64,000 nt of DNA from contig LSRY02000007.1 in assembly GCA_001643675.2 (NCBI GenBank), forward strand, positions 620,001 through 684,000, read 5' to 3'. The notes beneath the pieces were generated by a model. That model searched no databases. It was not told where the DNA came from and saw only the letters and a list, made by a program, of their open reading frames with translations. The translations under genes were made by a program, and so were the position numbers. Of this stretch, positions 1-64,000 are shown in pieces. Origin of the DNA: Monocercomonoides exilis PA203 (taxonomy: Eukaryota > Protista > Preaxostyla). Every line of letters starts with the position of its first letter. Position 1 is the stretch's first letter.

Positions 1-511
1 ACAAACGTAAACGATATAACAACATTATGTTTTGTGACCAAAAAAGTTATTCAAAAAATGAACCAATTTTGTTGAAAATTATTATTCATAGAAAGTCAAT
101 CTGAAGTGACAATTTTTCGACAAAAATGCGTGAAGTCAAATATTTTGTATCATATTTCATTTATGAATTAGTCAAATCAAATGCACACAGTTCCAAATCT
201 TTGACAATTCAAAAATGAAGTAACATGCAATGAAAAATTGACATATAAAATATTCTTATAGATGGTTCAAATATATACAATTTTTTATGAATGGCTGATG
301 AACATAATTTAAATATTTCTATTCAAAGATAAACTGCTTATGTTGAATCGCAAAATAAATAGTTTGTGATATAAACAATGATACAATAAAGAATCGTTTC
401 TGGTTTTATTTCCTCTCAAAAGAAAATGGATAATTATTTCTGAAATACTATTTTCTCTGTCAAAAATTTTCTGTTTGACAGTTTTGTTTAAAAATTATGT
501 TAATGAACACA

Positions 512-782
512 TGGGACAAAATATTTGTCTTTCAGGCATTTTCATTGAAAAATTGTGCATCCGAGATGATCTTTTTGTGATATAAAAATTTTGAAAAATA
601 TGGTTTTATTTTTTAAAATACATGTAATGTCACACAACATTATGTAATCATATCAATGATGCATGTTTACAGGAATGAAAATCAAATTTATTTGAAATCT
701 GGTTAAGTTTCAAAATGAAATAAGAGAAACATTTTTTTCTTGCTTTGTGCATAAAAAGCTTGAAAGTCCGTTTTTTTTCCCA
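512..782. mobile_element. MITE-like element with TGGGAC...TTCCCA ends; interior related to ~38545-38815
   Basis: Ends tgggacaaaa / ttttttccca. Internal blocks cattttcattgaaaaatt and aaaagcttgaaagtcc recur at ~38570 and ~38787. Confidence 0.45.
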
Positions 783-1209
783 CATAATAGAGATAACGTC
801 AATCAAAAACGTCTCAATCAAAATTTTCATCAACTTTTGACTTAAAAAAATAATTGAAAAACAATTTATATTATGAAGCTAATAACAAGGCAAATGACAA
901 TGAATTTTCATTTCAATTAACACCTCGAAGAAAGTTATGTTTTCGAAAATTATCACGCATATTTTATTTATCATTCACTATAATGATGGAAGAAATATTT
1001 CGTTTTTCATCGAATAAACAAACATATGTTTTTTTCTTCATCTAATTCTTCACTCATCTTCAAAGGCACTTTTTGTTCAATTCAAATAAAAACTTTTTTT
1101 TATTTTCAAGAAATACATTTCGAACTCTGTTTTTAGTTTTCAATCTCTTTGAAATACATTCAAAACGAAAAACACAACACGAGCAATAATCTTATAGAAA
1201 TCAAAGAGT

Positions 1210-2690
1210 TCGCGTTCACATCCTCAAAAAAACAATTCAATAAGCAAGAAATTGCATCAAAAAGCCAAATAAAATCGTAGCAAGCACGCCACAAACAGAA
1301 AACAACAAATGATGCACTTTTGAAAAAAAAAAAAAACACTCATTTCATTTGCTGATAAAACACAAAACTTTTCACACAACATTAATTCCAAATTCCTCCA
1401 TCTCTTCTTCTTCATTTGTTCATGCTTTCAATCAACTTTCTTGCCTCTGCTGACACACTCGACTCCTCTTCCTCTGACATCTCGTTGTATCCAATCGCAT
1501 CTGACATCGTCACCATCACTGTGCCGGGAGGAAAGTGCTGGATGAACTCTCTCTTCAGCACATTCAGCTCCACACGCTCGCACCCTCTTTCCGACAGGCA
1601 GCTCTTCACAACTGCCTCAAATGTGTTCCCTCCAACCCCCTTCATGTCTGGCCTCTCCCCATTCACAATCTTCTGCCCTGCCACCACTGCCTCATACTCC
1701 CCAAATGGGATCTGGAGTGTCAGGCACTCCCACAGCATCATCCCAATCGAGAATGAAACTGACTCCTTTGTCGCTCCCATCTTCTTGTTCATCTGCAGCT
1801 CTGGCGCCTTCCACCTCAGACACTCCTTCCTGTTGTCATCCTCATCCTCAAACGCTGATGAGGGTGGTGGTGAACCTCGACCATTCCTGTTGGCAGATGA
1901 GAAGTCAGAGGAAGATGTGATGATGGTGGAGGCGGAGGAGATGGATGAGGAATCTGAATCATCATCTGAAGAGAAGTCGGAATGCTTGGCAATGCAGATG
2001 ATCATGTGCTCTGAGAACAACACAATGTGAGGACTCAGATTGGCAAGGGAGGTCAGCTCGTCTTCTTCATTTTTAAATGAGTGGAGTGCCCCATTCGCCA
2101 CCCAGAACAATACCTGTGCAGCTGTGTGTTCTCTCTCCTGCAGAGTGCCTATCGCCATCTCCTTCTTCTCATTCCTCCCATGAAGCAGCATGAACAATGA
2201 ATCTCGCAGATCCACAATCAGCTTTTCAAACACTGATGAACAGGCAATTGCATCCACCAGATTCGACATGGATGAGGTGGTTGGACACAGATCCTCTCCT
2301 CGAACAAATGTTGAATCTGAATCAGTCGTTGAAGTGGATGAAATGGATGGTGATGGTGTTCGCTTTCTTGTCTCTTCATCTTCTTTTTCATCCACCTTTT
2401 CAAACATCCATTGAGGAATCTTGTTTGAGTCTCTTCCAAGGATGTATTCAGTGGAGCCACTCTCACTCAAAAGATGTTCAGATGACTCGGAATGCCCCAA
2501 GTTATTCTCATACACCCTCTTCTTCATCCTCTCCTCATTCTTCTTCTCTGCCTCCCTTTCTGCTCTCCTCCATTGCTCCTCAGGTGACATCTCCATCGTC
2601 ACCATCTCAAACGCTTTCGGATCCTTCTTCACTGTGTCATTCACAATCTCTCTCAGATCTTTCGCTTCATTTTTGATCTTCCTCCACCGA
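1210..2690 (-). repeat. Left arm of a long dispersed inverted duplication (cytoplasmic-domain coding region + 3' flank); partner at 58566-60042
   Basis: The translated tails align almost residue for residue. The reverse complement of 1210-1320 matches 59934-60042 (tgcatcatttgttgttttctgtttgtggcgtgcttgctacga...). Confidence 0.95.
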
Positions 2691-5600
2691 ATAGCCAGAA
2701 CAATGGAAACTATAACAACGATAAATAAAATTACAACCAATAAAACAATTACAATCAGCATGGATGATTTTCCTTCTTTTCCACTTTCAACAAGTTTTCC
2801 ATCCCCATTTGCATTTGCCTGAGGCTCGCTTTTGTTCTTCAGTACGAATGATTGCGTTGGCAAAGGTCGCTTTTCGTCACCAAACAAGACACATACGCTC
2901 ACCTCAGCTTCACTTGGAGCATCTTTGACCAAAGACGATTGGATGTTCGTGACAACTTCAGATTCGTTCACATATTCTCCATCTTCGAACTTGTCGGTAT
3001 GCAACGATTTCTCTTCATTCAGTGTTGTTGTCAGTTGGAACTGCAAGCGACACGGCATCAGCAAATTTCCTATGAACTTCAGTTTTATTTCCGCTCCTGC
3101 TTCTTCTTGTTCAACTCTCTCCAAATGAGGAAAAAACATCACAGACGTTTTTTCCAAAGCAACTCCTTCCATTTCGCAACCCTCATTCAAAATCCACATC
3201 GATGAGTTCGGCAGCAAGCCATCTCCTCCTTTAAAGCTCATCACATCCACAACTCCCCCTTCATCACAAATAATATTTCTTCTTGCTGAAGGATATCATT
3301 CAATTGACGGATTATTTCCCTCAAACATCCCCATTTCTATTGTCAACCTGCCCTTTGAAACAGAAATTCCTCCTTTTGATGAGTTTGCAACTGTTGTATC
3401 TTTCATATAACTGGTGCAGTTTGTGAGACAAATTAATGAACCATTCCAATGGCACACATCTTCAATTGCTGAATTACTAATAAAAGTTGCATCATTTTGA
3501 TATCCTTCAAATAAACAAAATGTGAAATTCAAGTTTGAACAGGAGCCGAACGATGCAAGCTTTCCACTATATTTTGGAAGATTGCATCCTTTGAAAGTGC
3601 AGTTACTGAAACTGATTGGACATTCATTTTGAGCTGATAATACAGATATAATGCCCATTTCAGAGCAGTTGAGATTCTTAAAGGAAGTCAATGACAAATT
3701 AATTGATCCACTTTTTCCATTATAACTCGTTCCAACATCACAAACACAAAAGAACATGCAACTTGGCATGCAAATATCGAAAACCTCCATACCTTTGCAA
3801 CAACAATTTCCATATAGTGGAATCTGTAAAACACTTCGAGTTGAAACAAATGAAAGTGAAGATATGGTGACGTCAGATAATTCCAATGTTCCTCCTATTT
3901 GATCAATCAGAAAAAATGATATTTCACACATTGAAGCATCTCCTATGTCTTTTCCTTCAAAAGAACAATCCTTTATCAAACATCTTTCAGCCATTGTTTT
4001 AATGAGACACCCATGAGAGGAACTCGTTTGTGATGGAAACACAAAATTGAGAAGCTCCATTTGCACTATCTCAGAGCAAAGAATTAATTCATCCCTGGAA
4101 GCAATGCCTGACGGAACCACACTTAAAGTGGCTGTTGAATGCACTTTCGATCTCAAAGTCAGATTGTCCAGATCAAACTCATCCTCAATGATGCATTCCT
4201 TGTCCACATAAAGTCTGGAATCGAAATCAGATAGGATATGGTTCAGACCATAATCAACGGAATAGCACGGACTGTCGCTTTTCCCGCAATTGCGGAAGTT
4301 CCTGCTGTCCGAATGAACTGAAGAGACAATAATTGTGGTTGACTGATAGGTTGTGATATAATCCATCAAATCAACATCCTTTCCCAACGAATAATCTCTT
4401 CCCCAAATTGCATTTGCTTTGATGAATTCTTCTGGTCGGAGATCAAATCGAAACTGCGTTTCATTGATTCGATTAACGATACTGAAACACTCCACAAAGA
4501 TATCCCGACCAACGAATGCAGCATTCCCAAGAAAAGACATTTGATGAAAAACGAAATCAACTTCCACACTTGTGGTGCAATTCAGATAGACGCCTCCTCC
4601 TTTTCCAGAATCTTCGTTGCAGCCGGACTCAATTATTTCGCTATTTGTCATCTTCAGTCATCCTCCTTCATTCAGAGCAAAGAATATTGCTCCTCCTTTC
4701 TGCGACGATTTTGCGTGATTGGTGATAAATGACGTCTTATTCACGCTCAACTGCACGCTCTCTGTTGAAATGCTTGAGATGGCGCATGACCCTTCTCCAT
4801 CACCTGTCAAAGTTCGAAATGTTGATTCGTTGATTGCCACTCTTGTTTCATGAGATAAATGTTCTTCTGTTTTTTCCTCAACAAAGACAAGCCCAGAAGT
4901 GCTCATATTTATTGCATCGAAGCTCATTCCTTGAAATGTACAAACAGATCCACTCATAATGTTTATCACACACTTCCAAAATGTTATTCGTTCAGTATGA
5001 AGGCTGGACACAAAAAGTTCTCCACTTTTCATAAGAATGAAGCAAAATACTGTTTCAACATTGTCAGCTATCTGAGATTCGAGTATGCAATTATCAAGAC
5101 TCAGATATCCTTCCCCATTGGAAATTACTGTTGTTTGGCTGTTCCCTCTTGCTTTTAATACACAAAATCATATGGAAGAAAAAAGAAGTGTTTCTGAATT
5201 GGACAAAATAGAACTGATGCTATCGTTAACACCAACATCTATTGTGAGATTTGATAATGATGATATGTCAATCAAAGCAGCTGCGGAATCAGAATTTTGT
5301 GTTGTTGACGATGAAGAAAAAGTGGAATGAACAGAAAATGAATCCAAGTCAAAGTGGTTTTGGATCAACGTGGAGCCATGAATGATTATTTCTTTTGAAA
5401 AAGGTTCTTCTTCAACATGACTGAAACCAGTCCAGAATGAAGAGCATGGATGGAAATGGTCACCGCAACCAGCAATATCAAATCCATCAGTCGATATATA
5501 AACCGTTGGGCTGTTGAAAGGAACGAGAAGAAGAAGAAGATTAATCAATCCAAACTGCTCATTTTCTCCGAAAAACGAATTTTCATCTGTTAAATACGAT

Positions 5601-8600
5601 GCGTAATCGAATGAAAACGAATTGTAATTCACTGTGAAATTCAAATCAGATCCAAATATGTAAATATTTGAACCATGTGCTGCTTTGTTTGAAGCAAACA
5701 TTGTATTATTGAAAGAAAATGAGTTTGCGTATGAGATCTGCAAGCAGTCCAGAAATAATGCTCCTCCTTTTCCTTCTGTTCCTGAACAAATGCAATGACT
5801 CATGCTGCAATTATGCACATTGAACTGATTTTGGTCTTTCAATGCTGCGCGAACAAGTCCTCCTTTTGGGATTGCGCTTCCTCCAATCCCTTCGAAATTA
5901 CATTCTTCCATTGTAGCAGAGGATGCGAATAAAATATTGAACGGGGAAACATTGTGAATTATTTGTGAAACTTCACAATTTTTCATCAATAAAGTTCCAC
6001 CGTTAATCAAAATCAAGTAATTAGAGCACTCATTATCACTTTCTTCAGTGAATGAACTGCTTTTAAACGATAAAGTCCCAGAAGATTCAATCACTGATTT
6101 CATTTCATTTGAAAAAAATTTTGGCAGATCAAAAATCATATCTTCTATAAGAAGCTTTCCTTTGTTGTTCAATATACTCATTGATTCACTTACAGACATT
6201 TCTTTGCTGATTGAAATTATCGATTGTGCTCCTATGGCTGTTGATTTAACTATGAGATAATCTATTTCAAAATGACTATCAATAACTGTATTGTCAACAA
6301 TCTGCAATTCTTTATCTTCTGAATTTTCAACCAAATTTCGATAACCTCTCCAAAAAGAACAGCAAGGATAAAGATTCGTTCCACATCCAATCATATCGTA
6401 TCCATCTGCTGATACACAAATCACATGATCCAACCGTTGCACAAGGAATAGACTCAGATCGACGGGTTCAACCACGAACTTCTCTCTGTCCAGACCTTGC
6501 ATTTTGACTTCGAGAATTTCTTCGTTTGTATTTAAACCTTGGAAATTAGAAGCGGTAATGGATTTATTAAGGCTTTCGCATTCAATAAATACATCCATTC
6601 CATATTTTGCAACGTTGTCATGAATTTTCATATTTTTCAAAACATAGTTTCCAAAGAATTCTCTTTCAAGCAGAAGATACAATCCTCCTCCCTTTCCAGT
6701 GTTTGCATTAGCCGAGCAAAATGTCACACAGCACTCTTCCAGAGTCATTTTCCCATTATCAACCAATTTGCAGTTAATACCACCTCCATCTGTTGATAAA
6801 CACGAGCATTCATCGATTTGACTTTCTCCTCCAATCGTGAGCGCTTCAACTCCCCTTGCGTTAATGACACTCCATTCAGATACGCAACTCCTGAAAGAAC
6901 TTCCGTTTAGCAAAATTTGAGAGTTCCCACATCCAACAACCAATCCGTTTTGTGCTTGTTCGAAACCATATAAAATATTATTTTCATCACAAGACTGTTT
7001 GATAGAAGTTACATTGGAATATTCAAAAGCAAGAATTCCATTCGAAACAGCACAAATCCCTTTGAATCGGCTAAATAAAACGTTATTGATGCTGAAAAAC
7101 GAAAACTTAACTTCTCCTGTTCCAGAGACAATGGAAGCTCCACTCTTCTGTATCGGTCCAGAAGAGCTGCCACATTCCCAGTTGCTGATCACAACCCGCC
7201 CAACTGTAATTATTATTAAACTTGAAACATCGTCAGTTGGATTCTCTGATAAAATGAAGATGATTTTATTGAATGCAAGTGTCGTATGAGCATCTCCTGC
7301 TTTTTGTTCAAAACATCCTCCTTCACTTATATTTAGATAGGATTTCTCATTATTTCCTCGGATTGAAAGTGATAAGTTGAATCTCCTCAATCGTTGTTCC
7401 AGCAAAATTGATTCATTGATATGGATTGTGCTCATCTCATCTGTCATCTTCCCCAGTCCAAAAATCATATCTCCACATGGATAATCAAAGGCTCCACACT
7501 GACTGTTGTTTGTTCCTCCAAATTTTACAAATAGCACAGACGTGGGCTCTGGAAAGAGATATGGCTTGATTGATTGATTGATGGAGCATTCATCCAATGA
7601 ATCCATAACCCAAAAATTTTCACTGTTCGTGACTCAAGCACTGTGCCATCCCACAAATCTGCTTGAAGCACCTGCCGTAGAGCAGCACTGAGAAGAAAAA
7701 TATCACTTCCATATTTTGCTGAGTTTTGAGAAAATTGTATCGATCTCATAGTGTACTTGGATGAAGGACTTTCCAGAGAGAAATAGACTCCTCCTCCACA
7801 CCCTTGCTGACCACTCACTGAACACTCACTGACGTTGTTTGACTCAAAATTGAATCCACAGTCATTACCAACATTGACAAATACGCATCCACCTAGAGAG
7901 TTTGTTGTAAGACATCTTATTCCAATGAATGACGAATTCTTTATTTCAAATATTTTCCCGTTTCCTGCAATCCCAGTCAATCCTCCTCCATTTCCAATTT
8001 TTCTGGTCAAATTCTTCAACGATGAATTTATCATCTTCATCCCGCTTCCATTTTCGCAGTAAATAGAGCAGCATTTTTCAAAAATAGATTCTCTTATTGT
8101 GCTGTTAACCTCTTCAAAATAGCATCCATTTGAAACAAAAATTAAACCGCTGCTTGAATCGCTTTCAACTTCATTAAATTCCGAAGCATTCATAATCCCT
8201 CGCCCATCGTTTCCTCCAATATGCACAGTGCATATGTCACCGAACTTCACAGTATTGAGACTTAAATTATTTAAGTGTGCTTCTCCATTCACAACTTTTA
8301 AGAAGTTATACTCAATTTTTCCGACTCTCCCTTTAAGCTGCGCAGAACACTTTTGAAGTGTTAATATTGATGAAGAACATAAGATCAAGCAACTGCGCTC
8401 CACAGCAAATTGAGAGGGCAAAGAATATTTTATGCAACTGAATGAAACTACATTTCTTGTTTCAATAAGCCCATCAGCAGCTCCAGTGCCATCTTCTTCA
8501 ATCACAGTTTCCGTTCCTTCCATTTCGCTTTCAAAGCTAGCTGAATATGATTCAATTGCAAATGCATCTTTGATTGAATAAGAACTTGTGAAAGTGATTT

Positions 8601-11600
8601 CTGCTGTTGTTGAAGAGACTGTTTGGAAGCGCCTTTTCATCAAATGTGGAACTGTTCTGCATGGATAAGCTCTCAACCCACAACCTGAATGATCAAGACC
8701 TTCACCATCCCCACTCACAAATCCTTTGCCTTCAAACGGAGTCAAAAATGATCCAAGAAGAAGTTCAACACTGTTGTTAGTTGTGCTTCGTTCAAAGCCC
8801 ATCAGATCCTTTTCACCTAATTCTGCCCATTCAAATGAAAATCTTTCCTTTTTGATCAAGAAGCTCAAATTGTTTCCATCCACAAACACGCAATTGCCTT
8901 TCCACCCTGAACAACCATCAAATATAACTTTTTTCAAAGAAAGTTCTGTCTCATCAACTATTGCATAAACATATAACCCTCCTCCAATACCTTTTCCATT
9001 TGCTTCGCTTCCTGATGAAGGTGTCTTGCATTCGTCAAACATCGTATTCTGAATGCTTGTAACTCCGCTTTGCAGTGAAGCAAAAATGCCTCCTCCTTTC
9101 AGATTTCTTCCTTCCGCACATTCGCCTGAAACAGTACAATTATCTAAAAAAACTGATGTGGATGTTGGAATTTGCATATTCACAGAAATGCAACCTCCAT
9201 TCCCGTTGTTCAACTTCACTCCAATAAGCGAACAATTGTTGAAATTGTTGACTTGTTCATTGCAGATCTCAAACGCAGATCTTCCTGAAAATAAGAATTT
9301 TCCTTTGAACAATGCGTCTGATATTTTTAATTTTCCGCCCAACATTCGAAGGATTCCAAATTGTCGAGATATTGACTCATTAATTGAAACAAACGAAATG
9401 GAAAGCAATGATAGTATTGATGAGCACTCGAGAATAGAAATGTGCTTTTGCTGAAAGGTGTCTGGCAATGAAAGCTCAAGATTTGATATCTCCACTGTTG
9501 AATTTAATTTGCAGACAATGAGCGCTTCACAGTTATTTTCACCCTTATCATCAAATGAAACAGATGCTCCTGAAGTTTGTGATGTTAAACAGAAATGACA
9601 ATTCAATGCAATGAGCTCGTTGCTAATAAAGCTTATTGAATCAACATCAACTTCATTTAGTGAAGGACTAATTCTTTTTTCAAAACAGTAATCAATTGAT
9701 TTACACATAAATCCCTTAAAACCACAAAATGGATGATCTATTCCACCATCTCCATCTGTGTGAATAGAAGACGTCTATAAACAAAAAAAAACAAATATTG
9801 GAATTTTTGGTTCATCTTCTCCATTTTCCGTTCCACTCATTTGATTCAGATTATCAGGTATGTCACATCCATTATTAAATAAAAGTGATTAACAGTTAGC
9901 CTTCACTTTTAGAAAAATTCTTGTTCCACAGGAAATGAACAAATCTTTTCCGAAAGTTGCATTGTTTCCCTTGCTCTGAGAGAAGAGCACGCTTTCTCCA
10001 AATGAGAATGAAGCAGATGCATCGTTAACTGATATCATCACTGCTCCTCCCTTTCCTGTATCGTGCTCTGAGCAAGATGTTCGGCATCCATCGAATGTTG
10101 TCGGACCATTAACAATGAGCTTCTCATTTTCTTTCAACTCAACAAACAATCCTCCGCCACACGCATTGTTGCTGCAAGCTTTGCAACTGACAAATGTGCA
10201 GTTATCAACAATAATGTTGCATGAATAGTTTCCTTCAATTCTTCCTGTTGATTCAAAGAATCCTCCGTTTCCATTTGACTTTTCAACTTCAGAAATGGAG
10301 CAGTTATTCAGATTCACATTGCAGCCATTTCTCGACACTATCATGCTATTCGAGGCAAATGACAGTTGTGTGTTAACGGTGAATGTGTACAGAACCAACG
10401 TTGACTGAGAAGCTCTCGCAATGCTATATTCCAATTCGCTGTTTCCACTGTTGCTCAACTTCGCTCCGCAGTTTTTCAGTTCGAGGGATTCTGCTGAGCA
10501 TGCTATCAAAGTCGATAAGGAAGGCAATGAGGCAGGGACACAGAACGAAATATTGCTCATCTTTGTGGCTTTAATCACATGAATCATGCCAACAGCAGGG
10601 ACTTGACCATTTCCTTGAATATTAATCTCAGTCCCCATAATCCCACATTCAATAGTCCAATTATTTTCATCGAGCTCCATTGATTCTTTGAAGACAAATC
10701 CACTGTTTAAAACAATCGTCTTCGGAGCACCAGAATATCTGAGTGAGGCAGCATAGTTAATTGTTTCACAAGGATACGATGAAAAACCACATGCACTGAA
10801 ATCTCTTTGTTGAGAACCACCAACGCGTGCTTTCTCGTTGAGTCTCATCAAATATGGAGCTAAAGGAATCGGAATGTCTCTGAATCCTTCTTCAAACCCC
10901 ATTGCCTCAGTGTTTTTTGTGCTATCTGATGACAAAACAATTTGAAATGTTGTTGATGTGACAACTGAGCTCAATTTTTGTGCATCAATGAAAATGTTTT
11001 TTCCTCCTAAATCTGCTTTGTTTTCATTTCCTCCTGAACCAAAAGTCAAATTCTGCAAGGCAAGGTTTGTTCCTCCTCTTTTTGTGTAGATAAACAACGC
11101 ACCTCCAAATCCTCCAATTGAGTTATTGACTGTTGCTGTGCATCCAGAAAACATTGTCATTTCACTATTCTTCCCGATAATTACCTCTCCTCCACTTTCA
11201 ATACTTAGCCAGACACAGCCACCACTTCCTTTTAAACATTTGCAGTTGCTCGCATTCATTCCACAAAATGTCACAATTTCATTTCTTTGAACTGTTTTTT
11301 CAAAAACAGCTCCATTTCCTTCATTTCGAACAATTGAAATGAAATCAACTGAGTGGAATTTCAGATTCTCAGAAGATTTTGCATCAATGGCAACCGCAGA
11401 AACAGAGATGAATTTCATCGATTTGAACTGGACATTTGAAAATGTCATTGCTCCACAAGAAAATGAAAACAAGGAAGTTGCGAATGGATTATGATTAGTA
11501 GCTTCTGAAGTTATTAAACAATCGCTGACACTTAATTGTCCGCTTGACTGCGTTATTGAAAATAGTTGTGTGGAGATTGATACTGAAGAATTCCGGACAA

Positions 11601-13452
11601 TTGTCAATTTGTTCAACGAAGCAGAACCACTTGTAATCTGAAATAAAGTGGCAGTCGATGAAGAGATGCTCGTTGACTCCTTGCTGGCTCCACAAAAGTT
11701 CATTGTGAGATTATTAACGTTCATTCCTTCTTCAGTGTACGCTCCAGCAGCGATATCCACGCGAGTGGTTAATCCTGAGATGTGATCAGCCACCTGAATT
11801 GTGTGCTTGATCGTTTTGCATGTGGGATAAGGGCCATCACTTGATCCATGACCGCACATTCTATTTTTTTCTCTATGCACAACATCAACTTTCAAAATGT
11901 TGAATCCTTGAGGAATCCATGTGCTGCATTCAGACATTCCGATCATCACGCGTGGTTTTGGTCCAGTTGAAAATGACAAGCTAAAAATGACGTTTGTCTT
12001 TGGAGATAATTTTTGCTTGCAGCATCCACACAAACATCAGATGAAACATCACCAACATTTTTCTCAAAAAAGCAGAAAAAGATTTTGCTTTGATTATTTG
12101 TTGAACCTCTTATTGCAACTGCTGATGAAATTGAACGAGATATAATGCTCGAAAAAGAACTTTCTCGAATAAAACAGCTTGAATTTGTAATAAAAGTTAC
12201 TGCACCTCCTCCGGTATTTGTTTCAGAAAACGGTTTTCCATTTGTGAATATGCAACAACTGATCTGAACAGGATTTTTAGTGTTATCAAAATGGAGTGCA
12301 AATGCCTGATGCCCAGCTTCCCCATCACTGAAATTCGATTGAGAACAGGAAAAAGAATTGCATTGAGTCCAAAATGCTCCACCGGAATGAGGACAAGAAC
12401 AATTGAAAAAATTTGATTTTTCAATAAAAACTGAGCCTTTTCCATTTGTGAAACCCATTGAGCCTGAACCTTCTGGAACGAAGCAATTCATTCCAACACA
12501 TCTTGAAAGTTTTAGTGTTCCTTCAGATAAGAAATAAATAGCTCTATTTGTGATATTTATAAACCAACAATCATGACATATCATATCCCCTGTAGTAATT
12601 TTTTTACAAGCCATTGAATAATTATTATTGAAATTCTCATTTGACAATCTGACATTTGAATAAAATGAAGTGTTGCAAATGCATTGGGAATTGTGACCTC
12701 TCAGTCCATGTATTATTCCCCCATCATATGGAGAAATAACGTTTGCGAATTCACAAGAGCTTATTGAAGATGTACTGGTAGTTTCGCATGCGGTGTTTGA
12801 CAGTTCTTTTGAACGAGATATGTTATTAAAAATGGATTGGTTAATGCTGCTTTTTACACTTGAAGATGACACAAAAAGAGGAAAAGGAGATTTAACATCG
12901 AATGATGAAAAATAACAATTTTTCATAAATGCATCGCAGTCTTGAAGCAAATGTTCAGTTGCAGCATTAAACGTAACAATTGTTGGAAATGACTTTCTAA
13001 CCTCATTTGAATACAACGATATGTTTTGAACACAAATAAAACCGTTTGACAAGCTTATTGGACTTTCTGCTGTAAATAGTTGTGGAAAAATAACGACTGA
13101 TTCCAATATAAGACAAGAGTTGTGTTTTGCAACTAACAAATGATTTCTTTTGAGTCGTGCCTGAATCTCTGTGCATATAAGAGATGAATTATCCAAAAGC
13201 ATGCATGTTGTCAGAATTGATGGAATCAAATTGAAATATTTGAATTTCAACGATTCATTAATCTCCATTTTTCGGTCACTTTTTAAGAATAGATTTGCTT
13301 TTTCACATAAAGCATGTTGCACAGATTCTTTGATGAAATGGCAATCTGGAATCCATGAATAATAGTTGATGGTATTTTCTGGTTGATTTCCCCAGATGTC
13401 AAATACATAATTCAAAAGAATAAAAAATTGCAGCAAAAGCAACTCTTTTCAT
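1412..13452 (-). pseudogene. Disrupted giant surface receptor: 8 Cys/GGA beta-helix modules + membrane-proximal module + TM + pseudokinase tail (~4000 codons)
   Basis: ORFs 11946-13442, 9889-12033, 7525-9708, 5168-7606, 4658-5032, 3296-4651 and 1412-3250 join into one protein. In-frame stops: TAA 9889-9891, TAG 9775-9777, TGA 5168-5170, TGA 4658-4660, TGA 3296-3298. Frameshifts near 11985 and 7630, and probably at the start (ATG 13452 is out of frame with the hydrophobic leader). Sequence across the stops keeps family motifs, e.g. NNPSIE*YPSARRNIIC versus NNPSIQNYPSARRNILC in the paralog. Confidence 0.85.
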
Positions 13453-14120
13453 TAAAACAACTTTCAAAAATTCAATCGCTGATTAAACCATAATATTATC
13501 ATTTCTAAGTTCAAATTTTGAAATCACTTCAGTAACTTGATGTGAGCATTCATCATCACAATGAGATATGAAAATAATATGGGGAAGGAGTTTCTTCATC
13601 TTCTGGTTCATGGGCATTTCCTGTATAGATACTTATTTATTTGCTGTTATTCACCTATAAAAAAATATTCAAACGAAATTGATTAACCAAAAAGTGAACC
13701 AAAAACAAATAAAAGTGAATATATAGAAAAAAATTAATTATGAAAAAAATGAAGACAACGGAATTGTTTTCCTTCTCTTTTTCTTTTCTAATCTCTTCTT
13801 TTTACTTCACTCAATCTTTAAATTACACTTTCAGAAAACATTTATCCATTCGAGCTCTGATCATGAATATTCGTCACAAGAAGGTGAAAAAAACAGAAAG
13901 AAAACAGTTGAGAATTTGTGAATTAAAATGATTCACAAAGAGTTATAAACACTTTCTTTTCTATTGATGAATGCATTTTTGAACAATGATCGAACGGAAA
14001 AGTGATTTCAAAAACGTTCAACCAATTCGACTTGCTTGGATTAATGATTGAGTTCTGTTAAAAAAAATAACGCTTTAGATCTTATATTTTTTCGTTGATT
14101 TTCTTTAAGAAGGTATTAAC

Positions 14121-17100
14121 ATGGGCTTGAAGAAATGTACGTGCTTTATTATATTCATTCCTTTGTGAAACATGATTTACAAAATTTAATGCACAAATTT
14201 TAATTATTAAAAGATACGAATATTCAATTTTTATGTTTTTCTGATGAATGCGTTTTGTACAAAGCATATACCGCAGGGGACAAGGAAACACGATTTTTGA
14301 AGCATTATTATTTGAAAAAAGCTTATTTCTTCAGAAATGCCCTTTTAAGCATGAAGCTTTCAGAGGTGAAACAAATGAGAAGCCCATTTATTTTAGATAT
14401 ATATGATTCATTTTTCGCAAATGACGATGAATTATACATTGCTATGGAATTTTGCAATGGACTCAGCCTTTGCAATGACGTCGAGCGTAGAAAAAAAGAA
14501 ATGCATTATTACTCCAATGAGGTGCGCTGTATGAAAATGTACACAAGAAGTCCATTTATCATTTAAACGTAAAACTTGTTTCATTAATTGCCATTTTTTT
14601 AGGAGTTGTGGACATTTATTGCAAATCTTTTGTTGGGGATATTGGAATATATCAAGGCCAATTTGAAGCATCGCAACATTCATATGAAGAACATTTTTCT
14701 CATGCCTGATGGTCGTATTAAACTTGGCATGCTGCATAACGATTATGCAACCTATTTTCTTCTTATTATTTTATTGTTAAATTGCAATTATTTCCTCGAT
14801 TAAATCCTTAGGCGAATTCAAAATCAAGAAATCAACTGAACCTTCATTTCCCAACACTTGCTTAATTTCATCATCAAATGCTGATTTGAATTCTCATTCA
14901 GCTTCTATTACAGCTTCTTCTTCTTCTTCTTCTTCTTCATTTCCTTTGTATTTATCTGGGCATTCATCTTCATCTTCCAGATCATTTTTATCACAAGCAA
15001 CAGATTTAAGGCAAATTGGGATGGTTCTGTTCGAACTGTGCACTCTTCATTCTTTAACGCCTGATGATTTCGACGAAATGGTAATGCTGAGCGCTGAGAC
15101 ATTTGTCGAGAAGAGTTTTCCCTCGTTTGTGGACAAGAACATTTCTCATGTCGTTACGCTGCTCTTAAACAACACAGCAGACAGTGAGGCAGAAATTTCG
15201 AAAATTTTGGACTTGTCTTTTGTGAAAGAAAAATTACCAACCGAAAGAGAACTAATAAGCGAAGACTGTGCTCAAGGGCAGCGCTCTGCTGAAGAGGAAG
15301 CAATTGCGAATGAAGAAACAGAGAAAAGAAAAGAAAAGAAAAACGATGGAAAAGAAGAGTTCGACGAACAAAATTATATAGAAAATATTTATGGCATTAA
15401 TGAAACACAAAACAGCATCGAAAATCTGTTGAATCAGAAGAATAAAGCAGAAATAGAAAATTTCCGGCTTCAGCAGCAATGCAAAGAGCTTCGAGAGAAA
15501 ATCGAAGAGCAGGCGGAGTGTATGAAAAACTTAGAGTTGGACAATGAGTTTCTTGAAAGAATTAGATATGATGGACAATACATGAATAGATCGGAAGGTG
15601 AAAAGCAGAATCTGCAAAGGAATAATGAAAAGGAAGATGACGAAGAAAATACTGATCTAGAAGATTTAAAGTTGTCAACTTCAAAACAAAAGGAGAAACA
15701 ATCATCATCATCATCATCTTCTTCTTCTTCTTCTTCTTCTTCTTCTTCTTCTTCATCTTCTTCTTCTTCTTCTCAATCATCACCTCAATCATCGCAATCA
15801 AAATCTTCTTCCAATTCTCGCTCTTTAAAAAATGTTTCGTCTTCTGCTCCACGAAAATTCTTGATACTTCTTTTTGGGGTCATTGGCATTATGATTTTCG
15901 CTCTTTTTGGATCTGCTACTCGGAATGCTCTTCCAGCATTATTCGCATCTCCTTTAAGATCTCACAATTCTTCCTCGTCCTTCTCTTCAATATCCTCAAA
16001 CACTTCAAATTCATCAACTTCCTCTATTTCGTCAAATTCTTTAGATTCTTCAAACTCTTTTATTGAAGCATTAAACAACAAAAAGACCAACGAATCTGAA
16101 GTTATTGCTGAAGATAGCAAAAAGAAAATAGATTTAGCTGATTTACCAAAAATTAAGTTTGCTGCAAAAGATTGCTTCGAAAAGATCGCGATTTTGAGTG
16201 AAAACAAGATCACATGCTTGTCTAATGAGAAAAACATTGTGGCATTTGTGGATGTTCCATTGAAGGAAGTGTGATTTGAGAGAAAAGAAATAGAATTTGA
16301 TGTATTTGATGTTGATGCAAAGAGGAATTATTTTAGTTTAATTTATATATTTTACACAATATTCATTTTCATTTTTTTTTTTAAAAAAATTTATTTATTT
16401 TATTTTTAATTAATTAATTATTTATTTTTTAATGTTCTGCATTTAAATTTATTTATTAATCTTTTGCTTGCGATGCAACCATTTCGCTTTGTTTCATTCA
16501 CATTGAAACTACGAACCATCAAAGGGTTATTGGAAATGGTATGAACTCAAACATTTTATTTGATTCAGCTTGAATTATAATTTGCAAAAATACATATGTG
16601 TTTATTTGCATTCGTTTTTATTTCCTTGATGATTATGAATGCATTTGTTTTTCATTGATGGATTTTCCGTCAGTTCCTTTCGCTTTGGCATGGAGTCACC
16701 TTCTGTTGTTGGAGCTGGACTTATTCGTAGAAAACGTCCGAGTGAAGGATGTGACAACGTGGGTGCCAATAGAAATTCGTTTAGTTATGATAATAGGTAT
16801 GCCTAATGCTGAACACTATTTCGTGCTTTTCATTATTGCTTTTGATGTTTGCTTGCGATGACTTTATTTTTCTCGATGATTTTGCGCTAATTTGTTCCTT
16901 ATTTTTGCATCATATGCCTTTTTTATGGCAAAAATTCGTTGTTGTTTTCTATTTTTAAAAAAATGTTTTTCTTTTTCTTTCTTTCTTTCTTTTTTTTTTT
17001 TCATTTTGTTTAAGTGGAAACATTGAACGTCACGAACGTCTTATAGGTGCAATGGAAAAGTGGGGCGCTGGTGATGAAATCTCAATTGAATTATATGTGC

Positions 17101-17419
17101 CTCAGAATTGGCAAACGGAAACATCAAAGGCATATTTTTATAAAAATGGAAATCTTCAGAAATTTTATCTGTGCAATATACCAAAGAACATTGCTTTTGC
17201 AGTTTGCATTATTGAAATGATTTTGATATTTATTCACAATTTTCTCATATTCTTTTATTTTTTTAAATATTTTTTATTTTTTGTATGCAAAAATATTTTT
17301 GCAATATAATATAGTTCCATCTTTTGGGGAACAATTCTTCTTGTTCTTTAGTATCGTTTAGCAAAATTTCAGGCTTCACGCATTCTAATAAACATTCGTT
17401 AGCAGCAGTTGGTTGGTAG
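14121..17419 (+). CDS. Multi-exon NEK-like pseudokinase with coiled coil, poly-Ser, hydrophobic segment and a C-terminal beta-rich (SPRY-like) domain
   Basis: Spliced reading MGLKK|YTNIQF...SPFILDIYDSF..ELYIAMEFCNG..NE|ELWTFIANLLLG..HRNIHMKNIFLMPDGRIKLG|EFK..TDLRQIGMVLFELCTL. Introns 14137-14213, 14522-14602, 14727-14811. Later exons include WGAGDEISIEL..YFYKNG..NIPKNIAFA; stop TAG 17417-17419. The 3' exon boundaries are approximate. Confidence 0.75.
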
Positions 17420-17870
17420 AATCGGAATAATAGATAGTTTTCGGAAAGAACGTTTTTTTACCTTTGTATAATGTTTTATTTTTATTTTTTATTTTTCAAA
17501 TTGTCTTTAAATTTTTTTTCAAACAGAATCTGATGGGAAAAAAGCTTGCAATGTGCAGTTTTTCATGAATTGCAAGCCAAAAATTGTCTAACTCAAAGAA
17601 ACAATAATTTAAAAGTTAGTTATCTTTTTTTTTTTGACAGTTTTTTGTCAACTGTTATTTTGCGATAACTATTCTCATAACTGGGTCGAAATTTATCACT
17701 TTATGAATTTTGTACCACACAGCAATCTCAAAGATTTTTCTCAACTTTTTTTTCTTTCAATATTTTATTTTGCACGAGAATGTGAAAATTGTAATTATGC
17801 AATTGCAGAAATTTTTTGGAACAAATCATTGATTTTTTCATTAATGAATGTGTTCTATTCCAACTCAAAG

Positions 17871-18074
17871 TGGTTGATCCTTTTTGAAATCATTCTTTCG
17901 TTCGAGTTTTGATCAAAATTATAATCTCAATGCAATTCGTATCAAAATTTGTTTCTGCAATAACATCATGAACAACATGTATTAACAGTTTAAGTTCATT
18001 TTTTCAAAATCCCATTGATATAAAAACTTTGATCAAAACTCGAACGAAAGTGTGATTTCAAAAAGGATCAGCCA
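17871..18074. mobile_element. Small MITE-like hairpin element (62-bp inverted arms, 80-bp spacer)
   Basis: 17871-17932 is the reverse complement of 18013-18074 with 7 mismatches. The same arm sequence flanks 38371-39211. Confidence 0.75.
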
Positions 18075-18079
18075 TATTG

Positions 18080-18710
18080 CCTATGAATCCGTTTTTCAAT
18101 TTTTAATATGCAGATTACCCTCCGACGAAGACTTGGGAAGTGTAATTGTGAATGAGCTGCATTTTGCGAGAGAGGCAGCAAGAGAGATTGAAGAGTTGTC
18201 CAAATGTATTGATTGGAGAAAAGAAGGAGAGGAAATAGGAAAAAAAAATTGAATGAAGCTATAATTATCAGGAAATGGCTTCAAAAAGTGAATTCATATT
18301 TTTTCTGTTGCAAACAATGGAATGGAGAATTTGTTGAACTTATCTTCAGCGTTGAAAGAGTTTTTCAAGCAGCAAAAGATAATTATGGTGAAATTAACAT
18401 ATGATGCATTGACTTTTTCAAATCAACAGTTCATTATAGTTTTGTGAAAGTTGATGAATTGCTAAAAAGCAGAGCTGTTGATACCATTTTGGAGGAGATT
18501 CATCGACAAACAATGGATAAAGAAATGATTAATCGAGACTTGTCATTTTTTCTGAATTTTTCAGAAAAATTGAAAAAAGAGAAGAAAGATAAAAGTGTCG
18601 AAGCGGAACTGAAAAAGGCGCATAGACAAATTTATGATAAGCTGGAAGAAGAAGGATACGAAAACATCATCTTTGATAAATATTTTTTGAAGACTGTTCT
18701 TATCTTTTGA
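18080..18710 (+). pseudogene. 3' fragment of an alpha-helical, charged hypothetical protein, disrupted
   Basis: Three consecutive ORFs (18052-18252, 18213-18404, 18444-18710) read as one helical protein with a frameshift in the A-run at ~18240 and a TGA at 18402-18404. The 5' end abuts the MITE. Confidence 0.6.
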
Positions 18711-18744
18711 GAATTCCCCCTGATTATTTCATTCATTTGTTGCA

Positions 18745-18795
18745 AAATAAAAAAATAAAAAAAATAAAATTAAAAATAAAATAAAATAAAAACAG
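18745..18795 (+). repeat. (AAAAT)n-type microsatellite
   Basis: aaaataaaaaaataaaaaaataaaattaaaaataaaataaaataaaa. Confidence 0.8.
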
Positions 18796-19024
18796 AATCA
18801 AAAGCAAAAATAACAAAATGAATGTTGATTCGAAATAAATTTTCTTTTTATCAAAATGTCAGCATATACTCAAATTGAAAGATATTGACATAAATCACTT
18901 TTGTCGAATTGGAGTTGTTAGTTTGGATAGAAAAACCATTAAAACAGTTTTTAATTCACAACTATTTATTATTGTTGGAATTTTGAAATTACGAAGTTAT
19001 TGTTTCATATAATCATACGATGCA

Positions 19025-19869
19025 ATGAGCACTGCACTTAATCAAAATGGAAAACTCATTGTTTCTGGTTTGACAATTTTTTTATAGAATTATTAAAGAA
19101 GTGAATTTATGAATTAGGCCGAACAAAATGGTGGATGCCTGTTATTTTATTCCCCTGTGCAATTGGATTAATGATTGCATTTGTAGTATTGTTCTCCGTT
19201 CAAAAGAGTTCAATGTCATTTGTTTGATATTTATTAAAAATTAACTAATTATCATCACTTTTAACAATTTTCAGATTCTGTTAGCTGTTTCTTTAATGTT
19301 TCTTCTGTTGAATGTATGCATTTTCAAAATTTATTTGTCTTTAACCTTTTATTTTTAAGTTTTATTACGCAAGCGATGCAAAAGAATATCGAATAACAGC
19401 CAATTGGTCAGAACAGACAATTGCCATCCAAAATTTTCCAAGCCCTTTTCAATACATTTTTTGCTGCTGTTGCTGCGAAAATCCTCGAAATATTGAATTT
19501 GATTTGAATAAAATTGCTTCTTTCGGAATAAGACGAAATTGCTCAAACAAAATTGGATTATTTTTTGAATTATCGAATTCATATGAGATATCTCTTCCTA
19601 TTTGTTTTTTGATCTCCGAAATAAGTCCTTTGAATAATCATTTGCAAAACATTCTTGTTCAGCAAAGGAGCATTTCACAGCCATTTCTTAATCAAAATGA
19701 ACCGGAAAGAGAGCTATATTCCTATCAACCCGAAACAACAATTGATAATTCTTTCAACGCTCCTTTAACAGTCACTTCAAACGAACAGCGTTTCATTACT
19801 CCTCCTAATTCCTTACCAAGTTCACAGATTTCTGAAGATGTTAGGCATTCTTCTATTGACATTTCATAG
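19025..19869 (+). CDS. Small multi-exon membrane protein with N-terminal hydrophobic segments and a Cys cluster
   Basis: Spliced reading MSTALNQNGKLIVS|GRTKWWMPVILFPCAIGLMIAFVV..|..LLAVSLMFLLLN|FYYASDAKEYRITANW..YIFCCCCCENP, running in frame into ORF 19504-19869. GT..AG introns near 19068-19117, 19191-19274 and 19314-19358. Confidence 0.6.
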
Positions 19870-20257
19870 TTAAAGATTGTTATCGCAAACAAATGAATGG
19901 ATCCTTGAAATAATGCTTTAAATATTGTTATATTATATTGATATTTGAAGATTTGAAAGTAATTTTTATTGTGTTAAGATTTCACACATTGTTTAAGAAT
20001 TAGCGTATTTTTTGTTAGAAATAAATTATTATTTGTTTGAGAATATTATTGAAATTTTTGTTTTAATGAGATTCATTATTCTTCAAGATTTTTTTCTGAT
20101 TGTCTTTTCTGAATAATTTGTAAATGATATTTTGCATTGTTTCATTCTTTAGATAAGGTTGACATTTTGAGATTTTCATAAAAAGTTTTTTTTTAGCTTT
20201 TGCTTCTTTTATTTTGAGATTCACATTCGTGAATTTAAATAGTATTTCTTTTTCTTT

Positions 20258-20295
20258 TTTTCCTTTCCTTTTCCTTTCCTTTCCTTTCCTTTCCT
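20258..20295 (+). repeat. (TTTCC)n microsatellite
   Basis: ttttcctttccttttcctttcctttcctttcctttcc. Confidence 0.8.
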
Positions 20296-20563
20296 TCTTT
20301 TTTTGTGTGTGCTTTATGATTTTAAAATCATCATTTCGAACATTTATTGAAAAAGAACATCAGAAAAATTTTCTTTTCAAATTTATCTCAAAGAATGCAC
20401 TCTTGAAAACGATTGAAACAGAAAAAATTTGAATTGTTAACTTAATTTTTACTATTATATTTATCATCTTGATTAACTGAAACAAATTACCCAAAACAAA
20501 ATAATTATTAGTCATTGGAGGAATATAAACTCAAAATATTGTCAAATTCTTCGTGTAGTTCAG

Positions 20564-22158
20564 ATGTCAACTCATCTTGAAGTTGACGGAGATTTTGGCA
20601 AATTATTTTTTTCGACCCCAACTGCGTTTTCATCTGTGGTAATCACTGATCCAGATTTACCACCACCATCAACAATGACAGTTGGGGAAGAGGAAGAGGA
20701 AGGAGTTCTTGACACTTCAAGCTACCATGTTGATAAGTTGAAAGTTTCTTCTTTTCCTTCTACACCACATAATACTCTTTCAACTGCTTCTTCGTCAATG
20801 ATTTCTCACTCAAAATCTCAACAAAAAGCACCTCCTAATGCTTTGCAACAAAAAGCTCAATCTTCTTCAATGTCACAATCAGCACATCTTCAAACTTCTC
20901 CGCAAGCAGACATTGTTCCTGCTGCGACAGGTGAACCTTTGGAGCAATCTCAAGATCAGTTTGCAATTAGAAAAAATTTGAAATTTCTTTTTTATTTCAA
21001 AATACAATTTTGAAACTTGCGCAAAAAAGATTATATTTAAAGCGAGGGGATATTATTGGCAGAGGATCGTTTGGTACAGTATATAAGTGCTTGGATTTAA
21101 AAACGGGTAAACTTTTAGCTGATAAAGAATATATTTTTGAAAGCAGTGGACTTGAACAACAGGTTTGCAAAATTAATATTAACATACTATACGTCAATTT
21201 GTTTTTCATTTGTTTTTCTTATTTTTTAAAACAATGTTAATTTTCAAAATTTTTATTCAACCTCTCAAATTCTTTCGAAACCTTTTTTTGCAATATTTTT
21301 CATCAATTTCAACTCCAATTCTAAATAATATCAAGATTGCGAATGCGGAACGAGAAATTTTAATTATGCAGCATCTTGTGCATCCAAACGTTGTTCAATA
21401 TATGGGGTGCCAGAGAAATGGAAACATTTTGGATGTTTTCCAAGAATTTGTTACTGGCGGCTCAATTGCTCGACTTTTATCAACTTTTGGTACATTTCCA
21501 GAGCCTCTGGTGCAAGTGTACACAAAGCAAATCACTGAAGGCTTGGCTTACTTGCACGACCACAAGATTGTACATCGTGATATCAAGTCGGCTAATTGTC
21601 TGGTGACTGGCGAGGGTGTTATAAAGCTTGCTGATTTTGGCTGTTCAAAGACGATTGAAACAGTCATGTCTTATGGACAAGGATGCGCAACGCTTTGCGG
21701 AACGCCATAGTTTGTTATTATTCTGAAAGAATAAAATTGAAAACTTATTGATTTTTGCATATATTTTTTTTTGAAAATGTTTTCATTTTGTTGTTTCAAT
21801 TCTTTTATCATCATCTGATGTCAGTTACATGGCGCCTGAAGTTATTCGCCAGCAGCGGAATGTTGGGAGGCGTAGTGACATTTGGTCTTTGGGCTGTACA
21901 GTTATTGAAATGTTGACAGGGAAGCCTCCTTATTCAGACATCAAGAATGCGACTGCGTGTATATTTAAGATTGCATCATCTTCAGAAACACCGCCTATTC
22001 CGAAGTTTGCGTCTCCGGAGTTGACTGATTTCCTGAAGAGATGCTTTGTCAGGGATCCAGTGAAGAGAGCAACTTCAAGGGAATTATTGAGGCATCCATT
22101 TTTGAGGAGAGAATATGATGAAGATTGGTACACTATGGAGAATGAAGAGGAAACATAA
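20564..22158 (+). CDS. STE11-family MAP kinase kinase kinase (NPK1/MEKK-like), 4 exons
   Basis: Motifs IGRGSFGTVY, ADK, HPNVVQYMG, QEFVTGGSI, HRDIKSANCL, KLADFGCSK, GTPYYMAPEVI, SDIWSLGCTVIEMLTGKPP. Introns 20959-21029, 21163-21335 and 21710-21824 restore the frame. Confidence 0.92.
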
Positions 22159-23800
22159 AAGATTTTTTTTTTTTTACAAATAATTTGATTATCTTTTTAT
22201 AAATAACCTTAAATGAGAGTAATTATTTTTGTTTCTACATTTTTGAGTTTTTTGTGAAATGAACTCACCCATCACGTTGCTGTTACTTTTTGCATACAGT
22301 TGCACGCACACATATTTATTTACACACAACACCTTCGTACCTTACAATCTTGTGTCATCTTTTAGAGACATAGCTTCCATTTGGTATTGTTTTATTTTCA
22401 AGCGCAATGTCTTATTTTATTTTTCGTTTCTTTTAACATTCAACTTCATTCAATTCATTGTGAATGAAAACATTGAAGTTAATGCTTCCTGTCGAGATTG
22501 AATAAATAAAAAAGCATTTCGTTCTTCTTTTCTTGTTTTTTTTTTTTTTTTTTTGAAATGAAGTGTCATTCATTTTCACTGATGTGAGAGAGAAAGGTGC
22601 GTGCGATTATGAAGTGGATTTGAATTTTACAATTATTTTGATTTTTCAAATTTGCTTCGAGTTTTGTTTTTATAGAGTTGAACAATGCTGTATGAAATCA
22701 CCAAAACAAAGCAGACTCCAACAATGCCTGTACAAACATAGCTAAAAAAATATTTTAAGTAAAAAATGCTCAAAAATATAAACTATGCAATTCATTCACA
22801 CGCGATGATTTGATCAATTTGTCTTGGTTCATTCGTAAGTTCATTGCAAATTTCAGTATTAAATAATCGAAGATCATCAACCGTTGGATTTCCAATTTTC
22901 GATTCTGTTACTTTTCTTTCAAAAACATTTTTGTAAAATGAGCAAAGTTCTGAGCTATTTTTTGGGTTTTTATTTCCTGCCACAAAAATTTTCAAGAAAA
23001 AGGAATATCATAAATAGCTTTAAACCTTCATATTGAAAATTCACGAGAGTTTGACAATCACCATCCAAATAATTTTTAATATTTTCAAAAGAGGAAAACG
23101 CGGGATTTTCTTTGTTCAGCTTATCTGATAAGTCTGTTCAAAATTTTCAAAAAGCAATGAAAAGCATTTACCAAGCAAAATAACTTTATAGAAACATAGT
23201 TGTATCTGGCTGCATTCCCAAAATATATTGACATACGCAGAACAAAGTTTTAGATGAATTGCAAGAAGAAAAAATAAACTCATGGATATAATAAGAAAAA
23301 TTGATGGTTGATCTGATCAAAGAAAGTGAGGTTTTTCAAAAATATTAAAGTTGAAGTTTTCATAACTTAAATGTTCGTCTTATGTAAATTGTAACATATT
23401 CTTTTCAATACTTACTCTCAATTTATATTAAGGACAAAAGATTAAAGCAAGTTAATATGTGATGAAATATGGAAGACAACCATGTAAGAAAGAAGAAAAA
23501 ATTAGGAAAATGATTTAGAAACATAAAAAAAACTGTTGAAAAAGATTTGAGAAGATTGCATGGAAGACGTGGAAGAAGAAAAGATTGGTTCAATTTAATA
23601 ATAAAAATTAATGTAGAAAAAAAAAGAAAGAACGATAAGGTTGCATTTATGAGGGATGAAGGAAAATCAACATTGAAAAACAGAAGCGATGAGATGAACA
23701 ACTGTGCGATTAAAAACGTTTACAGTTTTATTTACATTTTGCTTCATTTTATCATTAACAAAAGATCTTAAGCAAAACACTAAGATACAAGAGAAAAATC

Positions 23801-25628
23801 TTACAAGCCATCATCGTCATCATCATCAAAGAATCCTGAAGCTCTTGGTTTCTGTGCAGGCGCCGGCTCGCTCTTCTTTTTGAACATCGGAGCCTCGTCA
23901 TCGTCGTCATCATCGCTTCCGCTGCTTGAAAGGGAAGAAGAGGACGTAGATGCAGAAGTCGATGAGGAATATGAGGTCGACGATGTGTTGTCGCTGGCGA
24001 TGGAGGATGAATACGAGCCAGAAGACACATCAGAACTTCTTCCGTCGTCGTCATCGTCGTCGTCCTTGTACTTCGCAGCCTTTGCAGCTCCGGCGGTGGC
24101 TTTCCCACTCACAGCGCTGGTTCCGGCTGACACTTCTGTTTTCTCATCTTCATTGTCATCATCATCATCGTCATCGTCATCTAATGGAGTCTTTCCTTTC
24201 TTCTTTGAAGAAGAAGGCGATGATGAATAGCCCAACGAATCGTCATCTTCATCATCTTCATTTCTTTTTGCCGGGGCTTTCTTCTTCTTTGGTGCAGGTC
24301 TTTCTTCCTCCTCTTCCTCTTCATCGTCGTCATCATCTCTTCCTGATGTTGGCACTGAAAGAACTGATTTCCCGAATCTCTTGCCATCTCTGTCATGGCT
24401 AAACGCAGCAGAAGACGAATCCAGCGAGATAGCCGGCAGAAGCGAAGGATCCAGACGACGCATGTGCACTGTGATGTACAGGCACACTTCATCTGCCACA
24501 GAAATGTACGGAAAATCTCCTCCTTTCTTCAGCGGCACCAAAGTGGCAGTTGGGAAGAATGAGGCGCAAGTACCCTTCACACGCTCGTTGAGGGATGAGA
24601 AGTCATCTGTCTCCATAATTGTCAGTGTTTTTGAGTCAATCTTCTTTTTGTCGATGTATGCTTCAGTGCACATCAACGATAATGAAGAGAACAATTCCTC
24701 TTGTGTAAGACTCTCCATTTGCTTTTTGAAGAAATCCACAGATGCCAAATTCTTTGTTGCTGCAGCAGGTTGCGTCTGAAGACTCTGCGTCAGATAGTTT
24801 CTCAGCACAAATGCTGGTGCAAATTCAAATTTGACGGTTGGTTGCTGCAATGCGATATTTGCAGCATAAGAGTTTATTAAGATGGTCGAAATAACTCTTT
24901 TTTGATGAATACGTGTAAACAGCAACACCAAAAATCCTCCAAGGCCTGACCCAAGTAAATGAACCTGTTAAACCAAATTTATTTAAAAATGTCAAAAAAA
25001 AGAGTATGTTTTAGAATTGCAATTTGTAAAAAATTTAATACTTATTATTTTTTATAAATATTATTTGAAATCAAACCCTTTTCAATTTGATATGATCAAG
25101 AAATGCTGCAAATGATTCAATCCATTCATCATGATCAATTATAGGAGGATTTTGAACCTTAAATAAGCAAGTAATAAGATAAATAAAATTAAAATTATCA
25201 GAGAATTCAGATTTGGCTCTTCATGATAAGCAAATGATCACACTGCAATTATTCTTATTCCTCTTTCCGGAAGCTCATTCATTAATTTGAAATAACCTTC
25301 GGCTGTTCCAGCAGCTGGAGGCAACATAACAATTGGTGCTTTCGACTCATCACCGCAATCATAGAATTTCCATGTTTTTGGATTTGTAATTCCGACAGTT
25401 GCCTTAAAATTGACACGCAAAGCGTTTCATTTTTACATGTTGTTTGAAATGTTGAAATTTAAAGTTGGAAGAGTCAATGTCAAATAGAAATTCACATTTT
25501 TTTCATAAATAATTCAAGCATCCAAAACAAACCCTTTGAAGTGGAACATTTCCTCTAAATTTTGTAAATGCCTCGGTGTTGGCCAGCATATCTGGCGTTG
25601 GGGGTGCCTTTTTCTTAAACCAATTCAT
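23801..25628 (-). CDS. SPG21: Maspardin (alpha/beta-hydrolase fold) with a long acidic/Ser-rich C-terminal extension
   Basis: FRGNVPLQR, WKFYDCG, PIVMLPPAAGTA, VHLLGSGLGGFL, APAFVLR, MESLTQEELFSSLSLMC and LKKGGDFPYIS..EVCLYI..H match the maspardin signature (FRGTVPLKK, WSLYDAG, LPPVSGTA, VHLFGASLGGFL, LKTGGNFPYL). Four exons. Confidence 0.9.
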
Positions 25629-26351
25629 GACGATCAAATATGATCACTCTAACCCTATTTTAAAACAATAATGATCAAATCAAAAAATTTTTCACAGAAA
25701 ATTTGAATATTCATTAATGATATTTATTGTCAATAATAATGTGTCGAATTGAGTTTCATTAAATTTGTATGAAATAAAACAGAGCTGAAATGCAGTTGTG
25801 ACTCTCGAATTAAAAAAATTATAAACATTGTATTCATTAATGTAACATGAAGTTCAGCAAGAGATCAAATAAAACAAAAAGCATTTAAAATTTCAAAGTC
25901 AAGGCAGCAGGAATAAGACGAGAATGAGATGAATAAGCAGAGACTTGCTTGAGTTGAGTAGACGAGTAAAAAACTGTTGAAAATGTTTACAGGATTTCGA
26001 TTTCTATCCTTTGAAATGAATGATACAAGTAAGAAAACGATAAAGCTCAATTAATATCAAAAGCGCTGCTTCGAAACAAAAAGCTCGAAAAAAACACTGT
26101 CTCAGAAGAGAGATTCAGCTGAAGTGATTAAGAAAAATGTAGAAATTCTCTCGAAGAAAACAAAAATTTTTTTACAAAAAATAGACGAATTTGTATGTTT
26201 CTCTGTAAAGATTTGTTTTATTTTTTCAACAAACAAAAGAATATCCGAATTTTCTTCCTCCTTTTCGTGAGTAAGTGAGTGTGTGTGTATGTGAAGAACT
26301 CATAATACAACATTGGAGAACAACTTCCTCATTTGTAAACTGCAGACTTCC

Positions 26352-28032
26352 TCACAGCAGATCAATGATGAATCTGATGATGCCATAGACCAAAGCAAAT
26401 GCCCCATACAAAATAGCAAAGATGGCAAAGATGTTGTGCGACCACCAGCCAGAATAAGGCGTGCGCCACTCTTCTTTGCACACTCGCTTTGAGTACATGT
26501 GAAAGACAGCTGGAATGAAGATAACCAGAAAGATGGCTGAAAGCCCACAAAACTTCACAATAATCCCCAGCGACGGCATAATCAGCCCCAGCACGAACGG
26601 CGGCACAGTCACAATATAGCGGAACAGCAAAGGCCCAAACCGTCCGCATTTTACTTGAAGCGATTTGGGAAGGGCCGAATAGAACGAATAGCCGATGCTT
26701 CCCGCAACAAGAGGATAAGTGGAGATCATATTCAGCATCGGGAACAGCATCACCCCAAACTTGACAATTTGAGAAATCCAGTTCGTCTCTACAGGCTGCA
26801 CACCGTGGAGCGCAGCATCGTCAGAAGTGAGAGGCGTGAACCCTCTTCTCCCGTAGCGCGCCCAGTTCAGAATCACATACTGAAGCACGTCGCCTCCAAG
26901 CGCCATTGGCAAGAGGACAGCCAACGCGATGTATATGACAGCTGACGAGGTGATCGCGAGAACTGTTGCCTTTGCTGCAGCTTTCTTTCCACGCTTCATT
27001 GGAGTCAAAATGTTTGGCAAGTTGTATGAGCAGGTGAACGCAAACGACACTGAAGAGAAAAGACCCGGAAAGCCAGACATTTCCACTGAATACCATTTTG
27101 GATGCAAATGTGGATCGGACAAAGTGGATTCTGGTGGATTGAGCCATGGCGATCCGTTGTAAACAAGAGAGACAATACAAGACACGAAAATGAGACCAAA
27201 TGCCACAAAACGATAGATTGTGAAGAACGTTTGTATGAATGCCATTTTCCCCATGTCAAACAACTCCAGTATCAAAACGATGACTGCAAGCACTATTGTT
27301 GAAATGCAATATGAAAAGAAGCATAAAGAAGATGGGTTCAGTTCGATAATGCAATCTTCTGGATCTTGAACAATATATTTCATGATTAGATTTGCAGAAG
27401 TTGAAGAAAACATGGAAACATATGCCCATAAAGAACCAACTGCGTAGAATAGGAACACAATATGGCAAAACCATTCTCCAACTTTTCCTGAGAATATTTT
27501 TGAAGATTCTGAGTATTCAATTTGGCGAAATGTAAACTGGTTTAAATCTGAAGTGTGCCTAATTCCATATTTTCTAGCTGTATCAAGGCCTCTAGCTCTT
27601 GCAACATTTTCAAGAACCTTGATGATGGATAAATTATTTCAAAAAAAAAAAGATGCAAACCCAGATTGCACAAAGAATTGCAAAAACAGCAGATATCAAA
27701 GTTAATCCAATAGATAATGGTAGACCAGAATGATAAAACGTGTATGGGACAGCTAAAGTTCACGGAAAACAATTTTTCATTTCAGAAAAAAATTATTTCA
27801 TTGTTTTTTCAAACCAAAAAATCCAGTTCCAACAATCACATTAATAACAACTCCGAATGCACCACATGAGCCCATTTCTTAATTTTATTTATTCAAAAGA
27901 AAAATACAAAATATTAAAAAATGAAAGCAAATAAAAACCTGTTTTTCCATTTGACTGCTCGTCTTCAAACCCAGAATCAGGGCTTATTAGTGACATACTA
28001 ACATCATATGGATCTTCGTGAAGAGGGGGCAT
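26352..28032 (-). CDS. Amino-acid transporter, Aa_trans/SLC38-like (TMEM104-like)
   Basis: GVVINVIVGTGFFAVPYTFYHSG, QIEYSE, YAVGSLWAYVSMF and FPMLNMISTYPLV, with about 11 hydrophobic segments. Three short introns in the 5' part. Confidence 0.85.
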
Positions 28033-28479
28033 AATTGTTAACCTCCAGCTTCTACAGAAAAGGTTATTAACTTGATCTCATATATATTATTATTTAAATT
28101 TTCTGACTGTATAAAAACAATAAATAAAGAATTCCATATTAAAATTAAAAACTCCTTATATTTCAATAACAAAACTTAGTAACAAAACGAGCAAATAGAA
28201 AACTTAAAACAAACAAATTAACAAAAAAGAGAGCGAGCAAAAGCTAAAACATAATTTTTCAAAAAAACCATTGTATAAACATTTGATCCCCTCTTATGAT
28301 TTAATAAACACTAAACAAAAAAGCAACAGTAATGTTTGTAACAAAAAAATAGTACTTTAAATTCAACGGAAATGCAAACTAAATAAATACAAATTCTTGA
28401 AGAAAAACAAGTTAATAAACATACCTCAACGTTTATGCGGTGTAAGAAATGAAAAAAAATATACAGAAAAATGAAAGAC

Positions 28480-28580
28480 AAATAGAAAGAAAGAAATAGA
28501 AAGAAAGAAAATGGAAAAAGAAAAAGAAAGAAATTTCATTAAAAAAAAATAATGATAATAATGATAATAATAATAATAAT
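28480..28580 (+). repeat. (AAAG)n and (TAA/TGA)n microsatellites
   Basis: atagaaagaaagaaatagaaagaaagaaa... followed by aatgataataatgataataataataataat. Confidence 0.7.
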
Positions 28581-28613
28581 TAGAAAAGCATTAGAACTCC
28601 CACGTCAATCACG

Positions 28614-31600
28614 TTAATTCTGCAGTTCATAATCAGAAACAGTTGAGTCCCCCGATTCCGACTGAGAGTGCGTATTGTCCGTTTCCTCAGACAATGAACC
28701 GGAACTTTCATCTTCTCCATTCTCTTCTCCATTCTCTTCCATATTCTCTTCATCGCTTTCCTCTTCAGATTGCATGCTCATTGGCGAAAAAGGCGATTGA
28801 TCATCATCACGAATGTCAGTGTGTGATGACTGGGAAGGCGTATTGAGCTCATAGGGAGAAGGAGGAGAAGAAGAAGAAGAATTCAAGAAGTAGCTGTTGT
28901 TTCCCATTGGCTTGGTTTGAGGAGAGAGGGCAGAAGACGGCTGAGAAGTTTGTGCTGCACTTGTTGGGGTAAGATATCCAAAGTATGTGCCTGCAGAAAC
29001 AGCTTGGTTGTTGCTGATGATCTGTGTGGGAGCATAAGTGTAGGAAGGATGAGAAGAAGAAGGAGGAGGAGAGGGAGGAGGAGAATGAGGAGGAGGAGAA
29101 GAAGGAGGAGGGGACAAAGAAGATGGAGAAAAAATTGCTGCTGCTTGTTGGAGCAAGGCTTCCTGTGAAGGAATTGTAATCAGCTGATTTGCTGTGTTGA
29201 ATAACCTGTTCGCATCAAGCGGAGGAGAAGTTGGGTTGAATGAAGGGAAGAACGAGCAGTCTGCAGAAGGAGGAGGAGAAGAAGAAGATAATGAAGATAA
29301 TGAAGAAGAAGATAATGAAGAAGAAGATGATGATGAGGATGATGATGATGGCAAAGACGAAGTAAAGGCACGGCCTTGGAGAAGAGAAGGAGAAGAAAAA
29401 GAAGAAGAAGAAGAAGATAAAGTGAATGGAGAGTTGATCATGGCTGTGCCTACTGGAGGAGGAGATGACGGAGCAGCCTGGGAAAAGGGAAGGGAATTGG
29501 AGAAGGAGTAGCCATAAGCTAGTGGAGTTGAAGGAGAAGGAGAGGAAGAGGAAGACAGAGACGAATGAACAGGAACAGAGAATGGCGGAGGAGAAGAAGG
29601 AACAGGAGAATTTTGTGAATACTGTTGGTGCTCAATTGGCGACTGGGTTTGGGAGGAAGAGGCAGTGAAGCTGTTGAGCAGAGAAAAGGGGATGGAAGAG
29701 GAAGAAGAAGAGGAAGAAGAGGAATAGGAAGAAGTATAAGAAGGTGATGATGATGGTGGCGAGGAAGACGGAGGAGGAGGAGGAGTGAGGCTGGTCAACG
29801 AAAACAGTCCAGAAGAAGAAGAAACAGGAGGAGGAGATGTTGAAGAAGAAGACGAAGAAGACGATGATGATGATGAAATTTTTTGATTTAATGGAGCAAT
29901 CACAGCGTAAGACGGTGGCGTTGAAATCATCACATACTGCTGCTGCTGCTGCATTGAGAGTGATAGTGGCTGTGCTTGTGTTTGTGTTTGTGTTTGTGTC
30001 TGTGCTGTTGGCAGTTGAAACTGCTGATACTGCGGATACGATTGGCTTTGTTGGTTAATTTGATTCGTTTGGCTCATTTGAATTTGTTGGAATTGCTGAA
30101 ACGACTGCCCGTTTAGCATCTCCTGCCGCGTCAATTGAGAAGCATAGTGTTCTGATGGCTGACAGTTCTGAGCAAGTCTTGAAAGGTAGACAGCATTCAG
30201 ATGGGCAAGCTGTGCGGAGTTGTTATACTGAAACGTGAAGGGCTGAGAAGACGAGGGTGTTTGGGTAAGAGGAGCAAGAGAAGATAAAGAGAAAGGATTG
30301 AGTATGTTGGCGGATGGGTTAACAGAAGGAGAGGAGGAGGAGGAGGAAGAAGAAGAAGATGATGATGATGATGATGATGATGATGAAGGAAAAGAAGAAG
30401 ATGCAGATGCTGATGTGGATGCGGGAGAAAGAGCAGAAGCAGGCTGGGAAGAAGAAGAAGACGACGACGACGAAAGCGGCGAAGAATTTGCAGAAGAAGG
30501 GGCATGCAGCACAGAAGGAGGGGATTGTGTGAGTGATGATGTGGGAGTGAATGAGCGGGAGTCTATTTGAGAACCAGACGGTGACACAGAATGAGAAATG
30601 GAATGAGAAGGAGGCGGAGACGAGGAAGACGGCCTGGTGGGCATTGGAGCAGCAGCAGAGGAGGAAGAAGAAGAAGAAATAGATGATGTTGAGTGTGAAA
30701 GGTTAGAAGGTGTGGAAGAGGGAAGAGAATTAGCAGTCGTAGTAGTTGTTGTTGGTGCGGCAATAGCAGCAGCAGAAGAAGAAGCAACAGAAGCCGTTGA
30801 AAGCGCCTGTTGTGAACCAGAAAGCGGAGTTAACCCGCACACCAGATTCATCGATTCCTTGATTGACTTTGGAGGAGACAAAGAGAAGTTGAATGGCTGG
30901 AAGGGATTCTTCTGGCAGAACTCTAAAAAGTAAGAGAGGAATTTCGGGTCTTCTTCAAGGAGTGGGTAGCAGAAGGAGAGGAGGCGATGGATAAGAGGAG
31001 AAAGAGAGGAAAGAGAAGAAGAGGGAGAGGAAGAAGAAGAAGAGGAAGAAGAAGAAGAAGATTGTTGTGTGGTGTTGTTCTGAGCAGTGGCTGGCTGAAG
31101 AGGTGGAAAGTTGTAAAATGAAGGATGGGATGAACTAAAAAGCTGGTGAAAAGAAGGAGTTTGTGTGGGGAATGGTGTGTTAAAGTTGGAATATTGAAAG
31201 AGATTTGAAGGTTGTTGGGATTGCGTATATGAAGAAGCAGAAGAGGAGGAGGAGGTGTTGGTGATGGTGGTGGTAGATGTTGAGGCTGAACCAGAGGAAG
31301 AAGAAGAAGAAGATGTTGTTGTTGATGATGATGAAGGTAAACCCAATGGAACACCCGCACCAGGAGCCGCTAGCGAAGACGATGGCTGAATGCCTGATAA
31401 ATTCTGCTGTCCATTCATCCCGTTCATTCCACTCATCCCACTCATTCCATTCATCCCGTTCTGCAGCGAGGCAATCTGTGCTCCTTGTGGAGCAGCAAGC
31501 GAATGCTGGCTCATGTTTGCTCCAAGATGCTGGGGAGGAGGAAACTGGTGTGTTGAATAAGGCTGCTGAAGAGGCTGCTGATGAAGCTGAAGATGAGGGA

Positions 31601-33075
31601 GAGGCTGGTGGTTGCCGGCAGAGATCAGCTTGGGGAAAAAGGAGCGGGTGTGGGAAGGGTCGGAGAGGGGGTAGGCAGAGGAAGGCATTGAAGTGATAGA
31701 TGAAGGAGATATCGATGAGGAAGAAGAAGAAGAAGAAGAAGAAGATGATGATGATGATGATGATAATGAGGATAATGAAGAGGAGGTGGAAGAAGAAGAG
31801 GACAAAGCAGGAACGGGTGAAATGGATGAGGATATGGCTGGCCCAGATGACGATGAGCCGCCTGGCTGGAGCTGCTGGTTGTCTTTCTTTGCCTTCGCTT
31901 TGACTTCCACATTCACTTGCACTCCATCAACAAGTATTGACCCGTTGGTTTCAGTGACAACACGGCGAGCACTCTGAGGCAAACATGGGGTTGTTGAAGA
32001 AAACGGGAAAAGTTTGAATATTATTATAAAATAAAAAATGAGAAAGAAAAAGAACAAATTTCATCAAATTGCAATAATCATTTATTCATAAGAATATACA
32101 ATTGCAAACTCTTTCTCCTGAAATGTCATTGGCAAAAAACACTTTTCCTATCCCAGAATAATCCCCATCTTCATCCAGTGCAAGCGCAATTCTTATGACA
32201 ACTCCATATTTTTTCATTTCTTCCATGAGACAGTCATAAAACTGTTTTTTGTTTTCCTCTCTTCTCTGTTTAGAGACTTTCTCATCTTTCATATCGTTTT
32301 CTGTGATATCTTGCTTTCTTCCTATTTCTCCTCTCCTTTTCCACTCAAAATTTAATCTCACGCAATTGTCCAAAAGCCAAGAATCGCTCCAAAGCACTTT
32401 CAAAGATTTATTCTGAAAATGTTTCACAGCTGTTTCTCTTTTGGCTTTTTCGGCTTCAGATCGCTTTGAATACCGAACAAAAGCTATTTCTCCATCATCA
32501 CTTAATTCACAATGTTCAATTGTTCCAAAAGGTCTAAATTAATTGGTAATAATTCAAATCAATAAAAAACCACGTTTACCAAAATTTTTCATGCTCCAAT
32601 TAAATTCAAACCTGAAGAATGCAATGACATCATTCACTGTAATGTCTGTTGGCAAATTACTTATTCTTAAAGACGCATTACGCTTTGCTTCTCCAATTCT
32701 GACAGATTTACCACGAAGTTTCTAAATAAAAAAATGTGTGAAAACATTATAATTTCAAAATATGCTTCAGCATACAAAAACATGAGGCTTTTCTAAAATT
32801 GCTTGGACAGGTGCGCTGTCTGTAAAATAAACAAAGCTAAAACGTTTTGGATTTTGCTGTGATTTATCAAGTTTGACATTCTTAATGGTACCGTATTCTT
32901 GAAAAAGTTTCTTAAGATCTTCTTCTGTGATTCCCGGAGGCATATCTCCCACAAATATGCCTTCTAATAATTTGAAAAATAAATATTTGCAAAATATTTA
33001 TATTCAAAAAAATAAATGGAAAATACTTCCATCATCATCTGAAAAATCATCGTTGCGTTGATGCTCTTGTTCCAT
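28614..33075 (-). CDS. RNA-binding protein with three N-terminal RRMs and a ~1050-aa Ser/Pro/Gln low-complexity tail
   Basis: RRM1 IFVGDMPPGITEEDLKKLFQEYGTI..RFSFVYF; RRM2 LRISNLPTDIT..FGTIEHC..IAFVRY; RRM3 MKKYGVVIRI..GIGKVFF..NG..VDGVQVNVE. Several introns; last exon lies within ORF 28614-32057. Confidence 0.85.
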
Positions 33076-33618
33076 TTCGAATATAACTATTATTTATTTT
33101 GTTATTAGAGTTTTTATTGAGAATAAAAACCCAACTTTCGATCTGAAAATCAAAAGTATGTAACAATGATTGATCACTTTCATGATGATTGTTCTATGAT
33201 GACTCCCGCTTAAAAATTCGCAGAAAAAAATAAAATAACTCTTATGAGTTAGTGAAAAAAGTTTAAAAACATGCGTTATTGTTTTTTTAAAATGTTTAAA
33301 AATTGAAATATTTATTAAAGAATTTGAAATATAAATTATAGAAATTCTTTAATAAAATCATAATTACGAATAAGTGTCTCTAACAATTAGCAATGAAAAA
33401 GAAAACATTGAACGAATTAACATTTAAAGATAAAAAGAAAATAGTTGAAGTTTAATTTGTTAATAACAATAAATCTTCAATGCAATCTCATCGACAAATT
33501 TCAAAAATAAAATCAATAAACATTCAATGACTATACATCATGTCACGGCTATTTTTCCATATATTATTTTTGTGAATCAAAAATGCTGATTTGAAAAATT
33601 GCGCCACAATCCGCTCAT

Positions 33619-36600
33619 CTATTTAGTATCGTTGATTGGCTTGTATTGTCTTCGCTTTTTCCTCTTGACTACGCAAACAGCAGTCACTATAATCGCAACA
33701 ACAACAATTATTAAAAATGCGCACGACGATGCAATTATAATTATCAGTTGAGTGGATGTTAATGTTTTTGGATCCTCTTTCTTCTGATTTACCAAAACAA
33801 GATTTTGAGAGTATCTCTTTTCTCCTTCTATCACTCCACTCGGATATGATAAGCGGCATATCACAGATGTGTACTCGTCCACATCAAAAATGGACTGAGG
33901 AATCTTCACTCTTATTTCGGTCTCATTCACATACTCCGAAATTGAGTAGTCGTTCCATTCCATTCCTTGTCCTTTCTTTTTTTTGGATGCTTCAAATGAA
34001 AGTCCACAAGGAAACAAAAAGCTTCCACGAACAATTGCTTCGACTTCCTTCTCAGCACCTTCTTTGCTCTGCATTGCATTCAAATTGCTCTTGTTCTCTT
34101 TCTCAATTGTCACATTCTTCAAAATAGACGAAAAGAAATAAGAGTTCATGTTCTCAGCAGCTGCTCCAATTGGCTTTATTTCGGTAACCATTCCAAACGG
34201 CCTTTCGTCCAATCCGTCGCTTCCTGGTGCCAAAGAGTGGATAGAAGCCCAATTAAACTCTGATTTTGCGTTGATTCTGATGTTGTGTCTCATTGAAGGA
34301 TACTTCTCCCAATTCTCTCCAATCGGATGATTATTCATAAAACTACAATTAGTTATGCTCAGAGCAGTTGAAGAAGATAGAATAGCCCCCTCACTGATAT
34401 CAGTAAATGTGCTGTCATCGAAGCTTGTGTGGAAAGATCCTCGAAGAAATACAAGCCCAGAATCCCACGAACACAATGGATTATCTTCCTCGTTAATTTT
34501 GAATTCTGCACCAGAATTTGATTCCATTTCATCCATGTTCTCAAAGTATTTATTGTTATGAATTTGGTTATTGTTTTGACTGTTTCTTGTAATATTTCCA
34601 TTTCTTCCTTGAACAGTCAACTGGGTGATTTCGCCAGTTCCTTCCTCATAAGTAATCAGCGTGTATGGTAAAGGCTTTCCTTCTCCGCCAAGTACATTTT
34701 CTCCTTTTAAGCCCGTGTACCAGGGCCTGAACACAACATCAGTCATTTTCAAATAAAAAGAGCCATATACAATATTAAGTGCATCTCCTTCAATAGCATC
34801 AGGATATTCTATGTCAATGTGTTCGAAATTGATTTGATAATTGTTCATCTCAAACACAGCAATTGAATCATCCGCCTTGATGTTGGAGCCAACACGGAGT
34901 GTCCCCCGATTTGGAGCTGTTGTTGACAGAGAAGAAGAGAAAGTCTTTGGTGCTGATGAAAGCATCACAAATTGATCGATTAATAACGGCTCATCGACAT
35001 AAACCCTATCAATGATGAGCATTGTCAAACCTCCATTTTGCATTCCATGATGAATTCCTGTGCTGATCAGATCGCATGGCTCTTCTGCTCTTCCGCATGT
35101 CTTCGCTTTGCTGGATGCTTCTCCTCCGACATATATGTTTTTTGAATGATAAGGTAATCTATTTTTTTCGTCGCTCAAAAGATCAACAATTTTGCTTTCT
35201 CCTTCTTTTCTTTCCTCAAGAAGCATATAATTCTGCTTTCCATAAATCCCTTCCATCTCAAATTCAAAGATCTCTTCGTCTATCTGCTCCCGTCCAACTG
35301 GCAAAGAAATGAAAATGTATTCGCCTTTGTCGGCACTACAGTTCGTGAATGCTATGTCATTCAATCGAAGTCTCAGTTTATCTGTTGCCTCGTCAATTGC
35401 GCGAATGAACATAGCTCCTCCTTTTGATTCTTCATTAAACTTTGAATTCATCTCGCCTGCTATTGTCTGTGGACTTTTGCATGAGCAGTTAATGAATTTC
35501 AGACCGTAAAATGAACTAAAATAACCACGTTTTCCAAGCTCCAAATACAGTGCTCCACCAATCTTGTGTTCAACCGAGTAGCAACTTGAAAACGTCAAGT
35601 CATACCCAGAGACGGAAATGCACCCGCTCAAAATTGTGACAACAGATTGAGTCTTGCTCGTGGTTGTTATCGAGTCGAATACAACCCCAATCAGATCTAC
35701 ATTTTTTGTGTTATCTGCAAGCATCAATGCGAAGGCGGATGTGAATTGCTCGAAAACCGTTTCTCGAATTTCGAAGTCACCAATCTTGCATTCAATCAAA
35801 ACACAGTTCAGTGCTTGTTTTGAATCCTTTGCAGTTATGTTAACTCGATAAATGCGGAATCTTGCATTTTCTCCATCGCCCACAAAAAGTCCATTGTCTC
35901 GCCCGCTTTTTCGTGTTGTATCCACTTCAACTTTTGCTCTATAAAGTTCTAAATATGCTCCCTGCTTCACGTTGAACATCCCCTCACCCTGCTGAACTTT
36001 CGTTTCATCAAGAGCAGTTGCTATTGCAATTGCGTTATCGTTTGCGTTAGTTATATGAATGCTCTTCCCTTTAACTGTTATTGGCTCTGTATCGTATTTA
36101 TTGCATTCTTCCGTTGTATAGACTGTGAAAGCCCTTCCTGGAAGACAATTCTCTATTGCTTGCTTTATCGTTTTACATGCAGTTTTTCCTGGTTGTCCGC
36201 ATTCTGCGCTATCAACTCCGTTTTCTGCGTCTGTGTTGATGTTCAGATAACCAACTCGCAGCCAATCATCATGAATGGCAGTAGAGCCGTCTTTTTTCAT
36301 CACACACACTCGATTCCCCTCTGCCATGCTGAATGAAGAATCATCAAAAGGCGTTTCAATCAATTCTGAATCTCCATTGCATCTGATCGTTGCATCATTT
36401 CCTCTGCCTTCCGCTTCATTTTTGTTGAAAAAACAGTTTTTAAATAAAATAGTATCTCCTTTGATCTCTTCTTTGCCTAAAATAACTTCAACTCCTCCTC
36501 CATTCTCCGCTTTGCATTGTTCAAATGATACATTTTTGCATTCAAATTCTGCCATTTGAGTCAAGTCAAATACCAGAAGCCCTCCGCCATCTTCGATTGC

Positions 36601-37716
36601 CTCGCATTCGTAAAATTCTACATTCTCCAATTTCACTTTTCCTTTTGTTGCACCAATCATCACCCCTCCACCTCGTGAAGCTTTTCCGTTGAATCTTGTA
36701 TTCAAAATGTTTAGAACACTTTCCGGATGGAGCATTTCAAAATAAAAGCATCCTCCTTTTGACGATTGTTGAGATTTTGCCGAAGAGGCAAAGCATTTGG
36801 AAATTGTAATTGCAACTTTTTGGTCTGCTCCGCTTTTAGAGTCTGCCAATGCAGCATCTCCGCTTTTTCGCTCAACTGACCATAGATTGCTTCCTTCTAA
36901 CGTAAATGAAGATGGAAGTTCAAGTGCGCAATCTTTGTTCAGTTTCACGTTATCGATGTTAAATCCTTTCAGCTTTTGCACGTTAACGCCTTCGGAGATG
37001 TGTAAAATAACCGCATTAGAGAGATAGTAATAGAAATAAGATTCAAAGCTAAATTCATCTATTGTGACTTTTCCCTCAGTAACCATCAGCACAGAAAATG
37101 GAGCGTAATCATCCGTCCATTTCTCAATATAAATACCACAATCACGTATTGTCAGGTCTCCACTTACTCCTTTTGAGAGAATGATTGCTGTTGATTCGTC
37201 GGTTTCCTTCTGCCCCTCTAAAGGTTTCAACGGAAGAAGATTGAAGGTGATATGTTCCAGCTTCAAAATCTTTTCGTTTGTCAAATGGAATTTTCCTTTT
37301 GTAGCCAGCTCATTCAAATCAAATGTCATCGTTCTTCTGAATGATTGCTGAGAATTTGTCGTTATTGTCAGGCTGAAATCCTCTGAAAACAAAAAGCCAT
37401 AGAGCATTGATGCAGAATCAATAATCTTTAGTATTTTGGCTTCAGCATTTTTCCCAAGTTGCTCAATTCCTTTCGCAATCGTTTTGCACGGATCAGCTTC
37501 AGTTCCGCAATCTTGAATGTTGTCGTCGCCTTTTTCAGAAACAAAAATTGTTATAAATTCTGCTTCTTTTGCTATAAAATCACTTTTTAAATAAGTGCTG
37601 TTGATGTTGTTTGCATCAAAAGCGCAAAAATCTGAAAAAGCGCAAATCAAAGCAATGATTGAAATTCTCATTTTTATATTATATATCGTTATGATCGATG
37701 ACATTTTTTTCTCCAT
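33619..37716 (-). CDS. Intronless type-I surface protein of the same family: 3 CG-x5-PC/GGA modules, TM, short tail, no kinase domain (1365 aa)
   Basis: Signal-like N-terminus. Motifs CGTEADPCKTI, CGQPGKTACKTI, CGRAEEPCDLI and GGA/GGG+FxxN repeats. Shares CSWDSG..NNHP..YPSMRHNI..GSDG..FF..GSFLFPCGL with the other two members. TM followed by KRKKRRQYKPINDTK. Confidence 0.9.
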   Translation of the reverse strand: MEKKMSSIITIYNIKMRISIIALICAFSDFCAFDANNINSTYLKSDFIAKEAEFITIFVSEKGDDNIQDCGTEADPCKTIAKGIEQLGKNAEAKILKIIDSASMLYGFLFSEDFSLTITTNSQQSFRRTMTFDLNELATKGKFHLTNEKILKLEHITFNLLPLKPLEGQKETDESTAIILSKGVSGDLTIRDCGIYIEKWTDDYAPFSVLMVTEGKVTIDEFSFESYFYYYLSNAVILHISEGVNVQKLKGFNIDNVKLNKDCALELPSSFTLEGSNLWSVERKSGDAALADSKSGADQKVAITISKCFASSAKSQQSSKGGCFYFEMLHPESVLNILNTRFNGKASRGGGVMIGATKGKVKLENVEFYECEAIEDGGGLLVFDLTQMAEFECKNVSFEQCKAENGGGVEVILGKEEIKGDTILFKNCFFNKNEAEGRGNDATIRCNGDSELIETPFDDSSFSMAEGNRVCVMKKDGSTAIHDDWLRVGYLNINTDAENGVDSAECGQPGKTACKTIKQAIENCLPGRAFTVYTTEECNKYDTEPITVKGKSIHITNANDNAIAIATALDETKVQQGEGMFNVKQGAYLELYRAKVEVDTTRKSGRDNGLFVGDGENARFRIYRVNITAKDSKQALNCVLIECKIGDFEIRETVFEQFTSAFALMLADNTKNVDLIGVVFDSITTTSKTQSVVTILSGCISVSGYDLTFSSCYSVEHKIGGALYLELGKRGYFSSFYGLKFINCSCKSPQTIAGEMNSKFNEESKGGAMFIRAIDEATDKLRLRLNDIAFTNCSADKGEYIFISLPVGREQIDEEIFEFEMEGIYGKQNYMLLEERKEGESKIVDLLSDEKNRLPYHSKNIYVGGEASSKAKTCGRAEEPCDLISTGIHHGMQNGGLTMLIIDRVYVDEPLLIDQFVMLSSAPKTFSSSLSTTAPNRGTLRVGSNIKADDSIAVFEMNNYQINFEHIDIEYPDAIEGDALNIVYGSFYLKMTDVVFRPWYTGLKGENVLGGEGKPLPYTLITYEEGTGEITQLTVQGRNGNITRNSQNNNQIHNNKYFENMDEMESNSGAEFKINEEDNPLCSWDSGLVFLRGSFHTSFDDSTFTDISEGAILSSSTALSITNCSFMNNHPIGENWEKYPSMRHNIRINAKSEFNWASIHSLAPGSDGLDERPFGMVTEIKPIGAAAENMNSYFFSSILKNVTIEKENKSNLNAMQSKEGAEKEVEAIVRGSFLFPCGLSFEASKKKKGQGMEWNDYSISEYVNETEIRVKIPQSIFDVDEYTSVICRLSYPSGVIEGEKRYSQNLVLVNQKKEDPKTLTSTQLIIIIASSCAFLIIVVVAIIVTAVCVVKRKKRRQYKPINDTK

Positions 37717-38370
37717 TTTTCATTATTATCATTTCGATGGATTTTCCTTTTGAAAAAAGAGAAGTCGTTCATTATTTAATTCAGAAGCGGATCAAAAATA
37801 ATTGAATGATAAAACTCACTCAGAAATATTATTCTGATTAAAAATTCCCCAAAAATTATTCAAAAAAGAAAAACTTTATCTTCAAAGTCGAAAGCATTCA
37901 TTTGAAGTCAAAAAAGATTCAAGCTATGTCGAATGTTCGAAAAACTTCAAATATTCAAAAAGTTGATAATGATCAATAAAAGTGAAAAAACGTTGACGTT
38001 TTGTTGTTATTACGAAAAATCGTTGAAATTTTAAAACAATCGCAAAGGGGAAATTTGAGAAGAATTCGGGTGAATCTAATTTTCATCTGAGTGATTGTTT
38101 TTGATATCAAATTTTTTATGTCAAAATATTCGGTTAAAAAATTTGTTTTGCATTCTTGAAAATGAACTTTGAAAAGTGTAAACATCGTGAACAAACAAAT
38201 GTCATGAATGCACCTCAAACGTTTGATTGTGTTATTATTGCAATTCAAAAAACATAGAAATGATAATCTTCAAGTCAATAACAAAAGAAAATAATAAAAT
38301 CGACATCCCGAAAAAAGTTTTTATTTCAAAAATGATCACCCACATGGAAATTACCAGAACCGTGAAAAAT

Positions 38371-39211
38371 ATATGTCTGATCATTTTTGAAATTCTCATC
38401 TTTCGTTCGAATTTTGATCAAAATTTTAATCACAATGGAATTTTCACAAGAATATATTTCCTTTGAAATATAGGCAATTATTTTTATATCCATATTTTCT
38501 CTCTCAAAAATTTCGGTTTGAGTTTTCACTTTGAATGTGGATAAATGGTGTAAAATTTTTTGCTTCAGACATTTTCATTGAAAAATTATGAATTTTTTCA
38601 TTGACTTTTTGAGATTAAAAAAACTCATTCAAAATAAGTCCATTTATTGAAATTCGTGAAAAGTTTGAAAATTTTTTGTTTTGATTTCAACGATGCCTGT
38701 TCACGGATCAGAAATCAAATATACTTTGAAACCTGATTTTGTTTAATAATGTTATTAATGAAACTATTTTTCATGCTTTTTGCAATAAAAGCTTGAAAGT
38801 CCATATTTTCCCCCAAATGAACAATGAAAAGTTATTCCTCCTTTCAAAGATAATTTTGTTTTGAATATTTTCTCACGCATTGATTAAAGAAATTATTATC
38901 TTATTTTTTTTTTTAATAAATAAAATAAATTATTGGCAAACCCATACCGCAATAAGTCATTGTAATTTCACTTCTTCCACAATATCCATATTAAAGGCAA
39001 AACTTTTTTTGAGTACTTTTTTTTTGGTTAAATTATTTTTTTTTTTACTCATTTTTGAAGTTCCATATTGTCTGTCAAACATTTCGGTTTGAAATATCGC
39101 TATAAGATGTATGTATTTTCCGTTATCGTTCATTTTTCAAAAAATCCCATTGAGATTAAAATTTTGATCAAAACTCGAACGAAAGCATGATTAAAAAAGG
39201 ATCAGCCATGT
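38371..39211. mobile_element. Non-autonomous TIR element (~840 bp), same TIR family as 17871-18074
   Basis: 38371-38445 is an imperfect reverse complement of 39141-39211 (core ctttcgttcga.ttttgatcaaaattttaatc.caatgg). No coding interior. Confidence 0.7.
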
Positions 39212-39691
39212 TTGTTGAGCAGATCTATTTGACATAAAAGAAAAATTTTCTGAATTTACTCGAAATGGGTGATTATTTTCGAAATCATATTTTTTCATAC
39301 AAAAATTTCGGGGCAAATATATTTCTATCAAATCAATAAAAATAATTGAATAGCAAATAGGCTTGTTGAAATCATTTTCATTTTTTATTTTGAAAAAACA
39401 TTTGTTTTTAAAAACAATTATCATGCTTCTTTTCTTTTGAAACAAAAATTTCTTTCGAAAAACTTTCAATCTTTGAAAAATCAACACCCAGAAAAAAGAT
39501 ATGAATTTTAAATTATTCACCCAAATGTACAAAATTTATATCTATTGAAATTTCAGAATAATGCTTAAATAAAAAAAAAAAAAAGTCATATCACATTTAT
39601 TATTTTAATTCAATAATGCAGTGTGGAAATATTGAGAAGGAAAATCATTATTCATTTTTAGCCATAATAGCTTATATTATTTATAGAACAT

Positions 39692-42311
39692 ATGTCGAGT
39701 TTCATTTACATTTTGTTGACAGTGAAAATAACTTCATCCGCATTTGATTGCGCACTTAAAGAAAATGTTCTCGTATCATATGAAGATGGAAGACGCTGCA
39801 TTGAATCACTTGAGGTAAATTATATTTTTTCCTTTTATTTTGTGCTTATTAGCATTGATTACTTGTTTTTCAGCTAAATAACAATGAAAAAGAAGTAGAC
39901 AATACTATTGATACTTTGCTTGGATTAGCTGAGCTCAATGTGTTTAAGGATATAACTTTAAATCCTCCGTATCCATTTGAAAATTTGAAAGCAAATATGA
40001 CTGAAAAAATTGAAGCTCTTAGAAAAAAGGAATATGCAAATGCAAATGAATTCTATTCAGCCGTTGCGGAACTATTTTCAAAACAAAAAGATCCACATTC
40101 TGTATTTTTCAAACCATGCTTCGATAAATTTGAGTTTATATTACCTTTTGGGCTATCTGCAAAAGCAACTGGCGATGATAAAAAGAAAACCACAATTACA
40201 TTGGTAAAACATTCTGAGCCATATGCTTTTGTAACAGAAGAATATTTGAAAACAGGAAAGGATTATTCTGGCTACGAAGTTACTGAAATTAATCCGGATG
40301 GTGGAGATCTCATTAACGAACCAGCAGCAACTACGCTTGGCAAATGGGCAGATGAAAATATTTATAACTCAAAATTATCACCTTCACGCTTTAATAAAGC
40401 GATTCAGTCAGATTTTGCAATACGTTTACAGAAAGTTTATTCTATGCCAAAATCTAAAAGTGTGAAAATGAGACTTCAGCACGATGGAAACGATATGGTG
40501 ATCGATTTCGAGTGGAAAGTTAGACCCCTCGTCAATGTTTCACATTTGGATGATCTTTGTCCAATAGCAAACTATACCTCGGATAATTATCGTAATAACG
40601 AAGCTCAAAGTTTATATGGCTTGAAATATGAAAGCACACCCTTGGGACGCTTTATGGCTGACATTCTGCCGAAACAGGCAGAACAAGCATCTAATTTGCA
40701 GGAGCGCAAGCAAAAACAAAGAAGAAAAGCGCAAACAGCTTTAAACGAAGACGAGCCAGAAGAAGATTTTGAAGAACTTATTTCTGGTCCTGTATTGCGA
40801 TTTTTGCACTTTAATCCAGAGAAAATCGGTTACATTCGAATCGACAGTTTTTATCCAAAAAGCGAAGAGCAGATGAAGCAGTACATCGACCAGCTGCAGG
40901 AATCCTTCAACATTATGAAAGAGAAAGGCACGACTCATCTGATTGTGGATGTGAGAGGAAACGGAGGCGGCTATGTCGCTATGGGAATGCGGACGCTGCA
41001 GTACTTGTCAAATAATGTGTACCCTGTCTTTGGGGAATATGGTTTTGCTTCAAATTTGCTTTTAATATTATTCATAATTATTTATTATTCATTATTACCA
41101 TTATTATCATTATTATATTTATATCTGTTTGATTGTTTAGATATACGTGAAACTCAGATTTATTCAGAAATGAATTCTGTGAAAGTATTGTCAAACATCA
41201 CTCACCTGAAATACGAAAGCTACAATGTTGTCGACGATTGGTATACAAATCCTGTTGAAAAAGTGTTTAACCTGACGAACAAGGATTCGATCAAACAAAA
41301 ATATGCAAAGAGATATACTGTTGATATTCTTGATGATGAGCTGCAGTTTGAGAAGATGTACGAAGTGCTGCAGAAAGGAGCACCCATCCAATTTGATCCA
41401 CAACATCTGATCATTGTCACTGTTTGCTATTGATAAAAATGCATTCTTGTCTTTTATCAATTGTCATTAATTAACTATTCTTTATTTTCTTTCTTTCTTT
41501 AACTTTTTAATCACTTTCTTGCTGACTTGATTGTGTGCTATCATCCAAGGACGGCTTATGCGGAAGCACCTGCTCCTGCTTCATTAAGCATGCTTCTGAA
41601 TCGCGAATTGCGCGTATGGTTGGCTTCGGCCGCTCGCCGCTGGATGAGAAAGCGCCGTTTGACGTTGGGTCATTTGCCGGCGGCTCTGTTGTCGACACAA
41701 CGTGGCTCTACGACAAGTGGCTGGCATACAAAGACCAGATGGCGTCTGCCCCGAGGCCGCTGCTGCGAAAGGGGGCATTGCTGCGCTGGGCGTTTGAAGA
41801 GATCTATTCGTTTGAGTGGAAGCACCGCAACGAGCTTTTGGAATTCAAGGTCAACGAGCCAGACTTCCGCATACCCCATTTCCCGAAGCCCGCATCTGAC
41901 GAATACAAAAAGGAGAATTTAAAGGAGGCACTGGATGAATTGAAGCCTCTATTCAACAAGTGTGCTGAGTGGGAGGTGAAAGTGGACGAGGCGTGCAAGA
42001 ACAAGAATTCTAAGCATCGGATATTTGGGAGAAAATGCACGAAGAATGGCGATTTTGACAACACCACGTGTGCGTTTGCGAGGTGCGAGACGGGATATTA
42101 CTGGGCAGGATCGATAACTATTGAAGAAGGACAGGAAATCCCAGTTTGTGTGAAGATTCCAGATCGTCCGCAAAAGAAAGATACAAATGTGTGGGATGTC
42201 ATTGCTCCGATTCTTGTGATTGGGATAAGCGCTGTGGTTGCAGCTGTTGTTATCATTGTTGTGTGTATTGTTCGGCATAGAAAGAAGCATCAGTACAATA
42301 ACATGGAGTAA
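39692..42311 (+). CDS. Membrane-anchored peptidase family S41 (tail-specific protease/CPAF-like), 4 exons
   Basis: Signal peptide, KDPHS, IGYIRIDSF, LIVDVRGNGGG, IIVT|DGLCGSTCSCF (catalytic Ser motif), SFAGG, Cys-rich stalk, TM and tail RHRKKHQYNNME. Introns 39815-39873, 41042-41140, 41422-41549. Confidence 0.88.
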
Positions 42312-42842
42312 ATTACAAGCTCATTTTTTTTAAGTCTTTTGTTTTTGATGATGATTGCAGAATCGAGTCTTTTACAAGAATTCAGAAACTTTTTCAATAT
42401 CATAACTCTCAAAAGAAATTTCAAACAAGTTTTGCAATCAAAGAAATTTATGTTTCATGATTTTAATGATTGAAATACTTTCTCTTTTATGTCTTGCTAA
42501 AGTTTTTGAATTTTTTTTTTCTCTTTCATTACAATTCATTGCACAAATTGTTGGAAGCTGTTATTAAATTGAATATAACACACATCACCTATTTTAAGAG
42601 AGGCAAATCACTTGTTTAAATAACAAACAATTTTGTTATTTTTGATTTCAGAAACTTCAAATAATTGGAAATATGAAATATAAGAAAGAGTAACAATTAC
42701 TAATTAAGCTCAAAACTCAAAAATCAAAGAAAACATAAAAGAAACTCAAACAATAAACATTAAACACTAAAAATCAGATAAAATACATACACATAAACAC
42801 TCACATTTACTCGGTTTCTAAAAAAAGTTCTTCTTCTATTAC

Positions 42843-45800
42843 TCACAGTCCTGTTTCGCTTTCCTCTGAAGGAGAGTCCACATCTCCGTCTGGCTCGTCG
42901 TCGCTGCTGTCGCCATGGGCAGCAATCTGCGCATCCCATGCCGAAGACTCCTTCCTCACCTCTGCTTCGTGTTTCTTCCCCTTCTTGCTTGCTGCTGGTT
43001 GTGCGCTCACTCGAAGCCAAGGAGCAGAAGAAGATGGTGTCAATGAGCCAGTTAAAGGTGCAGGTGCAACTGAAGATGGAACAGAAACTGCTCCTCCATT
43101 TGCCAATCGAGGCAAAGAGGGAGTTGAAGATTGAGTTTTGATAGGGTTAACTGACTTGGAGGAAGAGTCTGACGAAGAAAATGCTGGATGAGAAAGCAGT
43201 TTTGAAGCAGGCAGTGCAACTTTCTTTTGTGTGCTGTTGGAAGCTTCTTTGGCTTTTGGCTGCAGTTTCTGTGAAGATGGAGATCTTTGTGAAAGAGTCG
43301 TGGATGAACGTGTCATTTGAGTAATATTTGTTTTTGTACCATTCTTTCCTGTCTGCTGCCTCTTAACAAGAACAGGCTTTTGCAGAGAAGATGAAGAATA
43401 TGTCCCTTTCAAACCACTTTTTGCGTTTCTAGTAACTTTTATTGCACTCAGCAATTTTTCTTCTTCTTCTTCTTCTTCCTCCTCCTCCTCCTCCTCTTCT
43501 TCTTCTTCCTCTTCTTCCTCTTCTTCCTCTTCCTCTTCCTCTTCGCTGTCGTCCAAACTCGAAGTCTTTTTCCCTTTTAAGTGTTCGTTTTCTATCCTCT
43601 CATCTTTCTCTCTTTCCAGCCGATCTAATTCTTCTTCATCAATTTCTGTACCTTCCTTCAGCTCTTCCCCGTTCAGCAGCTTCGATAACGCTTCTTCATT
43701 CTCATTGTCAACAACAATTTCTCCGACTTCTTCGTCTTCATCGCTTTCCTCCCCAGCCATCACTACCTCCATCAAATCTTTCATCTTTTCTTTGTTCTCT
43801 TCATCTCCTTTAAGTGGAAAAGCACTTTGATCCTTGCCTATCTCCTCTGAAGCATCTGGAATGTTTACAGAGGGCAGCATCATGTTCAGCGAGACTGAGC
43901 CGATCATCGACGTGACAAGCGAAAGAGGAGATGACTGAACTTCACTGTCTGGATGAGCGGATGAAGAAGAGTCAGAGCTTGAATATCTATTTGTGGTAGG
44001 CAAAGAAGAAGAAGAAGAAGAAGACGATGATGATTGTGGTGGAAATAGTGTTGTATTGACTGTAGAATTAGACTCTGAAGTTTGTAATGAACTTAAGTTT
44101 GGTAAGCTTTTGTTAGTTTTTGTTTCATTCTGTTTTGTTACTGCATTAGAAGTAACAGAATTTGAAGCAAACTTGTCAGAATCTGTTGAAGATGCTGATT
44201 TACTCTTGCAGCTGGCATTCAGAGGAGCCAACGAAGAGCTTTTAGATGGTGGTATTGCAACTGAATGTTCCGCTTTACTGTTCTCTGAGCTTAACAACGT
44301 ATCCAATGCATCCCTCAAATTCTTCGCAGAAGTTTCATTCTCTTTGTCATTTTTGTCATTTCCTGTCATTTTTTGATTAATCTCTTCATTTTTGTGTATC
44401 CTTCCTCCAGTTTCACTGCTCGCCAAATGCGCATTTTGCGCCTCTTCCTTTTGAGCAGCCTCGTTTCGTGCCGCGTTCATTCGATAGAGCAGCGTCGAGT
44501 TTTGATGCGCTGCTGCACAGCTTGACTCACACAGAGTGTCTACAACAGAAGGGAACATCTGTGCGAATCTCCTGCAAAGCGAGTGATATGTCATTGAATG
44601 GCTGATGATCGAGGGGAGAAACGACTTGAGCACATAGTCGTCTTCCTGCTCACCTGCTTTTGGTGCGTTTGAAGAAGCGCGTTGCTCTCTTTGAAGACAA
44701 GGGAACCGCGTCACATCCACATCCACATCGTCTTCTTCGTTCTCTGAGAACGAATCGCTGTTGTCTGCTCTTCCATTTTTCGTAGTCTGTTTACACTTTT
44801 GCCTTCTCATTTTTCTGTGTTCGAGAAGTTTTGTGTAGAACGCAATGTGCTTCGGGTCGATGGAGTCGTTTGGCATTGGAAGAGTGGCAGGGTTGATAAA
44901 GTGCTGCCAGGAAAGAAGCTTGGAATACTCGTCGTGGAATGGCTTGTATAGATTGCTATTGTAAAGTGAAGTGGTTGTGCTATTTGATGATGAATGAAAT
45001 GAGGTTGAAGAAGAAGACGACAAAGAAGTAAGTGAAAGATGTGGTTTGGTTGGATCATTGCTTGACGACGACGAAGAAGAAGAAGAAGTTGATAAAGAAG
45101 AAGTGGAAGAATTAGAATTCAGTTTAGGAGACTGTTCGCTGTGAAGTGACAAAGCATCGTCTTGATCATTTCCAGAAGGCGACGACGAATGAGAAGGTGA
45201 CGACTCAGTTTTTGAAGGCTGTTTGGAAAGGATGAGCGTGGCAAGGCAGGGCAGCCGATAAGAAAGATACGAGCGGACAAGAGATGCACTCAGAAAAGGA
45301 TGTGCTTGAGACGAGTCAAAGCCATCACGAGGAGAGTTGAAGCTGAAAAATGAGCATCGGCGAGACGGCATTCGCTTTTGTGCGGGTGGATTGATTGAAC
45401 TGTCTTCGTCTTTCAATGAGGAAGAGGAAGAAGAAGAAGAAGGAGAAGAAGAAGAATCACAGGAGTCTTCGCTTTCTGCAATATTGTCCGGTACAATTCG
45501 ATTCTGTGAAATGTCAAGAGAAGATAAATGTGGAAAATGATATGCAATTCTGTTCAGGTCTCCAAGGTTGGTTATTCCACAGTCGTTTAGAGAGAGCGTC
45601 GTAATCAATGGGAAGGTGCTTGAAAACTGTCAATTCAAAACAAAAAAAAGAGAAAAAATAAAATTTCATTACAGAGAAGTATAAAAACATATTGGAATAC
45701 AAAATATAAGTGAGAAAAAAAAAATAATACTAAAACTTTTGAAAGAAAAAAAGATGCAGTTAATAAAAATCAGCTTTCACAGAAAGAAACATAAATATCG

Positions 45801-47127
45801 CCCGTTTTCTTTGAATAAAAAAACATCTTCATTCAAATCATCGAGCATCTTCAATAACACCACCAGCGCCACACACTTTTGGCAGCGAGGGGACGAGCGA
45901 CTTGCGGAAGTCCATCAAAGAGAGCGAGAGCGAAGTGATGTGGGAAATGACAGAAGGCGTCAGAGACTCGACAATACGAGAAAACCGGAACGGCTGCGGA
46001 GACTCCTTTCGCGGCTGGGCGCTCTGCTCTGAGGCAGATTGCCCCGCTGTGCCGACTTGTGGCGGGCGAGTCTGTCTTTCTTCAGCTGAAAAAAAAGAGG
46101 CAGACGAAGGAAGAGCAGCAGTTTTGTGTGCTTTGATGTTTGAAATGCTGACAAGTCTATGAGATGCTGGTGGAGATGAGGCAGCTTCTGAGCACTCTCG
46201 GATACCATCTGTCATTGACTCCAAATCTTCAAAAGAAACAAACGCATCACCTGACGGCAAATCTGAGAAATCATCTGGCTTTGCTTGAGCACCTGCAGAG
46301 CTGCTGCACAAATTGACAGATGTTATAGAATTATCATTTATTCCACATTCATTCAGAAGGCATTCCTTTAAAAAAGAATTTTCAGATGGACGCACATCTG
46401 ATATAAATGGATTTGAAAAGGAAGATATTGATTGATTCTCTTCTTGACTTTCAGACATGTTTTGACCAAATTTATTGGTAATATAATTTGAAGATGATAA
46501 AGCATTTGATTGCGATGGATCTTTAGCACTAAAATAAACCGGCATAAATGTTGAAGATCTTGGTTGAGAAATAAGATGATTTGATGAGCACACTTCAGAA
46601 AATGAAGAATCAAAATTCTGACACTTTTCATTCTTCGTATGAGACTGATAATTCTTTGTTTTTGAAAATTGAGCACTTTGAGTATTTTGATGAAGATTTG
46701 GAAATGTTGGTGTAACTTTGTTTGCGGATGCCAATGTATTTTTTGCAGTTATTTTTGTGCCCCCAATCTTAATAAGTGGAAGAGTTGAAAAATGAGACGT
46801 AGCATCAACACTTGAAAGAGCACGCGATTCCTTCTCAATATCTAGCTCATCTTTCTTTTTTACTGTCACACTACGATAAAAAATTTCTGGCTGCTCAGAT
46901 TGAATTCGAGAAAAGGAAGGATGATGTGAATCGTCAGTTTGAGCGCTTATATTCGTAAAATCATATTCATAATAATCATCTCTTTTCGTTGCATATTGTT
47001 GACCAAGACACGAAAGCTCATTTACTGTACTTACATCCGACTTTAATGATTTAGTAACAGGATAAACACTCTTTATTTGATCTTCGTGTGAATGTGAATT
47101 TTTCGAATGTTTCTCGAAATTTTCCAT
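42843..47127 (-). CDS. Large low-complexity protein with a short central leucine-rich-repeat region and a poly-Glu tract, 2 exons
   Basis: ORFs 45838-47130 and 42843-45608 join through a phase-0 intron (..SLPK|FSSTFPLITTLSLNDCGITNL). LRR motifs ITTLSLNDCGI and LSSLDISQNRI, plus LRRcap-like RSYLSYRLPCLATL. Confidence 0.75.
43458..43545 (-). repeat. (GAR)n trinucleotide repeat encoding ~29 Glu
   Basis: Mixed tct/tcc run on the + strand. Confidence 0.9.
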
Positions 47128-47423
47128 CACAAAATGTTAAAGCAGCTTATATTATATACTAACAACTCAATAAATTTTTATTGTTTCAGTATTTGAAATA
47201 AAATAGATTAGATACAATGCAGATTGGATCAAATTATTCTAATTGAAAAAATAATTTAAAATTGTGGGGGTTATTTAAAATAACCTCTGTTTATTTGAAT
47301 TGACTTGCTTATTTTTAAAATATATATGCGATTTAGAATTGAATGTGCTAAACATAAAAAATGATTGAGTTAGATTATTAGCATGAAAGACTGATATCAA
47401 ATACTAAAGTTTTTTTTTTGATT

Positions 47424-48424
47424 TAGGGTGGTTTTTTTATCAGGACATTTTTTTAACCCGGATATTTTTTTTTATTGGCGTATCTCACTAAATAAAAACT
47501 AAAAACTTAAAAAGCATATTGCACCAGGTTTGAGCACGTATTAAATGTTCATACAAAAAAATTTTTTTGTCAATTTTTGTTTTTGATGAAGATCTTGAGA
47601 ATTTTTAATTTATTTTTGATCATTTGTTTTGCTCGTTTTTAATCGACACTCTTTTTCTGTCAGTTTTTAGCCACTGGACCATGAATCATTCATAATTATC
47701 ATATATAATTTCAAATCTTTTTTGTTTTTTCTTATTTTTTCACGAGTTTTTCGCATTTCATTGTTATTGAAGAAAATTATAAAAAACTGAAAATAATGAG
47801 CTTCACAATATTTATTAGATGATTTTTGTGATATGCGTCAAATGATAAATACTTGCAGTATATATGCGCAAGGTGAAAATTTTGTTAAATGTTGCTGCTT
47901 TTGCAGTACAAATCAATTTTTCATTTTGACAAAATTACTCATTTTGATTTTAATTTTATGAAATATACAAACAAACTTGAGAAGCAATGCATTTTTATCT
48001 AATTTGCACAAAATTTTTATATTTTTATTGAAAGAACAAAAAACAGTTGAGAAAATATGAGTTTTTTATAATTTTCTTCAATAACAATGAAATGCGAAAA
48101 ACTCGTGAAAAAATAAGAAAAAACAAAAAAGATTTGAAATTATATATGATAATTATGAATGATTCATGGTCCAGTGGCTAAAAACTGACAGAAAAAGAGT
48201 GTCGATTAAAAACGAGCAAAACAAATGATCAAAAATAAATTAAAAATTCTCAAGATCTTCATCAAAAACAAAAATTGACAAAAAAATTTTTTTGTATGAA
48301 CATTTAATACGTGCTCAAACCTGGTGCAATATGCTTTTTAAGTTTTTAGTTTTTATTTAGTGAGATACGCCAATAAAAAAAAATATCCGGGTTAAAAAAA
48401 TGTCCTGATAAAAAAACCACCCTA
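47424..48424. mobile_element. Foldback/MITE element: 365-bp inverted arms around a 271-bp spacer
   Basis: 47424-47788 is the reverse complement of 48060-48424, with no mismatch in the stretches compared by eye. Termini (TA)GGGTGG...CCACCC(TA). The flanks read as either a TA or an ATTT duplication. Confidence 0.92.
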
Positions 48425-49050
48425 TTTAAAAAAAATTCGATCTTTCAATAATCTTCTTCGAAAAAAAGAACAATTCGATAATTCGTTCCAAATGCTGTTC
48501 TAACATATGCAATCGAAGATATGAGCTTCATTATAGAGTTTGAATGATTTTTGCAATTAAAAATACAATTTTCCCAATATACAAATCATAAAGGCTTCTG
48601 AAAACTTTCAGTTTATTTTGTCACAATTGTCAATTGTTTCTTAATAACTGTAACATCAACAACAACTTCAATGTTAACTTTTTTAATTCCCTTTGGATGA
48701 CTTTGCCTTTAAATATTTTTGCAACAGAAATTTTCAAATGATATTGTTTAACATTTTTCGCCTTGTTGAGAAACAATGTTAAAAATCATTAACAAGAAAT
48801 ATATAAAACACTGAATTATAAAAAGTATGTATGGTTATTTTTCAAGATTTCGCATCGAGTATTAAACATTTCTATTTTTAACAAATTTTTCTTTTTCGAT
48901 ATTTATCTAATTATTTAGCCGATTACTCATTTTTCTTTCGTGTTCCGAATTCTATTAACCTATTGCCTTTTGATGCTTCAATCTTTTATCTTTCATCATC
49001 CTCAGGATTCCTCACAATCTCAATTTCTATTTCAATTATGACAGACACAC

Positions 49051-49234
49051 ATAGGACGAAATTTTGAGCTTTCTGAATTTTGTTCCATTCTACTCCAACA
49101 AATATTTTTCTCAAATTTTAAATTTATCCACTTTCTTTTTTGACGTGGGAATGAAAGAATTATTATGATAAGGTTGAAGAAAAAATTTGGAACAAATCGT
49201 TGTTTTTTTCATAAATGAAAGAATTTTTCCCCAT
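49051..49234. mobile_element. ~180-bp MITE-like repeat, copy 1
   Basis: Collinear similarity to 60213-60390 and 63700-63880 (ggac.aaat..aattttgttcca..ttttctcaa..tttggaa.aaa..ttt.cccca). Confidence 0.6.
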
Positions 49235-49289
49235 ATTCTCTCGCGCTCCCATCATGTTTTCTCTTCCAGCTTGCTCAAAGCATCATCAA

Positions 49290-50200
49290 CAGTTCTTCCG
49301 ATCTTCCTTCAACAACTCCGATACCTCTCTCAGCTTTCAACACTTCTTTCCTCCACCAAACACGCTCTTTGTCAAACGATCTTGTAAAATATAATGGATC
49401 CGAAACTCAAATATTGAAACCTGGAAATTTGGCTTCATACGATCAGAATGGCCTTCGACTTGAATGATGAGAATGGAATGATTCAAATAGTGGAGCTGTC
49501 CACGGAGGTGCACTTTGTGTTTCTTGTGCAAATGGAAATCTCTCAATCACTTCTTGTTCATTCAACAATTGTTCAACTGGTGATCATGGTGGAGTATTAT
49601 TTTGCAGATATTTGCAAAATGTTAACATCACAAAATCTAATTTCACAAATTGTTCCGCTTTGCATGGTGGAGCTGTTGAAATAGCATATCCACAGTCATC
49701 CTCTGTTTGGTCATTCTCAGAAAACAGAGTGGAAAGTTGTTCAATCACAAATTGGTGCGGAACTGGTTGGAATTTTGGACTAAATAATAATCAGTAAAAT
49801 TTTCAATTCCTGTTTTCCAAATGCAAGTGCATTTCAAACTCAGGTGGTGATGCTGCTGGTTCTTTAACATTCTATTGGCCTCCATAAAATTAACCAAGTC
49901 AGTTTTCAATCAATAATTGTCAGTATATAAGCAACAATCTGACCACCTCTGCCAATTATGGAGGATGCTGCAATTTTTTTTCAATCAACTGATTCCTTGA
50001 TGAATGAAGTGATAATCATCACATTCTGTTTCTTCGATAGCAGTGAGGCTACAAATGTCAAAGGGAGTAATGACTTCTTCAACCAAAGCGAAATTACAGA
50101 ATCCCAGTTCAACTTATGTGTGGCAACAACTCCACCAAAAAGAGTGTGTAACAACAATGCAAAAGATAATACTGAGTTCAATGGCTTGCTCTCTTCATAT
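49290..50200 (+). pseudogene. Decayed fragment of the GGA-repeat surface protein family (N-terminal region)
   Basis: Frame-hopping translation gives AFNTSFLHQTRSLSND, HGGALCVSCANGNLSITSCSFNNCSTGDHGG, TKSNFTNCSALHGGAVEI and IITFCFFDSSEA..GSNDF, with many stops and frameshifts. Confidence 0.75.
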
Positions 50201-51607
50201 CTTTTGTCTTTTTTTCGAGAGAAATACCATTATCATTTGACCAACTCTTTTTTGAATTATTTCTTCGCTTCATTCGCATGTTTTTCCCATTTTATCAACA
50301 AATCTCCATAATCATATCAATCCTATGTTTATTCAACGTTTATCCAAAAACCAGCAACGTCTTTCATTTATTTTCTTTTTCAATCAGTTTTCACCTTTTT
50401 ATTCTTCAATTCATCTCTCATTTTCTGAAAGCTTCATTTCTTCAAAAAAAATCTTTCTTGATAATTTCTTTTGTTATCTCTGATCCAGTGCAGAATTTGA
50501 AGAAATGAAAAATAATCAAAAGGATGATTACGGTGATGTGGAAGTTGTTAAAATGACGTCTTTGCACAATAATTTGAAGATGATGATGCTTGGCGAATTG
50601 AAGGAAATGATTAAAGATCGAGAATTGCGAAAAGAAATCTGGTAAACAACATAGAGTTTCGTTTTTGATGATTTTTCTTGGACTCATTATTCATTATCAA
50701 TAACTCTTTTTATAAGAGCTTAATACATTGAATCTTTGTCCCACCTTCTTTTCATCAGTTTTCCAAGCTATTTCACTGCATTGCAAAATCCAAAGCATTT
50801 AATTGCATTTATCAACATTCATCTTGAGTCTGTTTGAATGTTTGAAAATAGTCAACTTTCAAAAAATCAAAATTTGGTGAACAAGCATAAAATAATTTCT
50901 CATCATTTGGCCTTTTTCAACTTTCATCACTTCAATTGCAGAAACTCTATATGTTCCTTATGGAATCAAATTCTTTTTTTTTTTCGAAAGTTCTCTTCTT
51001 TCTCTGGCAATCAAGACAATTTTCTGTGCATTATTATAAAATGAAAAAGAAGATGATAAACAAATAATTGAAAGGATATTTAAATAAGACCCAATTACAT
51101 AGCATTTATCATAATTACATCGATTTAACAGTTATCACTCTCGTTTTTTTCCTTTGAGGCAATAAAGGATTTCATTCACTGACTCAGCTTTGTCGAGTTT
51201 ATGACAAGAATATGAGTAGTTCATCATTTTATTAAGGAATCCGAATGGGATCATTATCTTCAAAAAAAAATTCTGTTTGAGCTATATTAATATTCAATAA
51301 GTTGCTTTTTGGAAAAATGAATGTCTCAATAAAGACAAAGAGATTCGAACAACATTGAAATGAAGCGCACAAATAAACATCCGAGAATAGATATTTTGAT
51401 TCATGCTTGAAATAATTGCAAATGAAAAAAATAATCGAATAAGACAAAAGATATTTTTTGTGATTGAATCGAAACAGTTTTCGAATTAATATTCCAAAGT
51501 CAACATTTTTTGTTTTTATTTTCAGTTGAAAGTGTGTCGCAAACATCATTAGCCAATCATTGAACAAACCATTTTCAATTTCCTAATGATCATTTGCACC
51601 CATATTT

Positions 51608-54600
51608 ATGAAAAACAACAGTGAAGGAAAAATTAAAATTCATTCCTGCATGCTGTTTATCATTTATCTTGTTGCAGTTCTGAGTTTTTTCTTGAATGTC
51701 AATGCGTTTGAAGACAATTCTTTGAGAAATACAAATGATGAATCATTCCTTTTCGGATTCTCCAAAAACAATGAAAATACATTTTCCAATCCAAAATTGA
51801 ATAATTCACAAAGCAACAACAGCGAAGATCGATCCACTCATTTTCAAGATGATAAAATATTTGAGTTTTCATGTTTGAAAACTTCATTTTTATTGATAAA
51901 CACCTCAATAACGTTCTCGAAGCAAATGCTGCAAACAAGAGGAGGAACAAATATAGTTGATGGAACTATATCCAACGTGGTTGTTCTCGGGTGTTTGATA
52001 TTGTGCAACGATGAAAAGACAAATGGTCTTTTCAGAATTGCCCATGGAAGAGCACTGTTCAACAACTTATCAATGAACACAAAGTTCCAAAGCAATCAAA
52101 TTCCACAATTATTGGTATCTGAGCATTCAGCCAACAAGAGATGCATTGTGAACGATTTTGAAGCAATCATGTTGTCATCCTCAACATTTTCTGATTTGGT
52201 GTTTGAAAAGGCTCCGATTATTGACTCTTCGCATTCATCTTCTTTGAATATTGCCAAATGTGTCTTCTCGAACATTTCTTCCACTCAAAAGAAGGATCCA
52301 TTTTGTTCAGAAATGTCGGAGCTTCAGAAAGGAAATGGAGCATTCATCATTTCTGGATGTGAATTGCATGGTGTAGAAAATGTGTTTTTTGGAGGAATTG
52401 GAGATAGAAATCGTGCTTTGAATGTTTTCAACACAAGTGTGATGCACTGCGCCAGAACAATGAATTCAAGTTCAAGAGTGGAGGTCAAAGAGGATTGGAG
52501 GTTTGAATGCACAGAATTTGTCAATCAGCATGTCACTGATTATTCAGCAATTGATGAGGGATTTCACACTTGTGGAGGGGCTATTTTATTCAATGGCCCT
52601 TCATCAACACTGAGTGTTCAGGGCTGTATTTTCATGGTTTGATTTGTTTTTTGTTTTCAATCAAAAAATATGAAATATATTGATTTTTTGAATTTTTCGT
52701 TTTGTTTTTTTCATGAAGAATTGTTCCTGCAGCAGATGGGGAGGAGGAATTTGCATTTTGGATTCTTTGAGCACAAAAATAGGGAACTGCACATTCGATT
52801 ATTGCACTGGAAGAAGAAATAACGAAAATGTGGGCTCTCATGGAGGAGCAATCTTAATCGATAAATCTCGCTGCTATGAAATTATTCATTCAACTATAAA
52901 AAATGGATATTCGTCGATGTACGGAGGTGCAATTTTATTAAGTTGCTTCAGAGCTCCTGTTTCAACTGAATGCGACAAGAATACTTTGCAAGACGGATTG
53001 CCAATCCTTTTGTTCAATATCACATGTTCCAATGAATCTGTAAATGAAACTTATGGAGGAGCGCTTTGTGTTAAGTATCCTCCTCCTTCGTTTTTCATAA
53101 TGAGCGAATGTTTCTTTCAAAATTGTTCCGCAAACACTTCATGTGGAGGATGCATTTGGCTAAATGCAAGCACAGTAAATTTGAAAAATAAATTTTGTTT
53201 CTATTGCTTCTTCTTTAATAATTCTGCCTCACAGGCATCAGATGTCTTTTTACATGATACTGATGGAAAGATAAAAGAAAGCCCATTTGTGGAATGTTAT
53301 TCATTGACAAGTGGAGAGAGCAGATGTGTGAGTTCCTCACAAGGCACAAAGAATGAGTGGCTGCCAAATGGATTTCTTGTGAGATATGTCATTCCAGATG
53401 GAGGAAACAACAATGCGCTCTGTGGGTTGACAGTTGAGGATGGCTGCAGCTCATTGAAATTCACATTGGAAGACACATTAACAAAGAGCAGATGCAGAAT
53501 CATGCTAATCGAGGGAACTTTTGAAATGAATGAATCAAATGGATATGTTGTGTTAGGGAAGAGAATTTCTATTCAAGGGAGAGGAAAGGATGAAACACAA
53601 TTGAATCCAGTTCGTGTTGAGGTAGATCAAGTGTTTCTGAATGTGGATGACGGGATATGCAAACTGTCATCTTTGAGCATTGTGTTTGACTCACATGAAA
53701 GTTCAAGATTGTTCAGATTAAGCTCCTCGAATTCTCAATTGTTTCTCCAAGAGCTTGTCATCAGCACACCATTGAACCAGGAATGCCTTCCCTCAAAAGA
53801 ATTTTTGAACAGTTTGTTTGAGGTGAATTTTGCCAATTTTCGAATGACTGATTGCATTGTCAAGAACATCTTGTCCAAGGCCAGTCTCTTTCAAGAAGCT
53901 TCTTCTGCTTCATTGTTGTTGCTGTCTTCATCTTTTTCTCTTCCAAACAGTGATGAATGCGTCGTTGCCAATTCCAACTTTTCACATGTGACAAAAACAG
54001 AAGGGGATGGAGCAGTGATGTCAAAGACAATCAGTGAGGGAGAGTCATTTTGTCTGTGGAACACAACAATCGAGAATTGCAAGTGCAATAGTGGGAGTGG
54101 AGGAGGGATCAGGATTGACATGACATCGTCCACCAGCTCCTTCAGAATGGGATCCTCCTCGTTTCCAACCACACTCGACTCGTGTTCATGCAGCAAGTGT
54201 GGAGGAGGATTGTTTCTTTGGCTGGGGGATGGGGCAGCAGACTTTGTGATTTCATCAGTGAGTTTTGTGGATTGTGAGGCAAGAGAGGGAGGGAGAGATA
54301 TCTTTGTAAATGGGAGCAACATGAATGGCGAGACAATCAATTTGGAGAAGATTTGTGTTTCACTGAATGGGCTGGGATATGAAGAGTTGATGGGCTTTGA
54401 TAGAAGTCGGAGTGAGATGGGAATGTTTCCATTGAATGTGTTTTGGGAGTCATTCCAACCACCAGCACATGTTGGAGGAACTGAAGAAAACTGGGTTTTT
54501 GATTCGAATTTTTGTGGATTCAGCGATTTCCCATGTCAGACGATAATGCATGCTGCTCAGCTCAGATTTGGTTCATCACAAAGGCAGATTGTTGTTGGAG

Positions 54601-57600
54601 AGGGATATGAGCTGGATGAGGAGATGGTGATGGACGGACCAGTTTGGAACATCTCGTGTGAGGAAAGGGGAATGGTTGTTGATGTGCATGAACCACAAGC
54701 AGAGCTCTCCAATCAATGGTTGGTGAGTGTTTCCACAGAGTGCTCAATATACAACATCTGCTTCTCTCTTCCTTCTTCTCTCTCAGATGCCCACTCTTTC
54801 ATCACACTCCCCACTTCCACTTCCTCTTTCACTCTCTCAAACTGTTCATCAATGAATTCAACATCTGAGATTGTGAATGAGATTGGATTCTGCTTTGTGA
54901 GTGTGGTTGGAGGGGAGTTGAAGATGGAAATGTTTGAGACAAAAGGAGCAATGGTGTTTTCATCGTATTCGTTGATTGAATTGAAGGGGAGTGGTTTTGT
55001 TGTGAATTGTGTTGAGTGTGTTTTTGAGGGAATCACAAAAGAGAATGGAGATGGAGCTTGTGTTTGTGTTTGTGTTGAGGATGAGTCAAGTGCTCATGAG
55101 TCAGAAAAGAAAAAGCTGATTATTGACAATTGTACATTGAATGGATGCTGGGCAAAAGGGAACAGAGCAAAAGGGGGAGGGTTGCATGTGTGTCTGAGAG
55201 GCAATGATGAAATGATTGTGAATGGATCATCGAAGTTTGAAGGGTGCTGTGCAGGAAAGAGGGAAGAAGGAGAAGAGGATGGATGTGGAGGAGGAATATT
55301 TCTATCATTGGAGGATGATGCAACTCAGATTGTTCTCCTGGATATGAAGTTTGAGGGGTGCTGTGCCTGGAAAGGGAAGAATGTGTTTGTGAATGGGAGC
55401 TCTCTGGATGAGGTTGTGGATTCCGCGCATTTCTGCTGGGAGATGAGTGAGAAGGAAAAGTCATCGATGGAGGAGCTGTGTGGGTGGGAGAGAGGCAGCA
55501 CAGGGGTTGGGTTTGTGATTCCGCTTGTGGTGTATCTGTGGAGCAACTTCAGTGGGAATGGGTTTGTCGATGGGGAGGAAGGAGGAGACTTCAGTGGATG
55601 TGGATATGCTGCTGCTCCATGCAGATCAATCTCCCATCTCATCTCTCTCAAATTCACCCCACTCCCTGGAAGTTCTTCTGATGATGATGATGAAGATGGA
55701 TTGTCCATCTCAGTGTCTCACATTTCCTCACTCACCTCATCCCTTTCCCTTTCATCTTCTGTTGAATCAGAACAAATCTCGATGAAATTCATTGGGAAAG
55801 ACAATGAGTCAGGGATTGGTGTGGGTGATGATGCGGTTGGAAATGAAGAATGGATGATACATTCTACAATCCATCTTTCATTTGAGGTTCTCTCCTTCCA
55901 CATCCCAACAGCATTTGCCCATCACAGAACATTCATCAGATCCTCAACTTCCTCATCGCTTCTCCAAATGAAGCACTGCTCTTTCACCCCTCAAAGTTCA
56001 AGTGAATCTGTCTCATTCACTTTGCTGAGTGTTTCAGAGGGAGATCTGCTGATTGATAACTGTTCACTGTCCTCATTTTCATCCACTCACCCATTTCTCC
56101 TTGTTTCACTTCCTTCTCAGTCAATCGCCATTTCTAACATGACAGTCTCGAATGTCTCGATATCTTCGTGCTCTCTTGTTTCATTCGAAAGAACACCGTC
56201 TCATCTGCCTGTGAATTCATCTGCTCACAACGAAGTGTCAGACAAGCCTTGTTGCTCCCTCCAAATCCAGTCATCCTCATTTGCCAACACCACGTGCTCT
56301 GGTGACAGTGCAACCAGTCTTTGCCTCGGAGTGTTCGATGCTGTGGAGAGTGTTGTTGAGAAGTGCACATTCAGCCGGTGTGTGAGCGAGGCGAGTGAAA
56401 GGGGAGGAGCGCTGATGATGTGTGTGAAGAGCGAGGAGTCATCGGCGGAGGTGAGGCAATGCTCATTCACACTCTGCAGGTGCTCGACTGTGGACGGAAG
56501 AGGAGGAGGAATGATGTTTGATTGTGTGGATCCCTCATCACCAGCACCTTCACCGACACCAACAACAGATGGCTCATCTTTTCTCCCACTGAAGATTTCA
56601 GAGATCCGATTCACAATGAATGATGCACTGGTGGGGAAGGACATATTCATCAACTGCCAATCGATCGAGCAGCAGATCAACGAAACACTCTTTGCTCTCG
56701 ACTTCACCCAGGAGTCGCTCCAATCGAACAAGTCCATCTGTGCGAGTGATGCTGATGAGCAGGATGTGGACTTGATCCCCTTGATCACGTTTTTGTATGC
56801 ACCCCAGATCTTTGTGTGTCTCGATTCGGCAGACACTCGCCAGTGTGGATTGCCAACAAACCCCTGCCAGAGCATCTCATCTGCTGTTCACCACATCCAG
56901 CCAGGACTGCTCAACACCATTTTCATCAACACCTCATCCACCTTCCTCTCAGAGACAACTGTGCATGGGCTGTCCATCCTGCCTTCGACAAAGCAGCAGG
57001 CAACAATCCAGCTGAGCACAACCATTCCACACACAGGAGATGCCCAGAGTGTGGTTCTGTTTGAGGAGGATTGCACAGTTCGCAACTGCCTGATATCATT
57101 TGCCTCTTCGTTTGAGGCAACACACTCAGCGGTATTCGCTGAAATGTCTGGATCGTTGGAAGTATCTCAATGCACATTCACAGCAGCCGATGCTTCGTTG
57201 GAGCTGGATTCACATGTGATGGCTGTTTGGGGAGGTGTTCTGAAGATGAGCGAGACATCATTCAGCTGGCTGTCTTTTGCAAAGCCCTTGCTTTTGTTTT
57301 CAGATGAATCAGAAATTGTGCTTTCCCAAATGACTCTGGAGTCTCTCACATCGACTGCTGATGTTGTTTCAATTGGATCGAATGCAACTGTCTCGATTGA
57401 AAAAATGAACTGTTCCAACATTTCATTGAGCAATGGCTGTCTGATCTCAACGAACAAAGAAGAACTGAACATGAATGGAAATGGAAGAAGAAATGATGAA
57501 GGTGAAGGAAATCTCAGAATATCAACTGCAGTTTTTGAGAATATTACATCAAATGAGAATGATAACAACAACAAAAGTGTTGTGAGAATTGAGAGGAGCA

Positions 57601-59843
57601 AGACAAGTGTGAATCTGATAAATTGTTCGTTTTCTTATTGTCTGCTTTCAGCTGAGAAAGGAAGCCAGTTGTCTGTTTCGGACAGTTCAGATGTGTCTGT
57701 TGTTTCGTGTTTGCTTGATGGCAAAGCAACAGATGATCCAGTCAGCCATCAGAAGTGTAATAATCTGGGAGAAGATGAAGAAAATGACAAAGAACTCAAC
57801 CCATTGTGTGGTTGGAATGGATCGGTTGTGGATGTGAAGTCAAGCAATGTGACAATGAAAGACACCACAATCAGCAACTCGAAGAAAGGAGGGCTTTCAT
57901 TGTTTGGTGGATGTTTGAAGATTGAGAAAGGAGAGTTCATGAATAACAATCCATCTATTCAGAATTATCCATCAGCAAGAAGGAACATCCTGTGTGAAGG
58001 CTCTTCAGAATTGAGTGTTGTGAGTTTGAAGGGAGGTGATGGAACATTGCCAAATCTCTCACTTTGGATATTGGATGGAGGATGTTCATTGGAAGGGATT
58101 GCCGGAGAAAGGGCATCTCCCTTTTTCATTCCGAAGGTGGAGAGTGTGTCATATGAAAAGTCAGGGGAGAAGGTGAATCTTGTGTTCAGAGGATCACTGC
58201 TCCTCCCTTGCAATCTCTCATTCGAAACAGTTGCAGCAGAAGGAGATGAAGAGGTGGTTGAGAAGCATTTGTTTGATGAAAGAGGTTTCATATCAGAAGA
58301 AGAGGTTCATGGATTTGTTCCTGTGGAAACAATTGAAGGTGTGGCAAATGGAGCAGAAGTGAGAGTGTGCATTCTGTTTGGAAAAGCTGATTCGCCATCC
58401 ACAACTGAGTCATTCATTCTGAAGAACAGGAGTGTCTCAGAATCAAAAGGAGATGAAAGAATTGTCGAAGGAGGAAAAGAAGGTAAATCGATATGGCCAA
58501 TCATTGTTGTTGTATTATCTGTTTTGTTTTTGATTGTTCTCATTGTTTCGATTGCATTGGCAGTCAGATGGAGAAAGGTTAAGAATGAAGCGAAAGATCT
58601 GAGAGAGATTGTGAATGACGCAGTGAAGAAGGATCCAAAGGCATTTGAGATGGTGACGATGGAGATGTCACCTGAGGAGCAGTGGTGGAGAGCAGAAAGG
58701 GAGGCAGAGAAGAAGAATGAAGAGAAGATAAAAAAGAGGGTGTATGAGAATAACTTGGGGCATTCCGAGTCATCAGAGCATTTGCTGAGTGAATGTGGAT
58801 CGACTGAATACATTCTTGGCCAAGACTCAGACAAGATTCCCAAATGGATGCTGGAGAAGGTTGATGAGAAGGAGGAAGAGGAAGAGGTGAGAAAGAGATC
58901 TCCTTCACCTTCTATCTCATCCACTTCAACAACTGATTCAGATTCAACATTTGTTCGATCGGAGAGTTTGTGTCCAACCACTTCATCCATGTCGAATCTG
59001 GTGGATGCAATTGCCTGTTCATCAGTGTTTGAAAAGCTGATTGTGGATTTGAGAGATTCGCTGTTCATGCTGCTCCATGGGAGGAATGAGAAGAAGGAGA
59101 TGGCGATAGGCACTTTGCAGGAGAGAGAACACACAGCTGCGCAGGTGTTGTTCTGGGTGGCGAATGGGGCACTCCACTCATTTGAGAATGAAGAAGACGA
59201 GCTGACCTCTCTTGCCAATCTGAGCCCTCACATTGTGTTGTTCTCAGAGCACATGATCATCTGCATTGCCAAACATTCCGACTTCTCTTCAGATGATTCA
59301 GATTCCTCATCCATCTCCTCCGCCTCCACCATCATCACATCTTCCTCTGACTTCTCATCTGCCAACAGGAATGGTCGAGGTTCACCACCACCCTCATCAG
59401 CGTTTGAGGATGAGGATGACAACAGGAAGGAGTGTCTGAGGTGGAAGGCACCCGAGCTGCAGATGAACAAGAAGATGGGAGCAACAAAGGAGTCGGTTTC
59501 ATTCTCGATTGGGATGATGCTGTGGGAGTGCCTGACCCTGCAGATCCCATTTGGGGAGTATGAGGCAGTGGTGGCTGGGCAGAAGATTGTGAATAGGGAG
59601 AGGCCAGACATGAAGGGGGTTGAAGGGAACGTATTTGAGGCAGTTGTGAAGAGCTGCGTGTCGGAAAGAGGGTGCGAACGTGTGGAGCTGAATGTGCTGA
59701 AGAGAGAGTTCATCCAGCACTTTCCTCCCGGCACAGTGATGGTGACGATGTCAGATGCGATTGGATCCAACGAGATGTCAGAGGAAGAGGAGTCGAGTGT
59801 GTCAGCAGAGGCAAGAAAGCTGATTGAAAGCATGAATAGATGA
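51608..59843 (+). CDS. Intact giant receptor-like pseudokinase (~2700 aa): signal peptide, 4 CG-x5-PC/GGA modules, membrane-proximal module, TM, kinase-like C-lobe
   Basis: ORFs 51608-52642 and 52713-59843 join through a phase-0 GT-AG intron at 52637-52718 (QGCIFM|NCSCSRWGGGI). Signal peptide MLFIIYLVAVLSFFLNVNA (possible true start 51650). TM IWPIIVVVLSVLFLIVLIVSIALAV. Kinase-like motifs LRWKAPE, FSIGMMLWECLTLQIPF, ERP. Confidence 0.9.
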
Positions 59844-60042
59844 AGAAGAAGAGAAGGAATTTGTTGTTTAATAATGAGAGGAGAATTGTTTTTTCATTAT
59901 TCTGTAAATAAAATGAGTGATTTTTTTCTTCAAAAATGCATCATTTGTTGTTTTCTGTTTGTGGCGTGCTTGCTACGACTTCAATTGGATGAAGATGCAA
60001 TTTCTTGTTTATAGAATTGTTTTTTGAGGATGTGAAGGCGAA
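58566..60042 (+). repeat. Right arm of the inverted duplication shared with 1210-2690
   Basis: From LCPTTSS to the stop I count 7 amino-acid substitutions and one 1-codon indel in ~290 codons. The 3' flank is also conserved. Confidence 0.95.
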
Positions 60043-60143
60043 TTTTTTTTTTTATTTTTTTATTTATTTATTTTTTATTTTTTTTTATTTTTTATTTTTT
60101 ATTTTTTATTTTTTTTTTTTTGATTTTTGATTTTTGATTTTTG
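60043..60143 (+). repeat. T-rich (TTTTTA)n/(TTTTTGA)n tract
   Basis: About 100 bp of near-pure T with periodic A/GA, immediately after the conserved 3' block. Confidence 0.85.
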
Positions 60144-60212
60144 AGATAAATCGTTATTTCATTGCGGTTGTTTTTTTTTTTTTCCATTACATTTTTTAAT
60201 CCATTATAACAT

Positions 60213-60390
60213 TGGGACAAAATGTTTTGATTTGTGAATTTTGTTCCACTTAATATTATCAAAAAATTTTCTCAATTTTTAAGTTTTTTTGTATTTTTTA
60301 AATAGTTATTGAAGACTTATTATAATGTGAAGGTGGGAATAGTTTGGAATAAATCTCAGTTATTTTCATAATTGCAAAAATTTTGCCCCA
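60213..60390. mobile_element. ~180-bp MITE-like repeat, copy 2, with TGGGACAAAAT...ATTTTGCCCCA termini
   Basis: 11-bp terminal inverted repeat with 1 mismatch plus an inner ttttgttcca/tggaataaa inverted pair. Homologous to 49051-49234 and 63700-63880. Confidence 0.65.
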
Positions 60391-60689
60391 TATTTTGATC
60401 AAACATCCACTTCTGACAGTTCAAAATATTACGTTGAAGAAATATAAAGATTTAAAAAAAAATCGCAATAGAAATAACTACGAGACGTGGAACTTTCGTT
60501 TGAAGTTATAAATGCGAATTCTTTATACGAAAAAGTTATAGCTGCTCTTGATGTTTTTGCATAGAAGGTTTGTTTTCAATCAGAAGCGTTAAACACCATG
60601 ACCCAATATTTTTCTTGCGCTATCAGATGTTATTGCTCCGGACAAACTTGGAACGTGAAGGGCACTCACCAAAGACTTTTTTTGCTGTA

Positions 60690-61780
60690 TTTAGAGGGAG
60701 TGGAAAATGAGCTGATAATAATTCTCCGAAAATTTCATCAACGTGATGGAAATTCTACACTCGATAAATGTGAAATCAATTGTTAAAAAATGAAAAGGCA
60801 AAATGTGCAATCATTTAGGATGGCTCTTCACTTTGGACTTGTTCCTGTTATCAAGCATTTTGATTAACAACTTGCGTTACCTTCTTCAGCAAATGTGTCC
60901 AGATTCATTTCAAAGCACAAGCTGAAAGTTCTCTCTCACTTTTTTATCACCCCAACCAAATTGAACTCAACATGCAAGTCAAACATCAGAGAATGGTTAA
61001 ATTTAATGCTCAATAAAGATACAAAGCCATCAATCAACAAGCATAATATATTTAACTCAGATGAATGGAACACTGATTTTTGTTCAGAACAAAAATTAAT
61101 CGTGCCAGCCGAAGCAAAACGAGCACATGCTTCCACAGAAGATTACTCAAATAATCATTTATCAATAATGACCACCATTGGACCACATTGCATAGCGCCT
61201 CCACCATTTATCATCATTTCTGCCTTGAAAACGGTTCCTCCTGAACTTTTGGAGTACAAAAAAGCAGGTTCATGCGAAATCCACGTCAATGCATCAAGGT
61301 GGATGGACAGAAATGCTTTCTACTGTTATGCCGTTCATTTCTGCTCATGGATACCAATTTGCAAGTCGCTTGGAGTTATTCAATGCAATTCTCCTGTTTT
61401 TTTATTTCTTGATGGTCATCCATCTATTCTTTGCTTTTCAGCGTTGTTTTTATTTGAACAATATTAAATTTTCGTTTTCACTCTGCCTGGTAATTTGACT
61501 TACATAGTGCAACCTTTTGATGTTGGAATTGCTTGTCCTCTTAGAAACGCATTCAGAAAGCTGATGAGGAGAAGGAAAATTAATCGTTGAGTGTGCAATT
61601 GATGCAGAAAAAACTGCAATATCTATTCTGAACAAGGAGAACGCATTCAGGACAACCGGATTGTTCCAAACCAATCCAGAAATATTGGCTTCAAATCAGT
61701 TTGTTTCTGATGATACAGAAAACCCAAAGTGTCCAGAAGGATATAGACAAATGAATTTGAAGTTCGTGTTAAATAACAAA
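60690..61780 (+). mobile_element. Decayed pogo/Tigger-like DDE_1 transposase
   Basis: SRFISKHKL (CENP-B-type HTH end), IFNSDE, PPPFII, NASRWMD, FLFLDGHPS and, after a frameshift, LPGNLTYIVQPFDVGI..PLR. Stops and frameshifts present. Confidence 0.85.
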
Positions 61781-61951
61781 TAAGTCAATTTTTTTCACTT
61801 CAGAAAAGAGAAATGGATAAAAAAATAAAAAATAAATAAACTTCACTGAATAATTAATAGAATAAGATCATAATTTATTATTGAAACGTTATGAATAAAA
61901 AATTCAACGCTATTTGCAGGATTATTAATCATTTAAAATAATATTTTTTTC

Positions 61952-63032
61952 ATGGAAGAAGTGTTCGATTCAAATAATTCACTTGCTTTTCCAGGAATAC
62001 ATCCAAAAAAACAAACTATTCAGATTGTTTCTCAATTCTGAGAAGTCAGAAAAATGGATATTTCAAATAATCATCAAAAACAAGCCAAAATGAAGAAAGC
62101 ACAGAATTAAAATTAATTTGCGGAGTTTCTTTGGAAGGATGCTGTGGATTTGCAGAAAGCGCAGCAATAGAAATTCTGGAAATAACAATGCTTCATTTTC
62201 TCGAAGTGGGATACCAATTAATGTGATTCTGTTTAAAATCCTATTTATTTGGTATTATGCTGGCGCAAATTTTTGTTCGGAAATGTTGGGGATATATTGG
62301 AACTCTGTTGCATATTGGCCATCTGTTATGAGGTGTTGTACGATGGAAATTATAAATCAGAATGAAACCATTCTTGAATGTGAAAACTATATTGTTGAAA
62401 AAGATGAATGTGTTTTGAGGATAAAAAAGCATCATGGAGGAAGAAGAAAAAAACAAATGTGGGTCTTCGGAGCAGTGGAGCGAAAGAAAGATAAAATGGA
62501 TGAAACAAGGAATTATTTTGTCATGATTGAACCAGACAGTTCAGCTTCGACGTTGATTCCTATCATTCAAAAGCACATTCTTCCCATTCAACAATAAAAT
62601 CTGATGAATGGAAGGCATATTCATCTCTTTCTCGCATGGATCCAATCATCAAACAGTGTGCCATTAAAGAAAATATTATGACGAAGATACTCATGCATGC
62701 ACAAATACAATAAAAGGATTATAGAACCATATGCGATGATTTTTCCCTCCCTAACGTATTCAAAAAAATTTGTCGGAGATCAGCATGTTTTTCTGATAAG
62801 ATATAAGAGAAAAAAAGTGAGATTAGAAGAATTTGTATCAAAAATTGTTTTCTTCAAAGAAAAATAAACAGAAGAAGCTGAAAAAGCTGAAGAAACAGAA
62901 GAAAATGAAGAAGAAATACCTGATTTGGATGATTTGATTATTTCAAATGACAGTAAAACAAGTGAAACCGATTATATTGACCCAGGTGATGGTTTATGTG
63001 CCTCTGAGTATTCAGAAAACTCAAAAAGATGA
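61952..63032 (+). mobile_element. Decayed Merlin/ISXO2(IS1595)-like DDE transposase
   Basis: IVEKDEC..KKHHGGR..QMWVFGAVER, SASTLIPIIQKHILP, then IKSDEWKAYSSL, HQTVCH and ACTNTIKGL in shifted frames, followed by an acidic tail. Boundaries approximate. Confidence 0.85.
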
Positions 63033-63289
63033 ACTATTTTTTTAATTCATAAATGATTCTTTTTGAAATCACAACTTTTTTCGGAGTGCTTTTTCTTCAA
63101 AGGTTATATCTCTTCAAAGAGGAATTATTCACTTGAAAGAAAAAAAGCATAATAATTGTTTTTAATCTTGATATTTGCAATTTTACTCATGAAATTGTCT
63201 TCTTTGAAGGAGTTAAAGCTTTTCAGTGTTCATTAATCAATATTCAAAGTGAATTCAAAAAACCGAGATTTTTGATTGGAAAGATAGAA

Positions 63290-63685
63290 AGTGTAAATAA
63301 CGATGGACACTTTCAATAACTGTTGACAGTGGAATTATCTCAACAACCGTTGATAGTTGCTTTTTGACAATAGACAAATTTGTTCCCTCATTGAATATAA
63401 ACTTATTTGAATTGTTTTAATCACGCATCCAACATAGTGATAATTCATAATAATTATTTTTTATTTCAGGAGAAACTCGGAGAATCTCATTTCTCCGAGT
63501 TTTTTTTATAATTTAAATTGTATCATTCTTTCCTATTGGGAGCAAGTTGTTTCATTTTTGTATGACTTACAAGTTTGTATTCAATGAGGGAATAATTGGG
63601 TTAATTGTCAAAAAACAATTGTCAACAGTTGTTGAGATAATGCAACTGTCCACAGTTGTTGAAAGTGTCCACCATTATTAACACT
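63290..63685. mobile_element. ~400-bp MITE with ~115-125-bp imperfect inverted arms and a central hairpin
   Basis: 63290-63414 matches the reverse complement of 63571-63685 (gtgt.aataa...tggacactttcaa.aactgt.gacagt...ttccctcattgaata.aaactt). Central stem aaactcggagaa/ttctccgagttt. Confidence 0.8.
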
Positions 63686-63699
63686 AACTATATATGATT

Positions 63700-63880
63700 T
63701 GGGACGAATTTTTTTCTCAATAAAAATTTTGTTCCACTCAATTATATCCAACGTTTTTCTCAAAAATTTTTAATATTCTTTTTTATTACACATGGGAATG
63801 TGAGACTTATGATTACGCAATGGAGAAAAAGTTTGGAACAAAACACAGTTTTTTTTCTCAAATGAAAAAAATTCGCAACA
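63700..63880. mobile_element. ~180-bp MITE-like repeat, copy 3
   Basis: tgggacgaatt..aattttgttccact..ttttctcaaa..tgggaatg..gaaaaagtttggaacaaa..ttttttc.caaatgaaa aligns with 49051-49234. Confidence 0.6.
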
Positions 63881-64000
63881 TTTCAAAAAGAATCACTTAT
63901 ATTGAAAGTTTGTTTTATATCATTGAACTTTCCAAAAATTAAAAATAAGTTTTGAAATATTCTTTAAACCAAACAAGCAAACAAAAATATTTTTCGAACC

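Follow-up and report, generated by a model that had tools for sequence, protein, structure and literature searches.

Contig-linked tail haplotypes in a large family of predicted beta-helix surface proteins with a kinase-remnant tail in Monocercomonoides exilis

The window, the whole 64-kb stretch of DNA analyzed here, is part of M. exilis contig C69; the genome searched with it comprises 82,301,135 bases in 101 contigs of a nanopore assembly. Four members of one gene family lie in the window, as a first-pass annotation had recognized: gene B is intact, gene A is broken, gene C is kinase-less, and fragment D is decayed. Gene B occupies the forward strand. Its first exon (51608–52636) includes a signal-peptide-like stretch from position 51650 and matches the N-termini of annotated B-type paralogues at 77–86%. 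A putative 82-nt GT-AG intron (52637–52718), placed from the sequence, would separate it from an intact second exon of 2375 codons (52719–59843), and the paralogues resume at the same NCSCS motif. The two exons were analyzed separately. The second encodes beta-helix modules followed by a transmembrane (TM) helix (58491–58565), a juxtamembrane segment (58560–58950), and a kinase remnant (58968–59732).

Gene C (reverse strand, 33619–37716) is an intact gene for a protein of 1365 aa, with a TM helix at ~33667–33747 and a tail of 15 aa that contains a YxxPhi-like YKPI motif. Its match to B has an E value of 4.6e-12, and its modules are built on the same skeleton; at least 34 copies, at 43–81% identity, make up its subfamily. 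Fragment D (forward strand, ~49306–50215) is the decayed N-terminal part of a family gene, recovered by blastx with E values down to 6e-46 and with frame changes; its ectodomain type differs from that of B.

The ectodomains are chains of 300–430-aa modules (~365 aa), each opening with CG-x5-PC, and a single ~1.1-kb module accounts for the difference between the two lengths found among B-type copies. Of the shared skeleton described at first pass, the CG..PC caps and GG[AG]-hydrophobic motifs occur far more often than in shuffled sequences (in B, 4 versus 0.1 and 10 versus 0.3, respectively), whereas FxxN lies at most slightly above them (10 versus 6.8 in B, 6 versus 4.8 in C, 7 versus 7.3 in A2, and 13 versus 8.2 in A3). 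Strict GGA(I/L/V) is enriched over shuffles (0.1) yet sparse, with four occurrences in B and one in C. The B module at 54465–55550 was predicted as a right-handed parallel beta-helix with a pLDDT of 81.5, and a structural search aligned 249 residues of the model to a PL6 lyase (Z 20.9, rmsd 3.1); lyases, tailspikes, and similar beta-helices made up the top matches, at Z about 20. Foldseek returned no match for this module at E≤0.001, but the wider structural search did find the beta-helix matches. No Pfam family was found in the ectodomains. The model places the module among pectin-lyase-like right-handed parallel beta-helices, in agreement with the fold anticipated for the family, although a shared beta-helix fold by itself says nothing of function.

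A right-handed beta-helix with GG(A/G)-hydrophobic turns is reminiscent of the polymorphic membrane proteins (Pmps) of chlamydiae and trichomonads; those of trichomonads have a C-terminal TM segment and raise adhesion (PMC6701047). The M. exilis family differs from Pmps in its tandem Cys-capped modules and its kinase-remnant tail, and neither a Pmp Pfam family nor an autotransporter domain was detected at E<0.1. Because FxxN is barely enriched and no Pmp family matches, the kinship with Pmps suggested earlier is not upheld, and the ectodomains are at most beta-helix-adhesin-like.

Nine B-type copies lie on C69, and over most of their length their identity is ~90%. Comparison of these copies delimits a hypervariable patch in the N-terminal beta-helix of B (52719–53318, forward strand), the first 200 residues of exon 2, where amino acid identity is 71% versus ~90% elsewhere. 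In the patch, dS is 0.7 versus ~0.15, dN/dS is 0.25, and the changes cluster next to GG turns. A scan of the B-type copies in 100-codon bins for positive selection gave a dN/dS of at most 0.42 in every bin. A binding face far from the membrane, supplied with old or imported variants, would fit this patch, which is no proof of positive selection.

The structural model of the cytoplasmic tail shows a kinase C-lobe preceded by only two strands; a full N-lobe with the VAIK lysine is absent from it. Foldseek matched the model to BTK, BRAF, and RIPK2 at E ~1e-6, and the tail sequence matched ILK at E 3.6e-4. The remnant of B is of TK/TKL type, with LSPH in place of HRD, RWKAPE retained, and no DFG. 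Paralogues were picked by similarity to B's tail, 120 proteins in all and likewise 22 sequences for DNA-level work. Among the 120 tails, HRD was present in none, DFG in 1, and the GxGxxG pattern in 2, with LSPH and ICIxxHSD replacing HRD and DFG. PF07714 was scored above its cut-off in the A tail (E 5.5e-6) and is carried by most of the 120 paralogues; B searched against Pfam as a whole protein scored no family. These features identify the tail as a predicted TK/TKL-derived pseudokinase, as had been proposed, with a C-lobe fold kept under selection. Judged by its motifs, it must be presumed catalytically dead, and its role, if it has one, must be that of a scaffold.

The tails do not form the one fixed scaffold that the first-pass annotation had envisaged. 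Between contigs, the kinase region has a dS of ~1.0 and a dN/dS of 0.09; the TM helix is a patchwork of blocks common to several ectodomain types; and the last ~60–80 aa fall into many types with a median identity of 44%. The juxtamembrane segment of B is strongly conserved as protein. Its DNA seems to be exchanged genome-wide, since it has no close copy (best 87%), its best matches are scattered over many contigs, and dS reaches 0.74 even among B-type copies.

About 1000 first-look candidates came out of genome-wide DNA searches with the kinase core, a number that bears out the expectation of a huge family; in the protein databases, the tail has 524 matches that pass a length filter. In a sample biased toward B-like tails, 75 of the 94 best tail matches lie in open frames of at least 2000 aa. 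The available portion of one published account lists 332 predicted protein tyrosine kinases (320 TKL) as the largest family of M. exilis (PMC6759080), and the corresponding portion of another reports that this family overlaps the unclassified repeats of the genome (PMC8767320). The window genes belong to this published TKL "tyrosine kinase" family (MONOS genes with PF07714). The available parts of those accounts give the count and the repeat overlap only, with no ectodomain fold, catalytic-motif loss, or tail conversion, and literature searches on Monocercomonoides pseudokinases and oxymonad polymorphic membrane proteins yielded nothing relevant. In Blattamonas nauphoetae, single-TM proteins contain the same degenerate motifs, and some share the ectodomain motifs as well, which makes the architecture old. 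Blattamonas tails around one query are 28–51% identical, with one at 85%; of the two organisms, only M. exilis showed tightly similar tails. The transmembrane kinases of Entamoeba histolytica likewise form an expanded receptor-kinase-like family in a gut protist, and one of them, PATMK, has a role in phagocytosis and is possibly a pseudokinase (PMC2211552). The likeness is an analogy only: the Entamoeba proteins have CXXC ectodomains and keep their catalytic residues, whereas the M. exilis proteins have beta-helix ectodomains and no catalytic motifs.

Gene A (reverse strand, 1412–13452) is a receptor pseudogene of ~4000 codons with an A-type ectodomain and a C69-type tail. Its ectodomain is 92% identical at the nucleotide level over 9.6 kb to that of the paralogue L010, also on C69. 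Five in-frame stops interrupt it (at 9889, 9775, 5168, 4658, and 3296); alignment with L010 shows a frameshift at ~7630, and two further frameshifts probably lie near 12000 and 13400. Window-matching short-read contigs from two DNA runs cross the stop at 4658, and one also crosses 5168. An alternative genetic code, under which three TGA stops in one frame would be read through, was rejected because the stops of A also include TAA and TAG, because A is frameshifted as well, and because the standard code leaves B, C, and L010 open. Short introns at the stops were also rejected; L010 aligns there gap-free.

The tail of A tells a different history from its ectodomain. By translation, its TM helix lies at 2690–2764 (reverse strand), and the tail with ~200 nt of 3' flank (1203–2859, reverse strand) is 88.5% identical to B 58402–60048 over 1668 nt, rising to 97% over the 567 nt at 1397–1963. 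As proteins, the two tails are 93% identical over 447 aa. The earlier description of nearly identical tails holds for the kinase core and C-terminus (95–99% at the nucleotide level) but not for the TM/juxtamembrane region (65–93%), and the distal ectodomains are only 20–31% identical. An informative-site map and alignment place the junction at ~2800–2820 (reverse strand), just past a conserved F(I/V)LKN(R/K)S motif and ~15 codons before the TM helix. Upstream of it, informative sites follow L010; downstream, they follow B-type copies. Between A and B, ectodomain dS is saturated, and dS is 0.16 for the kinase region and 0.06 for the C-terminus; between A and L010, the ectodomain value is 0.09–0.15 and the C-terminal value 1.47. 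Identical runs of 158–247 nt connect A with B-type copies. None of the listed short-read contigs bridges the junction, and neither a recombinase nor a signal sequence was seen there. By these sequence comparisons, A is a chimera in which a now broken A-type ectodomain adjoins a B-like C69 tail. In the pseudogenes A and L011, the tails carry too few private changes for the conversion to be dated.

The similarity of tails follows the contig. A genome-wide DNA search with the kinase core of B (59020–59620, forward strand) identified this region as a C69-homogenized block: 13 kinase cores are at least 92% identical to B, all of them on C69. The corresponding query from L019 on C13 returned 7 cores at this level of identity, all on C13, and the top 14 cores for L018 on C10 were all on C10; the effect was weaker for a C16 query, with a pool common to C54 (83–87%). 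Among 114 annotated proteins, assigned to contigs by the contig's length, 19 of the 23 pairs with kinase identity of at least 95% and ectodomain identity below 55% were on the same contig, versus a baseline of 2.3%. For pairs with unrelated ectodomains, kinase similarity was 0.88 on the same contig versus 0.82 (permutation p 0.0005 without C69), and ectodomain and kinase similarity were correlated at a Spearman coefficient of 0.03. A decay of kinase similarity with distance is at most suggestive (Spearman −0.46, p 0.10; −0.66, p 0.054). The contig effect is a bias and no rule; a kinase cluster of 15 is distributed over 10 contigs, and some contigs are less than whole chromosomes.

Trees of separate segments are incongruent, as expected if recombination uncouples ectodomain from tail, and this part of the first-pass proposal stands; tail dS is far below ectodomain dS, and the family is not one of few copies. 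In the kinase tree, all 13 copies from C69 group in a single clade (100/100), which is rejected for the ectodomain (AU p 0.002). L011 and L012 are sisters in the C-terminus tree, a grouping rejected in the kinase tree (p 0.003); the kinase clades A+L010 and L016+L017 are not rejected (AU p 0.105 and 0.06). Parsimony counts of contig changes (71, 78, and 68), made without a shuffle control, were given no weight. Individual genes show the same uncoupling. The 3' end of B occurs at 12 loci, 11 on C69, spread over three ectodomain types, and B-type ectodomains on other contigs bear other tails, as in P0053 on C13 (a B-type ectodomain at 84%; a C13-type kinase, 93% identical to a C13 gene and 80% to B). 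L011 is like L012 apart from a kinase patch of ~450 nt, which is 97–99% identical to copies on C69; L016 is like L017 apart from separate patches in the TM helix and the kinase, which are 97–99% identical to C13 neighbors.

Based on these data, we hold with good confidence that ordinary ectopic gene conversion biased to nearby copies, together with purifying selection on the tail and ectodomain types too diverged to take part, explains the pattern. The genes would encode type I surface proteins of an oxymonad family of ~1000 copies, with tandem pectin-lyase-like beta-helix modules, one TM helix, and a dead TK/TKL remnant. Purifying selection keeps the tails alike in all copies, and this similarity would let copies repair one another through ectopic conversion. 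Conversion tracts would end where homology drops, just outside the TM helix and in the variable C-terminus. Same-contig copies are favored in the observed pattern, presumably through the conversion process itself; such a bias would result in unrelated ectodomains on one contig bearing one kinase haplotype. The kinase dS of ~1.0 at a dN/dS of 0.09 between contigs indicates that selection keeps the protein alike and conversion the local DNA. The ectodomain types, having diverged too far for conversion, would change through duplication, the gain or loss of modules, and pseudogenization. Gene A would be one outcome: it joins an A-type ectodomain, since broken, to a C69 tail. A variable head on a conserved tail would thus need no dedicated machine. 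In the available portions of published accounts, gene conversion homogenizes parts of receptor paralogues such as TLR1/TLR6 (PMC2077338), CEACAM (PMC7042247), and protocadherins (PMC1852091). Those are small tandem clusters, whereas the M. exilis pools comprise dispersed genes up to ~1 Mb apart and reach across ectodomain types.

Regarding function, the predicted fold and the variable N-terminal patch incline us slightly toward binding of gut bacteria, glycans, or host surfaces. A fuller version, in which this protist without mitochondria has an innate recognition repertoire of ~1000 beta-helix sensors with a hypervariable binding face, a dead-kinase scaffold, regional haplotypes that sort signaling or expression classes, and possibly restricted expression per cell, appears unlikely.

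Trypanosome VSGs and Giardia VSPs are large surface families with a variable N-terminus, a conserved C-terminus, and mosaics, and the M. exilis family resembles them in each respect. Programmed variation of this kind, in which different heads are placed on a constant tail or each cell expresses a single member, would accommodate the chimeras, including the switch of A near the TM helix, as well as the pseudogenes and a family size of the VSG order. Unlike VSGs and VSPs, however, the M. exilis proteins have a large cytoplasmic domain under purifying selection, and neither a silent archive nor an expression site was seen; the predominance of long open frames among the top copies, in that B-like sample, argues against such an archive. 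Moreover, the tails are not constant, tract ends vary by gene (a kinase patch only in L011, TM and kinase patches in L016), the A junction showed neither recombinase nor signal sequence, and no bin has a dN/dS above 1. We regard the VSG/VSP-like variation proposed at first pass as distinctly improbable.

Homogenization of the tails by short-read polishing of the nanopore assembly is very improbable. Ten rounds of short-read polishing went into the assembly (PMC8767320), and tail segments attract very many short-read contigs, but short reads carry no contig information and should not yield contig-specific haplotypes. In addition, the copies are 92–98% alike rather than identical, with mostly synonymous differences, and for most proteins NCBI and EukProt give one and the same sequence, probably from two assemblies. 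Purifying selection with local whole-gene duplication, and no conversion, would fit a kinase dN/dS of 0.06–0.09 and the overall similarity of the nine C69 B-type copies. This explanation is hardly tenable, as synonymous sites match the tail pattern (the low kinase dS between A and B despite saturated ectodomains), the trees are incongruent, and long identical runs join A to B-type copies; barring assembly errors, it is already refuted for A, L005, L010, L011, and L016. That the family is largely a selfish or neutral spreading repeat with no recognition role is equally hard to credit: the repeat overlap reported in the available part of that source (PMC8767320) and the pseudogenes speak for it, but purifying selection extends over the whole protein (dN/dS 0.06–0.42), Blattamonas has the same architecture, and the genes are without a mobility enzyme.

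By their motifs, the 120 members examined are predicted to be non-catalytic, so the largest M. exilis gene family would appear to be misdescribed as kinases, and kinome counts would overstate the real kinases. The papers searched gave no description of a beta-helix chain joined through a TM helix to half a kinase. Contig-linked haplotypes of the tail are a record of recombination in a protist that is not known to have a sexual cycle, and they may help to place contigs on chromosomes, with C16 and C54 as a candidate pair. Finally, the variable N-terminal patch offers a concrete target for ligand binding.

Among the other genes in the window, one encodes a member of the Peptidase S41 family (39859-42311, + strand; E = 4.8e-10). 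As in the kinase-less family relative, gene C, a C-terminal transmembrane segment is followed by a short tail that ends in a YxxPhi-like motif; the product is probably a surface or endosomal protease. A conventional protein kinase exon (21183-21710, + strand; Pkinase, E = 8e-30), in which the HRD and DFG motifs are both intact, is unrelated to the receptor tails. The minus strand carries an amino-acid transporter (26352-27638; Aa_trans, E = 4e-14) and long low-complexity frames rich in Ser, Pro, and Gln (28614-32060 and 42843-47136), the second with a weak LRR match (E = 0.002).

Four copies of a dispersed repeat of ~160-180 nt, ~70% identical, lie at 17682-17848, 49054-49237, 60215-60394, and 63700-63876, one of them 370 nt downstream of the intact receptor gene, gene B. 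Two decayed transposase-like frames occupy 60868-62597, where the frame at 62094-62594 weakly matches an IS1595/ISXO2-like DDE transposase (E = 0.003). An inverted repeat pair at 47413-48435 (376-nt arms, 99% complementary, 271-nt spacer) looks like a young non-autonomous, MITE-like transposon or a foldback element. Imperfect AT-rich palindromes were found at 17857-18088, 38373-39212, and 63284-63691, of which the first two (17871-18078 and 38371-39212) form a related pair.

Elsewhere in the M. exilis assembly, family members frequently form inverted pairs with identical tail scores within a pair and a spacing of 5-20 kb (C13:1246489/1257762, C10:986666/1006369, C16:133863/151230, and C59:184257/190400).

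Between contigs, the kinase cores of C16 and C54 are each other's nearest pool (83-87%), and the two contigs may be parts of a single chromosome or may have exchanged a segment. Outside C69, the window's own contig, the C-terminus and 3' flank of gene B recur at a single locus in the assembly, C42:391381-391869 (86%), which is missing from the genome-wide kinase-core hits. This locus represents a possible cross-contig transfer.
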